Below are positions 1 through 64,000 of a DNA stretch of 64,000 nucleotides, one piece after another. The stretch's first letter is position 1, and each line of letters opens with the position of its first letter. A program made the translations under genes and the position numbers. The notes under the pieces are model-generated. The model saw only the letters and a program-made list of their open reading frames with translations. It made no database searches and had not been told where the DNA came from. Location of the stretch: NCBI RefSeq assembly GCF_030028105.1, contig NC_092383.1, forward strand, positions 97,053,604-97,117,603, read 5' to 3'. Source of the stretch: Mobula birostris (Eukaryota).

Positions 1-107
1 GATTTGTACTCCAGGGAGCACGAAGCGCAGAATCAAATATCACTGTGATGATTATATGTTCTAGTATCAATTGTTTGGCGACAATAAAGTAAAAGTATAA
101 AGTATAT
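1..107 (+). mobile_element. 3' tail of a Rex1/Babar-type LINE
   Basis: Near-identical to 32621-32725, the tail of the RT-bearing element at 31790-32725; ends in (AAAGTAT)n-like repeats. Confidence 0.7.
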
Positions 108-559
108 AATACCATTAATCTAGTCATACTTGCCTTATACTTTAGTACTACCCATAAAGTGTCACTGGATGAGGTCTCCAGTCTGTCCTGACTGAGCACT
201 GTCGTAACATTTTCCCTGACTAGAAATGTCTCCCCCTATAATCACTCCTGCTCCATCACGTCTGAAACAAAGGAACCCCAGAACATTAAGCTGCCCTCCT
301 TCTACTCCTGTAACCAAGTCTCACTAAAGGCTACAATGTCATTATTCCATGTGCTGATTCATGTCCTAAGCTCATTTGCCTTTTCTACAATACTCCTTGC
401 ATTGAAATATATGCAGCCCAAAACATTGGTCCCACCATGCTCGTCCTTTTGATTCTTAACTTTGTATGTAGGCTTCACAGCATCTTTCTCCACCACCATT
501 CCACTATTTGCTCTGGCACTCCGTCCCCTATCCACCTGCAACACTAGTCTGAACCCCAA

Positions 560-1450
560 CTCGCGCAGCACTCGCAATCCCTCCCACTAGGATAATAATT
601 CTCCTTCTGGTTTAGGTCCAAACCATCCAATATTTATAGGTCTCATCTTTCTTGAAAGAGAACCCAATGATCCCAAATCCTGAGGCCCTCCAATGTATTA
701 AACTGTCTGATCTTACTGTTTCTGGCACATGGCACAGGTAGCAATCCTGAGATCAAAATCCTGTCCTTTATCTTAGCACCTGAATTCCCTTTGTGGAACC
801 ATGTCACTCTTCCTCCCTTTGTGGAACCATGTCACTCTTCCTAACCAATGTCATTGGTACCAACACGGACCATGATGACTGACTGCTCACCCTCCCACTT
901 AAGAATGCTGTGGGCATGATCAGAGATTTCCCTGACCCTGGCACCCAGGAGACAACAAACCATCGGGGAATCTCGTTCTCACCAACAGACCCTCCTTTCT
1001 GTTCCCCTGAACAATGAATCTCCTAACACTGTAGCTTGCCTATTCTACACTCTTCCTTCTGAGCCATAGAGCCCTACTCAGGGCCAGAGACTTGACCACT
1101 GTGGCTTTCCTCTGCCAGGTAAACCCCCTTCTCCAAAGTATCCAAAGTGAAACACCTGTTGCTGAGGGGACCAGCCTCAGGGGAACTCTGCATGGGCTTC
1201 CTGTCCTTTAGTCCCCGTCCTGACGGTCATCCAGTCCGATGTATCATACACCTCGGGTGTAACTACCTCCTTGTATGTCCTGTCTCTCTACCCATCAGCA
1301 TCCTGAATGACCCAAAGTTCGTTCAGATCCAGCTCCAACTCCTCAACACGGTCTGTTCGAAGCAGAAGCTGGATGCACTTTCTGCAGCTCTGGTTGCCAA
1401 GGAGACTGGAAGTCTGCCTGCCTTCCCCCACCCTGCAAGAAAAGCAATCC
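560..1450 (-). mobile_element. CR1 LINE ORF1 (SGNH esterase-like) relic
   Basis: Reverse strand near 930-960 encodes VCCLLGARVREIS, matching VCCLPGARVRDVS in the CR1 ORF1 at 63790; many stops; boundaries approximate. Confidence 0.65.
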
Positions 1451-1984
1451 ACTGTCCCGACTGGCATCCCCACTGTTCTAAATGTGCCTGCACTTCTCAT
1501 CACTGAAACCTTAATGAATCAAAGCCTCAGCTCCCTTCTCCAACACTGGCCCACTCATATAATTGATGCTCCACTTAAACCTAACAAATTTTATTGGACC
1601 TTACCAAGAGCCTAATTATGCACAATCCAGTGTCTCCTTGGGAAATGTGGTGCACAAAACGTGCCCACTGTCCCTGCTTGCTTCTTTTAACGTCTGTCTC
1701 ACTCTATGCAATCCAGTGTCTCCTTGGGTCTGTGGGGTGCTGTAATGTGCCGACTGCCCACACACACTTCTTTTAAACTGTCTCTCCTTCCATGCAATCC
1801 TGTTCTCCTCAGGACTGTGGCACGTAAAAGGTGTCTTAAAGGAAAAAGCTTGTCAGCAGGAGGAGGGTTGAGTGCTGGAACACACTGCCTGAGGGGGTGG
1901 TGCAGACAGAAACTCTCTAAACATTTAAGAAACTTTGCACAAGGACTTTATTTTCTGAGGTACAGCAGGCAAGAAATGGGATGA

Positions 1985-3357
1985 GGTGGATTGTCAAGTC
2001 TGCTCCAAGATTCATCACTGCTGATCCATTTCCCCCTCAACCTCAATTTCTTGCATTCTCCACGTAACCTTTCATGACCTGACTAATCAAGAACCTATCA
2101 AACTCTGTTTTAAACATACCCAGTGACTTGGCCTCCACAGCCGCCTCTGGAAATGAATTCTGCGGATTCACCATTCTCTGGCTAAGCAAGTTCCTCCTTT
2201 CTAAATGTTCATCCCTCTATTCTGAGGCTGTGTCCTCTGGTCTTATATTCCTCTTCCATTGGAAATATCATCTCCAAATACTCTCTGTTGACACCTTTCA
2301 GCATTCAATAGGTTTCAATGAGATCCCCCTCGTCCTTCTGAATTCCAGGAAGTACAGGACAAGAGACATCAAATGCTTACCAGAAAAGGCTCCCTTTATT
2401 CTCAATCTTTGCCTCCTGACAATCAGCTAATGCTCAATCCATTCTAGTATCTTTCCTGTAATATCATGGGCTCTTGTTAAGAAGACTCATATGTGTCAAC
2501 TTGTCAAAGGTTTTCTGAGAATCCAAGTACACAACCTCCACTAATTCTCCTTTGTCTGTCCTGCCTATTATCTCTTTAAAGAAGTTCTACAGAATTGTCA
2601 GGCAACATTATCCCTTGAGGAAACGAGGCTGACTTTGGCTTATTTCATCATGTGCCTCCAAGTACCTGAACAAGCGATTCCAACATCTCCCCAAGCACTG
2701 AGATAAGATTAATTGGCCTATAATTCCCTTTCTTCTACCTCTCTCCCTTCTTGGAGTCACCTCTGGACCCATGCCAAATTCTATTGATATTTGAAAGATC
2801 ATTCCTGATGCTGCCACAATCTCGTCAGTCACCTTTTTCCAGAATCTTAGGGTGTAGTCCATCTGGTCCAGTTGAGTTAGGTACCTTCAGGTCTTTCACT
2901 TTCACAAGCACCTTCTACATTGTAATGGCAACTTCACTCATTTCCACCCCGACACTCCCAAACCTCCAGCAGACTGCTGTTGTCTTCCACAGTAAACACT
3001 GAAGCAAAATACTACTTCAGTTCATCCACCATTTACTTGTCCCCCATTGCTATTACTCCAGCATCATTTTCCAGCAGCACAATATCAATTCTCACCTCTC
3101 CTTTACACCTTATATCTGCAGAAACATTTAGTATCCTCTGAAGTATTATTGGGTAGCTTATCTTTATATTCCATCTTTATGTTCCTTTTGATATTTTAAA
3201 TTGCCTTCTGGTGGTTTTTAAAAACCTGGCAATCCTCTCACTTCCCACTAATTTTTGCTCTATTGTGTGCCCTCTCTTCTGCTTTTATAGTGGCTTTGAA
3301 TTCCCTTTCACCCACAGTTGCTTCATCCTGCCTTTGGAAGATTTCTTCATTGGGATG
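1985..3357 (-). mobile_element. CR1 LINE ORF2/3' fragments, degenerate
   Basis: Reverse strand has GPDG(L)HP-type and EIVAASxMIFQ RT-region motifs plus a CR1 3' end; truncated by the Tc1 insertion. Confidence 0.75.
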
Positions 3358-3359
3358 TA

Positions 3360-5023
3360 CAGTGGTATGCAAAAGTTTGGGCACCCCGGTCAAAATTTCT
3401 GTTACTGTGAATAGTTAAGTGAGTAGAAGATGAACTATATAACCATAACCATATAACAATTACAGCACGGAAACAGCCCATCTCGGCCCTTCTAGTCCGT
3501 GCCAAACTCTTACTCTCACCTAGTCCCACCGACCTGCACTCAGCCCATAACCCTCCATTCCTTTCCTGTCCATATAGCTGTCCAATTTAACTTTAAATGA
3601 CAACATTGAACCTGCCTCAACCACTTCTGCTGGAAGCTCGTTCCACACAGCTACCACTCTCTGAGTAAAGAAGTTCCCCCTCAAGCTACCCCTAAACTTT
3701 TGCCCTTTAATTCTCAACTCATGTCCTCTTGTTTGAATTTCAAAGCATTATAAATATCCTGACTCCTCAAACCTTATCCTAACAATCAGCAGCCATGGGC
3801 TCCTTTAAGCAGCTGCCTAGCACTCTGAAAATTAAAATAAATGATGCCCACAAAGCAGGAGATGGCTATAAGAAGATAGCAAAGTGTTTTCAGGTAGCCG
3901 TTTCCTCAGTTCGCAATGTAATTAAGAAATGACAGTTAACAGGAACGGTGGAGGTCAAGTTGAGGTCTGGAAGACCAAGAAAACTTTCCGAGAGAAGTGC
4001 TCGTATGATTGCTGGAAAGGCAAATCAAAACCCCAGTTTGACTGCAAAAGACCTTCAGGAAGATTTAGCAGACCCTGGAGTGGTGGTGCAGTGTTACACT
4101 GTGCAGCGACACCTGCACAAATATGACCTTCATGAAAGAGTCATCAAAAGAAAACCTTTCCTGCGTCTTCACCACAAAATTCAGTGTCAGAGGTTTGCAA
4201 AGGAACATCTACACAAGCCTGATGCATTTTGGATACAGGTACTGTGGAGTGATGAAGTTAAAATAGAACTTCTTGGCCGCAATGTTTGGAGAAAAGTGGG
4301 TGCAGAATTTCATGAAAAGAACCCCTCTCCAACTGTTAAGTACGGGGGTGGATCGATCATGCTTTGGGCTCGTGTTGCAGCCAGTGGCACAGGGAACATT
4401 TCACTGGTACAGGGAAGAATGAATTCAATTAAATACCAGCAAATTCTGGAAGCAAACATCAAACCATCTAAAAAAAAAAGGTGAAGATAAAAAGAGGTTG
4501 GCTTCTACAACAGGATAATGATCCTAAACACACCTCAAAATCCACAATGGACTACCTCAAGAGGCAAAAGCTGAAGGATTTACCATGACCCTCACAGTCC
4601 ACCGACTTAAACATCATTGAAAATCTGTGGGTAGACCTCAAAAGAGCAGTGCATGCAAGACGGCCCAAGAATCTCACAGAACTAGAAGACTTTTGCAAGG
4701 AAGAATGGGCGAAAATCCCCCAAAACAGAATTGAAAGACTCTTAGCTGGCTACAAAAAGCGTTTACAAGCTGTGATACTTGTCAAAGGGGGCGTTACTAA
4801 GTACTGCCATGCAAGGTGCCCAAACTTTTGGTTCAGGCCCTTTTCCTTTTTTATTTTGAAACTGTAAAAGATGGAAATAAAAAAGTAATCTTGCTTAAAA
4901 TATTAAAGAAATGTGTCATCTTTAACTTTATGCCTTTTGGAAATCAGGTCATCGTTTACTCGCTTAGCTATTCACAGTAACAGAAATTTTGACCGGGGCT
5001 GCCCAAGCCTTGGCATGCCACTG
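3360..5023 (+). mobile_element. Tc1/mariner DNA transposon, full-length but frameshifted
   Basis: TIRs of about 75 bp (CAGTGGTATGCAAAAGTTTGGGCACCCC... and ...GGGGCTGCCCAAGCCTTGGCATGCCACTG), TA on both flanks; transposase motifs RSGRPRKLS, LWSDE, QQDNDPKH, NIIENLW. Confidence 0.95.
3438..3738 (-). mobile_element. CR1 3'-end fragment nested in the Tc1 element
   Basis: ORF 3520-3717 (FFTQRVVAVWNELP...GYG...AGRWD) is the CR1 ORF2 C-terminus. Confidence 0.85.
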
Positions 5024-5039
5024 TAAATATCCTACTATT

Positions 5040-7938
5040 AAAAGGACAATGAGTGTAAGGACACTTTATCTAAATGCCCATAGTATTAGAAACAAGGTTA
5101 GTGAACTTGTAGCACAGATCAGTACCAAGGCATATGACTTAGTGGTCATTACAGAAACCTGGTTGCAAGGTGGAGATGACTGGGAATTAAATACCTAAGG
5201 GGATCAGGTAATACGGAAAGATAGGCAGGAAGGCAGAGGAGCTGGAGTGGCGCTCTTGATTAGGGATGAGATCAGGGCGGTTATGAGAGACGATATAAGA
5301 TCTACAGAGCAGAATGTTGAGTCCATCTGGGTAGAGGTTAAAGGCAATAGTAAAGGGAAAAAAAAACACTGGTGGGTGTTGTCTACAGGCCACCAAATAA
5401 AAATATTACAGTGGCAGAAGCAACCAACCAAGAAATAACTGAGGCTTGTAAGAACAGAACGGCAGATGTCATGGGGGATTTTAAGTTCCACATAAATTGG
5501 GGAATCAGGTTGGTCAAAAAAGTCTTGAGGAGGACTTCTAGAATGCATCCGTGATGGCTTTCTTGAGCAGCATGTTAGTGAACCTTAAAGGGAAAATACT
5601 GTCTTGGATCCAGTCCTGTGCAATAAGACAGGTAAAATTAACAATCTTGTAGTCAGGGATCCTCTTGGAAAGAGTGACCATAGTATGGTTGAAATTCGCA
5701 TTCAGATGGAGGATGAAATAGTTAGATCTAAATCTAGTGTATTATGCTTGAACAAGGGAGACTACAACGGGATGAGGGAGGAGTTGGCTAATGTGGATTG
5801 GGAGCACAGGCTATTTGGTAGGACAGCTGAGGAACAGTGGAATATGTTCAAAGAGATTTTCACTATTATTACAGTCAAAAGTAAGGACAGTAAGTGTGGG
5901 GAGAGCCAGCCTTGGATAACAAAGGAAATAAAACATAGTATCAAATTAAAAGCTCATGTACAAAGTTGCAAAGAGTAGTTGGAGACTGGAGGATTGGGAA
6001 AACTTTAAAAAGCAACAGAGAACAACTAAACAAGAAATAAGGGAAGATAGAGTATGAAAATAAATTAGCACAAAATATAAAAACAGATAGCAAAAGTTTT
6101 TTATAAATATATAAAGCAGAAGTGGGTGGCTAAAGTCAACATAGGTCCCTTGGAAGATGAGAAGGGGAAATTGATATTGGGTGATAAGGAAATGGCTGAG
6201 GCATTGAACGACTATTTTGTGTTGGTCTTTACGGTGGAGAACACATCTAATATGCCAAAGAATGATGTTAGGGACAAAATGGAAGGTGAGGACCTCGATA
6301 AAACCACTGTCACTAAAGAGATAGTGATGAGCAAACTAGAGGGTCTGAAGGTAGTTAAGTCCCCTGGTCCTGATGGGATGCATCCTAGGGTGCTGAGGGA
6401 ATTAGCGGAGGTTATAGTAGATGCGTTGATAATCATTTATCAAAACTCTCTAGACTCTGGGCAGGTCCCAGTGGATTGGAAGCCAGCAAATGTCATGCCA
6501 CTTTTTAAAAAAAAGGATGTAGGCAAAAGAGGGGCAACTATAGGCCAGTTGGCTTAACATCTGTAGTCCGGAAAATGCTTGAAGCTGTCACTAAGGAAGA
6601 AATAGCGAAACATTTAGAAAGGAGTGGTTCCATTAGACAGACGCAGCATTGATTCAGAAAGGGCAGGTCCTGTTTGACAAACTACTGGAGTTCTTTGAGG
6701 ACATAATGAGTGCAGTGGATAGAGGGGAACAGGTGGATGTCATATACTTGGATTTCCAGAAGGCATTCGATAAGGTGCTGCACAAGAGACTTATAAATAA
6801 GATACGGATACATGGAGTCGGAGGAAGTATATTGGCATGGATAGTGGATTGGTTAATCGATAGAATGCAGAGAGTTAGTATAAATGGGTGTTTCTCCGGT
6901 TGGCAGTCAGTGGTGAGTGGGGTGCTGCAGGGGTTGGTGCTGGGCCCGCAGCTGTTTACCATTTACATTGATGATTTGGGAGAGGGGACTGATTGTAGCG
7001 TAGCAAAATTTGCCGATGACACTAAATTGAGTGGAAAAGCAAATTGTATGGAGGATGTGGAGAGTCTGCAGAGGGATATAGATAGGTTAAGTTAGTAGGC
7101 CAAGGTCTGGCAGATGGAATACATTGTTGGTAAATGCGAGATCATCCACTTTGGAAGGAATAATAGAAGAGCAGATTACTATTCAAATGGTGAAAGATTG
7201 CAGCATGCTGTTGTGCAGAGGGACTTGGGAGTGTGTGTGCATGAATCGCAAAAAGTTGGCTTGCAGGTACAACAGGTTATTAAGAAGGCAAACGGAATGT
7301 TGGCCTCATTGCCAGAGGGATTGAATTCAAGAGCAGGGAGATCATGTTGCAACTATACAGGGTACTGGTGAGACTGCACCTGGAGTACCGTGTGCAGTTC
7401 TGGTCTCCATACTTGAGGAAGGATATACTGGCTTTGGAGGCAGTGCAGAGGAGGTTCACCAGGTTGATTCCAGAATGAAGGTGTTAACTTATGAGGAGAG
7501 ATTGAGTTGCCTGGGACTATATTCTCTGGAGTTCAGAAGAATGAGAGGGGATCTTATAGAAACATACAAAGTTTTGAAAGGGACAGATAAGATATAAGTA
7601 GAAAAGTTGTTTCCATTGGTAAGTGAGACTAGAACTAGGGGACATTGCATGAAGATTCAGGGGAGAAGATTTAGGACAGAGATGAGGAGAAACTGTTTTT
7701 CCCAGAGAGTGGTGAACCTGTGGAATTGTCTGCACAGGGAAACAGTGAAGGCTTCTTCACTAAATATATTTAAGAAAGAGTTAGATAGATTTTTACATGG
7801 TAAGGGAATTAAGGGTTCTGGGGAAAAGGCATGTAAATGGAGCTGAGCTGACAGACAGATCAGCCATGATCTCATTGAATGGCAGGGCAGGCTTGATGGG
7901 CCAGATGGCCTATTCCCGTTCCTACTTCTTGTGTTCTT
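5040..7938 (+). mobile_element. CR1 LINE ORF2 (APE endonuclease + RT), degenerate
   Basis: LYLNAHSIRNK (EN), SPGPDGMHPRVL, YLDFQKAFDKV, KFADDTKL, FSQRVVNLWN; many frameshifts. Confidence 0.92.
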
Positions 7939-7939
7939 A

Positions 7940-9545
7940 ACTTCCTATTTCCTCTCAGAAACTCCAGCCACTGTTGCTCTGCTGTCATCCCTGCATCTAT
8001 TCTATGCACTCTGAAACCACATCCTTAACAAGTGATCCCAAAATCTTCCCAAGCACTAAGATAAGACTAATTGGCCTATAATTCCCTTTCTTCTGCCTTC
8101 CTGAAGAGGGGGGGTGACATTTGCAATTTTCCAGACCTCTGGACCCATGCCAAATTCTATAGATTTTTGAAAGATCATTACTGATGCTGCCACAATCTCT
8201 TCAGTCACCTTTTTCAGAATCTTAGGATGTAGTCCATCTGGTCCAGGTGAGTTAGGTACCTTCAGATCTTTTACTTTCACAAAGACCTTCTCCATTGTAA
8301 TGGCAACTTCACTCACTTCCACCCGAGACTCTCAAACCCCCAGCAGACTGCTGTTGTCTTCCACAGTAAACACTGAAGCAAAATACTACTTCAGTTCATC
8401 CACCATTTACTTGTCCCCCATTGCTATTACTCCAGCATCATTTTCCAGCAGCACAATATCGATTCTCATCTCTCTTTTACCCCTTATATATCTGCAGAAA
8501 CATTCAGTATCCTCTGAAGTATTATGGGCTAGCTTATCTTCATATTCCATCTTTACCTTCCTTTTGATATTTTAAATTGCCTTCTGGTGGTTTTTATAAA
8601 CTTGCCAGTCCTCTCACTTCCCACTAATTTTTGCTCTATTGTGTGGCCTCTCTTTGGCTTCTATGGTGGCTTTGAATTCCCTTTCACCCACAGTTGCTTC
8701 ATCCTGCCTTTGGAAGATTTCTTCTTTGGGATGTATATATCCATAACTTCCAGTTTCCTCTCAGAAACTCCAGCCACTGTTGCTCTGCTGTCATCCCTGC
8801 GAGAGACCCTTCCAATCAGTTTGGGCCAGCTCCTCCCTCACGCCTCTGAAATTCCCGTTACTCCACTGTAATACTGATACATCTGACTTCAGCTTCTCTC
8901 TCTCAAATTGCAGGGTGAATTCTATTATATTACGATCACTGCTCATGAAGGAGATCTTTACCTTAAGCTCGCTATCAATTCTGTTTCAGTGCACAACGCC
9001 CAATCCAGAATACCCCTAGTGGACTCAACCACAAGCTACCCTAAAAAGCCATATTGTAGGTATTCCACAAATTCCCCCTCTTGGGTTCCAGCACCAACCA
9101 GATTTTCCCAATAAAATTCATATTGAAATTCCCCATGATTGTTGTAACATTGCCCTCTTGATGTGCATTTTCTGTCTCCCATGGTAATCTGTAGCTCACA
9201 TCTTTGTTGCTGTTTGGAGGTCTGTATATAACTTCCATCAGAAGCTTTTTACCCTTGCATTTCTTTGCTCTACCGAAAATGATTCTACACTTTCCGATCC
9301 TAAACCATCTCTTTCTAAAGACTTGATTTCATTTTTTACCAACAGAGCCACCGCACCCTCTCTGCCTGACTACCTGCCCTTTCGACACAATGTGTGCTGG
9401 GATATTCAGCTCCCAGCTATAATCTTCTTTCAGCCCTGATTCAGTGATGTCCACAACATCATAAATGCCAATCTGTAACTATCCTGCAAGTTCATCTACC
9501 TTATTCCATATACAGCGTGCATTCAAATATAACACCTTCAGTCCT
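7940..9545 (-). mobile_element. CR1 LINE ORF2 fragments
   Basis: Reverse ORFs 8056-8322 (SPGPDGLHPKILK) and 9041-9238 (VIYRPPNS, EN domain). Confidence 0.8.
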
Positions 9546-9814
9546 GTATTCATCAAGATTTTGTCCCTCTTTAACATTGCAACTCATCATTCACAGTGTC
9601 TGTGAATCTCCAGCCCTCTGCTCAGGGAAATCCCTCCTTCCCATTTACTCTGCTCAGGCCCCTTGTTATTTTCCACCCTCCATAGTCTCCTGCTCGATAT
9701 CCCCTGTTCCAAGCAAAAGCAACCTAGACTCTCTGATCTTTCCTCTCAATAATAATGTTCCAAGCCCTGCAACAGTTTGGTAAATTCCCCCTTCACCCTT
9801 TCCAAGAGTGACCC

Positions 9815-10252
9815 GGTCTGTCCTGGGATGTGGTGAACATACTCATCTCAGTGTCGAACTGTGTTCAAACTGCGGTTGGCCACACTTCCAGCATCCCGTC
9901 CCGATCTCATCCTCCGTGTGTCCTAGCTACAGAAGCCATCTGTCTGTTTAACCCCTTATTCACCTGTCCTGTAACCTTTATGATCAGGAGACATACACTC
10001 AAAGCCCCCTCTTTCCCTCCACCCACTCGCACCCTCAGTCTGGCATTGACTCAGCCTCACTACACTGCTCTGGACCCGGGCAGTCAGTGGGGTTCAGTAA
10101 ACAGGAAAACACACAGGATCTACCCTCACCCAGTAGTTAGGGGTGTTTCAGGAACTGGTGAAAGCCGGGCCCCTCCGCGGTGTCTCACTCACCGTACACC
10201 TCCAGTCGCACTGTTGTTTTATTTATCCCGAGTTCACTCACAGTTTTTCACC
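9815..10252 (-). pseudogene. Inverted relic of the 3' end of a CD2/SLAM-like IgV exon plus following intron
   Basis: Reverse complement reads ...GGG ATA AAT AAA ACA ACA GTG CGA CTG GAG GTG TAC G|gtgagtgagacac, matching 10865-10990, with further matches to 11555-11620. Confidence 0.85.
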
Positions 10253-10569
10253 AATTCCCAAACAATCTCTACCCACCCTATTTTCTGGATTAGGTCCCAT
10301 TTGACATGTTCGTGTCCCAGCCCCCTCCCCCAACCTGGCTGCAGGCTGTAACTTTCTTCCTCAGGGCGGGGTGCAGAGAGTCTTCACTCTGTTTCCCCCC
10401 CCCCACCCCCATGGGCTCACTGTGTGGTGTAGGATCTGTGGGTCAGCTCTCTCACAGGGCTGGGAAACAGACGATGTACGGCCTGTTGCTATATCAGTGA
10501 TTCTCACAGCTCTGATTCCTCCACCAGTCACTGAGCTGATCTGCTGACTGTCTCCTCTTGTCTCCTCAG

Positions 10570-10890
10570 CTGGGACTGGGGCTTCCCCGACCACCGTGAA
10601 CAGAGCTCGGGGACACTCGGTCTCCTTACCTTCTGGGATCTCAGTCGGACCGGACGTTGCTGGTGTTGAGTGGAATCGGGTATCACCCAGAAACATGATA
10701 GTGAAGTACTCGGAGGGGAAAGTTAGCTACTTCGGTCCTGAGGAGTACAAGCGAAGGATAACCTTTCATCCTGGGGACTTCAGTCTGGAAATCCATGATC
10801 TATGGAGAGAGGACTCCGGTGATTACGAGGTGATGTTTGTAGCAGTTTCAGGAGCTGAAAGTATAACAACAGTGCGACTGGAGGTGTACG
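10570..10890 (+). CDS. Gene 1: N-terminal IgV exon of a CD2/SLAM-family receptor (no B/F-strand cysteines)
   Basis: Acceptor tctcctcag, donor G|gtgagt, 321 nt, phase 1-1, open: xGTGASPTTVNRARGHSVSLPSG...VEWNR...RITFHPGDFSLEIHDLWREDSGDYEV...VRLEVY. Confidence 0.9.
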
Positions 10891-11039
10891 GTGAGTGAGA
10901 CACTGCGGAGGGACCTGGGTTTCACCAGTTCCTGAAACACTCCTAATTAATGGGTGAGGGCAGATCCTATGTGTTCCCTTGTTTACTGAACCCCACTCCA
11001 CCATACCAGGGGCGACTCGAGTCGCAGCAGAACACTCAA

Positions 11040-11525
11040 TGGACACGATTAAATATTCCCGTTTCAGCCTGTTACAGCTAAAAAGCACAACTGCTTCCAA
11101 GGTCAGTAGTCAACAAAGATGTCTTAATGCGTTTAAACGAATTATCGCTGCTTAAAACCGACGGAAACAACAGAGTCTCTGGTCGGAAGTGCCCACGGAA
11201 AAAACCTCGCAGGAAGCGTAAGTGAAGATCAGGATTACAAGTGCGTTTAGGGAAACGGAGTTTTAAACTCCCCAGACCGACGGTCTTGCTGCCGAACATG
11301 CAGTCTCTGGTGAATAAATTCGATGATCTCAAGCCTAGGTGCTGGATCAGAGGGACATTGGGACGGGCAATATACGTCATCGATTTACTTGTTTATTTAT
11401 TGTGTTTTATTTTATTTATTATTATCATTTTCTCTCTCTACTATTATGTATTGCTTTGAACTGCTGCCACTAAGTTACAAAATTTCACATCACATGCTGG
11501 TGATAATAAACCTGATTCTGATTCT
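11040..11525 (+). mobile_element. Internally deleted Rex1/Babar-type LINE (5' ORF start joined to 3' tail)
   Basis: RLGKRSFKLPRPTVLLPNMQSLVNKFDDL (start of an EN-type ORF) followed shortly by a tail ending (GATTCT)n; absent from the inverted paralogue at 9815-10252. Confidence 0.6.
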
Positions 11526-11754
11526 AACTGTCCGTGTCCAGAGCTGGCTGGCGGTCCCAGTGTATTGTGGCTGAGTCAGTGTGAGTCTGGGGGATACATT
11601 CACCACATCCCCGGAGACTGGACCAGAGGCTGTGAAGGATTCACCAGCAAAGACCGCGTGGCTTGAGACTGGAGGAGCTGAGCACACAGGGAGTAGAGAA
11701 TGAGGGGGATAGGTCGATGGGGTAGGAGAGGGCTGGACTGGTTGGGCTCAGCGG

Positions 11755-12350
11755 TATAGACCATAAGATAAAGGATCAGAATTAGGCCATTCAGTCCATC
11801 GATTCTGCCCCACCATTCAATGACAGCTGATTTATTACTTCTCTTCGCCCCATTTTCCTGCCTTCTCTGTAACTTTCATGCCCTAATATCGAACCCATGA
11901 ACCTTCACTTCAAAGATACCAAATGGTGGCCTCCACAGCATTCTGTTACAATGAATTCCACACATTCACAACTCTCTGGCTACAGAAATCCCCTCTCACC
12001 TCTGTTCTAAATGAATGTGCCTCTATTCGAAGGCTGTGGCCTCTGGTCCCAGACTCTCTCACTGCAAAAAACATCTTCTCCACATCCACTCTAACAAGGC
12101 TTTTCAACAGTCGATAGCTTTCAATGAGATCCCCCCTGACTCATATTGCTAAATTCCAGTGAGTACAGCCCCAGAGACACTAAATGTGCCTCATATGTTA
12201 ATCCTCTCATTCCTAAAACAAATCCTGAGAACTTCCTCTGGACCCTCCCCAGTGCCAGCATATCCTTTCTTCGATAAGGGACACAGAACTGCTCACAATA
12301 CTCCAAGTGCGGTCTGACCAATGTCTAATGAAGCCTCAGGATTTCATCCT
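11755..12350 (-). mobile_element. CR1 3' fragments
   Basis: Reverse ORF 12121-12321: VRPHLEYCEQF...LGLYSLEF. Confidence 0.8.
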
Positions 12351-13554
12351 TATCAGTGTTCTGTATCTGTGGGTCACAGTTCAACAGATCCCACTGTATC
12401 CCCCGGTCAAAGGTCTGGTCTGTCATGTACATGGACTCCAGATATTCCATAGGTTTCTCAAAGCGCTGCTTGGTAATTGCTCAGACTGAGGTCTGAGCTC
12501 AGCAACGTGTTTATTCCTCAGCCTTCATGCTGGTCTGTGCTGAGTGAGACCCTGTGTATTCATTACACTGAATATAGTGTCCCAGTGAGTGACACAGTAC
12601 ACAGACACAACCACACACTTGGAAATCAAAGGCTGAGGGAGATGGAGGATTATGCTGGAGACATGAAGCCTGTGACCCAGGGTGTGCTATAGAGATCAGT
12701 ACCTTGACTCTTACAGTGCTGATCTGCAAACGAGGTGTGAGAGGTAACTGCACAGTGGCATGAAACTTGGTGGAGTTTTAGATCCTGAGTGTACGGGAAA
12801 ACATTGAACAGCTGGTAAATCAGGCAGAGCAATGCTAGGTGGAATTTAATCCTGATAAATGTGAAGTGTTGCAGACTGGAAGTGTGCACGATGCTCCCAG
12901 GATGATCTGATCCAGAGTGGAGTTTTCAACAAACTCGGAGGAAACTGAGAATATAACAGAATAAAACAGGACCTTATTGTCATTGCTCTGGACAATGAGA
13001 TTGTGGTACATCTTCTGTCCATGCAAAATTGATATTTCCATACAATGCATGCGGTTCAGCTTAAATTTTAAAAAGATAAATGAATTTAGTTTAAGTCCCA
13101 TATTTACATGCAACAAATGACTTTGATGGTCCATAACACTCAATGGCTATTCCGTCAGGACGCTGGAGCAGGGATCCAATCACAGACCCTGTACTCTGCA
13201 CACAGTGATATTAATTGAGGAGCAAATCCCAAGGTGCAATCAAAGTTGCTGTCAAAATTCAGGCAGAGACCAAAACATCCAGAGAAATCCAAAATCCAGA
13301 ATCGGGAAACAGGCAGAGTCTATATTCTGTCAACTTCTTGAACCTTCATGAGGCTCCAACTGACCTGGGTGAAGAAGCCTCTCCCAAGCTGCAGGGTCAG
13401 TGTAGAGAGATCACCGACATGTCCCTTGTGTTCCTGTCTTCACTCTCATTTTCCCATCTCCCTGTGATTGGTTCTACAGTATATTGCCATGTTGTCTGTG
13501 ATTCTGCAGTAATTGGTGGCATCGGTGCTAAAAACAGCATCATATTGATACTCA

Positions 13555-13900
13555 TCCATGAGATTCTGCAGATGCTGGAAATCCAGAGCAACACACACAA
13601 AATGCTGAAGGAACTCTGCAGCTCAGGCAGCATCTATGGAGAGGAAGACCCTTCTTCAGAATTGGAACTGAGGGGGGAATACCACAGATAAATAGATCGA
13701 GGTGGTGGTCGGGGATGGAGGACTAGCTAGAGGAGACAAGTGAACCCAGGTGTGTGGGAAAGGTAAAGAACTGGAGAAGAATGAATCTGACAGGAGAGGA
13801 AACAGACCATGGGAGAAAGGGAAGAAGGAGGGACAGCAGGGGGAGCTGACAGGTGGCTGAGGAAAAGACAGAAGAGGCTAGAGTGGGGAATGGAAAACAT
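13555..13900. mobile_element. Penelope-like terminal fragment
   Basis: TGCAGATGCTGGAAATCCAGAGCAACACACACAAAATGCTG... motif related to the ends of the elements at 22961 and 36617. Confidence 0.55.
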
Positions 13901-15956
13901 AGTGAGCCAAATGACTGACAGTGTCAGATCCAGCCACAGTTCTACAGTTCCGGTTATTCCTGTGGCCATGTCACCTTTCAGGATGTTGGCTTGAGAAAAT
14001 GGACAGAAAAGCCCTGAATAACCAAATATGCAGCTGGGGTCTTTGTGAAAGCAATGGCTGGAGGTGTTGGCCCTTCAGCCTTGATGGTAACTGGGAAGCT
14101 GCGTTCTCCCTGATGGCTGAGAGGGTTGTGTCCCTGACCCTGAACTGATGAATTATGGTGGTGGGGGTGGGGGAACCTGCTGCTGGCGGTCCCACTGGAG
14201 GCTTTTGCAGAGAGGGTCTTCATTTCTAACCTCCAACCCTTGTTGCTGGTGAGTTCCTCCTCCCCCAGCTGTCTCTTCTGGGGGTTTGGTTTCCCCCCCA
14301 AATCCTGCTCAGACTTCGGGAGAACTTCCTTCACCGTGGTTTTCCTTTCCAGCACCAGCTGTTCATGTACCTAGAACGGGAGGACGTCACTGGGGAGCAT
14401 GGTAGCTCCAAATCAAATTCAAAATCAAATCAAATCAAGATTAATTATCATTCAAACCATACACAGATACAGCCGAAGAGACAGTTCCTCTGGGGCCATG
14501 GGATAAAACATTCAAAATACAAAGCAAACTTCAAAGTAGCAACGAACATTCAAAATAGCAAGGAACAGCTTGCAAAGAAGCAGACTGACTCAAAAAATAA
14601 AACATATATGTAGTCCGAGTCCCTCAGAGACAATGTCCGGCAATCGATGGTACGGTCTCCCGGCAGTGTGCAGACGCATGCCATCCAGCCTGTCGTTCCA
14701 CCACTCGAACACTGACGGGGAGTAACGATGGGAGAGGTCAGGTCCCAGCCAACCACAGACACCATGCTGTAGTGATTCTTTATCTCTCACCTGGTCTGCA
14801 ACAGCAGGCAAGCTCGAGGCTTGAGGCCTCATCCTCGCTACAACTGCCCCTTTACACTGGGGTCCTGGGGTGGAGAGTATTGTACAGAGCTGTACCGTGC
14901 AACAGATTCCTAAGCCAGTTTCTGGGCACCCACGCTGTTTTCCCTTTCTGTGGCTGGGATGAGTCTGTGTATCAGTCTGTGGACTCCTCCCGTTTTGACT
15001 CCACTTCAGCCTCGCGAGTGGTGGTGGGCGGTTCAGGGCATCTCCTGGTCCGTTTGCTTGTGTCCTTCCCAAGTTGCCCATTCAAGGTTCCAGTTGGTGG
15101 GCAGTCGATGGCTCTGCAGAAACCAACTGTCAACCTCGGACTGGCCACCAGAGGGAGGCAGAGATGAGAAGGCCAACTCCTTCCTGCCCACCTTATTCGC
15201 TTATCTTAGTTCATTGTTATCAGCTGTGCCTTATATTTGCAGTCCGATTTTAATGCCTGGTCCTTTGCTTCTTTGTTCAGTCTGAGAATCTTTTGATTGG
15301 TTTGCTGTTCATCACCATATTAATCTGTCTCTGCTTACAGCGAGGGTGAATCTTTCGCTCCAGATCCCAGCACTGTCTCTGTGACTGACTCCCCATTCTG
15401 ACACTTTGTTTCCCCGCTCAGAATGTGTCCCATCACCAGACTGGAATTAACTTCCTGGTTCCACCCCGATCTGTGTGTTAATCAGTGGCTCTGTGGTGGA
15501 GAGGCTGTGTACCCAGGATCTGAACAGTGCCAGTTTCACCAGACAGTCCCAGTCTGGGTCTGTGTCGATCACAGTCCCAGGGCTGCTGCTCTTGGACCAG
15601 ATTCCGGCTGGTCCGGGTGGGACACACTCAGGTGTCCAAGGGACATTGGGGCCAGTTACAACAGTGACAACAGTTGTGAACTGGAGAGAATTGCTGGGCT
15701 ACAGGAGCATAAATAGGATACTGGGGATTTCTTATGGAAATGTGTGGGGCGTGGTCGGGAAAGAGGGCACAGAATAGTTGGGAACTTCCTCCAGCAGCAA
15801 CTGACTGAACTGAATGCTGAGGGAAGGGTTAAACAGGTGGGTGGAAATGATTTGAGACAGGCCTAAACCATATTTGGGACTGTCAGAGACAGTGGACAGA
15901 TCGAGTGTTCATAAAGACCTCTTTTGCTCATCTTTCATTTCTTCATCCAACCTCAG

Positions 15957-16244
15957 AGCCGGTGTCAGGAACACACATCACAGTTCAGAACATCACTGGG
16001 ACCTGTGAGCTCACCCTGACCTGCTCTGTGACCTCTGGTGACCACACCAGCTTCAGATGGTGGAGGGGAGGAGAAGCTGTGGTGAACGACAGAACCCATC
16101 ACCTCTGGGGACACGGAGAGACACTGAAGGTTCATCACACCGCAGAGAGCGAAGCTGTTGTGTACAGATGTGAGGCCAGGAATCCCGTCAGTGTGGACAC
16201 AGCTCAGATCCGGCTGGGGGATGTCTGTAAACTGGACAAGTCTG
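15957..16244 (+). CDS. Gene 1: IgC2 exon with four Cys (SLAM-type)
   Basis: Acceptor cctcag, donor G|gtgagt, 288 nt, phase 1-1; splice gives LEVY-EPVS; TCELTLTCSV...FRW...YRCEARNPVS...DVC. Confidence 0.92.
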
Positions 16245-16274
16245 GTGAGTGTCTGGGGCAGGAATTGGAATTAT

Positions 16275-17160
16275 AATGTTGAAAGTAAATTTATTATGGA
16301 AGTACAAATATGTCACAATATACAACCCTGAGATTCATTGTCTTGCAGCTTTCTAAATAAATCCTAACAGAATCAGTGAGAGACTGCACCAACTGGGTGT
16401 TCGACTAGTGTGTGAAAGAGAACAAACTGCAAATACAAAATGAAAGAAGCAGTAATAATCACTATAAATAAGCAATAAATATCGAGAACATGAGATGAGT
16501 CCTTGACAGTGAGTCCATAGGTTGTGGGAACAGTTCAGTGACAAGGCTAGTGAAGTTTATTGAAGTTATCCCCTTTGTTTGAAGAGCCTTGGTGGTTGAG
16601 GGGTGGTAACTGTTCCTGAACCTGGTGGTGTGAGTCCTCAGGCTCTGTACCTTCTTCCTGATGGCAGCAGCAAGAGGTTTGCGTGACAGTGGATGTGGCG
16701 ATCCCTGATAATGGTGCTGCTTTCCAGCAACAGTGCCCTGTGTAGATGTGCTCAAATGTGGAGGAGACTTTACACAGGATGGAGTGAATCATATGCACTA
16801 AGATTTTCCCATCAACAGCATTAGTATCTCCATAGCAGGCTGTGATGTAGCCGGGCAAGGTAGTCTCCATTGCACCTCATAAATGTTTGTTAAAGTTTTC
16901 GATGTCATGCTGAATCTCAACAAACACCTGTGGGAGTCAAGGTGCTGCCGTGCTTTCATCATAAACGCAGCTACGTGCTACTCCCAGGACCGGCCTCTGA
17001 AATTATAACACAAAGGACTTTGAAGTTGATGTTCTTTGCCCCCTCTGATCCTCCGATGTGGGCTGGCAATTGAACCTTTGCTTTTCTCCTCCTGAAGGCA
17101 ACAATCAGCCCCCGAGTCTTGCTGACATTCAGTAGGAGAAGGTGGTGTTTCCCTGACCAG
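16275..17160 (-). mobile_element. Rex1/Babar-type LINE RT relic
   Basis: Reverse ORFs LNVSKTRGLIVAFRR and ETTLPGYITACYG...THTTRFRNSY resemble the RT at 31790-32497. Confidence 0.75.
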
Positions 17161-17383
17161 GATAGTGTGTAATGAGACACTAGCATAATCCAGTATCTGA
17201 CTTGTAGCTCGGCAGGGTATGATTGGATTTAGAGAGTTTTACTTAGTACTTAATCCCTGCCCTGGACGTTTGTGATGGGACAGTGATGTCCATGGGTTTG
17301 TGATGTTAGTCAGTGTTGGGAGGGTGGGGCTGGAGAAGGCCTGGTACCGTCTCTATAATCCGCGATCCTCTCTCTTTCGCCAG

Positions 17384-17482
17384 CGGAGAGAAGCTGCCTC
17401 TGTGGATGTCGGCTGAGGGCCACAGTCATTGCCGTCCTGCTCCTGATTCTCTTCTCAGTCACAGTCGCCGTACACGTCATCA
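17384..17482 (+). CDS. Gene 1: stalk + transmembrane exon
   Basis: Acceptor ctctctttcgccag, donor A|gtgaga, 99 nt, phase 1-1: AERSCLCGCRLRA-TVIAVLLLILFSVTVAVHVI. Confidence 0.85.
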
Positions 17483-17611
17483 GTGAGAACTGTTTTTGTG
17501 TGTTTCCAGTGAAAATCTGCTGTTCTGAAGGGTAGTGTCAACAGTGAGGGGTGGATTCAGCCCGGTGTTTAAAATCCCTGTTTTGGTCTCTCAATCCCAC
17601 CCCCCTGTGAC

Positions 17612-19748
17612 TGTCGTAAAGGGGCGTTGGGGGCGGCCCCAAACGCAAGACACAGACGCTGAAGTACTAGGAACAGGACAACGTTTATCAAGAAAGCAAG
17701 GGGAGTCAGGAAGAAACGACACTGGACATGGACACAGACCCTGGACAAGACATATGGACAGGACAAGAACACAAAGCATTAACTTGGATAGAACGAGGTT
17801 CTTGGACTAGGCTTAGAGAAGACGAGGTTCTTGGACGTGGCTTAGACTAAGGACTCCTGGACTGGATGAGGGAACTCCAGCACTGGGCTAGTCAAGGTAC
17901 TCTAGGGCTGGACGAGGTACTCCGGGGCTGGGCGAGGTACTCTGGGGCTGGGCGAGGGAACTCCAGCACAGGATGAGGAATCTCCAGCACAGGACAAGGA
18001 ATCTCCAGCACAGGGCTGGGAGAGGTAATCCTGTGCTGGAGTTCCCTCGTCCTGTCCAGGAGTTCCCTTGTCCAGTCCATGTCTAAGAACATCATCTAGT
18101 CCAAGCCACGTCCAAGAACCTCATCTTTTCTAAGCCTAGTCCAAGAACCTTGTCCTGTCCAAGTCAAGGCTTTGTCCTGTCCAGTCCATGTGTCTCATCC
18201 AGGGTCTGTGTCCATCCGCAGCATCGTTTCTTTCTGACTCCCCTTGCTTTCTTGCTAAACCTTGTCCTGTTCCTAGTACTTCAGTGTCTGTGTCTTGCAT
18301 TTGGGTATGCCATGAATGCCCCTCTTATGACAGAACAGCCCAGCCATACATGGACCCAGCAACGCAGACAGTGTCATTTAACTCTCTCCATTCTGGGTTC
18401 CCTCTTGTTGAATATCCTCCCCACCCGCCCGGGTCGTCCATAGTCCAGGAAAGCCTGTTAGGCTCCCATAAGGAAGGGTGGGTACTGTCATGGTCCGGTC
18501 TGTGAAGTCTGCATTCTGGTTCACGGTCCAGTCCATCGATTCCTTATTCCGGGTTTTCCTGTTTCCCCTTGTTCCACTGAGTGCCTTAATTGAGGCACCT
18601 GATTCTCGTTTTGGGCTGGCATATAAATACCTCTCAAACCAAGGATTCCTGGCTGGACTGTTCCCTTCCCCTTCTTTCTGAAGCCTCGCCTGCATCCCTG
18701 TCAAGTTCAACTGCCGGAGTGAGACCGGAGCCTTGCCATGCCAAGATAAGGAACTATCTATCGCTGAGTTTGGAACTATCTCTTTGTGTCCCCGTGTTTA
18801 GTGTTCGTGTCAAAGAAGAGTCCCGGCCCTAGGTCCTGTTCCCAAGGAGGGGTCCTGACTCTGTGTAAAGCCCCAGCCCTAAGTCCTATTACTGAGGAGG
18901 GGTCCTGGCTCTGTGTTCTGTGTTCCTGTGTTCCAAGTTCTAGGCACCATGTTCCAGTCCTGTCCAAGTCAAGGCTTCGTGTTCTCGTCCTGTCCATGTC
19001 CCTCGTCCAGTCAAGAAGTCCCTCGGCAAGTGTCCTCGGCAGTCATCCCAGCCTTGCGTCCTAGAAAGGGTTCTGGCCCTGTGCTCCAATGAGGAGCCCA
19101 GGCTCCGTACCCAAGAGCCTAACCAAGCTGAGTCCAAGAGCCGAGCCAAACCTAGTCCAAGAGCCACGTCCTGCCCTGGAGTATCTTGTCCAGTCCACGT
19201 CCAAGGCTCTGAGCGTCCAGTTCAAGTCCAAGGCTCTGTGTTCCTGTGTTCCAGTGTTCCAAGACCAAGTCCAGGCACCATGTTCCAGCCCTGTCCAGAT
19301 CTGAGCTTCATGTCCTCATCTAGTTCCGGTTCCTCACCCAACCCAGGAGTTCCTCTCCCAGCCCGGTGTTGGAGATTCCTCATCCTGTGCTGGGGTACCT
19401 CATCCTGTCCTGGAGCCACGTCCTGACCTTGCCAAGATCCTAGTCCCGAGTCCTAGCCTAGACCCGGGTTCCGATTCTGAGTCAAGACCCAGGTTCCGAG
19501 TCTCAACCAAGACCCAGGTTCCGGGTCCTTGTCCAGGCTCCTCATTACTAGTTCCCCATTTGGATCTCGTGTTTCTATTCCAAGTCCTAGCCCAGGCCGT
19601 GAATCCTAGTCTCGCCCAGGGCCTGTGTCAATGTCCAGCATCGTTTCTTCCTTACTCACCTTGCTATCTCAATAAACATAGTCCAGTTCCTAGTACTTCA
19701 GTGTCTGTGTCTTGCATTTGGGTCCGCTCCCAAAGCCCCCTTATAACA
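17612..19748 (+). mobile_element. Miniature Gypsy-type LTR element (LTR - 153 bp internal - LTR) with an inverted LTR piece at its left end
   Basis: Complete LTR 18486-19748 (TGTCA...AATAAA...ACA) preceded by purine tract AAGGAAGGGTGGGTAC; 18030-18332 is a direct copy of the LTR 3' end and 17612-17885 an inverted copy; internal part begins ATGGACCCAGC (MDPA). Confidence 0.7.
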
Positions 19749-20211
19749 CTGACTCTGAATCCCATCCACCTCCACTGTCCCAGATCTCTCAATCTCTCCC
19801 ACCTCAGTTCTCTGAATCCCTCTTGTCCCAGACTCTGCACTCTTCATCCTTCACTCCTCATTTAATCCCACCGAGTCTAACAGAGACCAGGGGTTTGGGA
19901 TAAGGTCAGAGGGATGGTGGAATGTGGAGATTGGGAACATGCAGATATGCAGTTCTAAAGAGGAAGATATGAAAATAGGGAAGGGGGAGATGTAAAATCC
20001 GGGACAATATGAGATACAAACCACAAGGGGGGATATGGAGACTTGAGACTTTTCATTGAGACTGGGAGAGGGAGAGAGTTTTCTTCCAGATCAGACAAGA
20101 GAGACCACATGACATTGCCCTCAGTGAAGGGGTCCTAGTGTGATGAGAAAGGAATTGAAACCTCAGACCCCTCACAGGGTGAACTGACCTCTCTCCTCTG
20201 TCCCCCCACAG

Positions 20212-20261
20212 GCTCCCATCCAGGCACCGGAGCAGAAGGCAGACTCCACAAGGCTGAATGA
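20212..20261 (+). CDS. Gene 1: probable terminal cytoplasmic exon (16 aa, no Tyr)
   Basis: Strong acceptor ctctcctctgtccccccacag; phase 1 gives SSHPGTGAEGRLHKAE-stop. Confidence 0.6.
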
Positions 20262-20269
20262 CTCCCCGT

Positions 20270-20960
20270 CACCTCTTCCCTTCTCCCCATCCCCATCATC
20301 CTCTTCCTCTCCACTCCTCCCTCCTCATTCCTCTCTTTCCCTTCCCTCCCTCTCCCTACCTGCCTCTCCTGTCTCCTGTTCTGACCCCCCACCACTACAC
20401 ACAGATGGGTGGGTCGGTTGAATGGAAGGCAGAGGGGATGAGGTACGGAATACGGAGGGAGGAAGGCAGAGGGACAGTTGGGGGTGGGCAGTGGAGGAAG
20501 GGATTTCAAAGGTCAGAGGGAAGGAGAGGAGGCAGGAGAGTGGAGAGGAGGGAAAGGTATGGAGTGTGGATGGGGAGAGGTGTGAGGATACTCGGAGTGA
20601 TCGAAGGGGCAAGAGAAGGAGAGCATGAAATCTGGGGGGGAGGGGGAGGGAGGGAAGAATATACTGGGAGGGGTAGCAGGGAGGGTGGGCAGAGTGAGGG
20701 AAGGCAGGAGGCAGAGAAAGGAGTGGGTTCGTCGGGGAAGCACAGGGGATCTGAGGTGGTGAGATACACGGACCTGGAGCAGAGCAGGTGAGACACAGTG
20801 AGAGGACGACAGGGGAGCTGGTGCAGGTGAGAGACAGATTGGGGCAGTTGGGAAGATGGGTGGATTTGGAGATTGGAGGAAAGAGAGGAAGGGAAAATAA
20901 AGGAGTGGGATTTGAGGGTGGTGAGATAAAGGGACTGTAGAGTGAAACCAGTAGGGGAGA
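20270..20960. repeat. Pyrimidine-rich then purine-rich low-complexity tract
   Basis: CT-rich 20270-20390 followed by a GA-rich run; explains the spurious Pro/Gly-rich ORFs. Confidence 0.8.
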
Positions 20961-21199
20961 ATGATGCAGGATTAGGACCGGAGGAAGCCTGTGCCTGCCC
21001 ATTTATTTTGGGAAACTATGGAACCATTCCTTGAAACAAAAGGACTGCAAGACCTTTCCCAAAGGATGGCACAATATCCCTGCAGCTGCCAAGCAACACT
21101 GATCGTTCTGTGGGGAGACGGGAATCTGCAGATGATGGAATCTGAAGCAACAGACAATCTGCTGAAGAAACTCAAAGGTTGGCCAGAATTTGTGGAAGG

Positions 21200-23070
21200 A
21201 AATGAACTGTCAACATTTCGCGATGAGACCCTTCACCAGACTGATAGAGAGAGAGTGGTCAATATAAAGAGAGAGTGGGTGGAGGAGATGACATGTGGAT
21301 CCAGATTATTGGATGATAGAACAAGGAGAGGAGAAGTGAAATAGTGAGGACGGCTGGGAGGTGACAGGTGGAGTGAGCAGATGAGGAGAGAGTGGGTGGG
21401 GACCTGGTGGGAGAAGTGGGGCGGATGGAGACATGGAGAAAGAAAAAGAGGGAAATAAATGGATTGATAGGTGGCAGTGAGTGTATGCTGGGTATAGGAG
21501 GAACTGGGAAGATTAGGTGGGAGAAAGAAAAGGAACAGAGTAGGGGCAGTTTATCTGAGATTGGCATGTACATGATTGAATTCTCCATCGGGTTGTAAAC
21601 TACCCAGGCAGAATACAAAGTGCTGCTTCTCTAGTTGTGTTTGGCCTCATCCTGGCAGATGAAGAGGAGAAGGACATCCATGTCATTATGAGAACGGAGA
21701 CAGGAATTAAAATTGCTCAAATCTGTGAGCTCCAGATAGCACTGGTGGGTGGACTGCAAGTGCTGAGACTCGCCAATGCAGAGCAGCGCACAACAAGAGC
21801 ACTGAATGCTTCAGACAAGGTCAGAGGAGGGGCTTGTGAATGTCTGCCTCATCTGGAAGGTGATGAGGGAGGGAGGAGGTGTAGGGACAAGTATTACACC
21901 TCCTACAGTCACACAGCATCGTGTCTGGGGAGGGGGAGAGATGAGTGAGGTGGGGAATCATGGAGAGAGTGATGATATGGAAATCAGCAAGGGGTCAGGG
22001 AATTGGGGAGGTGGGGTAGTGTAGGGATCACGTTGCAGTTGACAGGACTGGTAGGTGATGTGCTGCATACCTGGGCTGGTTGGATGTAAGAACTCCCTCC
22101 CTGTTCTGTCTTGGCTGAGAGAAGGTGAGTTGAGATGTACAAGGGAGGAGATGTGGGTGCCCTCTGACAGAGTGTTGGTGGGTGGTGGGGGGGCAGTTCT
22201 TCAAGAAGGAGCATCACAGACATCCTGTAGTGGAAAGCCTCATCTCAAGTACAGTAGAAATCCACAAACTGCGAGAGCAATGGAGTCCGAACAAGGGACA
22301 TGCTGGAAGGAGGTGTGGTCTAGGTAGCTGTGGAAGTCAGTAAGTTTGAAGTAAATGTCTCCAGAGACAGAGGCAGTGATCAAGAAAGGGGAGAAAGGTG
22401 TCAGAAATAGAACAGGGGAATTTGAAGGGTTGGGATGGAAGTTAGTTGGGACATTAATGAAATTGCATTCCAGATCCATGCAGGAATTGTCACCTGTGCG
22501 GTTATCAATGAGGAAGAGTTGGGGAGAGATGTCTGGGTAGGTTTGGAAGAAAGTTCGTTTCATATAGCCAGAGAAAAGGCAGCCATAGCTGGGGCCAATT
22601 CCAGTGCCGTGGCTGCACATTTAATCTCCAGGCAACGACGTTGTTGACCGTGAGCACTCGTGCCTGGTGGAGGAGGGTGTTAGTCGAGGAGAACTGTCTG
22701 GATCTGTGTTTTGGAAAGAAATGGAAAGGCCTTACGCCTCCCTGATGGGGGATGTCAGTCCGGGGTGAAGGTGAGGCAGCGGAGGGCAGGGAATCTGAAG
22801 TTGTTGGAATGGTGGGGACTGTGAGGTATGCTGGATGTAGGTGGGTAGGTGGGTCTGTGGTGGTCTTCCCAGTTTCTCTGTAAATACCACACCTCTCTAA
22901 ATCTGAATAAAGCAAACTATCAGAGGCATGAGCTGTGAGATGGTTCCGGTAAAGTGGGAAACGACTTTCAAGCAACACACATCAAAGTTGCTGGTGAACG
23001 CAGCAGGCCAGGCAGCATCTCTAGGAAGAGGTACAGTCGACGTTTCAGGCCGAGACCCTTCGTCAGGACT
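21200..23070 (-). mobile_element. Penelope-like retroelement (RT + GIY-YIG), degenerate
   Basis: Reverse ORF 22240-22620 GTGIGPSYGCLF...IYFKLTDFHSYLDHTS (Penelope RT); terminal repeat CAACACACATCAAAGTTGCTGGTGAACGCAGC at about 22972. Confidence 0.8.
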
Positions 23071-23279
23071 CCAGACGTTCAAACGACTTTCAAAATAACT
23101 TCAAAATGTACAGTACAATCCGATGTTAAATTTAGCATCACGATGTTGATTTTCGTAGACTTCAGTTGCAATACATCGGAAAATGGTATTTGACAAATGT
23201 CGAATCTGATAATAATCAAACATTTAAATACCCCATGTAGTTTCTGTAGCAGTTACACTTCATTCTGCATTCTGTCGCG

Positions 23280-23760
23280 CAAGAGATTCTGCAGATGCTG
23301 GAAATATTCAGGAAAATCGCAGACAGGAGCCCGCACGACCGGGGCACTCAGATCGCCACAGATTGCCAGGTCGAAAGCACCTCTCTCCTTGGTCCGTGCC
23401 TGGCCGCACGGCCAGATGAGTTTGAAGGCTCCCGGTGCTCTCGCTGCTTCCCGCTTGAGTCGGCTACGTACCCGCGGTGCCGCTGCGCAGCTCAGTATGG
23501 AGGCGAGATGGCTGCGGTGTTCCGGGGCCGACTGAGGGTCTTTTCCTCAGCCTCGTTGTCGCGGGGCAGGGGGTCACAGGCCGGTAGGGCAGACTGACGG
23601 GAGGCTCCAGAGACGGCAGCTGCCGGAGGAGCTCAGCGGGACGGACAGCGCCCGTCCTTGCCGCTTCGCTGTCAAATCCCTTCGAGGAACGGCTGCTCTG
23701 GAGAGGTTTTACTGCTCTGTCCGCTGGGAGTTTTGTGAGACCCTCCCTCACTGTTCCCCT
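23280..23760 (+). promoter_or_regulatory. CpG-island-like segment with a candidate orphan first coding exon (23508-23583)
   Basis: Only strongly CpG-dense stretch of apparent host DNA; GAGATGG Kozak context, MAAVFRGRLRVFSSASLSRGRGSQA, then G|gtaggg. Confidence 0.5.
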
Positions 23761-23851
23761 TCTGTCATTTCTGACTGTACTCTATATTGGTTTCCTTCAC
23801 TTTCCTGTGTTTTCTTTCTTGTGGACTAATGGTGGGTGGGTGATCTGTTAA

Positions 23852-24860
23852 CACTGGGCAAAAAGAAATTTTCAAAGCTGTTGCTTCCTCAGAATTTTTT
23901 TTGTTTATGATAGACTGCTTGAAGATGAACACAAATATAATTTCAGACTATTTGTATCACGTAGGAATTTGGAGAAACAACAAATTAACTTTTATTGAAT
24001 ATAATGTGTTTAATTGCATAATGGTGCTGATGCTTTGCAATAGTTCAACTAAGTTAAAAATATTTTGTTGATGATATTCATTTGTACTCAGTGTCTGAGA
24101 CTTCTCACTTAAGTGTTCAACAATAATTCACCAGCATTGATGGATTCCAATTGCCCTAGTATCTGTTCTCCATGACCGCAATGTCCTGGTGAAACCTTTC
24201 ACCATGCTCGTCACTAACAGCACCAAGATTTGCAGGGAAGAAGTCTAAATGGGAATGCAGAAAATGAATCTTTAGTGACATGTTGCATTTCATGGTTTTA
24301 TATGCTTGAAGCATGCTTTCAACCAAGCTGCATGTAGTTTGGTGCTCTGTAGATGCCGAGAAAAATTTCAACAACTTCCTTAAATGCCTTCCATGTGATT
24401 TTCTCCGGTCCCACTCGAAATTCTTCAAATTGCCTGTCATTGATGACCTGTTTGATTTGTGGACCAACAAAAATGCTTTCCTTAATCTTGGCATCAGTTA
24501 TTCTGGGAAGCATCTGTCTCAAATATCAAAATCCTTCATAGAAATTTTTGTGCCTGGTGATAGCAAATTCCATCCTTACAGTCCTGAACCCAATAACTAT
24601 TACTAAAACCTGCCCTGCCATGCAGCAGCTGCGCCGCCTAAGCATGCCCAAGCATACCTGGACAAGATAGGAAACTTTCCAGCTTACATTGTAGGCAACA
24701 TTTTAATTGACTTGAATTATGAATTGAAATAATAAACATAAGTTTATTTTAAAAATGGTGCGTGATAGGGAAATTTCATGGTGATTTTCATGATCAGTAG
24801 CCCAAAATTCATAAGATACACCTAAAAGTATTCAGGAAGCAACATCTTTGTTTTCCACTG
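23852..24860 (-). mobile_element. Chapaev3-type (CMC superfamily) DNA transposon, internally deleted
   Basis: Termini CACTGGGCAAAAAGA / TCTTTGTTTTCCACTG, TAA on both flanks; transposase C-terminus KIKESIFVGPQIK...MSLKIHFLHSHLDFFPANLGAVSDEHGERFHQDI. Confidence 0.8.
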
Positions 24861-24884
24861 TAATTTTTGTGTGAGAGAGAGGTT

Positions 24885-25090
24885 GGGGGTTTGTTACTAC
24901 TGTGCCTGTTTGTTTCTGCGAGTGAGGGGTTCGGGGACTGTTACTGTGGCTGTTTGTTTCTGCAAGAGGTTCGAAGACTTATTGTGGCTGTTTGTTTCTG
25001 CAAGTGAGGGGTTCGGGAACTGTTACTGTGGCTGTTTTTCTCTCTAAGTGAGAGGTTCGGGGACTGTTATTGTGGCTGCTTTTTCCTGTG
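24885..25090. repeat. Minisatellite, about 44-bp unit, about 5 degenerate copies
   Basis: Unit GAGGGGTTCGGGGACTGTTACTGTGGCTGTTTGTTTCTGCAAGT. Confidence 0.85.
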
Positions 25091-25132
25091 GGGGAGGGGG
25101 GATTTTGGGGTCTGTGAGTCTTGTTTCTTTTT

Positions 25133-38747: not shown

Positions 38748-38905
38748 ACATTCTCGAGCTCTCTCACTGGGAATTCACATCCATGAAGCTCCTTGTCTTC
38801 TTCAACGTCTCTGTCTGCTGCTCTCTCAGCTGCCTTGTCCGTTCTCTGACTTCCTCTGCTGTCCATGGGGTCAAACAGCACCGAAACCGGCCCTTTGATC
38901 CATGA
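38748..38905 (+). CDS. Candidate terminal exon: Lys-containing TM plus short tail
   Basis: Strong acceptor ctgtttctttcttctccgcag; phase 1 open: xILELSHWEFTSMKLLVFFNVSVCCSLSCLVRSLTSSAVHGVKQHRNRPFDP-stop. Confidence 0.5.
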
Positions 38906-39185
38906 GTGAACACCGATCATCAAACACCACTTTACAGCAATACCATTTCATTCATCCCATCACCTCCCCCACATTCTACCCCGCACCCTCTCAGTGGGGG
39001 CAATTTATAGTGGCCAATTAACCCACCACCCTTGTATCTTTGGAATCTAGGAGGAAATGGGAGCACCTGGGGTAAACTGAGCCTTCACTGGGAGAACATG
39101 CAAACTCCACACAGATGGAATCTAAAACCAGGTTTAAACTGGGTTTGCTGGAGTTGTGAGACAGCAGAACTTCCTGCTGCCCATC
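38870..39185 (-). mobile_element. SINE with CR1-like tail at the duplication boundary
   Basis: ACAGCACCGAAACCGGCCC... tail and GGGAGAACATGCAAACTCCACACAG body; second copy at 51915-52230. Confidence 0.6.
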
Positions 39186-40479
39186 TGTATGTGTTTTCTC
39201 TCTCACTCCAGTGACAAATGGACTCCAGCACCATTTTCTGTTTCACAGCCTCAACCACTTCCTGCCACCATGTTACAACTTTGCAAGGCTTTCACCAAGG
39301 TCACACACTTCTTGTGTCGCTGAAACCCTTCATTCGTATTCTCTGCCTTGTCGATTAAACTGTTGTGTTTCGATTTCAGTGGCTCTGTTTCATCTGACTG
39401 ACCTGTGCCAGCCTCTCACTGGATCTGGCACAAGGCCACAAACAGTATTAATTTATTGCTCTTGCCCCATGTCACTTCCTTTGTTCAACCCAGTTCATCC
39501 AAATACGCAGCTCAGTCTTCCTCAGGTCACACAGGCTGTTTCTTTGATAAGCCTGTCAGTCCGACAAAATCAAAAACAGCTTTTTATTTGGAAATTATCC
39601 CTTATTTATCAGATTGTCAACCCCACTGCATCTACTGTTTGCTGCTCTGATCAAACTGTCCCCGGGAGGGGAGCCAGCTCACAAAATGGTGGCCGCAGAG
39701 AACACACATAAAATGGCTGCCTCCATTCCTTCCACTACAAGAATATATTTGTTTTTACTGTTTCCCCTGTCCCTGGCTCATTTGGTGTTCTACAGTTTTT
39801 TAATCCCTTCATGACTGACAATCCACAGGGTCAGCATTCAATCCCTTGGGTTGTTGTAGGAAAGCTTCAGACTTCGGAGAAATGAGATTGTTTGGTCAGG
39901 TGGGCAGAGGAAGAGGCAAATGGAGAATAAAATGGAGTTTGTGTTGGATCAGGGTAAATTGACGTTCCTCTATTCGGAGGCTGTGTCCTCTGGTCCTACA
40001 CTCCTTCACCATAAGAAGCATTTTCTTACGTCCTCTGCCGAGGTATTTCAACATTCGATAGGTTTCAATGAAATTTCCACTCATTCTTCCAAATTTCAGT
40101 GAGTACAGGCCCAGAGCCATCAAATGCTCCTCATATGCTCTACAACATGAAATCCTTGGAAGTGAGTCCATAGGTTGTGGAATCAATTCAGGGTTATGGT
40201 GTGTGAAGTTATCCACACTGGTTCAGGAGTCTGATGTGTAACTGTTCCTGAACCTGGTGGTGTGGAACCTGAGGTCCGTACCTCCTTTCTGACAGCAGCA
40301 ATGAAAGGAGATTATGGACTGGATGGTCGGGGTCCTTGATAATGCACGTTGCTTTCTTGTCGCAGTGCTCCTTGTAGATCTGCTCAGTGGTGGGGAGGGT
40401 TTTTCTTGTGATGGACTGGGCCATATCCACCACTTTATGTTGGCTTTTCTATTCTTTTGGTCAGGACTGCGGTGATGTG

Positions 40480-43400
40480 GGCGAGCAGCCGGAAGTCTGG
40501 TACATGTTGGTACCAATGACATAGACAGAAAAAGAGAGGAGGTCCTAAAGAAAGATTACTGGGAGCTAGGAAGAAAATTGAAAAGCCGGACCTCCAGAGT
40601 AATAATATCAGGATTGCTGCCTGAGCTGCGCACTAATGATGGTAAGAATAGCAGAATTAAGCAGATGAATGTGTGGCTAGGTAACTGGTGCAGGGGGCAA
40701 GGCTTCAAATTCTTGAATCATTGGGATCTCGGCCTGAAACGTCGACTGCACCTCTTCCTAGAGATGCTGCCTGGCCTGCTGCGTTCACCAGCAACTTTGA
40801 TGAGTGGTACTAATATCCTGGTGGGATTGTTTAATATAGCTGTTAGGGAGGGTTTAAACTAAGTTAGCAAGGGGAAGGAAACCAAGGTGTTAGGGTGGAG
40901 GAAGAGGGAAATAGAAATAAGTCAAAAATACTGTGCAGCAAAGATCGCAAGAAGGACAGGCCGGTGAATATACAGGATAATTTGCTGCAAAATAGAAATA
41001 TAGCAAAATCGACAACAGATACTGATCTAAGTGTACTGTACTTAAATGCACGCAGCATTAGAAATAAAGTGGATGACCTTGCTGCACAGCTGCAGGTTAA
41101 AAGGTATGACATTGTGGCCATCACCGAGTCATGACTAAATGATGGATGTAATTGGGAGCTGAATATCCCAGGATACACAGTGTACAGGAAGGATAGGAAG
41201 GTAGGTAAAGGCGGTGGCGTGGCCCTGTTGGTAAGTAATGATATCAAATCAATAGAAAGAGGGACATAGGATCAGAAGAGGTAGAATCCTTATCGGTAGA
41301 ATTAAGAAATGGCAAGGGTAAAAAGACACTAATAGCAGTTATATACAGGCCTCCAAACAGCAGTCGGGATGTGGACTACAAGTTGCAGCTGGAAATAGAA
41401 AAAGCGTGTCAGAAGGAAAATGTCAAGATAATTATGGGGGATTTTAATATGAAAGTGGATTGGGAAAGTCGGGAAGGTAATGGATCTCAGGAGAGGGAGT
41501 TTGTAGAATGCCTACAGGATGGCTTTTTGGAGCAGCTTGTCCAGAAGCCCACCAGGGGACCGGCTGTTTTGGATTAGGTGCTGTGTAGTGAATCTGAGGC
41601 GATTAGGGAGCTGGAGGTAAAGGAACTCCTCGGAAGTAGTGATCATAATATGATTGAGTTCAGTTTCAAATTTGAAAAGGAGAAGCTGGTATCAGGTGTA
41701 TCGATATTTCAGTGGAACAGGGGAAATTACAGTGGTATGAGAGAGGAACTGGCCCAAGTCAATTGGAAAAGTAAACTAAATGGAGGGACGGCAGAGCAGA
41801 ATTGGATGAAATTCCTACAAGAAATAAGGAAAATGCAGGAAAAATATATTCCAAGAAAAAAAATTCATGAATGGAAAAATGGCGCAAATGTGGCTAACGA
41901 GAGAGGTTAAGGCAAAAATAAAAGCAAAAGAAACGGCGTACAAGGAAGCAAAAATTAGTGGGAAAATGAGGACTGGAAGACTTTTAAAAGCTTACAGAAG
42001 GAAACTAAGAAAGTCATTAGGAAAGAAAAGATGAATTATGAAAGGAAGTTGGCGATCAACATTAAAAAAAGGATACTAAGTGTTTTTTTAAATATATGAA
42101 GAGTAAAAGAGTGACAAGGGTAGATATGGGACCGATTGAAAATGATGCTGGAGAAATTATAATGGATAACAAAGAGATGGCGGAGGAACTGAATGAGTAT
42201 TTTGCATCAGTCTTCACAGTGAAAGACATGAGCAATATACCTGATAGCCAGAGGTATCAGGGAATAGAATTAGGTACAGTCAAGATAACTAGAGAGAAAG
42301 TGCTTGGGAAGCTAAGTGGACTAAGAATAGATAAGTCTCCCGGCCCGGATGAGGTGCACCCAAGGGTTCTGAAGGAGGTGGCTTTGGAGATTGTGGAAGC
42401 ATTGGAAATGATCTTCCAGGAATCAATAGACTCTGACATTGTTCCAGAGGACTGGAAGGTCGCAAATGTAGTTCCGTTATTTAAGAAAGGAACGAGGCAG
42501 CAAAAAGAAAATTACAGACCTATTAGTCTGACATCGGTAGTTGGAAAGATATTGGAGTCAATCCTCAAGGACGAGGTTATGAAATACCTCGGTGCATGAC
42601 AAGATAGGCCGAAGCCAGCATGGTTTCATGAAGGGAAGATCCTGCCTTACCAACTTATTGGAATTTTTTGAGGTAATCTCGAATAAGATTGACAAGGGAG
42701 AGGCTGTGGATGTTGTGTATTTGGATTTTCAAAAGGCCTTCGATAAGGTGCCGCATATGAGGCTGCTTAATAAGATGAGAGCCCATGGAATTATAGGAAA
42801 GAATTGAAATGGATGGAGCATTGGCTGATAGGCAGAAAGCAAAGGGTGGAAATAAAGGGGTCCTATTCTGATTGGTTGCCGGTTACTAGTGGTGTTCCGC
42901 AGGGGTCGGTGTTGGGGCCGCTTCTTTTTATGATGTATATCGATGATTTGGATTATGGATTAAATGGTTTTGTGGCCAACTTTGCGGATGACACCAAGAT
43001 AGGTGGAGGAGCAGGAAATGTTGAAGAAACGGAAAGGTTGCAGAGAGACTTAGTCAGTTTAGGAGAGTGGGCAAAGAAATGGCAGATGAGATACAAAGTT
43101 GACAAATGTACGGTTGTACATTTCGGAAGAAGAAATAATCTGGCAGATTATTATTTAGATGGGGAGAAAATTCAAAAATCGGAAGTGCAAAGGGACTTGG
43201 GGGTCCTCGTGCAGGATACCCTAAAGGTTAACCACCAAGTTGGATCGGCGGTAAGGAAAGCGAATGCTATGTTGGCGTTCATTTCAAGAGGAATAGTGTG
43301 TAAGAGTAAAGAGGTGTTGATGAGGCTCTATGGGGCATCAGTGAGACCTCATTTGGAATACTGTGTGCAGTTTTGGGCCACCTATCTTAGAAAGGATACA

Positions 43401-43913
43401 TTGATGTTGTAGAGAGATCAGAGAAGATTTACGAGGATGATTCCTGGAATGCAGGGGCTAACATATGAGGAGTGTCTGTCGGCTCTTGGATTGTATTCAT
43501 TAGAGTATAGAAGAATGAGAGGGGATCTCATAGAAACATTTTGAATGTTGAAAGGATTGGACAGAGTACATGTGGAAAGGTTGTTTCCCTTGGTGGGTGA
43601 GTCCAGGACAAGAGGCCATAGTCTTAGAATTAGAGGGTACCCAGTTAAAACAGAGATGAGGAGAAATTTTTTTAGCCAGAGGGTCGTGGATTTGTGGAAT
43701 TCATTGCCACATATGGCTGTGGAGGCCCGATCATTGAGGGTGTTTAAGGAGGAGATTGACAGGTATCTAATTAGTCAGGGTATCAAGGGATATGGGGAAA
43801 AGCTGGAAATTGGAACTAGATGGGTGAATAGTTTAGTTCATGGGGGAGCTGTGGAGCAGACTCGATGGGCTGAATGGCCTACTTCTGCTCCTTTGTCTTG
43901 TGTGATCTTCTGT
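40480..43913 (+). mobile_element. CR1 LINE (end of ORF1 + full ORF2, frameshifted), specific to copy A
   Basis: EN (LYLNARSIRNK) and RT (YLDFQKAFDKVPH, FADDTK); GTGATGTG at 40472-40479 and 43914-43921; empty site GTGATGAG at 53516-53523. Confidence 0.95.
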
Positions 43914-44196
43914 GTGATGTGATAAAAGATCAGTCAGAGTCTCATTGATTGTGGAGCAGGCACGAGGGGTCAAAAATCCTCCTGATTTTATTGTTCTTAT
44001 TTGGTGTGAGGTGAAATACTGACATCAGTCAGTCCGCTCGTGACGTCGAGCGCTGTGGCTTTCTGCTTGTGATCACACCTCTGTACTTCACCTTTTGCAC
44101 AACACCTACTTTCTTGTCGACTGCTCTTCACAACGTACCGAATAGGAGAGGAAGCTTTGTGCAGCCCACCAACGTCTATACTGTTCTGTGAGAACA

Positions 44197-44251
44197 ATGA
44201 ACACCAGGCATCTGCTTATCTCCTGCTGGCTAACTCTCTGTGCCTCACTCT
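44197..44251 (+). CDS. Signal-peptide exon, copy A (non-canonical T|gcaagt donor)
   Basis: MNTRHLLISCWLTLCASL + 1 nt (phase 1). Confidence 0.6.
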
Positions 44252-47200
44252 GCAAGTTTGATTCAGAGCAAGTCTTTGTCTTTAACATTCTTCTCTCCAG
44301 GTTCGCTGTTACTTTCTGGACTCGGGCATTTCTGGGTCCCACACTACCAGGGCAAGGAGAGTGTAGGTCGGACACAGTGAAGCTGCCTCTCCTGTCACAC
44401 TCTCATAAAACACCAGTTTGACATGGAGAGCAAGAAAAGTTTGGTTAATGGTGGGTTTTGGGACAGAGGATTGGCTCTTTCTGTAGCCATAGAACCATCC
44501 TGCTTCTAATTCTGGAAACGGAGCTTGAGAAACAGGTATCAGTTGTTCACAGGATTGGGAAGGATTGGCAGGGATGTGGAATTAAGTACATGTGACCCAG
44601 GACCCCTCAGAACCCAGGGACTGGGATCTGGTCTGGAGATGTTTCATGGGAAAAGATCCTGATGGGGAATCGCTGTAGGAATGGTGGATGGTGGGGGCAG
44701 GAAGTGGCGGGTGTGGGGGGCACTGGAATGGAGAAAGAGAGTGGAAATTGTTAACAGTCATCTTCATTTTTGGTCCCAAGTGCTGGGTTTCTCTCTCTCT
44801 CGGCAGACAGACTGCCGATCTGTCAATAGCCACATCACAATATTGGACATACAAGCATTGAGAGAGAATGATAAATAAAATCCTGATATCATTGCCCAAA
44901 ATGGTTGTTAACCTGTAGAATTAGTCGTAAGTCTGAGGATTGAGACTGATTATGAACACAGCAAAGGGTAACAGATATATCGTTGAAGAAAGCGAAAATG
45001 GAAAGTTGAAGGATATTAAAAACAGACTGTGAGAGCCGGAATCAGGACATGAAACAAACACAGCAGCAGGTACAACTGTAGTTCCCTTACAGACAGACGT
45101 GGGTCTTTGTAATGGGGAATGAAGGAACAGTAGAGGAAATAACCATGGCTTTTTGTGTGTCTTTGTGGAACACACAAAAACCTGCCAGAAATACAGGATA
45201 GACAAGTGTTGAATGCTAGTGTAGAAATAAAATCAATCAGCGTCAATGATGAAATAACATCACGAAAATGGATAATTGACACAGGCCTGATGATCTCCAT
45301 CCCGGAGTCTGTGACAAGGTGTCAGTAGAGTTACTCAACTTTATGGTTATCATCTGGCAAACTCTACAGTTTCAGGAATGGTTCCTACAGACTGTTTCAA
45401 AAAGGAGGGAGAGAGAGAAAACTGGGAACCACACAACTCTCCAGCTGACACTGGGAGCGGGGAGAATGTTGGAATCTGTGATAATGGGTGAGAAATGAAT
45501 GCTGAAGGGGAATTATCACAAAGATTCACCAGACTGGTTTGTGATGTGGTGGGTCTGACATGTCACTAGTGTGGGTAATAGACTAGGTCTCTATTCAAAA
45601 AGTTCAAAATAAGTTTTATTATCAGAGTAGAGATATGTCACCACATACAATCCTGAGATTCTTTCTCTGCGGGCATACTTAGCAAATCTATAGAACAGTA
45701 ACTGTAAATAGGATCAATAGACAACAAACTGCGCAAATAAATATAAATAAATATCAATAAATAACCTGTTCTTGAACCTGATGGTGTAGGTCCTGAGGCT
45801 CTTGTACCTTCTACCTGATGACAGCAGTGAGAAAAGAGCATGGCCTGGGTGGTGAGGATCTTTGATTATGGCAATGTTTCATGTAGATGCTTTCAGTGGG
45901 TGGGAAGGTTTTATCCATGATATACTGGACCGAATTCACTACATTTTGTAGGATTTTCCGTTCAAATACATGGTGTTCCCATACCAGGCCATTACGAAGC
46001 CAGCCGGCATACTGTGGTAAATCACTGGGATTCTCCGGTGATCCGGAAATTCTTCTTTCATTGATAGATTTCTAGATATTAAGGAGATCAAGGAAAATGG
46101 CAAGAAAATGTTTCAGTCAGGATCAGTTGAATATGTTGTCTGGTTCAATGGTCGCACGTCTGCTCCCTGCTCCTGCTCGTCATGTTGACACGAGCTCAGC
46201 AAAGTGTTTGTGAACCCGGATCACACAATGGAACAAAAGAGCAGAGAGTGTGACTGGTTGCATGAGAGTGTGTGTGAGTGTGAGTGTGAGTGTGAGTGTG
46301 TGTGCGTGAGAGTGTGTGTGTTAGTTTCAATCACCATTATCTGTCGTATCTAGAGTTTGATGTGTGTGAAAATCCCAGGAGATCAGCATTGAGTTGCTGC
46401 CACATGATGGCTGATTTGGTATTTGTTAACGGGCAGGTGTCGGGTTGTATTCAATAAAGTGACTATTGAGTGTGATCCAGGCACAGCCCTGCAGTGCATT
46501 CAGTGTCCAGCATCTCAGTGTGGAGAAGCCATCCACAGTGAGACAGAGAGAGATACTGCAGGGAACTCATACCTTCAACCCACCAGGTCAATGCTAACCA
46601 TCAACCACCTGTTTACACTCATACTACATTAACGTGTCTGGTCCAGACGGCGTACCTGGCCGAGTACTAAAGATCTGTGTGGTCCAACTAACAGGAGTAT
46701 TTTGCACTTTCTTCACTGTACAGCCGCACTTGGCTGGGAAATGGGTGAGAACCAGAGAAGCTGCCCCAAACACACTCTGATCCATTTTTTAAAATCTCCC
46801 CGTCTCTATCATATGATACAGGAGGTGGAAGCAGTCAGCAGTTCAGGACACATTTGTAGAATGAGAAAAGAGACAACATTTCAGGTCAAAGACTGTTCAT
46901 TAGAACTGTGGAGAAGTAAAAACTATAGGGAAAGTGGGTGTTGGGGTGTCTCTGACAGGGTGCCATGGGGATAAGCTGGCTACAGGATTATCTGGTCAAT
47001 GGGTGATTGGGAGCAGTTGGAACAGGGAGAACATGGACAAAAGGAGATTGACGACAATGTATAGACGTGAACTATTCAACAGGAAGCCTGGTCCGGTAGG
47101 TCAGGCTAGACACCATCTCCACTACCACATCCAGCTAGATTCTCTTACACTCTTCTTAAGCCAATCACCCCTGGTGGGGCACAGGCTGCTGACAGCAGCT

Positions 47201-48113
47201 CACTAGACACCTCTATCCATCTAAACAGGGAATTCTGACCCTCTCGCACAACAGAAACTGTAGCATTGGACTGTACACCCTCTTTGCTCCAAGGTCTGAT
47301 GAGGAGTGGCAGAGTCCTCACAGACAGACTCTAACTGGGACTCCACCCTCACCACCTGACACTGGAGGTCCAGGCAACAGGTGAGGGTCAGACAGTGCAG
47401 AGTGCACAGGGGCAGCCGGTGCAAGGAACCACCTGGGGACGGGAGGTGCAGCCTGTGGGACATTTCCCAGAGACGGCTCAAGTTGTGCTGAACCAGCTCT
47501 GCAGGAGAGCTTGGGGGACGTAGATCCAGTGACAATTCCGGCTGAGTGGTGGTCACCGTGAGTCCGTTCAGTCGACCTCCTGACCCCTGCACACTCACAG
47601 TGAGGGTATCCCAGTAATCTCACCCCAAACTTCCTAGAAAGTATCCATGAGGTATGTAACATTACACTGAATATAGTGTCCCAGTGAGTGACACAGTACA
47701 TGTACACAACAGCACACTCACACACAGCAATATGGTTGCTGACTCACTCCAACAGTAATATCACATTCACAATAATCTCACTCAGCAGTGTCTGTCTGAG
47801 AAACACTCTCTCCCTGTGTGCCGCGTCCACACAGAGGAAGAACTAAAGACATGGAAATGGAGAGAATTCCTGGAATAAAGAGCTAGAAACAGGAAATGGA
47901 GGAGAGTTTGTCGATGAGTGTGGGTAGTGCACGTGGGAACTTTCTCCAGCAGCAAGTGACTGGTGAGGGAAGGGTTAAACCGTTGGGTAAAATTGAGGTG
48001 GGGTTGGCTTGAAGTTCACTCTGGAGTGTTGGGGATGGGATGGGGGAGTTGGGGATTGAGGTGTCCACAAGGATCTTCATTATTCATCTTTCATCTCTCC
48101 CTCACACCCTCAG

Positions 48114-48394
48114 AGCCCGTGTCAGGAGCAAACATCACAGTTCAGAACATCACTGGGACTTGTAACCTCACCCTGACTGCTCCGTGACCTCTGGCAACCC
48201 CACCAGATTCAGTTGGAAGAGAGAAGTTACAGGAGACAACAGCAGCCATCACATCTGGAAAGACGGAAAGATGATACAGGTTCATTGCACAGCAGAGATC
48301 GAGGATGTTGTGTACAGGTGTGAGGCCAGCAACCCCATCAGTGAGGACACCGCACAGGTCCGGCTGGGGGACGTCTGTAATCTGGACACATGTC
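48114..48394 (+). pseudogene. Third IgC2 paralogue with a 1-nt deletion
   Basis: Intact splice sites (ccctcag, C|gtgagt); CTGACTGC versus CTGACCTGC in gene 1 shifts frame just before the second Cys; otherwise open and collinear. Confidence 0.88.
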
Positions 48395-50879
48395 GTGAGT
48401 GTCAGAGGAAGAAGTTGGGATTTAGTTATCTCCCCGTCCCAGAAGTGTGAGATGGGACAGCACAGAGGAGCTTCAGTTTGTATCTATTCTGCACTCTGAC
48501 ACTGTTTGAGAGAATACTGTAGAGAACCATTTACTTTATCGGCAACCTTCATTTTTTGTATTTTATACTCAGGCCTCTGCTCATATTTGTCAGCACAGAC
48601 TGGGTGAGGAACTGCAGTACATTTTGCAGAAGGTCCACACTGAATCAACTGTGCACTGTTACTGGAGGGAGGGAGTGATTCGATTGGAGGGAAGGATTAT
48701 TTAGGATAGCTGAGGCACTGAGTGGTCAGGGAGGTGGAGGCTGAGTTTGAGGAGAGGGGTTACTGAGGGCCAGTGTGAGGGAGCTGGATTAAAATCAGAG
48801 GAAATACAATCCATGACACATGTGCTGGGGAAGAGGGTTTACTGAGAGTTTTCTTTTTGACAGAATTGGACTAATATTTCTGGAGATCTGGTCTATGATA
48901 CAGGACCCTTGCTGTGAGTGATTTCAGAGGGAGAATGTGAGAGTTAGATTAACCAGTGAGTCCATAGACACGAAGCCTGGAGCAGGTGAATCAGGACATT
49001 AACTCAGCCTCAGTTCATCACACAATGGGGAAAATCGTTGCGACGTTTGCAGACACGAAGCCCGGAGCAGCCGGATCAGGACACTGACTCAGCCTCAGTT
49101 CTGCGGGGAACGGGGCAAATCTCACAGAGCAGTAATGGACAGTGTCAGGGAGTCGGATCAACATCATCAGAGATACAGACAGGGACAAAGACACGAGGGG
49201 AGAGGGGCTGCAGAGGGATAGTGTGAGGGAACAGGATTAACATCAGTGGAGAAACAGTCAGTGGCACTGGAGACTGAGGAAGAGGGGTTTCTGAGGAACT
49301 AGGTAAGGGAGATTGAATGACATCACTGGACATACATTTAGTGACTCCGGGAGTTTGTGGAGAGGAGGGATGAAGGGAAAACGTGAGGAACTCAGTCAGT
49401 ATCAGTGGGTACATTCAGTGATACACGGTGATGGGGAAGAGGGGTTCCTGGTGACAGTGTCAGGAAGCAGTGTCACCGCGGTTCCGATATGGCCCAAGTG
49501 CGGAGTGAGAGACACTGAAGCAGGTCGATAGTTCAGACTTTCATCCAAACAAGGGGAAATAAAAGAATAAGTGCTAGGCCAAAGAGAGTCGTTAACTAAA
49601 ACTCTCGAAAGGGAAACGAAGCCTACACAGTGGCTGAAAAGAATATCTAAACATTAAACGAATACCGTTAGTCTTCAGAGTCAGTTGGAACAGGTGGACA
49701 AAGTTACTTCGAACTCAACGGCTGTGAAGGCGGATGAAGGCTGCAACAAATCCATCAGCTCCAATCGTCGTGGTTTCCATGCCATTGGAATCAGTTGGTT
49801 GATTTGCGAAGTATCGTGTGCTTCTTGGAGTGCAACATCAAGTACACGTTAAACAAATACACGCACAGGAGTCTTCACTCTGTACGGAACGAAGACCATC
49901 ATCCTCGACCTCGAGGGATAGCCACGACGAGAATCAGTTGATTTTGAAAGTCCAATGGCTCAGGGAAGGCCGAATGCAAAACTGCAGCGAAGCTTTGCTA
50001 TGCTCTGTCCAAGTCTCGACAAGCACGACGACGACAAGAATGTAGTTAAATACTATCACGATTAAATAATAATTACCTGACACGTGCAAATTCACAAGCG
50101 CGATTGCCGTATCTACTGTACTGCCGAATCTGTGGTTGTGACAAGCAGGGGTAATATCAGACACAAAACAATCACAAGACCATAAGACCATAAGATATAG
50201 GAGCAGAAGTAGGCCATTCGACCCTTCGATCCCGCTCCACCATTCAATCATGGGCTGATCCAATTCTTCTAGTCATCCCCACTCCCCTGCTTTCACCGCA
50301 CACCTTTGATGCCCTGGCTAATCAAGAACCTCCCTATCTCTCCCTTAAATACACCCTTGGCCTTCACAGCCGCTCGTGGCAACACATTCCACAGATTTAC
50401 CACCCTCTGACTAAAGTAATTTCTCCACAACTCAGTTCTAAAATGACGTCCTTCAATCCTGAAGTCAGTGAGAAAGAACTGGATGGACATGAGCGGAGTT
50501 GCAGTCACTGGCACAGGCACTGAGAAAGAGGGGCTATCGAGGGAATAGATGAGGGAAATGATTAACAGCAGTGGACAGAGTCTGTGTTACAGGGAACTGA
50601 AGATGTGTAAGGCGTTACTGAGGGACTGGATGAGGGAGAGGATAACAGCTTTAGAGAACAGATTTAATTAATGCCATCTTTTCTTTCCTCGCTGTTTAAG
50701 GCCACAGGGTCTCTGTATTTCTGGGAGATTTTTTGTACCTTTGTTTGAGAAGGTGGGCAACTTCAGTTTTGGTTCCTCTACCATTTCCTTAATTCCTGTC
50801 ACAAACATTTCCAAATATGTCTGTCAACTGTATTCTTCTTCTGTGTACCAGTGGGGGCACCACAGTGTAGAAGGGTGGT

Positions 50880-51400
50880 GGAGAGCAGTGATGTGATAGT
50901 GACTAGGGGATGAGGGGACTGAGGGGTATTGGAGGGGAGAGGAGAGGTGCAGGACAGTGATGTGATGGTGATTAGAGGGAATGGGGAGCAAGAAGATTGA
51001 GGGGTATTAGAGGGGTCAGTGCAGGACAGTGATGTGATGGAGATTGGAGGGAATATAGATGGAAGGACTGAGGGGTATTGGAGTGGAGGAGAAGGGAGGG
51101 GAGTGATTTGATAGCGATTGGAGGGAATGGGGACCGAGGGGACTGATGGGTATTATAGGGGAGCAGAACAAGACAGTGATGTTATGGAGATTGGAGGGAC
51201 TGAGGGGAATTGGAAGGGAGGAGAAGAGAGGGGAGTGATTTGATAGTGATCGGAGGGAATGGGGATGGAGAGAAGTATTGGAGGGGAGCGATGCAGGACC
51301 AAGATATGATGGAGATTGGAGGGAATAGGGGTGGAGGGACTGAGGGATGTTGGAAGGGAGAGGAGCGGAGTGGAGAGGTGGAGTTTGGATGGTAGTTACG
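50880..51400. repeat. Degenerate purine-rich minisatellite
   Basis: Recurrent CAGGACAGTGATGTGATGGAGATTGGAGGGAAT...GGACTGAGGGGTATTGGAG units. Confidence 0.75.
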
Positions 51401-51550
51401 TGATGGTGATTGTAGGGTACTGAGGGACCGTGCTGAGGTGACAGGGTGTTTTCTTCAACTGAGGAGGGATGGAGTGAATTCATCAGTCCTGTGTTACTGG
51501 GAACCTGAGGACTGGATTCATCAGGAAATCTTTTCTCCTCTCTGTTACAG

Positions 51551-51700
51551 CCCCTAAAGCAACAGCAGCGGGAGATGCAGTGACCTGGGTGATCAGATTG
51601 TTCGTGGTGAGGACCCTCCTGATCTTTGCCCTCACTGTGATCCTCACGGACACACGGAAGAGAGGACCTGAGGGAAGGGAAGTAACTTCAGGGACTGAAG
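51551..51700 (+). CDS. TM exon with intramembrane Arg; GC-AG intron follows
   Basis: Acceptor tttctcctctctgttacag; 150 nt, phase 1-1: xPKATAAGDAVTWVIRLFVVRTLLIFALTVILTDTRKRGPEGREVTSGTE; donor AAG|gcaagt. Confidence 0.75.
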
Positions 51701-51864
51701 GCAAGTGGATCTGACACCCTGTCATTGAGGCTGGTATTTGGGAGAGGGAGAGAGAGAGCGGGTGGGCAGGGAGGTGACAACTGGGATGGGAGAGAGGGGT
51801 TAGATGGGGTAAAGTGGAAATAGTTTCAGTACAGACGCTGTCACCTCTGCTTTCTGTCCTACAG

Positions 51865-51923
51865 ACCCACTGGAGACAGGTATCATTTACACAGATCTTC
51901 AGAAGAATCGCAGCGTCAAATAG
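51865..51923 (+). CDS. Terminal cytoplasmic exon with ITIM (IIYTDL)
   Basis: Acceptor tttctgtcctacag; phase 1: DPLETGIIYTDLQKNRSVK-stop; fits I/V/L/S-x-Y-x-x-L/V. Confidence 0.75.
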
Positions 51924-53798
51924 CACCGAAACCGGCCCTTTGATCCATGAGTGAACACCGATCATCAAACACCACTTTACAGCAATACCATTTCATTCAT
52001 CCCATCACCTCCCCCACATTCTACCCCGCACCCTCTCAGTGGGGGCAATTTATAGTGGTCAATTAACCCACCACCCTTGTATCTTTGGAATCTGGGAGGA
52101 AATGGGAGCACCTGGGGTAAACTGAGCCTTCACTGGGAGAACATGCAAACTCCATACAGATGGAATCTAAAACCAGGTTTAAACTGCGTTTGCTGAAGTT
52201 GTGAGACAGCAGAACTTCCTGCTGCCCACCTGTATGTGTTTTCTCTCTCACTCCAGAGACAACTGGACTCCAGCACCATTTTCTGTTTCACAGCCTCAAC
52301 CACTTCCTGCCACCATGTTACAACTTTGCAAGACTTTCACCAAGGTCACACACTTCTTGTGTCGCTGAAACCCTTCATTCGTATTCTCTGCCTTGTCGAT
52401 TAAACTGTTGTGTTTTGATTTCAGTGGCTCTGTTTCATCTGACTGACCTGTGCCAGCCTCTCACTGGATCTGGCACAAGGCCACAAACAGTATTAATTTA
52501 TTGCTCTTGCCCCATGTCACTTCCTTTGTTCAACCCAGTTCATCCAAATACGCAGCTCAGTCTTCCTCAGGTCACACAGGCTGTTTCTTTGATAAGCCTG
52601 TCAGTCCGACAAAATCAAAAACAGCTTTTTATTTGGAAATTATCCCTTATTTATCAGATTGTCAACCCCACTGCATCTACTTTTTGCTGCTCTGATCAAA
52701 CCGTCCCCGGGGAGGAGCCAGCTCACAAAATGGTGGCCGCAGCGAAGACACATAAACTGGCTGCCTCCATTCCTTCCACTACAAGAATATATTTGTTTTT
52801 ACTGCTTCCCCTGTCCCTGGCTCATTTGGTGTTCTAAAGTTTTTTAATCCCTTCATGACTGACAATCCACAGGGCCAGCATTCAATCCCTTGGGTTGTTG
52901 TAGGAAAGCTTCAGACTTCGGAGAGATGAGATTGTTTCGTCAGGTGGGCAGAGGAAGAGGCAAATGGAGAATAAAATGGAGTTTGTGTTGGATCAGGGTA
53001 AATGGGCGTTCCTCTGTTTGGAGGCTGTGTCCTCTGGTCCTACACTCCTTCACCATAAGAAGTGTCCTCTTACGTCCTCTGTCGCGGTATTTCAACATTC
53101 GATAGGTTTCAATGAAATTTCCACTCATTCTTCCAAATTTCAGTGAGTACAGGCCCAGAGCCATCAAATGCTCCTCATATGCTCTACAACATGAAATCCT
53201 TGAAAGTGAGTCCATAGGTTGTGGAATCAATTCAGAGTGGCGGTGTGTGAAGTTATCCACGCTGGTTCAGGAGTCTGATGTGTAACTGTTCCTGAACCTG
53301 GTGGTGTGGAACCTGAGGTCCGTACCTCCTTTCTGACAGCAGCAATGAAAGGAGATTATGGACTGGATGGTTGGGGTCCTTGATGATGCACGTTGCTTTC
53401 TTGTCGCAGTGCTCCTTGTAGATCTGCTCAGTGGTGGGGAGGGTTTTTCTTGTGATGGACTGGGCCATATCCACCACTTTATGTTGGCTTTTCTGTTCTT
53501 TTGGTCAGGACTGCGGTGATGAGATAAAAGATCAGTCAGAGTCTCATTGATTGTGGAGCAGGAACAAGGGGCCAAAAATCCTTCTGATTTTATTGTTCTT
53601 ATTTGGTGTGAGGTGAAATACTGACATCAGTCAGTCCGCTCGTGACATCGAGCGCTGTGGCTTTCTGCTTGTGATCACACCTCTGTACTTCACCTTTTGC
53701 ACAACACCTACTTTCTTGTCGACTGCTCTTCACAACGTACCGAATAGGAGAGGAAGCTTTGTGCAGCCCACCAACGTCTATACTGTTCTGTGAGAACA

Positions 53799-53853
53799 AT
53801 GAACACCAGGCATCTGCTGATCACCTGCTGGCTAACTCTCTGTGCTTCACTCT
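53799..53853 (+). CDS. Signal-peptide exon, copy B (canonical T|gtaagt donor)
   Basis: MNTRHLLITCWLTLCASL + 1 nt (phase 1), ACAATG start. Confidence 0.7.
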
Positions 53854-55416
53854 GTAAGTTTGATTCAGAGCAAGTCTTTGTCTTTAACATCCTTCTCTCC
53901 AGGTTCGCTGTTACTTTCTGGACTTGGGCATCTCTGGGTCCCACACTACCAGGGCATGGAGAGTGTAGATTGGACGCAGTGAAGCTGCCTCTCCTGTCAC
54001 ACTCTCATAAAACACGAGTTTGACATAGAGAGCAAGAAATGTTTGGTTACTGGTGGGTATTGGGACAGAGGATTGGATTTTTCTGTAGCCACAGAACCAT
54101 CTTGCTTCTAATTCTGGAAACGGAGCTTGAGAAACAGGTATCAGTTGTTCACAGGATTGGGAAGGATTGGCAGGGATGTGGAATTGAGTACATGTGACCC
54201 AGGATCCCTTAGAACCCAGGAACTGGGATCTGGTCTGGAGATGTTTCATGGGAAAAGATCCTGATGGGGAATCGCTGTAGGAATGGTGGATGGTGGGGGC
54301 AGGAAGTGGTGGGTGTGGGGGGCACTGGAATGGAGAAAGAGAGTAGAAATTGTTAACAGTCATCTCCCTTTTTGGCACCCAAGTGCTGGTTTTCACTCTC
54401 TCTCGGCAGACAGACTGTCGATCTGTCAATAACTCAAATCACAATAATGGACATACAAACATTGAGAGAGAATGATAAAGAAAATCCTGATATCATTGCC
54501 GGAAACGGTTGTTAACCTGCAGAATTAGTCATAAGCCTGAGGATTGAGATTGATTACGAACACAGCAAAGGGTAACAGATAAATCACTGAAGAAAGTGAA
54601 AATGGAAAGTTGAAGGATATTAAAAACAGACTGTGAGAGCCGGAATCAGGACATGAAACAAACACAGCAGCAGGTACAACTGTAGTTCCCTTACAGACAG
54701 ACGTGGGTCTTTGTAATGGGGAATGAAGGAACTGTAGAGGAAATAACCATGGCTTTTTGTGTGTCTTTGTGGAACACACAAAAACCTGCCAGAAGTACAG
54801 GATAGACAAGTGTTGAATGCTAGTGTAGAAATAAAATCAATTCAGCGTCAATGATGAAATAACATCATGAAAATGGATAATTGACACAGGCCTGATGATC
54901 TCCATCCCGGAGTCTGTGGCAAGGTGTCAGTAGAGTTACTCAACTTCCTGGTTATCATCTGGCAAACTCTACAGTTTCAGGAATGGTTCCTACAGACTGT
55001 TTCAAAAAGGAGGGAGAGAGAGAAAACTGGGAACCACACATCTCCCCAGCTGACACTGAGAGCGGGGACAATGTTGGAATCTGTGATAATGGGTGAGAAA
55101 TGGAAGCTGAAGGGGAATTATCACAAAGATTCACCAGACTGGTTTGTGATGTGGTGGGTCTGACATGTCACTAGTGTGGGTAATAGACTAGGTCTTTATT
55201 CAAAAAGTTCAAAATAAGTTTTATCAGAGTAGAGATATGTCACCACATACAACCCTGAGATTCTTTCTCTGTGGGCATACTTAGCAAATCTATAGAACAG
55301 TAACTGTAAACAGGATCAATAGACAACGAACTGTGAAAATGCAAATATAAATAAATATCAATAAATAACCTGTTCTTGAACCTGGTGGTGTAGGTCCTGA
55401 GGCACTTGTACCTTCT

Positions 55417-58239
55417 GTTAAAGCTTTTTTTTATGGAAAAAAGAAAGAAAGAATAAAAGAACTCCTACTATCTAAAACAGGAAAAAAACCCTAATAACAA
55501 AAAAACGGGAAAAAAAAACATTTGGAGCACAATCCCGGAACTGTACGCCATACAAGCCTCCATTAAAAAAATGACATCAATCTGCCAACCAAATCCATAT
55601 ACCCAAGCATCAGAAAAGGACCATCTTTATTAACTCAAATCAAATGATAATAACAGGCAAAAGAACCCCACCTTTTCTCGAAATCAAATCTAGGATCAAA
55701 AGTTCGACTTCTAATTTTCTCCAAACTAAGACATAACATCACCTGAGAGAACCATTGTATCAAAGTGGGAGCAGAGGCATCTTTCCATTTTAATAAAATA
55801 GCCCTTCTGGCCAATAATGTGACAAATGCAATTAGGTGTTGGTCTGATATAGAAATACTGTGCATATGTTGAGGAATTATACCAAACAAAACTGTCAATT
55901 TATTAGGTTGTAAATTGATTTTTAAAGCTTTAGAAATTGTAGAAAAAATAGATTTCCAAAATTGTTTCAATACAGAACACGACCAGAACTTATGTGTTAA
56001 TGTAGCTATCTCAGTTTTGCATCTATCATACTGACTATTTACATTAGGAAATATTTTAGACGATCTCTCCTTTGTCAAATAATAACGATGTACAACTTTA
56101 AATTGAATGAGAAAATGACTGGCACAAATCGAGGAAGAGTTAAACAGCTTCAAAATTCGCAACCAATCCTCTGTTATCAAGGTCATGTTAAGCTCTCTTT
56201 CCCAATCTTGCTTAATCTTAAGTAAAGGATAGTTATCCTGTTGTAATAGTAAATTATAAATTTTCCCAATAAAACCTTTCACTAAAGGGTTCATTTTTAA
56301 AATAATGTCTAACAGGTCAGAGTCTTGTATATATGGAAAATTACTTAAATATCTTGTAAGAAATGTCTGCCCTGAAGATACTGCAAAAAATGTGAATATG
56401 AGAGAGAGTATTTAGTCACTAATTTCTCAAAGGACATCAATTGACCTTCTTGAAACAAATCCATAAAGGAAAAAATTCCTTTATTCCTCCAAAGAGAAAA
56501 GGTAGGATCACTAAGTGAAGGTTTAAATAAATAGTTTCGATAAATTAAACTAAAAAGGTTAAACTTTTGAAGATTAAAAAACTTACGAAACTGGTACCAG
56601 ATTCGTAATGATTGATTAATCATAGGATTTATATTTAGAATAGACATTTTGGCTAATTGTACAGGTAAAGGAGCTCCTAATAACAAAGTTACATGAAATT
56701 GTTTCACAATTTTCAATTCCAAATCAACCCAAGATGGTCGTTCCTTTTTTTCGGTCCAATATAACCAAGAACACGCATAACATATATTAACCGTCCAATA
56801 ATACATTCTTAAATTAGGCGAAGTAAGACCTCCATCCTTTTTTAATTTTTGTAAATAACATTTTCCAATTCTTGGTCTTTTATTATTCCAAACAAAAGAT
56901 GAAATAATAGGGTCAACCTGATCAAAAAACTTCTTAGTTAGAAAAATAGGAATATATTGAAATACATATAAAAATTTTGGTAAAATCATCGTTTTAATTG
57001 CATGAATTCCACCTGCTAACGAAAGTGTAAGTGGATTCCATCTTGAAAAAAATTGCTTCATAAAATCCACCAAGGGAACTAAATTAGCTCTATAAAGGTC
57101 TCCATAATTCTTAGTGATGATAATACCTAAATATTTAAAAGAATCCGTAACTTTTAGAGGAATGTCATCATAGATAGAAGCAGAATCATTTAAAGGAAAT
57201 AATTCACTTTTATGCAGGTTTAATTTATATCCTGAAAACAATCCAAATTCATTTAATAGTTTCAATAAACTAGGAATAGATTCTTCGGGATTCGAAACAT
57301 AAACCAAAAGATCATCCGCATAAAGAGAGATCTTATGAATAGTGTCATTTATAGAAATTCCTTGAATATTTTTAGCTTCACGAAGTGCAATACCCAAGGG
57401 TTCCAACATCAAATTAAATAACACAGGGCTTAACGGACATCCTTGTCTCGTACCCTGGGAAAGTTGGAAAAAGGGGGATCTACAGTTATTAATAATAACA
57501 GTGGCAATAGGGTTTTTATATATCAATCTAATCCATTTATTAAAATTAGTACCAAAGCTAAATTTCTCTAAAACTTTAAATAGATATTTCCATTCAACTC
57601 TATCAAATGCCCTTTCAGCATCTAGAGAAACAACACATTGGGGAGTCTTAGAGAGGGATGAGTATATAATATTTAACAATCTCCGAGTGTTAGATAAAGA
57701 ATAACGGCCTTTGTTAAAACCTGTTTGATCCTGAGAAATAATTTTAGCTAGTATATTCTCCATCTGATTAGCCATTATTTTTGAAAGAATTTTGGCATCC
57801 ACATTTAATAATGAAATAGGTCTATATGAAGCACAATCAGTGGGGTCTTTATCTTTCTTACGAATTAAAGAAATAGAAGCTTCATAAGATGTGGAAGGTA
57901 ACTCTCCAAGCAGAAAAGAATCTTTAAGCATTTCCACAATATAAGGAGTAGGCAAATCTTGAAATGTTTTAATAAAATCCTACCGTAAAACCATCCAATC
58001 CAGGAGCTTTACCAGATTGCATTGAAAGAATAGCTTTCTGAATTTCTCTTTCAGTAAAAGGAACATCAAGAATTTACTGATCTTCAACAGATATTCTAGG
58101 AAAATCAGTCTTTTGTAAAAAGGTATACATATTAGAAGGGTCAGCTGGAAACTGAGATTTATAGAGTTCACTGTAATAGTCTTGAAAAATTTTATTAATA
58201 TTATTAATTTAGTTATTTATAAATTAATTTAATTTTTAT
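55417..58239 (-). mobile_element. 5'-truncated L1-clade LINE, specific to copy B
   Basis: RT ORF 56345-57955 (YRPISLLNVD, SLDAERAFDRV, QGCPLSP, YADDLL) and Cys-containing C-terminus 55635-56294; TSD TTGTACCTTCT at 55406-55416 and 58240-58250; empty site near 45802. Confidence 0.95.
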
Positions 58240-60490
58240 TTGTACCTTCTACCTGATGACAGCAGTGAGAAAAGAGCATGGCCTGGGTGGTGAGGATCTT
58301 TGATTATGGCAATGTTTCATGTAGAAGCTTTCAGTGGCTGGGAAGGTTTTATCCATGATGTACTGGACCGAATTCACTACCTTTTGTAGGATTTTCTGTT
58401 CAAATACATGGTGTTCCCATACCAGGTCATTACGAAGCCAGCCGGCATACTGTGGTAAATCACTGGGATTCTCTGGTGACCTGGAAATTCTTCTTTCATT
58501 GATAGATTTCTAGATATTAAGGAGATCAAGGAAAATGGCAAGAAAATGTTTTAGTCAGGAGCAGTTGAATATGTTGTGTGGTTCAATAGTGGCACGTCCG
58601 CTTCCTGCTCCTGCTCGTCATGTTGACACGAGCTCAGCAAAGTGTTTGTGAAACCGGATCACAAAGTGTAACAACAGAGCAGAGAGTGTGAGTGTTTGCA
58701 AGTGAGTGTGTCTGCGTCTCTGTGTCTGTGTGTGTGCACATGTGCGCATTTGTGTGTGCGTCTGTACGTGTGTGAGTGTGCACATGTGTGTAAGCATGCA
58801 CAATTGTCTGTGTGTGTGTGTTTCTGTGTGTCAGTTTGTGTGTGTTTCTGTGTCTGGGTGTGTGTGTGCGAGAGAGAGAAAGAACATGTATCACACAATG
58901 GGAAACTTGAGTAAGGTGTATGTGTCAGAGCTATGGGTTGTTTTTAAAGAAGAAAGGGATTTTATCAGTTTGTATGTGGATTGTATTTTCTCAGTGTCAC
59001 CTCACGGGTATGTAGTGTTCCGTCAATTGTGAACTTTTCGTGTCTAACGGTTTGTCTTTGAACAAAGTGTGTTTTCGCTTTGTGTTCAGTGTCTCATTTG
59101 GGGTCACAGGGATTGTTAATTTCTCTTTGTATTGATCACTTTTATTCAATTTGGGTTGACGTGCTTTCTTGGTCACTGTGTGAGTTGGAGAGACCAGGAG
59201 ACTATGCTGTTGATAAGGATGTCTGCTTTAAATCTGTCAACCATCTCTACAGTAGCTGTTTTGATCAGGACAAGGTTGTCTACACACACACACTTCCTTG
59301 GGTCACCAACGAGTTCTTCTGTCTTGATTATGTTGAGGTCTATGTTGTTCTGACACCATGACAAAAGCATCATGATCACTTTCCTGCAGAGTGAACTCTC
59401 ACATATGATCTTCAGAAGTTTGTTCAGATTTAGACAAATTCAGTTTGTACTCCTCCTGGTTATCGAGACCCCTCTCCCCTTTCTTGTTGCTCCTCTTCAA
59501 CCTTCCAGATTTCCCAGCATTGCGGTCCTCCTCCCAACAAAGTTTTATCGAATTTAAACTCAGTCTACCTCCCTCGTGATTGGATTCAGTGGAATTCTGA
59601 TCACAGTCTGCTCCAGTGGAACAGTGCTCTCCTTCTCCAGTACTAATGCCAGTGCCACAGGAGCTGAAAGCCACACCAGGCTCTGAGTCACTCCTCCCTG
59701 ATCCCACTAATTGCGTTATGATGTGTTTGTGGGTGGGTAATAATACAAAGATTAAGACATTTATGGAGAAGTAAAAACTATAGGAAAAGTGGGTGTGGGG
59801 GTGTCTCTGACAGGGTGCCATGGGGATAAGCTGGCTACAAGATTATCTGGTCAATGGGTGATTGGGAGCAGTTGGAACAAGGAGAACATGGACAAAAGGA
59901 GATTGACGACAATGTATAGACGTGAACTATTCAACAGGAAGCCTGGTCCGGTAGGTCAGGCTAGACACCATCTCCACTACCACATCCAGCTAGATTCTCT
60001 TACACTCTTCTTAAGCCAATCACCCCTGGTGGGGCACAGGCTGCTGACAGCAGCTCACTAGACACCTCTATCCATCTAAACAGGGAATTCTGACCCTCTC
60101 GGACAACAGAAACTGTAGCATTGGACTGTTCACCCTCTTTGCTCCAAGGTCTGATGAGGAGTGGCAGAGTCCTCATAGACAGACTCTAACTGGGACTCCA
60201 CCCTCACCACCTGACACTGGAGGTCCAGGCAACAGGTGAGGGTCGGACAGTGCAGAGTGTACAGGAGCAGCCGGTGCAAGGATCCCCTGGGGACGGGAGG
60301 TGCAGCCTGTGGGACATTTCCCAGAGACGGCTCAAGTTGTGCTGAACCAGCTCTGGAGGAGAGCTTGGGGGACCCAAATCCAGGGACAATTCCGGCTGAG
60401 TGGTGGTCACCGTGAGTCCAATCAGTCGACTTCCTGACCCCAGCACACTCACAGTGAGGGTATCACAGTATCTCACCCCAAACTTCCTAG

Positions 60491-63075
60491 TGTGAAGTAC
60501 CCCTATGAACTGTGTTTTTGAAAAGAGAGAGAGAGAGAGTTATTTACCACCAATAGCTTATTTGTAAATGGGAGAGAGAGAGAGAGAGAGAAAGACGAAG
60601 ACTCACTGTGGGACTGTCACTTTAAGGAACGAGAAAGAACTGGTTAACTGTTGGATTTCTGCTGGAGTTGGACACAGCACCGAGCAGCTCATAAGTTGCT
60701 ATGGTGACCGAAGGCGGTGTTATTTAATGGACACTCAATGTTATGATTTTTGGCAGGTTGTTGATACTTCTTCAAGGACTTTTTGCCTGTTTACATTTCT
60801 TCACAGAGAGAAGAAGGAGGAGTTATTTGAGTGACAGTTGATGCTCAGCACGAGAAGATAAATAGGAGGTCAGATGATACAGACCTCAGACACATGTTTG
60901 GACACTGAATGAACATTGTTGTGCCTGCAGAAAAAGTGGGTGTTGGAAGATCGATCAGGCGGATCGATTCATCACTCTTGTAGTGAAAAGAGGAAAGGGG
61001 TTGACTGGTGGGGAGTTGTCCATGTGTCCACCCTGGCCTGGGGCATAGCTCCACCACAGAAAACCAGTCCCCTTTGTTAAAGTCACAGTCAGTGACTTTG
61101 AAAGGATTTCGAAGGACAACGAGAAGATCGACGGCGTCAGCTCAGCTGAAGATTCAAATCTCTCCCTCTCTCTCTCTCTCCATCACAACTCAACTCAATA
61201 TCATGAACTGAACTGACCTTACTCATCATCGTAAGACTGTATTTTTTTACCGCTAGACTTAAAGAAGCTTGGTTTTTCATACATATATTTCCACACTTAC
61301 TGATACTTACTTATATAAGTAATCATTGCTAATCTGTTTGATCTATTTACATTTATATTACTGTATTGCATAGTCACTAATAAATATTATTAGTTTATAG
61401 CAATACTTGATGCCAAAGTGCTTTCCATCTCTGCTGGTTCTTTATTCCTGTCACGGGGTTCGTGACATAAATTGGGGGCTCGTCTGGGATATGAACAAAT
61501 TGATCGAGAGGCTGGTTTGAATTGATTGGGGGAAAATCCCTCTTGATTTGGTTGTGTAGAAATACAGCAGAAATAGACGTTAGTGTTGTGGAGTTTATGT
61601 TGGAACCAACCCCAGAAGCGTTGGATGATGCTATGAGGGTTGTGCGGTTGGGAATTGCTCAAAAGTTAAAACTAAAGGTGACCACTATAATGAGGAAAGC
61701 TCAGATGCAGATGATAATAGCCCAGCATTATATAGATAAGGGAACGTTTGATGAGGAGGCGTTAGAGTTGTTCGTGGAAGGTGAATCTGCTGAGGATGAG
61801 CTTCAGCTTCAGTTGGAAAAATTAAGAATGGAGCATGAATTGAAATTAAAACAATTCAAGAAAGAAGCTAGAGAGGCAGCAAGACACAGAGAAGAGGCAG
61901 GAAGACAGAGACAGCTCGAAAGGGAGAAATGCCAATGTGAAGATCATGTGGCAGGAAGACAGAGACAGTTTAAAAGGGAGAGGTGGCAGCAAAGAGGTTT
62001 AGTGTCGGACGCTGATGATTTTTACAGCTTGGAAGGGCTTGTTTTGTGTGATGAATTGAAAAGTTGTGTTCCTGATGAGGTAAGGATACCCAGATGCAGA
62101 GGACGCCGCTACCTTGCAGGGGTTTGATAAGAAAACAGACAAAATTGTTTTAACCCACGAGGTTGAGTTTATTCCAGAAAAGAGTTTGCCAGAGAATAGC
62201 TGTGAGGCTCGGGGTGAGCTTGAATTTGAAACTGGGACAAGTGATGACAGCCCAGAAGAGGCAGCTGTTCCGATTGACTGTGTTCAGGTTGTGGAAGTAC
62301 CTGTGAGTTCACAGGGTTCTGAACCTTGTGTTAAAGCTCAGTTAAAGTCTGAAGTGTTGAACAAGGAATTAGAAACAAGAAAGAACAAAAAAAGAGAATG
62401 GATGATTGTATTGATAGAGTGAGGAAGGCTAAATACCTTATTAAGATAGACCTGTTAAAAGGATGCTGGGGTGTTCCTTTAACAGAGAGGGCTAAAGAGA
62501 TATCAGTATTTGTGACACCGTCTAGACTGTATGAGTACAATGTCTTACACTTCGAGATGAAAAGTGCAGCTGGGACATTTCAAAGAATGATCAATTCTGT
62601 GATTGGAGAGTTAGAGAGCACAGGGGTTTATATCAAAGATTTGGTGGTCTGGAATGTCACATGGGAAGAGCATATTGCAGTGGTAGAAAAACTGTTTGAC
62701 AGACTTTCCAAGGCCAATCTTACTGTGAACCTCGCTAAAAGTGAGTTTGGCTATGACACAGTTACATATCTGGGTTATGTGGTGGGCCAAGGCCAGCTGG
62801 CTTCTGTACAGGCCAATGTTCAAGCTATTGCTGAGGTTCCTGTTCTGACTGGCAAGAAAACTTTGAGAAGGATTTTAGGAATGGTTGGGTATTACTGTAA
62901 GTGTTGTAAGAACTTTGCTGACATTGCTCTCTCCCTAACAAAACTCCTGGGGAAATGTGAAAGATTTGTATGGAATGACCTTTGCCAGGAAGCATTTGAA
63001 CATTTGGAAACCATCCTGTGTTATCATCCTGTGCTCAAAGCACTTGATTTTTTCAAAGCCATTTTCTATAGCAGC
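60491..63075 (+). mobile_element. Gypsy LTR retrotransposon (Gmr1-like), degenerate: 5' LTR 60491-61467, PBS, gag, RT
   Basis: TGTGA...GTGACA LTR; PBS TGGGGGCTCGTCTGGGAT at 61473-61490; coiled-coil gag with LEGLVLCDELKSCVPDEV; RT DDCIDRV...KIDLLKG.W...FQRMIN. Confidence 0.88.
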
Positions 63076-64000
63076 TGATTGGGCAGTCGAGGTCAGGTAA
63101 CCAAACATTTGGAAAGGCTCAAACAGATAAATAGAGGGATAGCTCAAGCGAAGCGGCCAGTGGAAAGTGGCCAGAGCGTGAGTGGGCCAGTGAAGGAGTG
63201 GAGCTTTGAGGCTTTGACTCGAGAGGCTTCGACGAGAAGAGGCCGAGGACAAGCTAGCTCGCAGTTAGTTTTTACAATGTCTCCTGAGACAGTGATGTGC
63301 CTCTCATGTGAGATGTGGCAGTCTTGGGGGAACGCCCCTCTCCCGCAGATTCACATCTGCCAGAAGTGCATACGGCTGGGCGATCTGGAAGACCGTGTAA
63401 GGAATCTGGAGCAGCAGCTGGATGACCTTCGACTCATAAGGGAGAATGAGGCAGCCATAGATGAGAGCTACAGGGAGGTAGTCACACCTAGGCTGTCGGA
63501 AGCAGGTCGTTGGGTGACAGTCAGAGGGGGGAAAGCGAAGGTGAGCAGACAGGTAGAGCAGAGCACCCCTGTAGCCATTCCCCTGAATAATAAGTATACC
63601 ATCCTGGATACTGTTGGTGGGGATGACCGACCAGGTGTGAGCCACGGTGGCAGGGCCTCCGGCACTGAGTCTGACCCTGTGGAGTAGAAGGGTGGGACAG
63701 AGAAGAGGAGAGCTGTCGTCATTGGAGACTCTATAGTCAGGGGAGCAGACAGGAGATTTTGTGGACATGAGAAGGACACCCGCATGGTTTGTTGCCTCCC
63801 GGGTGCCAGGGTCCGGGATGTCTCTGACCGGGTGCACGACATTCTGGTGCGAGAGGGAAAGCAACCAGAAGTCGTGATACATGTTGGGACCAACGACATA
63901 GGCAGGAAGAGGGATGAGGTCCTGAAGTGTGAGTTTCGGGAACTAGGCAGAAGGCTGAAGAACAGGACCTCAAGGGTGACGTTCTCAGGATTGCTGCCAG
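63076..64000 (+). mobile_element. CR1 LINE 5' UTR + ORF1 (zinc finger, coiled coil, SGNH esterase), nested in the Gypsy; runs off the window
   Basis: ATG 63277: CLSCEMW...HICQKC...VIGDSIVRG...VCCLPGARVRDV...HVGTND; one stop at 63685. Confidence 0.9.

Follow-up and report, generated by a model that had tools for sequence, protein, structure and literature searches.

An expressed, previously annotated SLAM-family receptor gene with a short cytoplasmic tail, intact in a genomic window of Mobula birostris

Receptors of the CD2/SLAM family are characterised by an N-terminal V-set domain in which the canonical intradomain disulfide is missing, by a membrane-proximal C2 domain with four conserved cysteines that form two disulfides, and by a gene organisation with one domain per exon, phase 1 junctions and the order leader, V, C2, transmembrane (TM) and cytoplasmic exons. 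The SLAM subgroup is additionally marked by ITSMs (TxYxxV/I), which are absent from mammalian SLAMF8 and SLAMF9. Paired receptor families of the KIR, LILR, SIRP or CHIR type have two or more intact genes with closely related ectodomains in one locus. Their activating members possess a basic TM residue and a short tail, the charged TM associating with an ITAM adaptor (FcR gamma, DAP12), and their inhibitory members combine a neutral TM with a long, ITIM-bearing tail; KIR2DL4 and chicken CHIR-AB are bifunctional Ig receptors that possess both a charged TM and an ITIM. For Xenopus, NxxR-containing TMs are described in an expanded CD2/SLAM family (PMC4536121, with reference to Guselnikov et al. 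2011, Immunogenetics 63:679).

The window analysed here is a stretch of 64,000 nucleotides of Mobula birostris DNA (contig NC_092383.1, positions 97,053,604 to 97,117,603), and it is very probably part of a large tandem CD2/SLAM gene cluster in this mobulid ray; a literature search for SLAM genes of cartilaginous fish found no paper. A first-pass annotation had read the window as a paired family of three functional receptors, in which a shared SLAM-like ectodomain was shuffled to a neutral short-tail module, an activating Lys-TM module and an Arg-TM/ITIM module. Very probably, the window contains one functional SLAM-like gene with V, C2, TM and short tail (gene 1), followed downstream by two defective remnants of tandem duplication. 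The apparent three-receptor system would then come down to one ordinary annotated gene and pseudogene debris, a reading that guards against over-interpreting tandem Ig exons in the repeat-rich genomes of cartilaginous fish.

Structure, transcripts and product of gene 1

Within the window, gene 1 has the following exons:

10570-10890, + strand: V-set exon, phase 1-1, without Cys; AG acceptor and GTGAGT donor read directly; Pfam V-set, E 6.4e-9
15957-16244, + strand: C2 exon, 288 nt, phase 1-1, AG/GT sites, four Cys; Pfam Ig_3, E 7e-9; covered by RNA contigs
17384-17482, + strand: stalk and TM exon, 99 nt, phase 1-1; CAG acceptor, GTGAGA donor; CLCGC stalk and neutral TM
20212-21864, + strand: last exon, 15 tail codons, TGA at 20259-20261, then a 3'UTR reaching at least 21864; polypyrimidine tract and AG acceptor

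The splicing of these exons is supported by RNA that maps to the gene. The V-to-C2 joint is seen in an RNA contig, which passes from 10889/90 to 15956/7 with GT..AG borders, and a contig of 641 nt contains the C2 sequence, about 100 nt, and then 20212-20452 without mismatch. The stretch of about 100 nt between C2 and 20212 in the RNA contigs, together with the depth in the bin 17350-17549, fits the 99-nt TM exon, which is also matched by the homolog P0041 (E 5.9e-5). The tail exon was placed at 20212 because of the RNA contigs; a search of the + strand after 17482 for tail exons with an ITSM or with the QPPEGN tail motif of the family gave nothing relevant. Zero-mismatch contigs cover the last exon at 20212-20452, 20727-21380 and 21464-21864, and the depth just upstream (19950-20149) is zero. 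Five clustered differences between RNA contigs and window lie in the C2 exon (16137-16187), and they reflect either another allele or the admixture of a paralog in a contig.

The spliced model is identical to residues 20-270 of the annotated protein P0165 (100% over 251 residues), also exon by exon for V, C2 and TM, and this protein bears the NCBI name “SLAM family member 5-like [Mobula birostris]”. A leader exon was searched for and is absent from the window; it lies upstream. The predicted neutral TM (exon 17384-17482) with a Tyr-free tail of 16 residues is real and is spliced to 20212, the tail being SSHPGTGAEGRLHKAE.

That the ectodomain is of CD2/SLAM type could be upheld. The V exon has no Cys, the C2 exon has the four, and 32 relatives show no variation at C148, C197 and C216 and hardly any at C142 (conserved in at least 90%). 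Among solved structures, the top match of the family profile was SLAMF6 (2if7, E 1.4e-16), which spans profile positions 25-216 and hence the whole ectodomain, followed by a CD48/CD2 chimera (3e-15), CD48 (1e-14) and CD2 (8e-14), with further matches to SLAMF5, CD58 and 2B4 structures; CEA reached an equal score (1.5e-16) over a shorter span. The exons of gene 1 follow the one-domain-per-exon, phase 1 organisation in the usual order, with the leader exon outside the window. The SLAM-subgroup mark is lacking, as the tail has no Tyr, and the + strand of the window yielded no exon with an ITSM; many relatives have two ITSMs in their tails.

The stalk, TM and tail are kept in the orthologs of Mobula hypostoma, Hemitrygon, Pristis, Amblyraja and Rhinoraja, and in distant batoid species this module is 70-87% identical, compared with 60-64% for the ectodomain. 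The better conservation of the module suggests that the short tail is functional rather than vestigial. The product is a type I membrane protein consisting of a V domain that lacks a disulfide, a C2 domain with four Cys, the Cys-rich CLCGC stalk, the neutral TM and the 16-residue Tyr-free tail. By analogy with SLAM and CD2 members, its V domain may bind in trans. The protein would be unable to recruit SAP-type adaptors and therefore could function either as a CD48-type ligand or in the manner of the short-tailed SLAMF8/SLAMF9 class. Signalling, if any, would proceed via a partner that is held by the conserved stalk and TM.

The defective copies downstream of gene 1

A search of the window with the family HMM gave one V exon, one intact C2 exon, one C2 in two frames, a C2 fragment of 19 residues and two TM exons. 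The C2 segments and their upstream introns are indeed homologous at all three places, with matches of 15360-15980 to 28210-28796 (68%), of 15779-16272 to 47934-48422 (74%) and of 28583-28796 to 47933-48137 (72%). Of the proposed three homologous four-Cys C2 exons, however, only 15957-16244 is an intact four-Cys exon. The features around the second copy are as follows:

28773-29027, + strand: decayed C2 pseudo-exon fragment (copy 2); in the alignment it is disrupted by a 69-bp insertion, by indels and by an in-frame stop, and its 3' half is missing
31115-31753, no strand: assembly gap between two LINE copies of the same orientation; 30709-30985 is homologous to 32123-32407
38748-38905, + strand: “Lys-TM” ORF (ORF 38597-38902, putative acceptor 38747), not supported as an exon

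In copy 2, the lesions comprise the 69-bp insertion, a change of Cys1 to Phe, two 1-bp deletions and an in-frame TGA. The homology stops near 29027, Cys3, Cys4 and the donor are lost, one of the four Cys codons is left, and the 19-residue match is what remains in the family HMM search. Neither tblastn with family tails nor the tail HMM detected a TM exon for this unit, which appears to be a tandem-duplication remnant made up of the C2 fragment and a piece of a cytoplasmic exon. The gap is not adjoined by any SLAM-type exon; its right flank encodes a reverse transcriptase (RVT_1, ALKBH8_N), and the LINE flanks cover the same part of the element and therefore do not belong to one continuous copy.

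The Lys-TM module with a short tail, which had been tentatively ascribed to the second unit, finds no support. The ORF has no match among family TMs, tails or leaders, and its Lys borders a stretch that is weakly hydrophobic. A duplication breakpoint at ~38868, where the homology to the third unit only begins, falls within the ORF, and a piece of a family cytoplasmic exon makes up its last 38 nt. An origin of the ORF as a relic of an MWEF-type leader was considered on the basis of weak blastp leader matches (E 0.7 and worse) and rejected, as the leader HMM gave no match.

The third unit (unit 3) and its surroundings contain the following features:

38870-47637, + strand: copy A of a segmental duplication, with copy A' at 51915-60490; self-BLAST blocks of 93-97% identity; a LINE at ~40478-43913 interrupts copy A
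44197-44251, + strand: leader exon of MNTRHLL type, with 94-100% identity to its counterparts in P0025, P0194 and P0201; donor GCAAGT, compared with GTAAGT in the copy at 53799
48114-48394, + strand: C2 exon, 281 nt, out of frame; 1-bp and 6-bp deletions; split by tblastn into two frames at 48178
51551-51700, + strand: TM exon with a GC donor, recovered by the tail HMM of the family (E 4e-17); two Arg and one Asp lie within or at the TM
51865-51923, + strand: first cytoplasmic exon with IIYTDL, TAG at 51921-51923; HMM E 0.007; aligns with DQAETGIIYTDLQ..KNRSV of P0190, P0191 and P0201
53799-53853, + strand: second leader copy with intact GTAAGT donor, 89-94% identical to family leaders

The second leader copy probably belongs to the next gene downstream. 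In unit 3, the C2 exon has kept all four Cys codons, but the 1-bp deletion at ~48177 leads to a stop at 48185-48187; after the shift, the sequence is 93% identical to P0192. No V remnants were found between 44251 and 48114 or after 53853 by tblastn, translation or HMM, and the unit has no exact match among the annotated proteins retrieved. As far as can be judged from the assembly alone, which shows the frameshift and the missing V exon within a segmental duplication of 93-97% identity, where assemblies can err, unit 3 would be a tandem-duplication remnant that has a leader and a TM exon but no V, and in which the C2 is frameshifted and the first tyrosine-motif exon truncated.

Could the three units nevertheless be functional receptors with shuffled modules? 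Such an arrangement agrees with the homologous C2 segments and introns, with the lack of detectable mutual similarity between the TM exons at 17384 and 51551, and with the charged residues in the TM of unit 3. It is very improbable, as it is already contradicted by an inventory in which a V exon and an intact C2 exon occur just once each: the second C2 is truncated with a stop, the third is frameshifted, and the supposed Lys-TM, which crosses a breakpoint, is without homology. Moreover, the TM and IIYTDL exons of unit 3 align over their full length with standard exons of the ITSM-bearing paralogs P0190, P0191 and P0201, which read on past KNRSV to QPPKGNDRF and a TEYAAV ITSM where unit 3 ends in a stop. 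The Arg-TM with an ITIM thus consists of real family exons (51551-51700 and 51865-51923), but it is part of a defective unit and is not an unrelated module; by alignment, the charged TM and the ITIM-like motif appear to be variants of the ordinary ITSM-type module of the family and not imports. Exon shuffling is not needed, because point substitutions and decay explain the observations.

The additional C2 copies could in principle also be alternative exons of gene 1 that give rise to multi-C2 isoforms (V-C2-C2 or V-C2-C2-C2), and the relatives P0001 and P0002 indeed have two or three tandem C2 domains. We regard this as hardly conceivable, as the RNA contigs run from C2 (16244) via the TM exon to 20212, the 3'UTR of gene 1 lies upstream of both copies, both copies contain stops or frameshifts, and in the stretches examined no transcript joins 16244 or 17482 to 28773 or 48114.

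Alternatively, unit 3 may work now or may have worked recently, with the frameshift being an assembly error or a null allele, so that an Arg-TM receptor with an ITIM-like motif, bifunctional in the manner of KIR2DL4 or CHIR-AB, would exist elsewhere in the population. The splice sites and phases of its C2, TM and cytoplasmic exons are kept, its GC donor after the TM exon is common to paralogs in other species, its Arg residues are common to P0193 and P0195, and the closeness of its C2 to P0192 points in the same direction. Yet there is no V exon between the leader and the C2, an exon for a second ITSM is found nowhere in the window, no retrieved annotated protein matches exactly, and several independent lesions have accumulated, namely the GC leader donor, the frameshift, the Asp at the TM end and the TAG in the tail exon. 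We therefore consider a working unit 3 unlikely, and prefer the reading of one functional gene with two defective remnants.

Charged transmembrane segments among ray paralogs

With one V and one intact C2, the window does not contain two intact genes with related ectodomains, and a neutral TM is nowhere in it combined with a long ITIM-bearing tail, as the sole ITIM-like motif, IIYTDL, is in the Arg-TM unit 3 and is followed by the stop. The TM Arg occurs in this defective unit and, elsewhere, in the apparently intact paralogs P0193, P0195, P0047 and P0206. The TM exon of unit 3 is 74% identical to that of P0194, which has a neutral TM, and its first Arg is also present in P0195 and in P0193, an apparently intact paralog from Mobula hypostoma; it is therefore a feature of the lineage and not a product of decay. 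The ectodomains of the paralogs with an MNTRHLL leader are 85-93% identical, and at fixed TM positions P0194, P0199 and P0201 are uncharged, P0193 has one Arg, P0195 has two like unit 3, and P0192 has a Glu. A second lineage (P0047, P0206, P0227 and P0236), which is conserved in Mobula and Hemitrygon alike, combines an Arg-TM with a Tyr-free tail.

A modest lead is offered by closely related and apparently intact paralogs that have an Arg or Glu in their TM. It is conceivable, though rather doubtful, that point mutation, and not exon shuffling, is converting the mobulid MNTRHLL-leader subfamily into a paired-receptor system, which would be live although its member in the window is dead. The weak GC donor that is conserved behind the TM exon could then act as a switch between a tail-less isoform and an isoform with ITIM-like motif and ITSM. 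If real, the charged TMs of ray SLAM paralogs would extend the Xenopus report to cartilaginous fish, with SLAM-type ectodomains being wired to activating-type membrane segments.

Comparison with known systems

The architecture of gene 1 is that of mammalian SLAMF8 (BLAME) and SLAMF9 (CD84-H1), in which V and C2 domains are likewise followed by a single TM and by a short tail that bears neither an ITSM nor another tyrosine motif, and in gene 1 the short-tailed module is kept in orthologs. The likeness is one of architecture and of automatic names, several orthologs being called “SLAM family member 8-like” or “9-like” by the NCBI pipeline; these names disagree between species (5-like, 8-like, 9-like, CD48-like). 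Two batoid features, the CLCGC stalk and the conserved SS(H/R)PGTGAEGRLHKAE tail, found no counterpart in the mammalian proteins with the tools used. CD48 and CD58 resemble gene 1 in having a two-domain CD2-type ectodomain and no signalling tail, and the family profile matches the structures of both; in such a comparison, the adjoining signalling paralogs could be the receptors. CD48, however, is GPI-anchored, whereas the TM of gene 1 leads into a hydrophilic tail of 16 residues, which is unlike a GPI signal.

The CD2/SLAM expansion in Xenopus is lineage-specific, as in rays, and some of its members have a TM Arg. In contrast, the TMs of the rays (VIRLF, LLIRAV) have no NxxR motif, their Arg forms are set apart from neutral paralogs by point substitutions within one exon type, and they are not known to associate with an adaptor. 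KIR2DL4 and CHIR-AB are, on paper, similar to unit 3 in having a TM Arg together with an I-x-Y-x-x-L motif, but unit 3 belongs to another Ig family and is defective as present in the window, and in the intact ray paralogs the motif is the first of the pair of ITIM-like motif and ITSM that is typical of SLAM tails.

An expressed gene and its transcripts

The window very probably holds one gene and two defective copies, in a vertebrate-like sequence setting (GC 45%, CpG observed/expected 0.33) with a single N run at 31115-31753. The intact unit, gene 1, is a complete, expressed and annotated gene, the following exons of which precede its last one (P numbers denote related SLAM-like proteins of rays and sharks from the protein searches):

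10570-10890, forward strand: V-type exon, acceptor ...ctcctcag, donor GTGAGT, phase 1-1
15957-16244, forward strand: C2-type exon, 288 nt, phase 1-1, four Cys codons
17384-17482, forward strand: TM exon, 99 nt, phase 1-1, CAG acceptor, GTGAGA donor, located via homology to P0041

The V exon contains no cysteine codon; Pfam assigns V-set to it (E 6.4e-9) and Ig_3/I-set to the C2 exon. One public RNA contig contains the V-to-C2 joint (10889/90 to 15956/7, GT..AG ends), and in a 641-nt contig some 100 nt lie between C2 and 20212-20452, the latter at zero mismatch, while the depth summed over the bin 17350-17549 has the value expected for a 99-nt exon at the depths of those contigs. Further exact RNA contigs cover 20727-21380 and 21464-21864, and depth is zero at 19950-20149. 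Splicing of V, C2, TM and the sequence from 20212 onward leads to a stop at 20259-20261 and a product of 251 residues that is 100% identical to residues 20-270 of P0165, publicly named “SLAM family member 5-like [Mobula birostris]”; the leader (residues 1-19) was not found in the window. Gene 1 is expressed in the form V-C2-TM-short tail, and its membrane part consists of a stalk with CLCGC, RLR, a neutral 21-residue TM and then SSHPGTGAEGRLHKAE, so that the first-pass annotation was correct in describing a neutral TM and a Tyr-free tail of 16 aa.

Three local features of gene 1 deserve mention. A 139-nt inverted repeat surrounds the V exon (10086-10224 versus 10859-10997, 90% complementary); its right arm takes in the final 32 nt of that exon, the donor and the intron start, and its left arm is the reverse complement upstream. 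It looks like a small inverted duplication, and its pairing in the pre-mRNA would mask the 5' splice site. In the C2 exon, RNA contigs of three runs all depart from the window at five clustered sites within 16137-16187, three of the changes being coding (H to R, P to T, V to I) and leading to residues of the paralog P0178; a contig with these differences agrees fully with the window over the last exon, which points to an allele carrying a gene-conversion tract or else to a mixed contig. In intron 3, a 723-bp stretch (17611-18333) matches its own reverse complement at 75%, and several short tandem arrays surround it; RNA contigs with 90-95% identity accumulate at this place, as they would over a dispersed repeat.

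Defective copies and a segmental duplication

Self-comparison and three-way alignment revealed two more C2-like segments near 28773 and 48114 with homologous upstream introns. The positions and intron homology of the three C2 exons proposed earlier thus hold, but only the first copy is intact. Copy 2 carries a 69-bp insertion, a Phe codon in place of the first Cys codon, two single-base deletions and an in-frame TGA, and as similarity ends at about 29027, Cys 3, Cys 4 and the donor are gone; the family HMM recovers no more than 19 residues. Copy 3 retains four Cys codons and a GTGAGT donor. It is one base short at about 48177 (ACC TGC to AC TGC), and the frame therefore enters a TGA at 48185-48187; it is additionally six bases short, and with a length of 281 nt phase 1-1 cannot be kept.

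Copy 3 belongs to unit 3, the pieces of which were identified through P0025, P0194 and relatives:

44197-44251, forward strand: leader, P0025/P0194-type homology
48114-48394, forward strand: frameshifted C2
51551-51700, forward strand: TM exon, family tail HMM E 4e-17, GC donor
51865-51923, forward strand: cytoplasmic exon, homologous to P0025, P0194 and relatives

Neither tblastn nor direct translation nor HMM found a V exon between the leader and C2. In intact paralogs the sequence runs ...GTE/DQAETGIIYTDLQ(W/R)MQKNRSV(W/E)QPPKGNDRF...TEYAAV; the unit 3 cytoplasmic exon is three codons shorter, has a TAG at 51921-51923 where the paralogs read on, and is degenerate beyond it. No exon with the second tyrosine motif was found on the forward strand of the window. 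The ITIM, earlier taken for an unrelated module acquired by exon shuffling, aligns with the first tyrosine motif of the intact paralogs, and by sequence it is this family motif in its subfamily-typical form and not an import. Unit 3 has two GC donors, at 44252 after the leader (GCAAGT, versus GTAAGT in the duplicate leader at 53799, donor 53854) and at 51701 after the TM exon. The latter is no local oddity, since paralog models in three species end with GTEG(K/E)WI or ...SKWM, a read-through of the same donor region. Of the charged TM residues of unit 3, the first Arg recurs in P0193 (M. hypostoma) and P0195 (M. birostris) and the second in P0195; the Asp at the cytoplasmic end is unique to unit 3. 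The corresponding positions are uncharged in P0194, P0199, P0201 and P0025, and P0192 carries Glu where unit 3 has its second Arg. The best overall reading of unit 3 is that of a pseudogene descended from an Arg-type member.

A segmental duplication found by self-comparison bears on the proposed Lys-TM module:

38870-47637 and 51915-60490: copies of the duplication, period about 13 kb, 93-97% identity

Block 38870-40477 corresponds to 51915-53521 and block 43914-45812 to 53516-55416, with more blocks thereafter; a LINE interrupts the first copy at about 40478-43913, and an insert the second at about 55417-58239. After the gap, a single hydrophobic ORF contains Lys, 38597-38902 (plausible acceptor 38747); the Lys lies at the margin of a stretch of weak hydrophobicity. 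Homology to unit 3 begins abruptly inside the cytoplasmic exon, at about 38868/51913, which is also where the duplication starts. The supposed tail is therefore a fragment of the family cytoplasmic exon and the supposed TM is unrelated upstream sequence. The ORF spans this breakpoint and matches none of the family TMs, tails or leaders, which leaves the Lys-TM module unsupported.

No SLAM-type exon touches the assembly gap (31115-31753). Its left flank, 30709-30985, and the segment 32123-32407 (370-654 nt right of the gap) correspond to the same LINE part in the same orientation, which indicates two element copies across the gap rather than a continuous one; the right edge begins within the reverse-transcriptase domain. 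In both duplicates, 46965-47382 and 59820-60237 (forward strand) resemble the N-terminal 79 residues of P0190, a Hypanus model in which they precede the V domain; identity is 59-100% in pieces, and stops and changes of frame occur. Either the region is conserved but non-coding, or a 5' end has been mis-modelled. An open frame at 61573-61791 (forward strand), without signal peptide or Pfam match, matches residues 1-73 of P0192 at 88% identity and also matches the start of P0195; it may be repeat-derived sequence that gene models took as a false first exon.

Family placement and conservation

A C2-exon query against 1.84 billion representative proteins yielded a family of ray and shark proteins (Pristis, Hypanus, Hemitrygon, Mobula, Amblyraja, Rhinoraja, Narcine and several sharks); public names in a second search were SLAM family member 5-, 8- or 9-like, CD48-like, Ly-9-like and 2B4-like. 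A profile of 32 relatives searched against PDB matched SLAMF6 best, over the whole ectodomain (E 1.4e-16), followed by a CD48/CD2 chimera, CD48 and CD2 (E 3e-15 to 8e-14), and also SLAMF5, CD58 and 2B4; CEA scored like SLAMF6 over a shorter span. Together with the two TxYxxV/I motifs in many relatives, these matches support the CD2/SLAM-like ectodomain proposed initially. Gene 1 itself is a tail-less kind of CD2/SLAM protein.

Its stalk, TM and tail are kept in orthologs of Mobula hypostoma, Hemitrygon akajei, Pristis pectinata, Amblyraja radiata and Rhinoraja longicauda, and the TM type also occurs in sharks.

P0165 versus distant batoids (Pristis, Rhinoraja, Amblyraja): ectodomain identity 60-64%; stalk/TM/tail identity 70-87%

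The higher identity of the latter means that this module is constrained. For the Mobula paralog P0178 and the Hypanus ortholog P0181, annotated isoforms omit the 99-nt TM exon without loss of frame; they would be secreted with an unchanged C-terminal peptide.

Possible function and comparison with known systems

By analogy with known CD2/SLAM proteins, the disulfide-less V domain of the gene 1 product could mediate homophilic or heterophilic contacts between leukocytes. As the tail has no tyrosine motifs, recruitment of SAP or EAT-2 should be impossible. The protein may thus serve as ligand or decoy for ITSM-bearing neighbours, or may signal via a partner, for which the conserved CLCGC stalk and the TM would be the likely contact. 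We regard a ligand- or partner-dependent mechanism as roughly an even bet against a purely adhesive or decoy role.

The finding inside the window is ordinary. No paper on cartilaginous-fish SLAM genes was found in the literature, but these genes are already in the NCBI automatic annotation. The remaining interest lies outside the window. In M. hypostoma, P0193 has one Arg in its TM whereas P0194 is neutral, and their ectodomains are 93% identical; in addition, a lineage of Mobula and Hemitrygon (P0047, P0206, P0227, P0236) conserves an Arg early in the TM (LLIRAV, IIRLIV), with tails of 46-59 residues without tyrosine motifs. These sequences are consistent with an incipient paired system generated by point mutation. 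In Xenopus, SLAM-type ectodomains are coupled to Arg-bearing TMs, as stated in PMC4536121, which cites Guselnikov et al. 2011; the TMs described there have an NxxR motif, which is absent from the ray TMs. For gene 1, the closest known kinds are SLAMF8/SLAMF9 by their short tails and CD48/CD58 as a ligand type.

What the first reader, a model, noticed from the sequence alone, without database searches (positions are those of the whole stretch)
51551..51923. One receptor carrying both an FcR-gamma-type Arg TM and an ITIM, joined by a GC-AG intron
Seen: TM VTWVIRLFVVRTLLIFALTVIL, then a 164-nt intron with a consensus-strong GC donor (AAG|gcaagt), then an exon encoding IIYTDL; both exons are phase-compatible and open. 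Known: an Arg near the outer TM end (NLIRM in Fc-alpha-RI, similar in LILRA, GPVI, OSCAR) recruits FcR-gamma, and dual Arg+ITIM receptors are uncommon (KIR2DL4, chicken CHIR-AB). Inference: a bifunctional receptor. Retention of the GC intron could remove the ITIM and act as a switch.
Basis: partly seen in the sequence, partly recalled or inferred. Interest (0 to 1): 0.75.

Follow-up and report, generated by a model that had tools for sequence, protein, structure and literature searches.

The report
Broken manta-ray SLAM-like receptor copy
The two exons are real and do pair an arginine-bearing membrane anchor with an inhibitory motif, but they belong to a broken copy of a manta-ray SLAM/CD2-family immune-receptor gene, so this is most likely gene decay, not a working two-way receptor.

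Summary
The TM exon is 51551-51700, followed by an AAG|GCAAGT donor, a 164-nt intron and a tail exon 51865-51923 encoding IIYTDL. The TM in fact carries two Arg (R-x4-R). Both exons are homologous to exons of RefSeq-predicted SLAM/CD2-family genes of Mobula birostris, M. hypostoma and Hypanus sabinus. In the long-tailed sisters the same junction (SGTE|D..ETGIIYTDL) is used.

The gene that owns these exons is broken as assembled:
- Its leader donor is GC, where its 97% twin has GT.
- It has no V exon.
- Its C2 exon has a 1-nt deletion that removes the first Ig cysteine and gives a stop.
- Its tail stops right after the ITIM, and no ITSM-coding sequence is left.
- No predicted protein matches it.

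Among 66 TM-bearing relatives, the 7 with a charged TM core all lack tail tyrosine motifs. Two of them have inhibitory partners with 98-100% identical ectodomains, which is a paired-receptor pattern. As modelled, no relative combines Arg with an ITIM.

Five sister models in two Mobula species and one in Hypanus end in the retained-intron reading (GKWI*, or GEWI/GKSI/SKWM).

The parts
44197..44251 (+). Leader exon of the gene that owns the finding ('gene C'): MNTRHLLISCWLTLCASL. Its donor is T|GCAAGT, with GC at 44252-3.
   Evidence: It is 100% identical to the leader of P0010. The 97% twin copy at 53799-53853 has T|GTAAGT.
44252..48113 (+). Intron-like stretch where the V-domain exon should lie. 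No V exon is present.
   Evidence: tblastn with six sister V domains gave nothing better than E=0.04 over 22 residues. The only V exon in the window is 10548-10889, which belongs to gene A.
48114..48394 (+). C2-type Ig exon, 85-95% identical to sisters. It is 281 nt long: a 1-nt deletion between 48176 and 48177 removes the first Ig Cys from the frame and gives TGA at 48185-7.
   Evidence: tblastn needs two frames that meet at 48178.
51551..51700 (+). Stalk, TM and juxtamembrane exon. The TM is AVTWVIRLFVVRTLLIFALTVIL with two Arg, followed by TDTRKRGPEGREVTSGTE.
   Evidence: It is 82% identical to P0008 and 76% to P0013, which has the same VIRLFVVRTLLI.
51682..51683 (+). Competing GT donor 19 nt upstream of the GC donor (GAA|GTAACT). 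Its use would shift the tail exon into a tyrosine-free frame (THWRQVSFTQIFRRIAASNSTETGPLIHE*).
   Evidence: Sequence and the ORF 51778-51951. The lead came from note s1-146059. None of the 13 close sister models examined uses it.
51701..51864 (+). 164-nt intron with a GCAAGT donor and a ...tcctacag acceptor. If it is retained, the reading frame ends GKWI then TGA at 51712-4.
   Evidence: The C-termini GKWI (P0008, P0079), GEWI (P0004, P0013), GKSI (P0005) and SKWM (P0001) of sister models are this read-through.
51865..51923 (+). Tail exon DPLETGIIYTDLQKNRSVK*. The ITIM is at 51882-51899. There is a 9-nt in-frame deletion relative to sisters (DLQ[WR][MV][QK]KN). The stop TAG is at 51921-3.
   Evidence: Sisters continue RSVWQPPKGNDRF...TEYAAV. 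The 97% twin has CAG at 38876-8.
51915..60490 (+). Copy B of a 93-97% identical duplicated block whose twin is 38870-47637. It starts 6 nt before the stop codon of the tail exon and carries the next gene's leader exon (53799-53853). It holds no ITSM-coding sequence.

Best explanation
The finding lies in the 3' end of a dead copy ('gene C', about 44.2-51.9 kb) of a tandemly duplicated SLAM/CD2-family receptor gene of the giant manta ray.

The family behaves like classical paired immune receptors. Some members have an uncharged TM and a tail spliced from SGTE to an ITIM (IIYTDL) and an ITSM (TEYAAV). Other members have nearly identical ectodomains, a TM carrying Arg, Lys or Glu, and no tail tyrosine.

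Gene C carries the charged-type TM (VIRLFVVRTLLI, identical in that core to RefSeq XP_072133766). Downstream it still has an open, splice-competent ITIM exon. This makes it a hybrid or intermediate state, produced by duplication or gene conversion and caught in decay.

Shown:
- exon homology and the conserved junction;
- the gene defects: no V exon, C2 frameshift and stop, GC leader donor against GT in the twin, and a tail truncated with the ITSM lost;
- the absence of any matching predicted protein.

Inferred:
- the locus makes no functional receptor;
- the Arg+ITIM combination here is a by-product rather than a designed dual-signalling device.

If the locus were transcribed, three endings are possible. 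The GC splice gives a 19-aa ITIM tail. Intron retention gives GKWI*. The GT donor 19 nt upstream gives a tyrosine-free tail.
For: - Homology of the TM exon: the only hit in 1.84 billion representatives is a Hypanus SLAM-like protein. There are 76 relatives in rays and sharks.
- Alignments of the TM and tail to sisters.
- Gene anatomy and defects.
- The duplication boundary and the twin's CAG and GT.
- No downstream QPPKGNDRF/TEYAAV coding sequence anywhere in the window.
- No window-encoded protein was flagged among the hits, and the closest TM exon is only 82% identical.
- Paired pattern: P0005 (Arg TM, short) and P0080 (ITIM+ITSM) have 100% identical ectodomains. P0079 (Arg and Lys TM) and P0010/P0078 are 98% identical.
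- Tail motifs: 0 of 7 charged-TM relatives have a tail Tyr motif, against 31 of 59 uncharged ones. Fisher p is about 0.012, indicative only because the proteins are related.
- Three charged-TM relatives (P0049, P0055, P0068, from three species) have long spliced tails with no tyrosine at all.
- GC-AG junctions make up about 0.8% of junctions in human and mouse protein-coding genes (PMC7242645). Two GC donors in one five-exon gene, one of them GT in the 97% twin, fits relaxed constraint.
Against: - No reads could be laid. Neither the transcription state of the locus nor the reality of the 1-nt deletion was checked against raw data.
- The tail exon is no more diverged than the TM exon, and its splice sites are intact. 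A recently functional Arg+ITIM ancestor therefore cannot be excluded.
- Two unverified first-reader notes on sister genes (s1-146059, s1-146334) report the same GC donor with a GT 19 nt upstream. The TM/tail GC donor may thus be a conserved, working family feature rather than decay.
- Some RefSeq 'short' models may be read-through artefacts of a non-GT donor. P0004 is modelled short, while the very similar P0007 is modelled long. If so, the Arg-TM sisters P0013, P0005 and P0079 might really carry ITIM tails.
Confidence: 0.75

Rival explanations
1. Functional dual receptor. The locus, or an intact allele of it, expresses a SLAM-like receptor whose Arg TM recruits an ITAM adaptor while its ITIM recruits SHP phosphatases. 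This would resemble KIR2DL4 or chicken CHIR-AB1.
For: - The TM and ITIM exons are open and phase-compatible.
- The splice signals are good.
- The ITIM is identical to the sisters' IIYTDL.
- The tail exon is not more diverged than the TM exon.
Against: - There is no V exon.
- The C2 exon has a frameshift and stop.
- The leader donor is GC against GT in the twin.
- No predicted protein matches.
- No relative combines a charged TM with a tyrosine motif.
Confidence: 0.06
2. Dead copy of a purely activating-type gene. The ancestor already ended at GKWI* through non-use of the GC donor. On this view the ITIM exon is an unused relic that has stayed open only because it is short (57 nt) and the duplication is recent.
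For: - All four annotated close sisters with a charged TM (P0005, P0008, P0013, P0079) are modelled with the 4-codon read-through ending.
- The part of the tail after RSV is already degenerate in both 97% twins.
- The tail exon has lost 9 nt.
Against: - Short endings may be annotation artefacts of a GC donor. P0004 is short and P0007 is long for near-identical TM exons.
- Notes s1-146059 and s1-146334 suggest the GC donor is conserved in ITSM-bearing sisters.
- The donor is otherwise a perfect consensus.
Confidence: 0.3
3. Regulated three-way ending as a family-level switch. Choice among the GC donor, intron retention and the GT donor 19 nt upstream would set ITIM-bearing against ITIM-less tails in living sister genes. 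Gene C would merely preserve the architecture.
For: - A GT lies at 51682-3, exactly 19 nt upstream, and the tyrosine-free alternative frame is open.
- Six sister models end in the retained-intron reading, and six models of five long-form genes use the splice.
- GC-AG introns are reported as weaker and more prone to alternative splicing (PMC7242645).
Against: - None of the 13 close sister models examined uses the GT-19 donor.
- No isoform pair, short plus long, from one gene was found in the clusters.
- There is no RNA evidence here.
Confidence: 0.12

Closest known systems
SLAM/CD2 family receptors (SLAMF1-9, CD244, CD48), as computer-annotated in rays: XP_072133767, XP_072133766, XP_072135115 and XP_072133947 (Mobula birostris) and XP_062922453/4 (M. 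hypostoma)
   Same: - The C2 exon is 85-95% identical and the TM exon 65-82% identical.
- The leader (MNTRHLLISCWLTLCASL) is the same.
- The exon phases are the same.
- The SGTE|D..IIYTDL junction is the same.
   Different: - This copy lacks the V exon, has a frameshifted C2 exon and has lost the ITSM.
- To my knowledge, mammalian SLAM-family members have no charged TM residue and signal through ITSMs, not ITIM-only tails.
KIR2DL4 and chicken CHIR-AB1 (dual receptors: Arg in the TM with FcR-gamma association, plus an ITIM). This rests on my own knowledge.
   Same: On paper, this locus also has a basic residue in the outer third of the TM and one ITIM in a short tail.
   Different: - Those are intact, expressed genes with proven adaptor binding.
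- Here the gene is broken, there are two Arg (R-x4-R), and nothing was tested.
- The ectodomain family is different.
Classical paired receptors (KIR2DS/2DL, LILRA/B, PIR-A/B, SIRP-alpha/beta; PMC3533184)
   Same: - The family shows partners with 98-100% identical ectodomains.
- One partner has a charged TM and a tyrosine-free tail. The other has ITIM+ITSM.
   Different: - The fold is SLAM/CD2 rather than KIR/LILR.
- No adaptor partner has been identified in rays.
- Some 'short' tails rest on RefSeq models that may be read-through artefacts.
TCR-alpha/delta transmembrane helix (Arg and Lys five residues apart). This rests on my own knowledge.
   Same: The two basic residues have the same i, i+5 spacing, at a similar depth: positions 7 and 12 of the 23-residue hydrophobic stretch.
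   Different: - There is no other sequence similarity.
- TCR chains have almost no cytoplasmic tail.
- The resemblance may be coincidental. In sisters the second position is Gly, Glu or Arg.

Membership tests
CD2/SLAM family | N-terminal V-set domain without the canonical disulphide, followed by a C2-set domain | tested here: not met
   C2 exon homology is clear, at 85-95% to sisters (Pfam ig/Ig_3 weak). However, no V exon lies between the leader and the C2 exon, and the C2 exon is frameshifted. The locus is a family member by descent but not an intact one.
CD2/SLAM family | Cytoplasmic ITSM (TxYxxV/I) | tested here: not met
   No TxYxx[VI] is in the tail. No TEYAAV-like coding sequence exists anywhere in the window. 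Sisters have TEYAAV.
ITIM-bearing inhibitory receptors | (I/V/L/S)xYxx(I/V/L) in the cytoplasmic tail | tested here: met
   IIYTDL at 51882-51899 is identical to the motif in P0003, P0010, P0011 and P0080.
ITIM-bearing inhibitory receptors | Tyrosine phosphorylation and SHP-1/2 recruitment | not testable with these tools
   This needs biochemistry.
Adaptor-coupled (FcR-gamma, DAP12 or CD3-zeta type) activating receptors | Basic residue inside the TM helix | tested here: met
   Arg sits at positions 7 and 12 of the 23-residue hydrophobic stretch AVTWVIRLFVVRTLLIFALTVIL. Mean Kyte-Doolittle hydropathy is 2.2.
Adaptor-coupled (FcR-gamma, DAP12 or CD3-zeta type) activating receptors | Physical association with an Asp-bearing ITAM adaptor | not testable with these tools
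   No ray adaptor was examined. Which adaptor, if any, would pair with it is unknown.
Dual Arg-TM plus ITIM receptors (KIR2DL4, CHIR-AB1 type) | Both features on one expressed, intact polypeptide with a ligand-binding ectodomain | tested here: not met
   The open reading frame of the gene is interrupted and the V domain is missing. No matching predicted protein exists. Expression could not be tested.
GC-AG introns | GC donor with an otherwise strong consensus, and an AG acceptor | tested here: met
   The donor is AAG|GCAAGT and the acceptor is a pyrimidine tract plus CAG|A.
GC-AG introns | Junction seen in RNA | not testable with these tools
The homologous junction is used in RefSeq long-form models of sisters, but their donor dinucleotide could not be read because no DNA was returned.
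Paired activating/inhibitory receptor families | Partners with near-identical ectodomains but opposite TM and tail types | tested here: met
   This holds at family level, not for this locus. P0005 and P0080 are 100% identical, and P0079 and P0010 are 98% identical. Of 7 charged-TM relatives, none has a tail tyrosine motif.

The most novel reading that the evidence does not exclude
In living sister genes of this ray SLAM-like cluster, the TM-to-tail junction may be a conserved weak GC donor flanked by a GT donor 19 nt upstream. Choice among the GC splice, intron retention and the GT splice would then put an ITIM(+ITSM) tail, a 4-residue stub or a tyrosine-free tail on receptors whose TM can carry Arg. 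That would be a single-gene activating/inhibitory switch, and some members would be true Arg+ITIM dual receptors. The locus studied here would be a fossil of that design.
Probability: 0.1. Interest if true: 0.65.

Novelty: new member of a known kind. Interest (0 to 1): 0.25.

Why it matters
For this locus the significance is small. It is one more decaying copy in a large, already computer-annotated SLAM/CD2-like cluster of the manta ray, and it should not be counted as a dual-signalling receptor.

The surrounding family is more interesting. It shows a paired-receptor organisation: ectodomains 98-100% identical, with a charged TM and no tyrosine in one partner and ITIM+ITSM in the other. I did not find this described for the SLAM/CD2 fold in open papers, although the search was limited. 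Broken copies such as this one show how TM and tail modules get recombined between the two types.

If the GC donor proves conserved and alternatively used in the intact sisters, the family would offer a simple model for how splicing sets receptor polarity in an early-branching vertebrate.

Tried and rejected
Splicing, expression and the 1-nt deletion remain unverified against reads.
- Genomic DNA of sister genes, to read their donor dinucleotide and look for relic ITIM exons: the look-up of encoding contigs returned gene tables but no DNA for P0001, P0013, P0005 and P0079, because the files were too large. The Gly or Ser codon that spans the donor is silent for T versus C, so the protein sequences cannot settle it.
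- Search for short ORF fragments or transcripts with the 78-aa TM ORF: nothing was found.
- Region search with the P0013 TM and tail found only P0013, P0005 and P0004. No further Arg-TM relatives appeared.
- Rfam: no RNA family in the window.
- An idea that the stretch after the stop (VNTDHQTPLYSNT...) is a decayed ITSM: dropped. Sister isoforms P0007 and P0077 indicate an exon boundary after GNDR, so colinearity is not expected. Only the weak APK/PPK match in another frame hints at homology just after RSV.
- Reading the TM GC donor as a decay mutation: softened. Two notes on sister genes report the same GC donor and the GT 19 nt upstream, and I confirmed that GT here.
- Literature searches found no paper on charged-TM SLAM-family receptors in cartilaginous fish. 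This is not proof that none exists.

Full report
**1. Observation**

- Exon 51551-51700, frame +3, encodes PKATAAGDAVTWVIRLFVVRTLLIFALTVILTDTRKRGPEGREVTSGTE.
- The donor is GAAG|GCAAGT, the intron is 164 nt (51701-51864), and the acceptor is ...ctttctgtcctacag|AC.
- The phase-1 join gives DPLETGIIYTDLQKNRSVK then TAG (51921-3).

Two refinements apply.
- The hydrophobic stretch holds two Arg, five residues apart (VIRLFVVRTLL), not one.
- If the intron is not removed, the frame ends after four codons, GKWI then TGA at 51712-4.

**2. What the exons belong to**

The window is vertebrate DNA full of LINE and SINE copies. Earlier notes of the scan name the giant manta ray. This was confirmed here: gene A of the window encodes RefSeq 'SLAM family member 5-like [Mobula birostris]' (P0026) essentially exactly, with 100% identity over the V, C2, TM and last-exon coding segments. 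Its exons are V 10548-10889, C2 15956-16237, TM 17383-17490 and last exon 20214-20258.

A HMMER search of the 49-residue TM exon against 1.84 billion representatives gave one hit. It is a 276-aa 'SLAM family member 8-like' protein of the stingray Hypanus sabinus, 65% identical over the whole exon. A word-index search seeded with that protein gave 76 relatives in rays, skates and sharks.

Local alignment of the spliced 68-residue peptide to these relatives shows that both exons are family exons.
- The TM exon is 82% identical to P0008 and 76% to P0013 and P0005.
- The tail exon aligns to DQAETGIIYTDLQ[WR][MV][QK]KN[RH]SV of P0003, P0007, P0010, P0011 and P0080.

In those long-form models the junction is the same SGTE|D. 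The tail then continues WQPPKGNDRF...NPTEYAAVM, that is an ITIM followed by an ITSM.

**3. Anatomy of the gene that owns the exons ('gene C')**

tblastn with sisters and inspection of splice sites give the following.
- Leader exon 44197-44251 (MNTRHLLISCWLTLCASL).
- No V exon in the 3.9 kb up to the C2 exon. One search gave nothing better than E=0.04 over 22 residues.
- C2 exon 48114-48394.
- TM exon 51551-51700.
- Tail exon 51865-51923.

The gene carries several defects.
- (a) The leader donor is T|GCAAGT. The 97% identical twin leader at 53799-53853 has T|GTAAGT.
- (b) The V exon is missing. Colinearity with the twin block ends at 47637/60490, which fits a deletion.
- (c) The C2 exon is 281 nt. 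One C is missing between 48176 and 48177 relative to gene A and to all sisters (LTLTCSVTSG). This takes the first Ig cysteine out of frame and gives TGA at 48185-7.
- (d) The tail exon lacks 9 nt relative to sisters and stops right after RSVK. The stop TAG is CAG in the twin at 38876-8.
- (e) No sequence encoding QPPKGNDRF or TEYAAV exists in the 1.9 kb before the next leader, or anywhere in the window.

No predicted protein corresponds to this copy. A second decayed C2 exon, with stops, lies at 28.6-29.0 kb ('gene B').

A note on a neighbouring stretch (s1-145345) reached the same kind of verdict for another copy of this array. Its follow-up read that copy as a damaged family member whose intact sisters are already predicted.

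**4. The family pattern**

The close sisters fall into two kinds.

Long forms:

| Protein | Species | TM | Tail |
|---|---|---|---|
| P0007, P0077 | M. birostris | core uncharged | ITIM only |
| P0010, P0078 | M. birostris | core uncharged; Lys at the outer boundary | ITIM + ITSM |
| P0011 | M. birostris | core uncharged | ITIM + ITSM |
| P0080 | M. hypostoma | core uncharged; Lys at the outer boundary | ITIM + ITSM |
| P0003 | Hypanus | core uncharged | ITIM + ITSM |

Short forms end in the retained-intron reading:

| Protein | TM core | C-terminal reading |
|---|---|---|
| P0013 | VIRLFVVRTLLI (same two Arg as here) | GEWI |
| P0079 | VIRLFKMGTLLI | GKWI |
| P0005 | VIRLFVVGTLLI | GKSI |
| P0008 | VLSVVETLLI (Glu) | GKWI |
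| P0004 | uncharged | GEWI |
| P0001 | uncharged | SKWM |

Ectodomains of P0005 and P0080 are 100% identical, and those of P0079 and P0010/P0078 are 98% identical. By the locus tables they are separate genes. That is the signature of paired receptors.

Among 66 relatives with a TM, seven have Arg, Lys or Glu in the TM core, and none of these has any tail tyrosine motif. Of the 59 others, 31 have one. Fisher p is about 0.012, indicative only because the proteins are related.

Three of the seven (P0049, P0055, P0068, from three species) have long spliced tails that are homologous to the ITIM/ITSM tail but contain no tyrosine. For these, the association does not depend on the short models.

**5. 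Reading**

Gene C carries the charged-type TM but still has an open ITIM exon behind it. As modelled, no living relative shows that combination, and gene C itself is broken in at least four places. The most economical reading is a duplicated or converted hybrid copy in decay.

The TM exon looks mosaic. Its N-terminal part resembles P0008 and P0011, and its RLFVVR core resembles P0013.

GC-AG junctions are about 0.8% of junctions in mammalian coding genes (PMC7242645). Two GC donors in one small gene, one of them GT in the 97% twin, fits relaxed constraint.

**6.

Two unverified notes on sister genes (s1-146059, s1-146334) report the same GC donor with a GT donor 19 nt upstream, and a 165-letter stretch holding the GC-AG intron. 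I confirmed that a GT lies exactly 19 nt upstream here (51682-3). Its use would put the tail exon in an open, tyrosine-free frame.

If the GC donor is conserved, then it works in the long-form sisters. Some RefSeq short models may then be read-through artefacts. P0004 is modelled short while the very similar P0007 is modelled long.

I could not read the sisters' DNA. It therefore remains open whether Arg-TM sisters really lack ITIM tails, and whether intron retention is a regulated switch.

**7. Comparison with known systems**

The locus works, on paper, like KIR2DL4 or CHIR-AB1, which combine a basic TM with one ITIM (own knowledge). It fails the membership test of being an intact, expressed polypeptide.

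The FcR-gamma assignment rests only on the position of the first Arg. The R-x4-R spacing equally recalls the Arg/Lys pair of TCR-alpha (own knowledge).

By descent the locus is a SLAM/CD2-family member, but an incomplete one: no V domain, a broken C2 domain and no ITSM.

**8. Verdict**

The exons, the motif and the retention logic are real. A functional bifunctional receptor at this locus is not supported.
- Novelty is low for the locus: a new, dead member of an annotated family.
- The paired organisation of this SLAM-like family, and the possibly conserved GC/GT donor pair, deserve a test on the intact sisters.

Noticed in passing
window 10548-20258 (+): Gene A is an intact SLAM-like gene that matches RefSeq 'SLAM family member 5-like' (P0026, 270 aa). 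Its exons are V 10548-10889, C2 15956-16237, TM 17383-17490 and last exon 20214-20258. The TM module is of a third type: CRLR before the helix, a His near the inner end and a 16-aa tyrosine-free tail. It is shared by about ten relatives in six ray and skate species.
   Followed up: partly
window 28580-29030 (+): A second decayed C2-type exon ('gene B') has in-frame stops and an internal deletion. No V, TM or tail exons were recognised near it. An assembly gap (N run 31115-31753) lies just downstream.
   Followed up: partly
window 38870-47637 and 51915-60490: The two blocks are 93-97% identical, interrupted by different LINE insertions. Each carries a leader exon (44197 and 53799). Block B starts 6 nt before the stop codon of the tail exon. 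Block A is preceded by unrelated sequence instead of an ITIM exon.
   Followed up: partly
window 38783-38869 (+): A signal-peptide-like open frame, MKLLVFFNVSVCCSLSCLVRSLTSSAVHG, lies directly upstream of the start of duplicated block A. It has no similarity to the family leader. Its meaning is unknown.
   Followed up: no
window 61573-61791 (+): A retroelement-type ORF (…DVSVVEFMLEPTPEALDD…MRKAQMQMIIAQHYIDKGTFDEEALELF…) is 87-88% identical to the N-termini of RefSeq models P0008 and P0013. Those two models therefore start in a retroelement-like ORF and lack a signal peptide. Their 5' ends look like annotation artefacts, or the genes are themselves damaged.
   Followed up: partly
window 50868-51392 (+): A G-rich block of internally repeated units (67-75% identical copies spaced about 90-350 nt apart) sits in the intron just upstream of the TM exon.
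   Followed up: no
proteins P0013, P0005 and P0079 (not in the window): The three annotated Arg-TM sisters are all modelled with a 9-residue insert (REKPL[LF]LSV) between C2 and TM. It is made by a donor 4 nt downstream and an acceptor 23 nt upstream of the usual sites. The same alternative sites exist in the window (48399 GT; AG before 51528). I could not tell whether this is RNA-supported or a modelling choice.
   Followed up: partly
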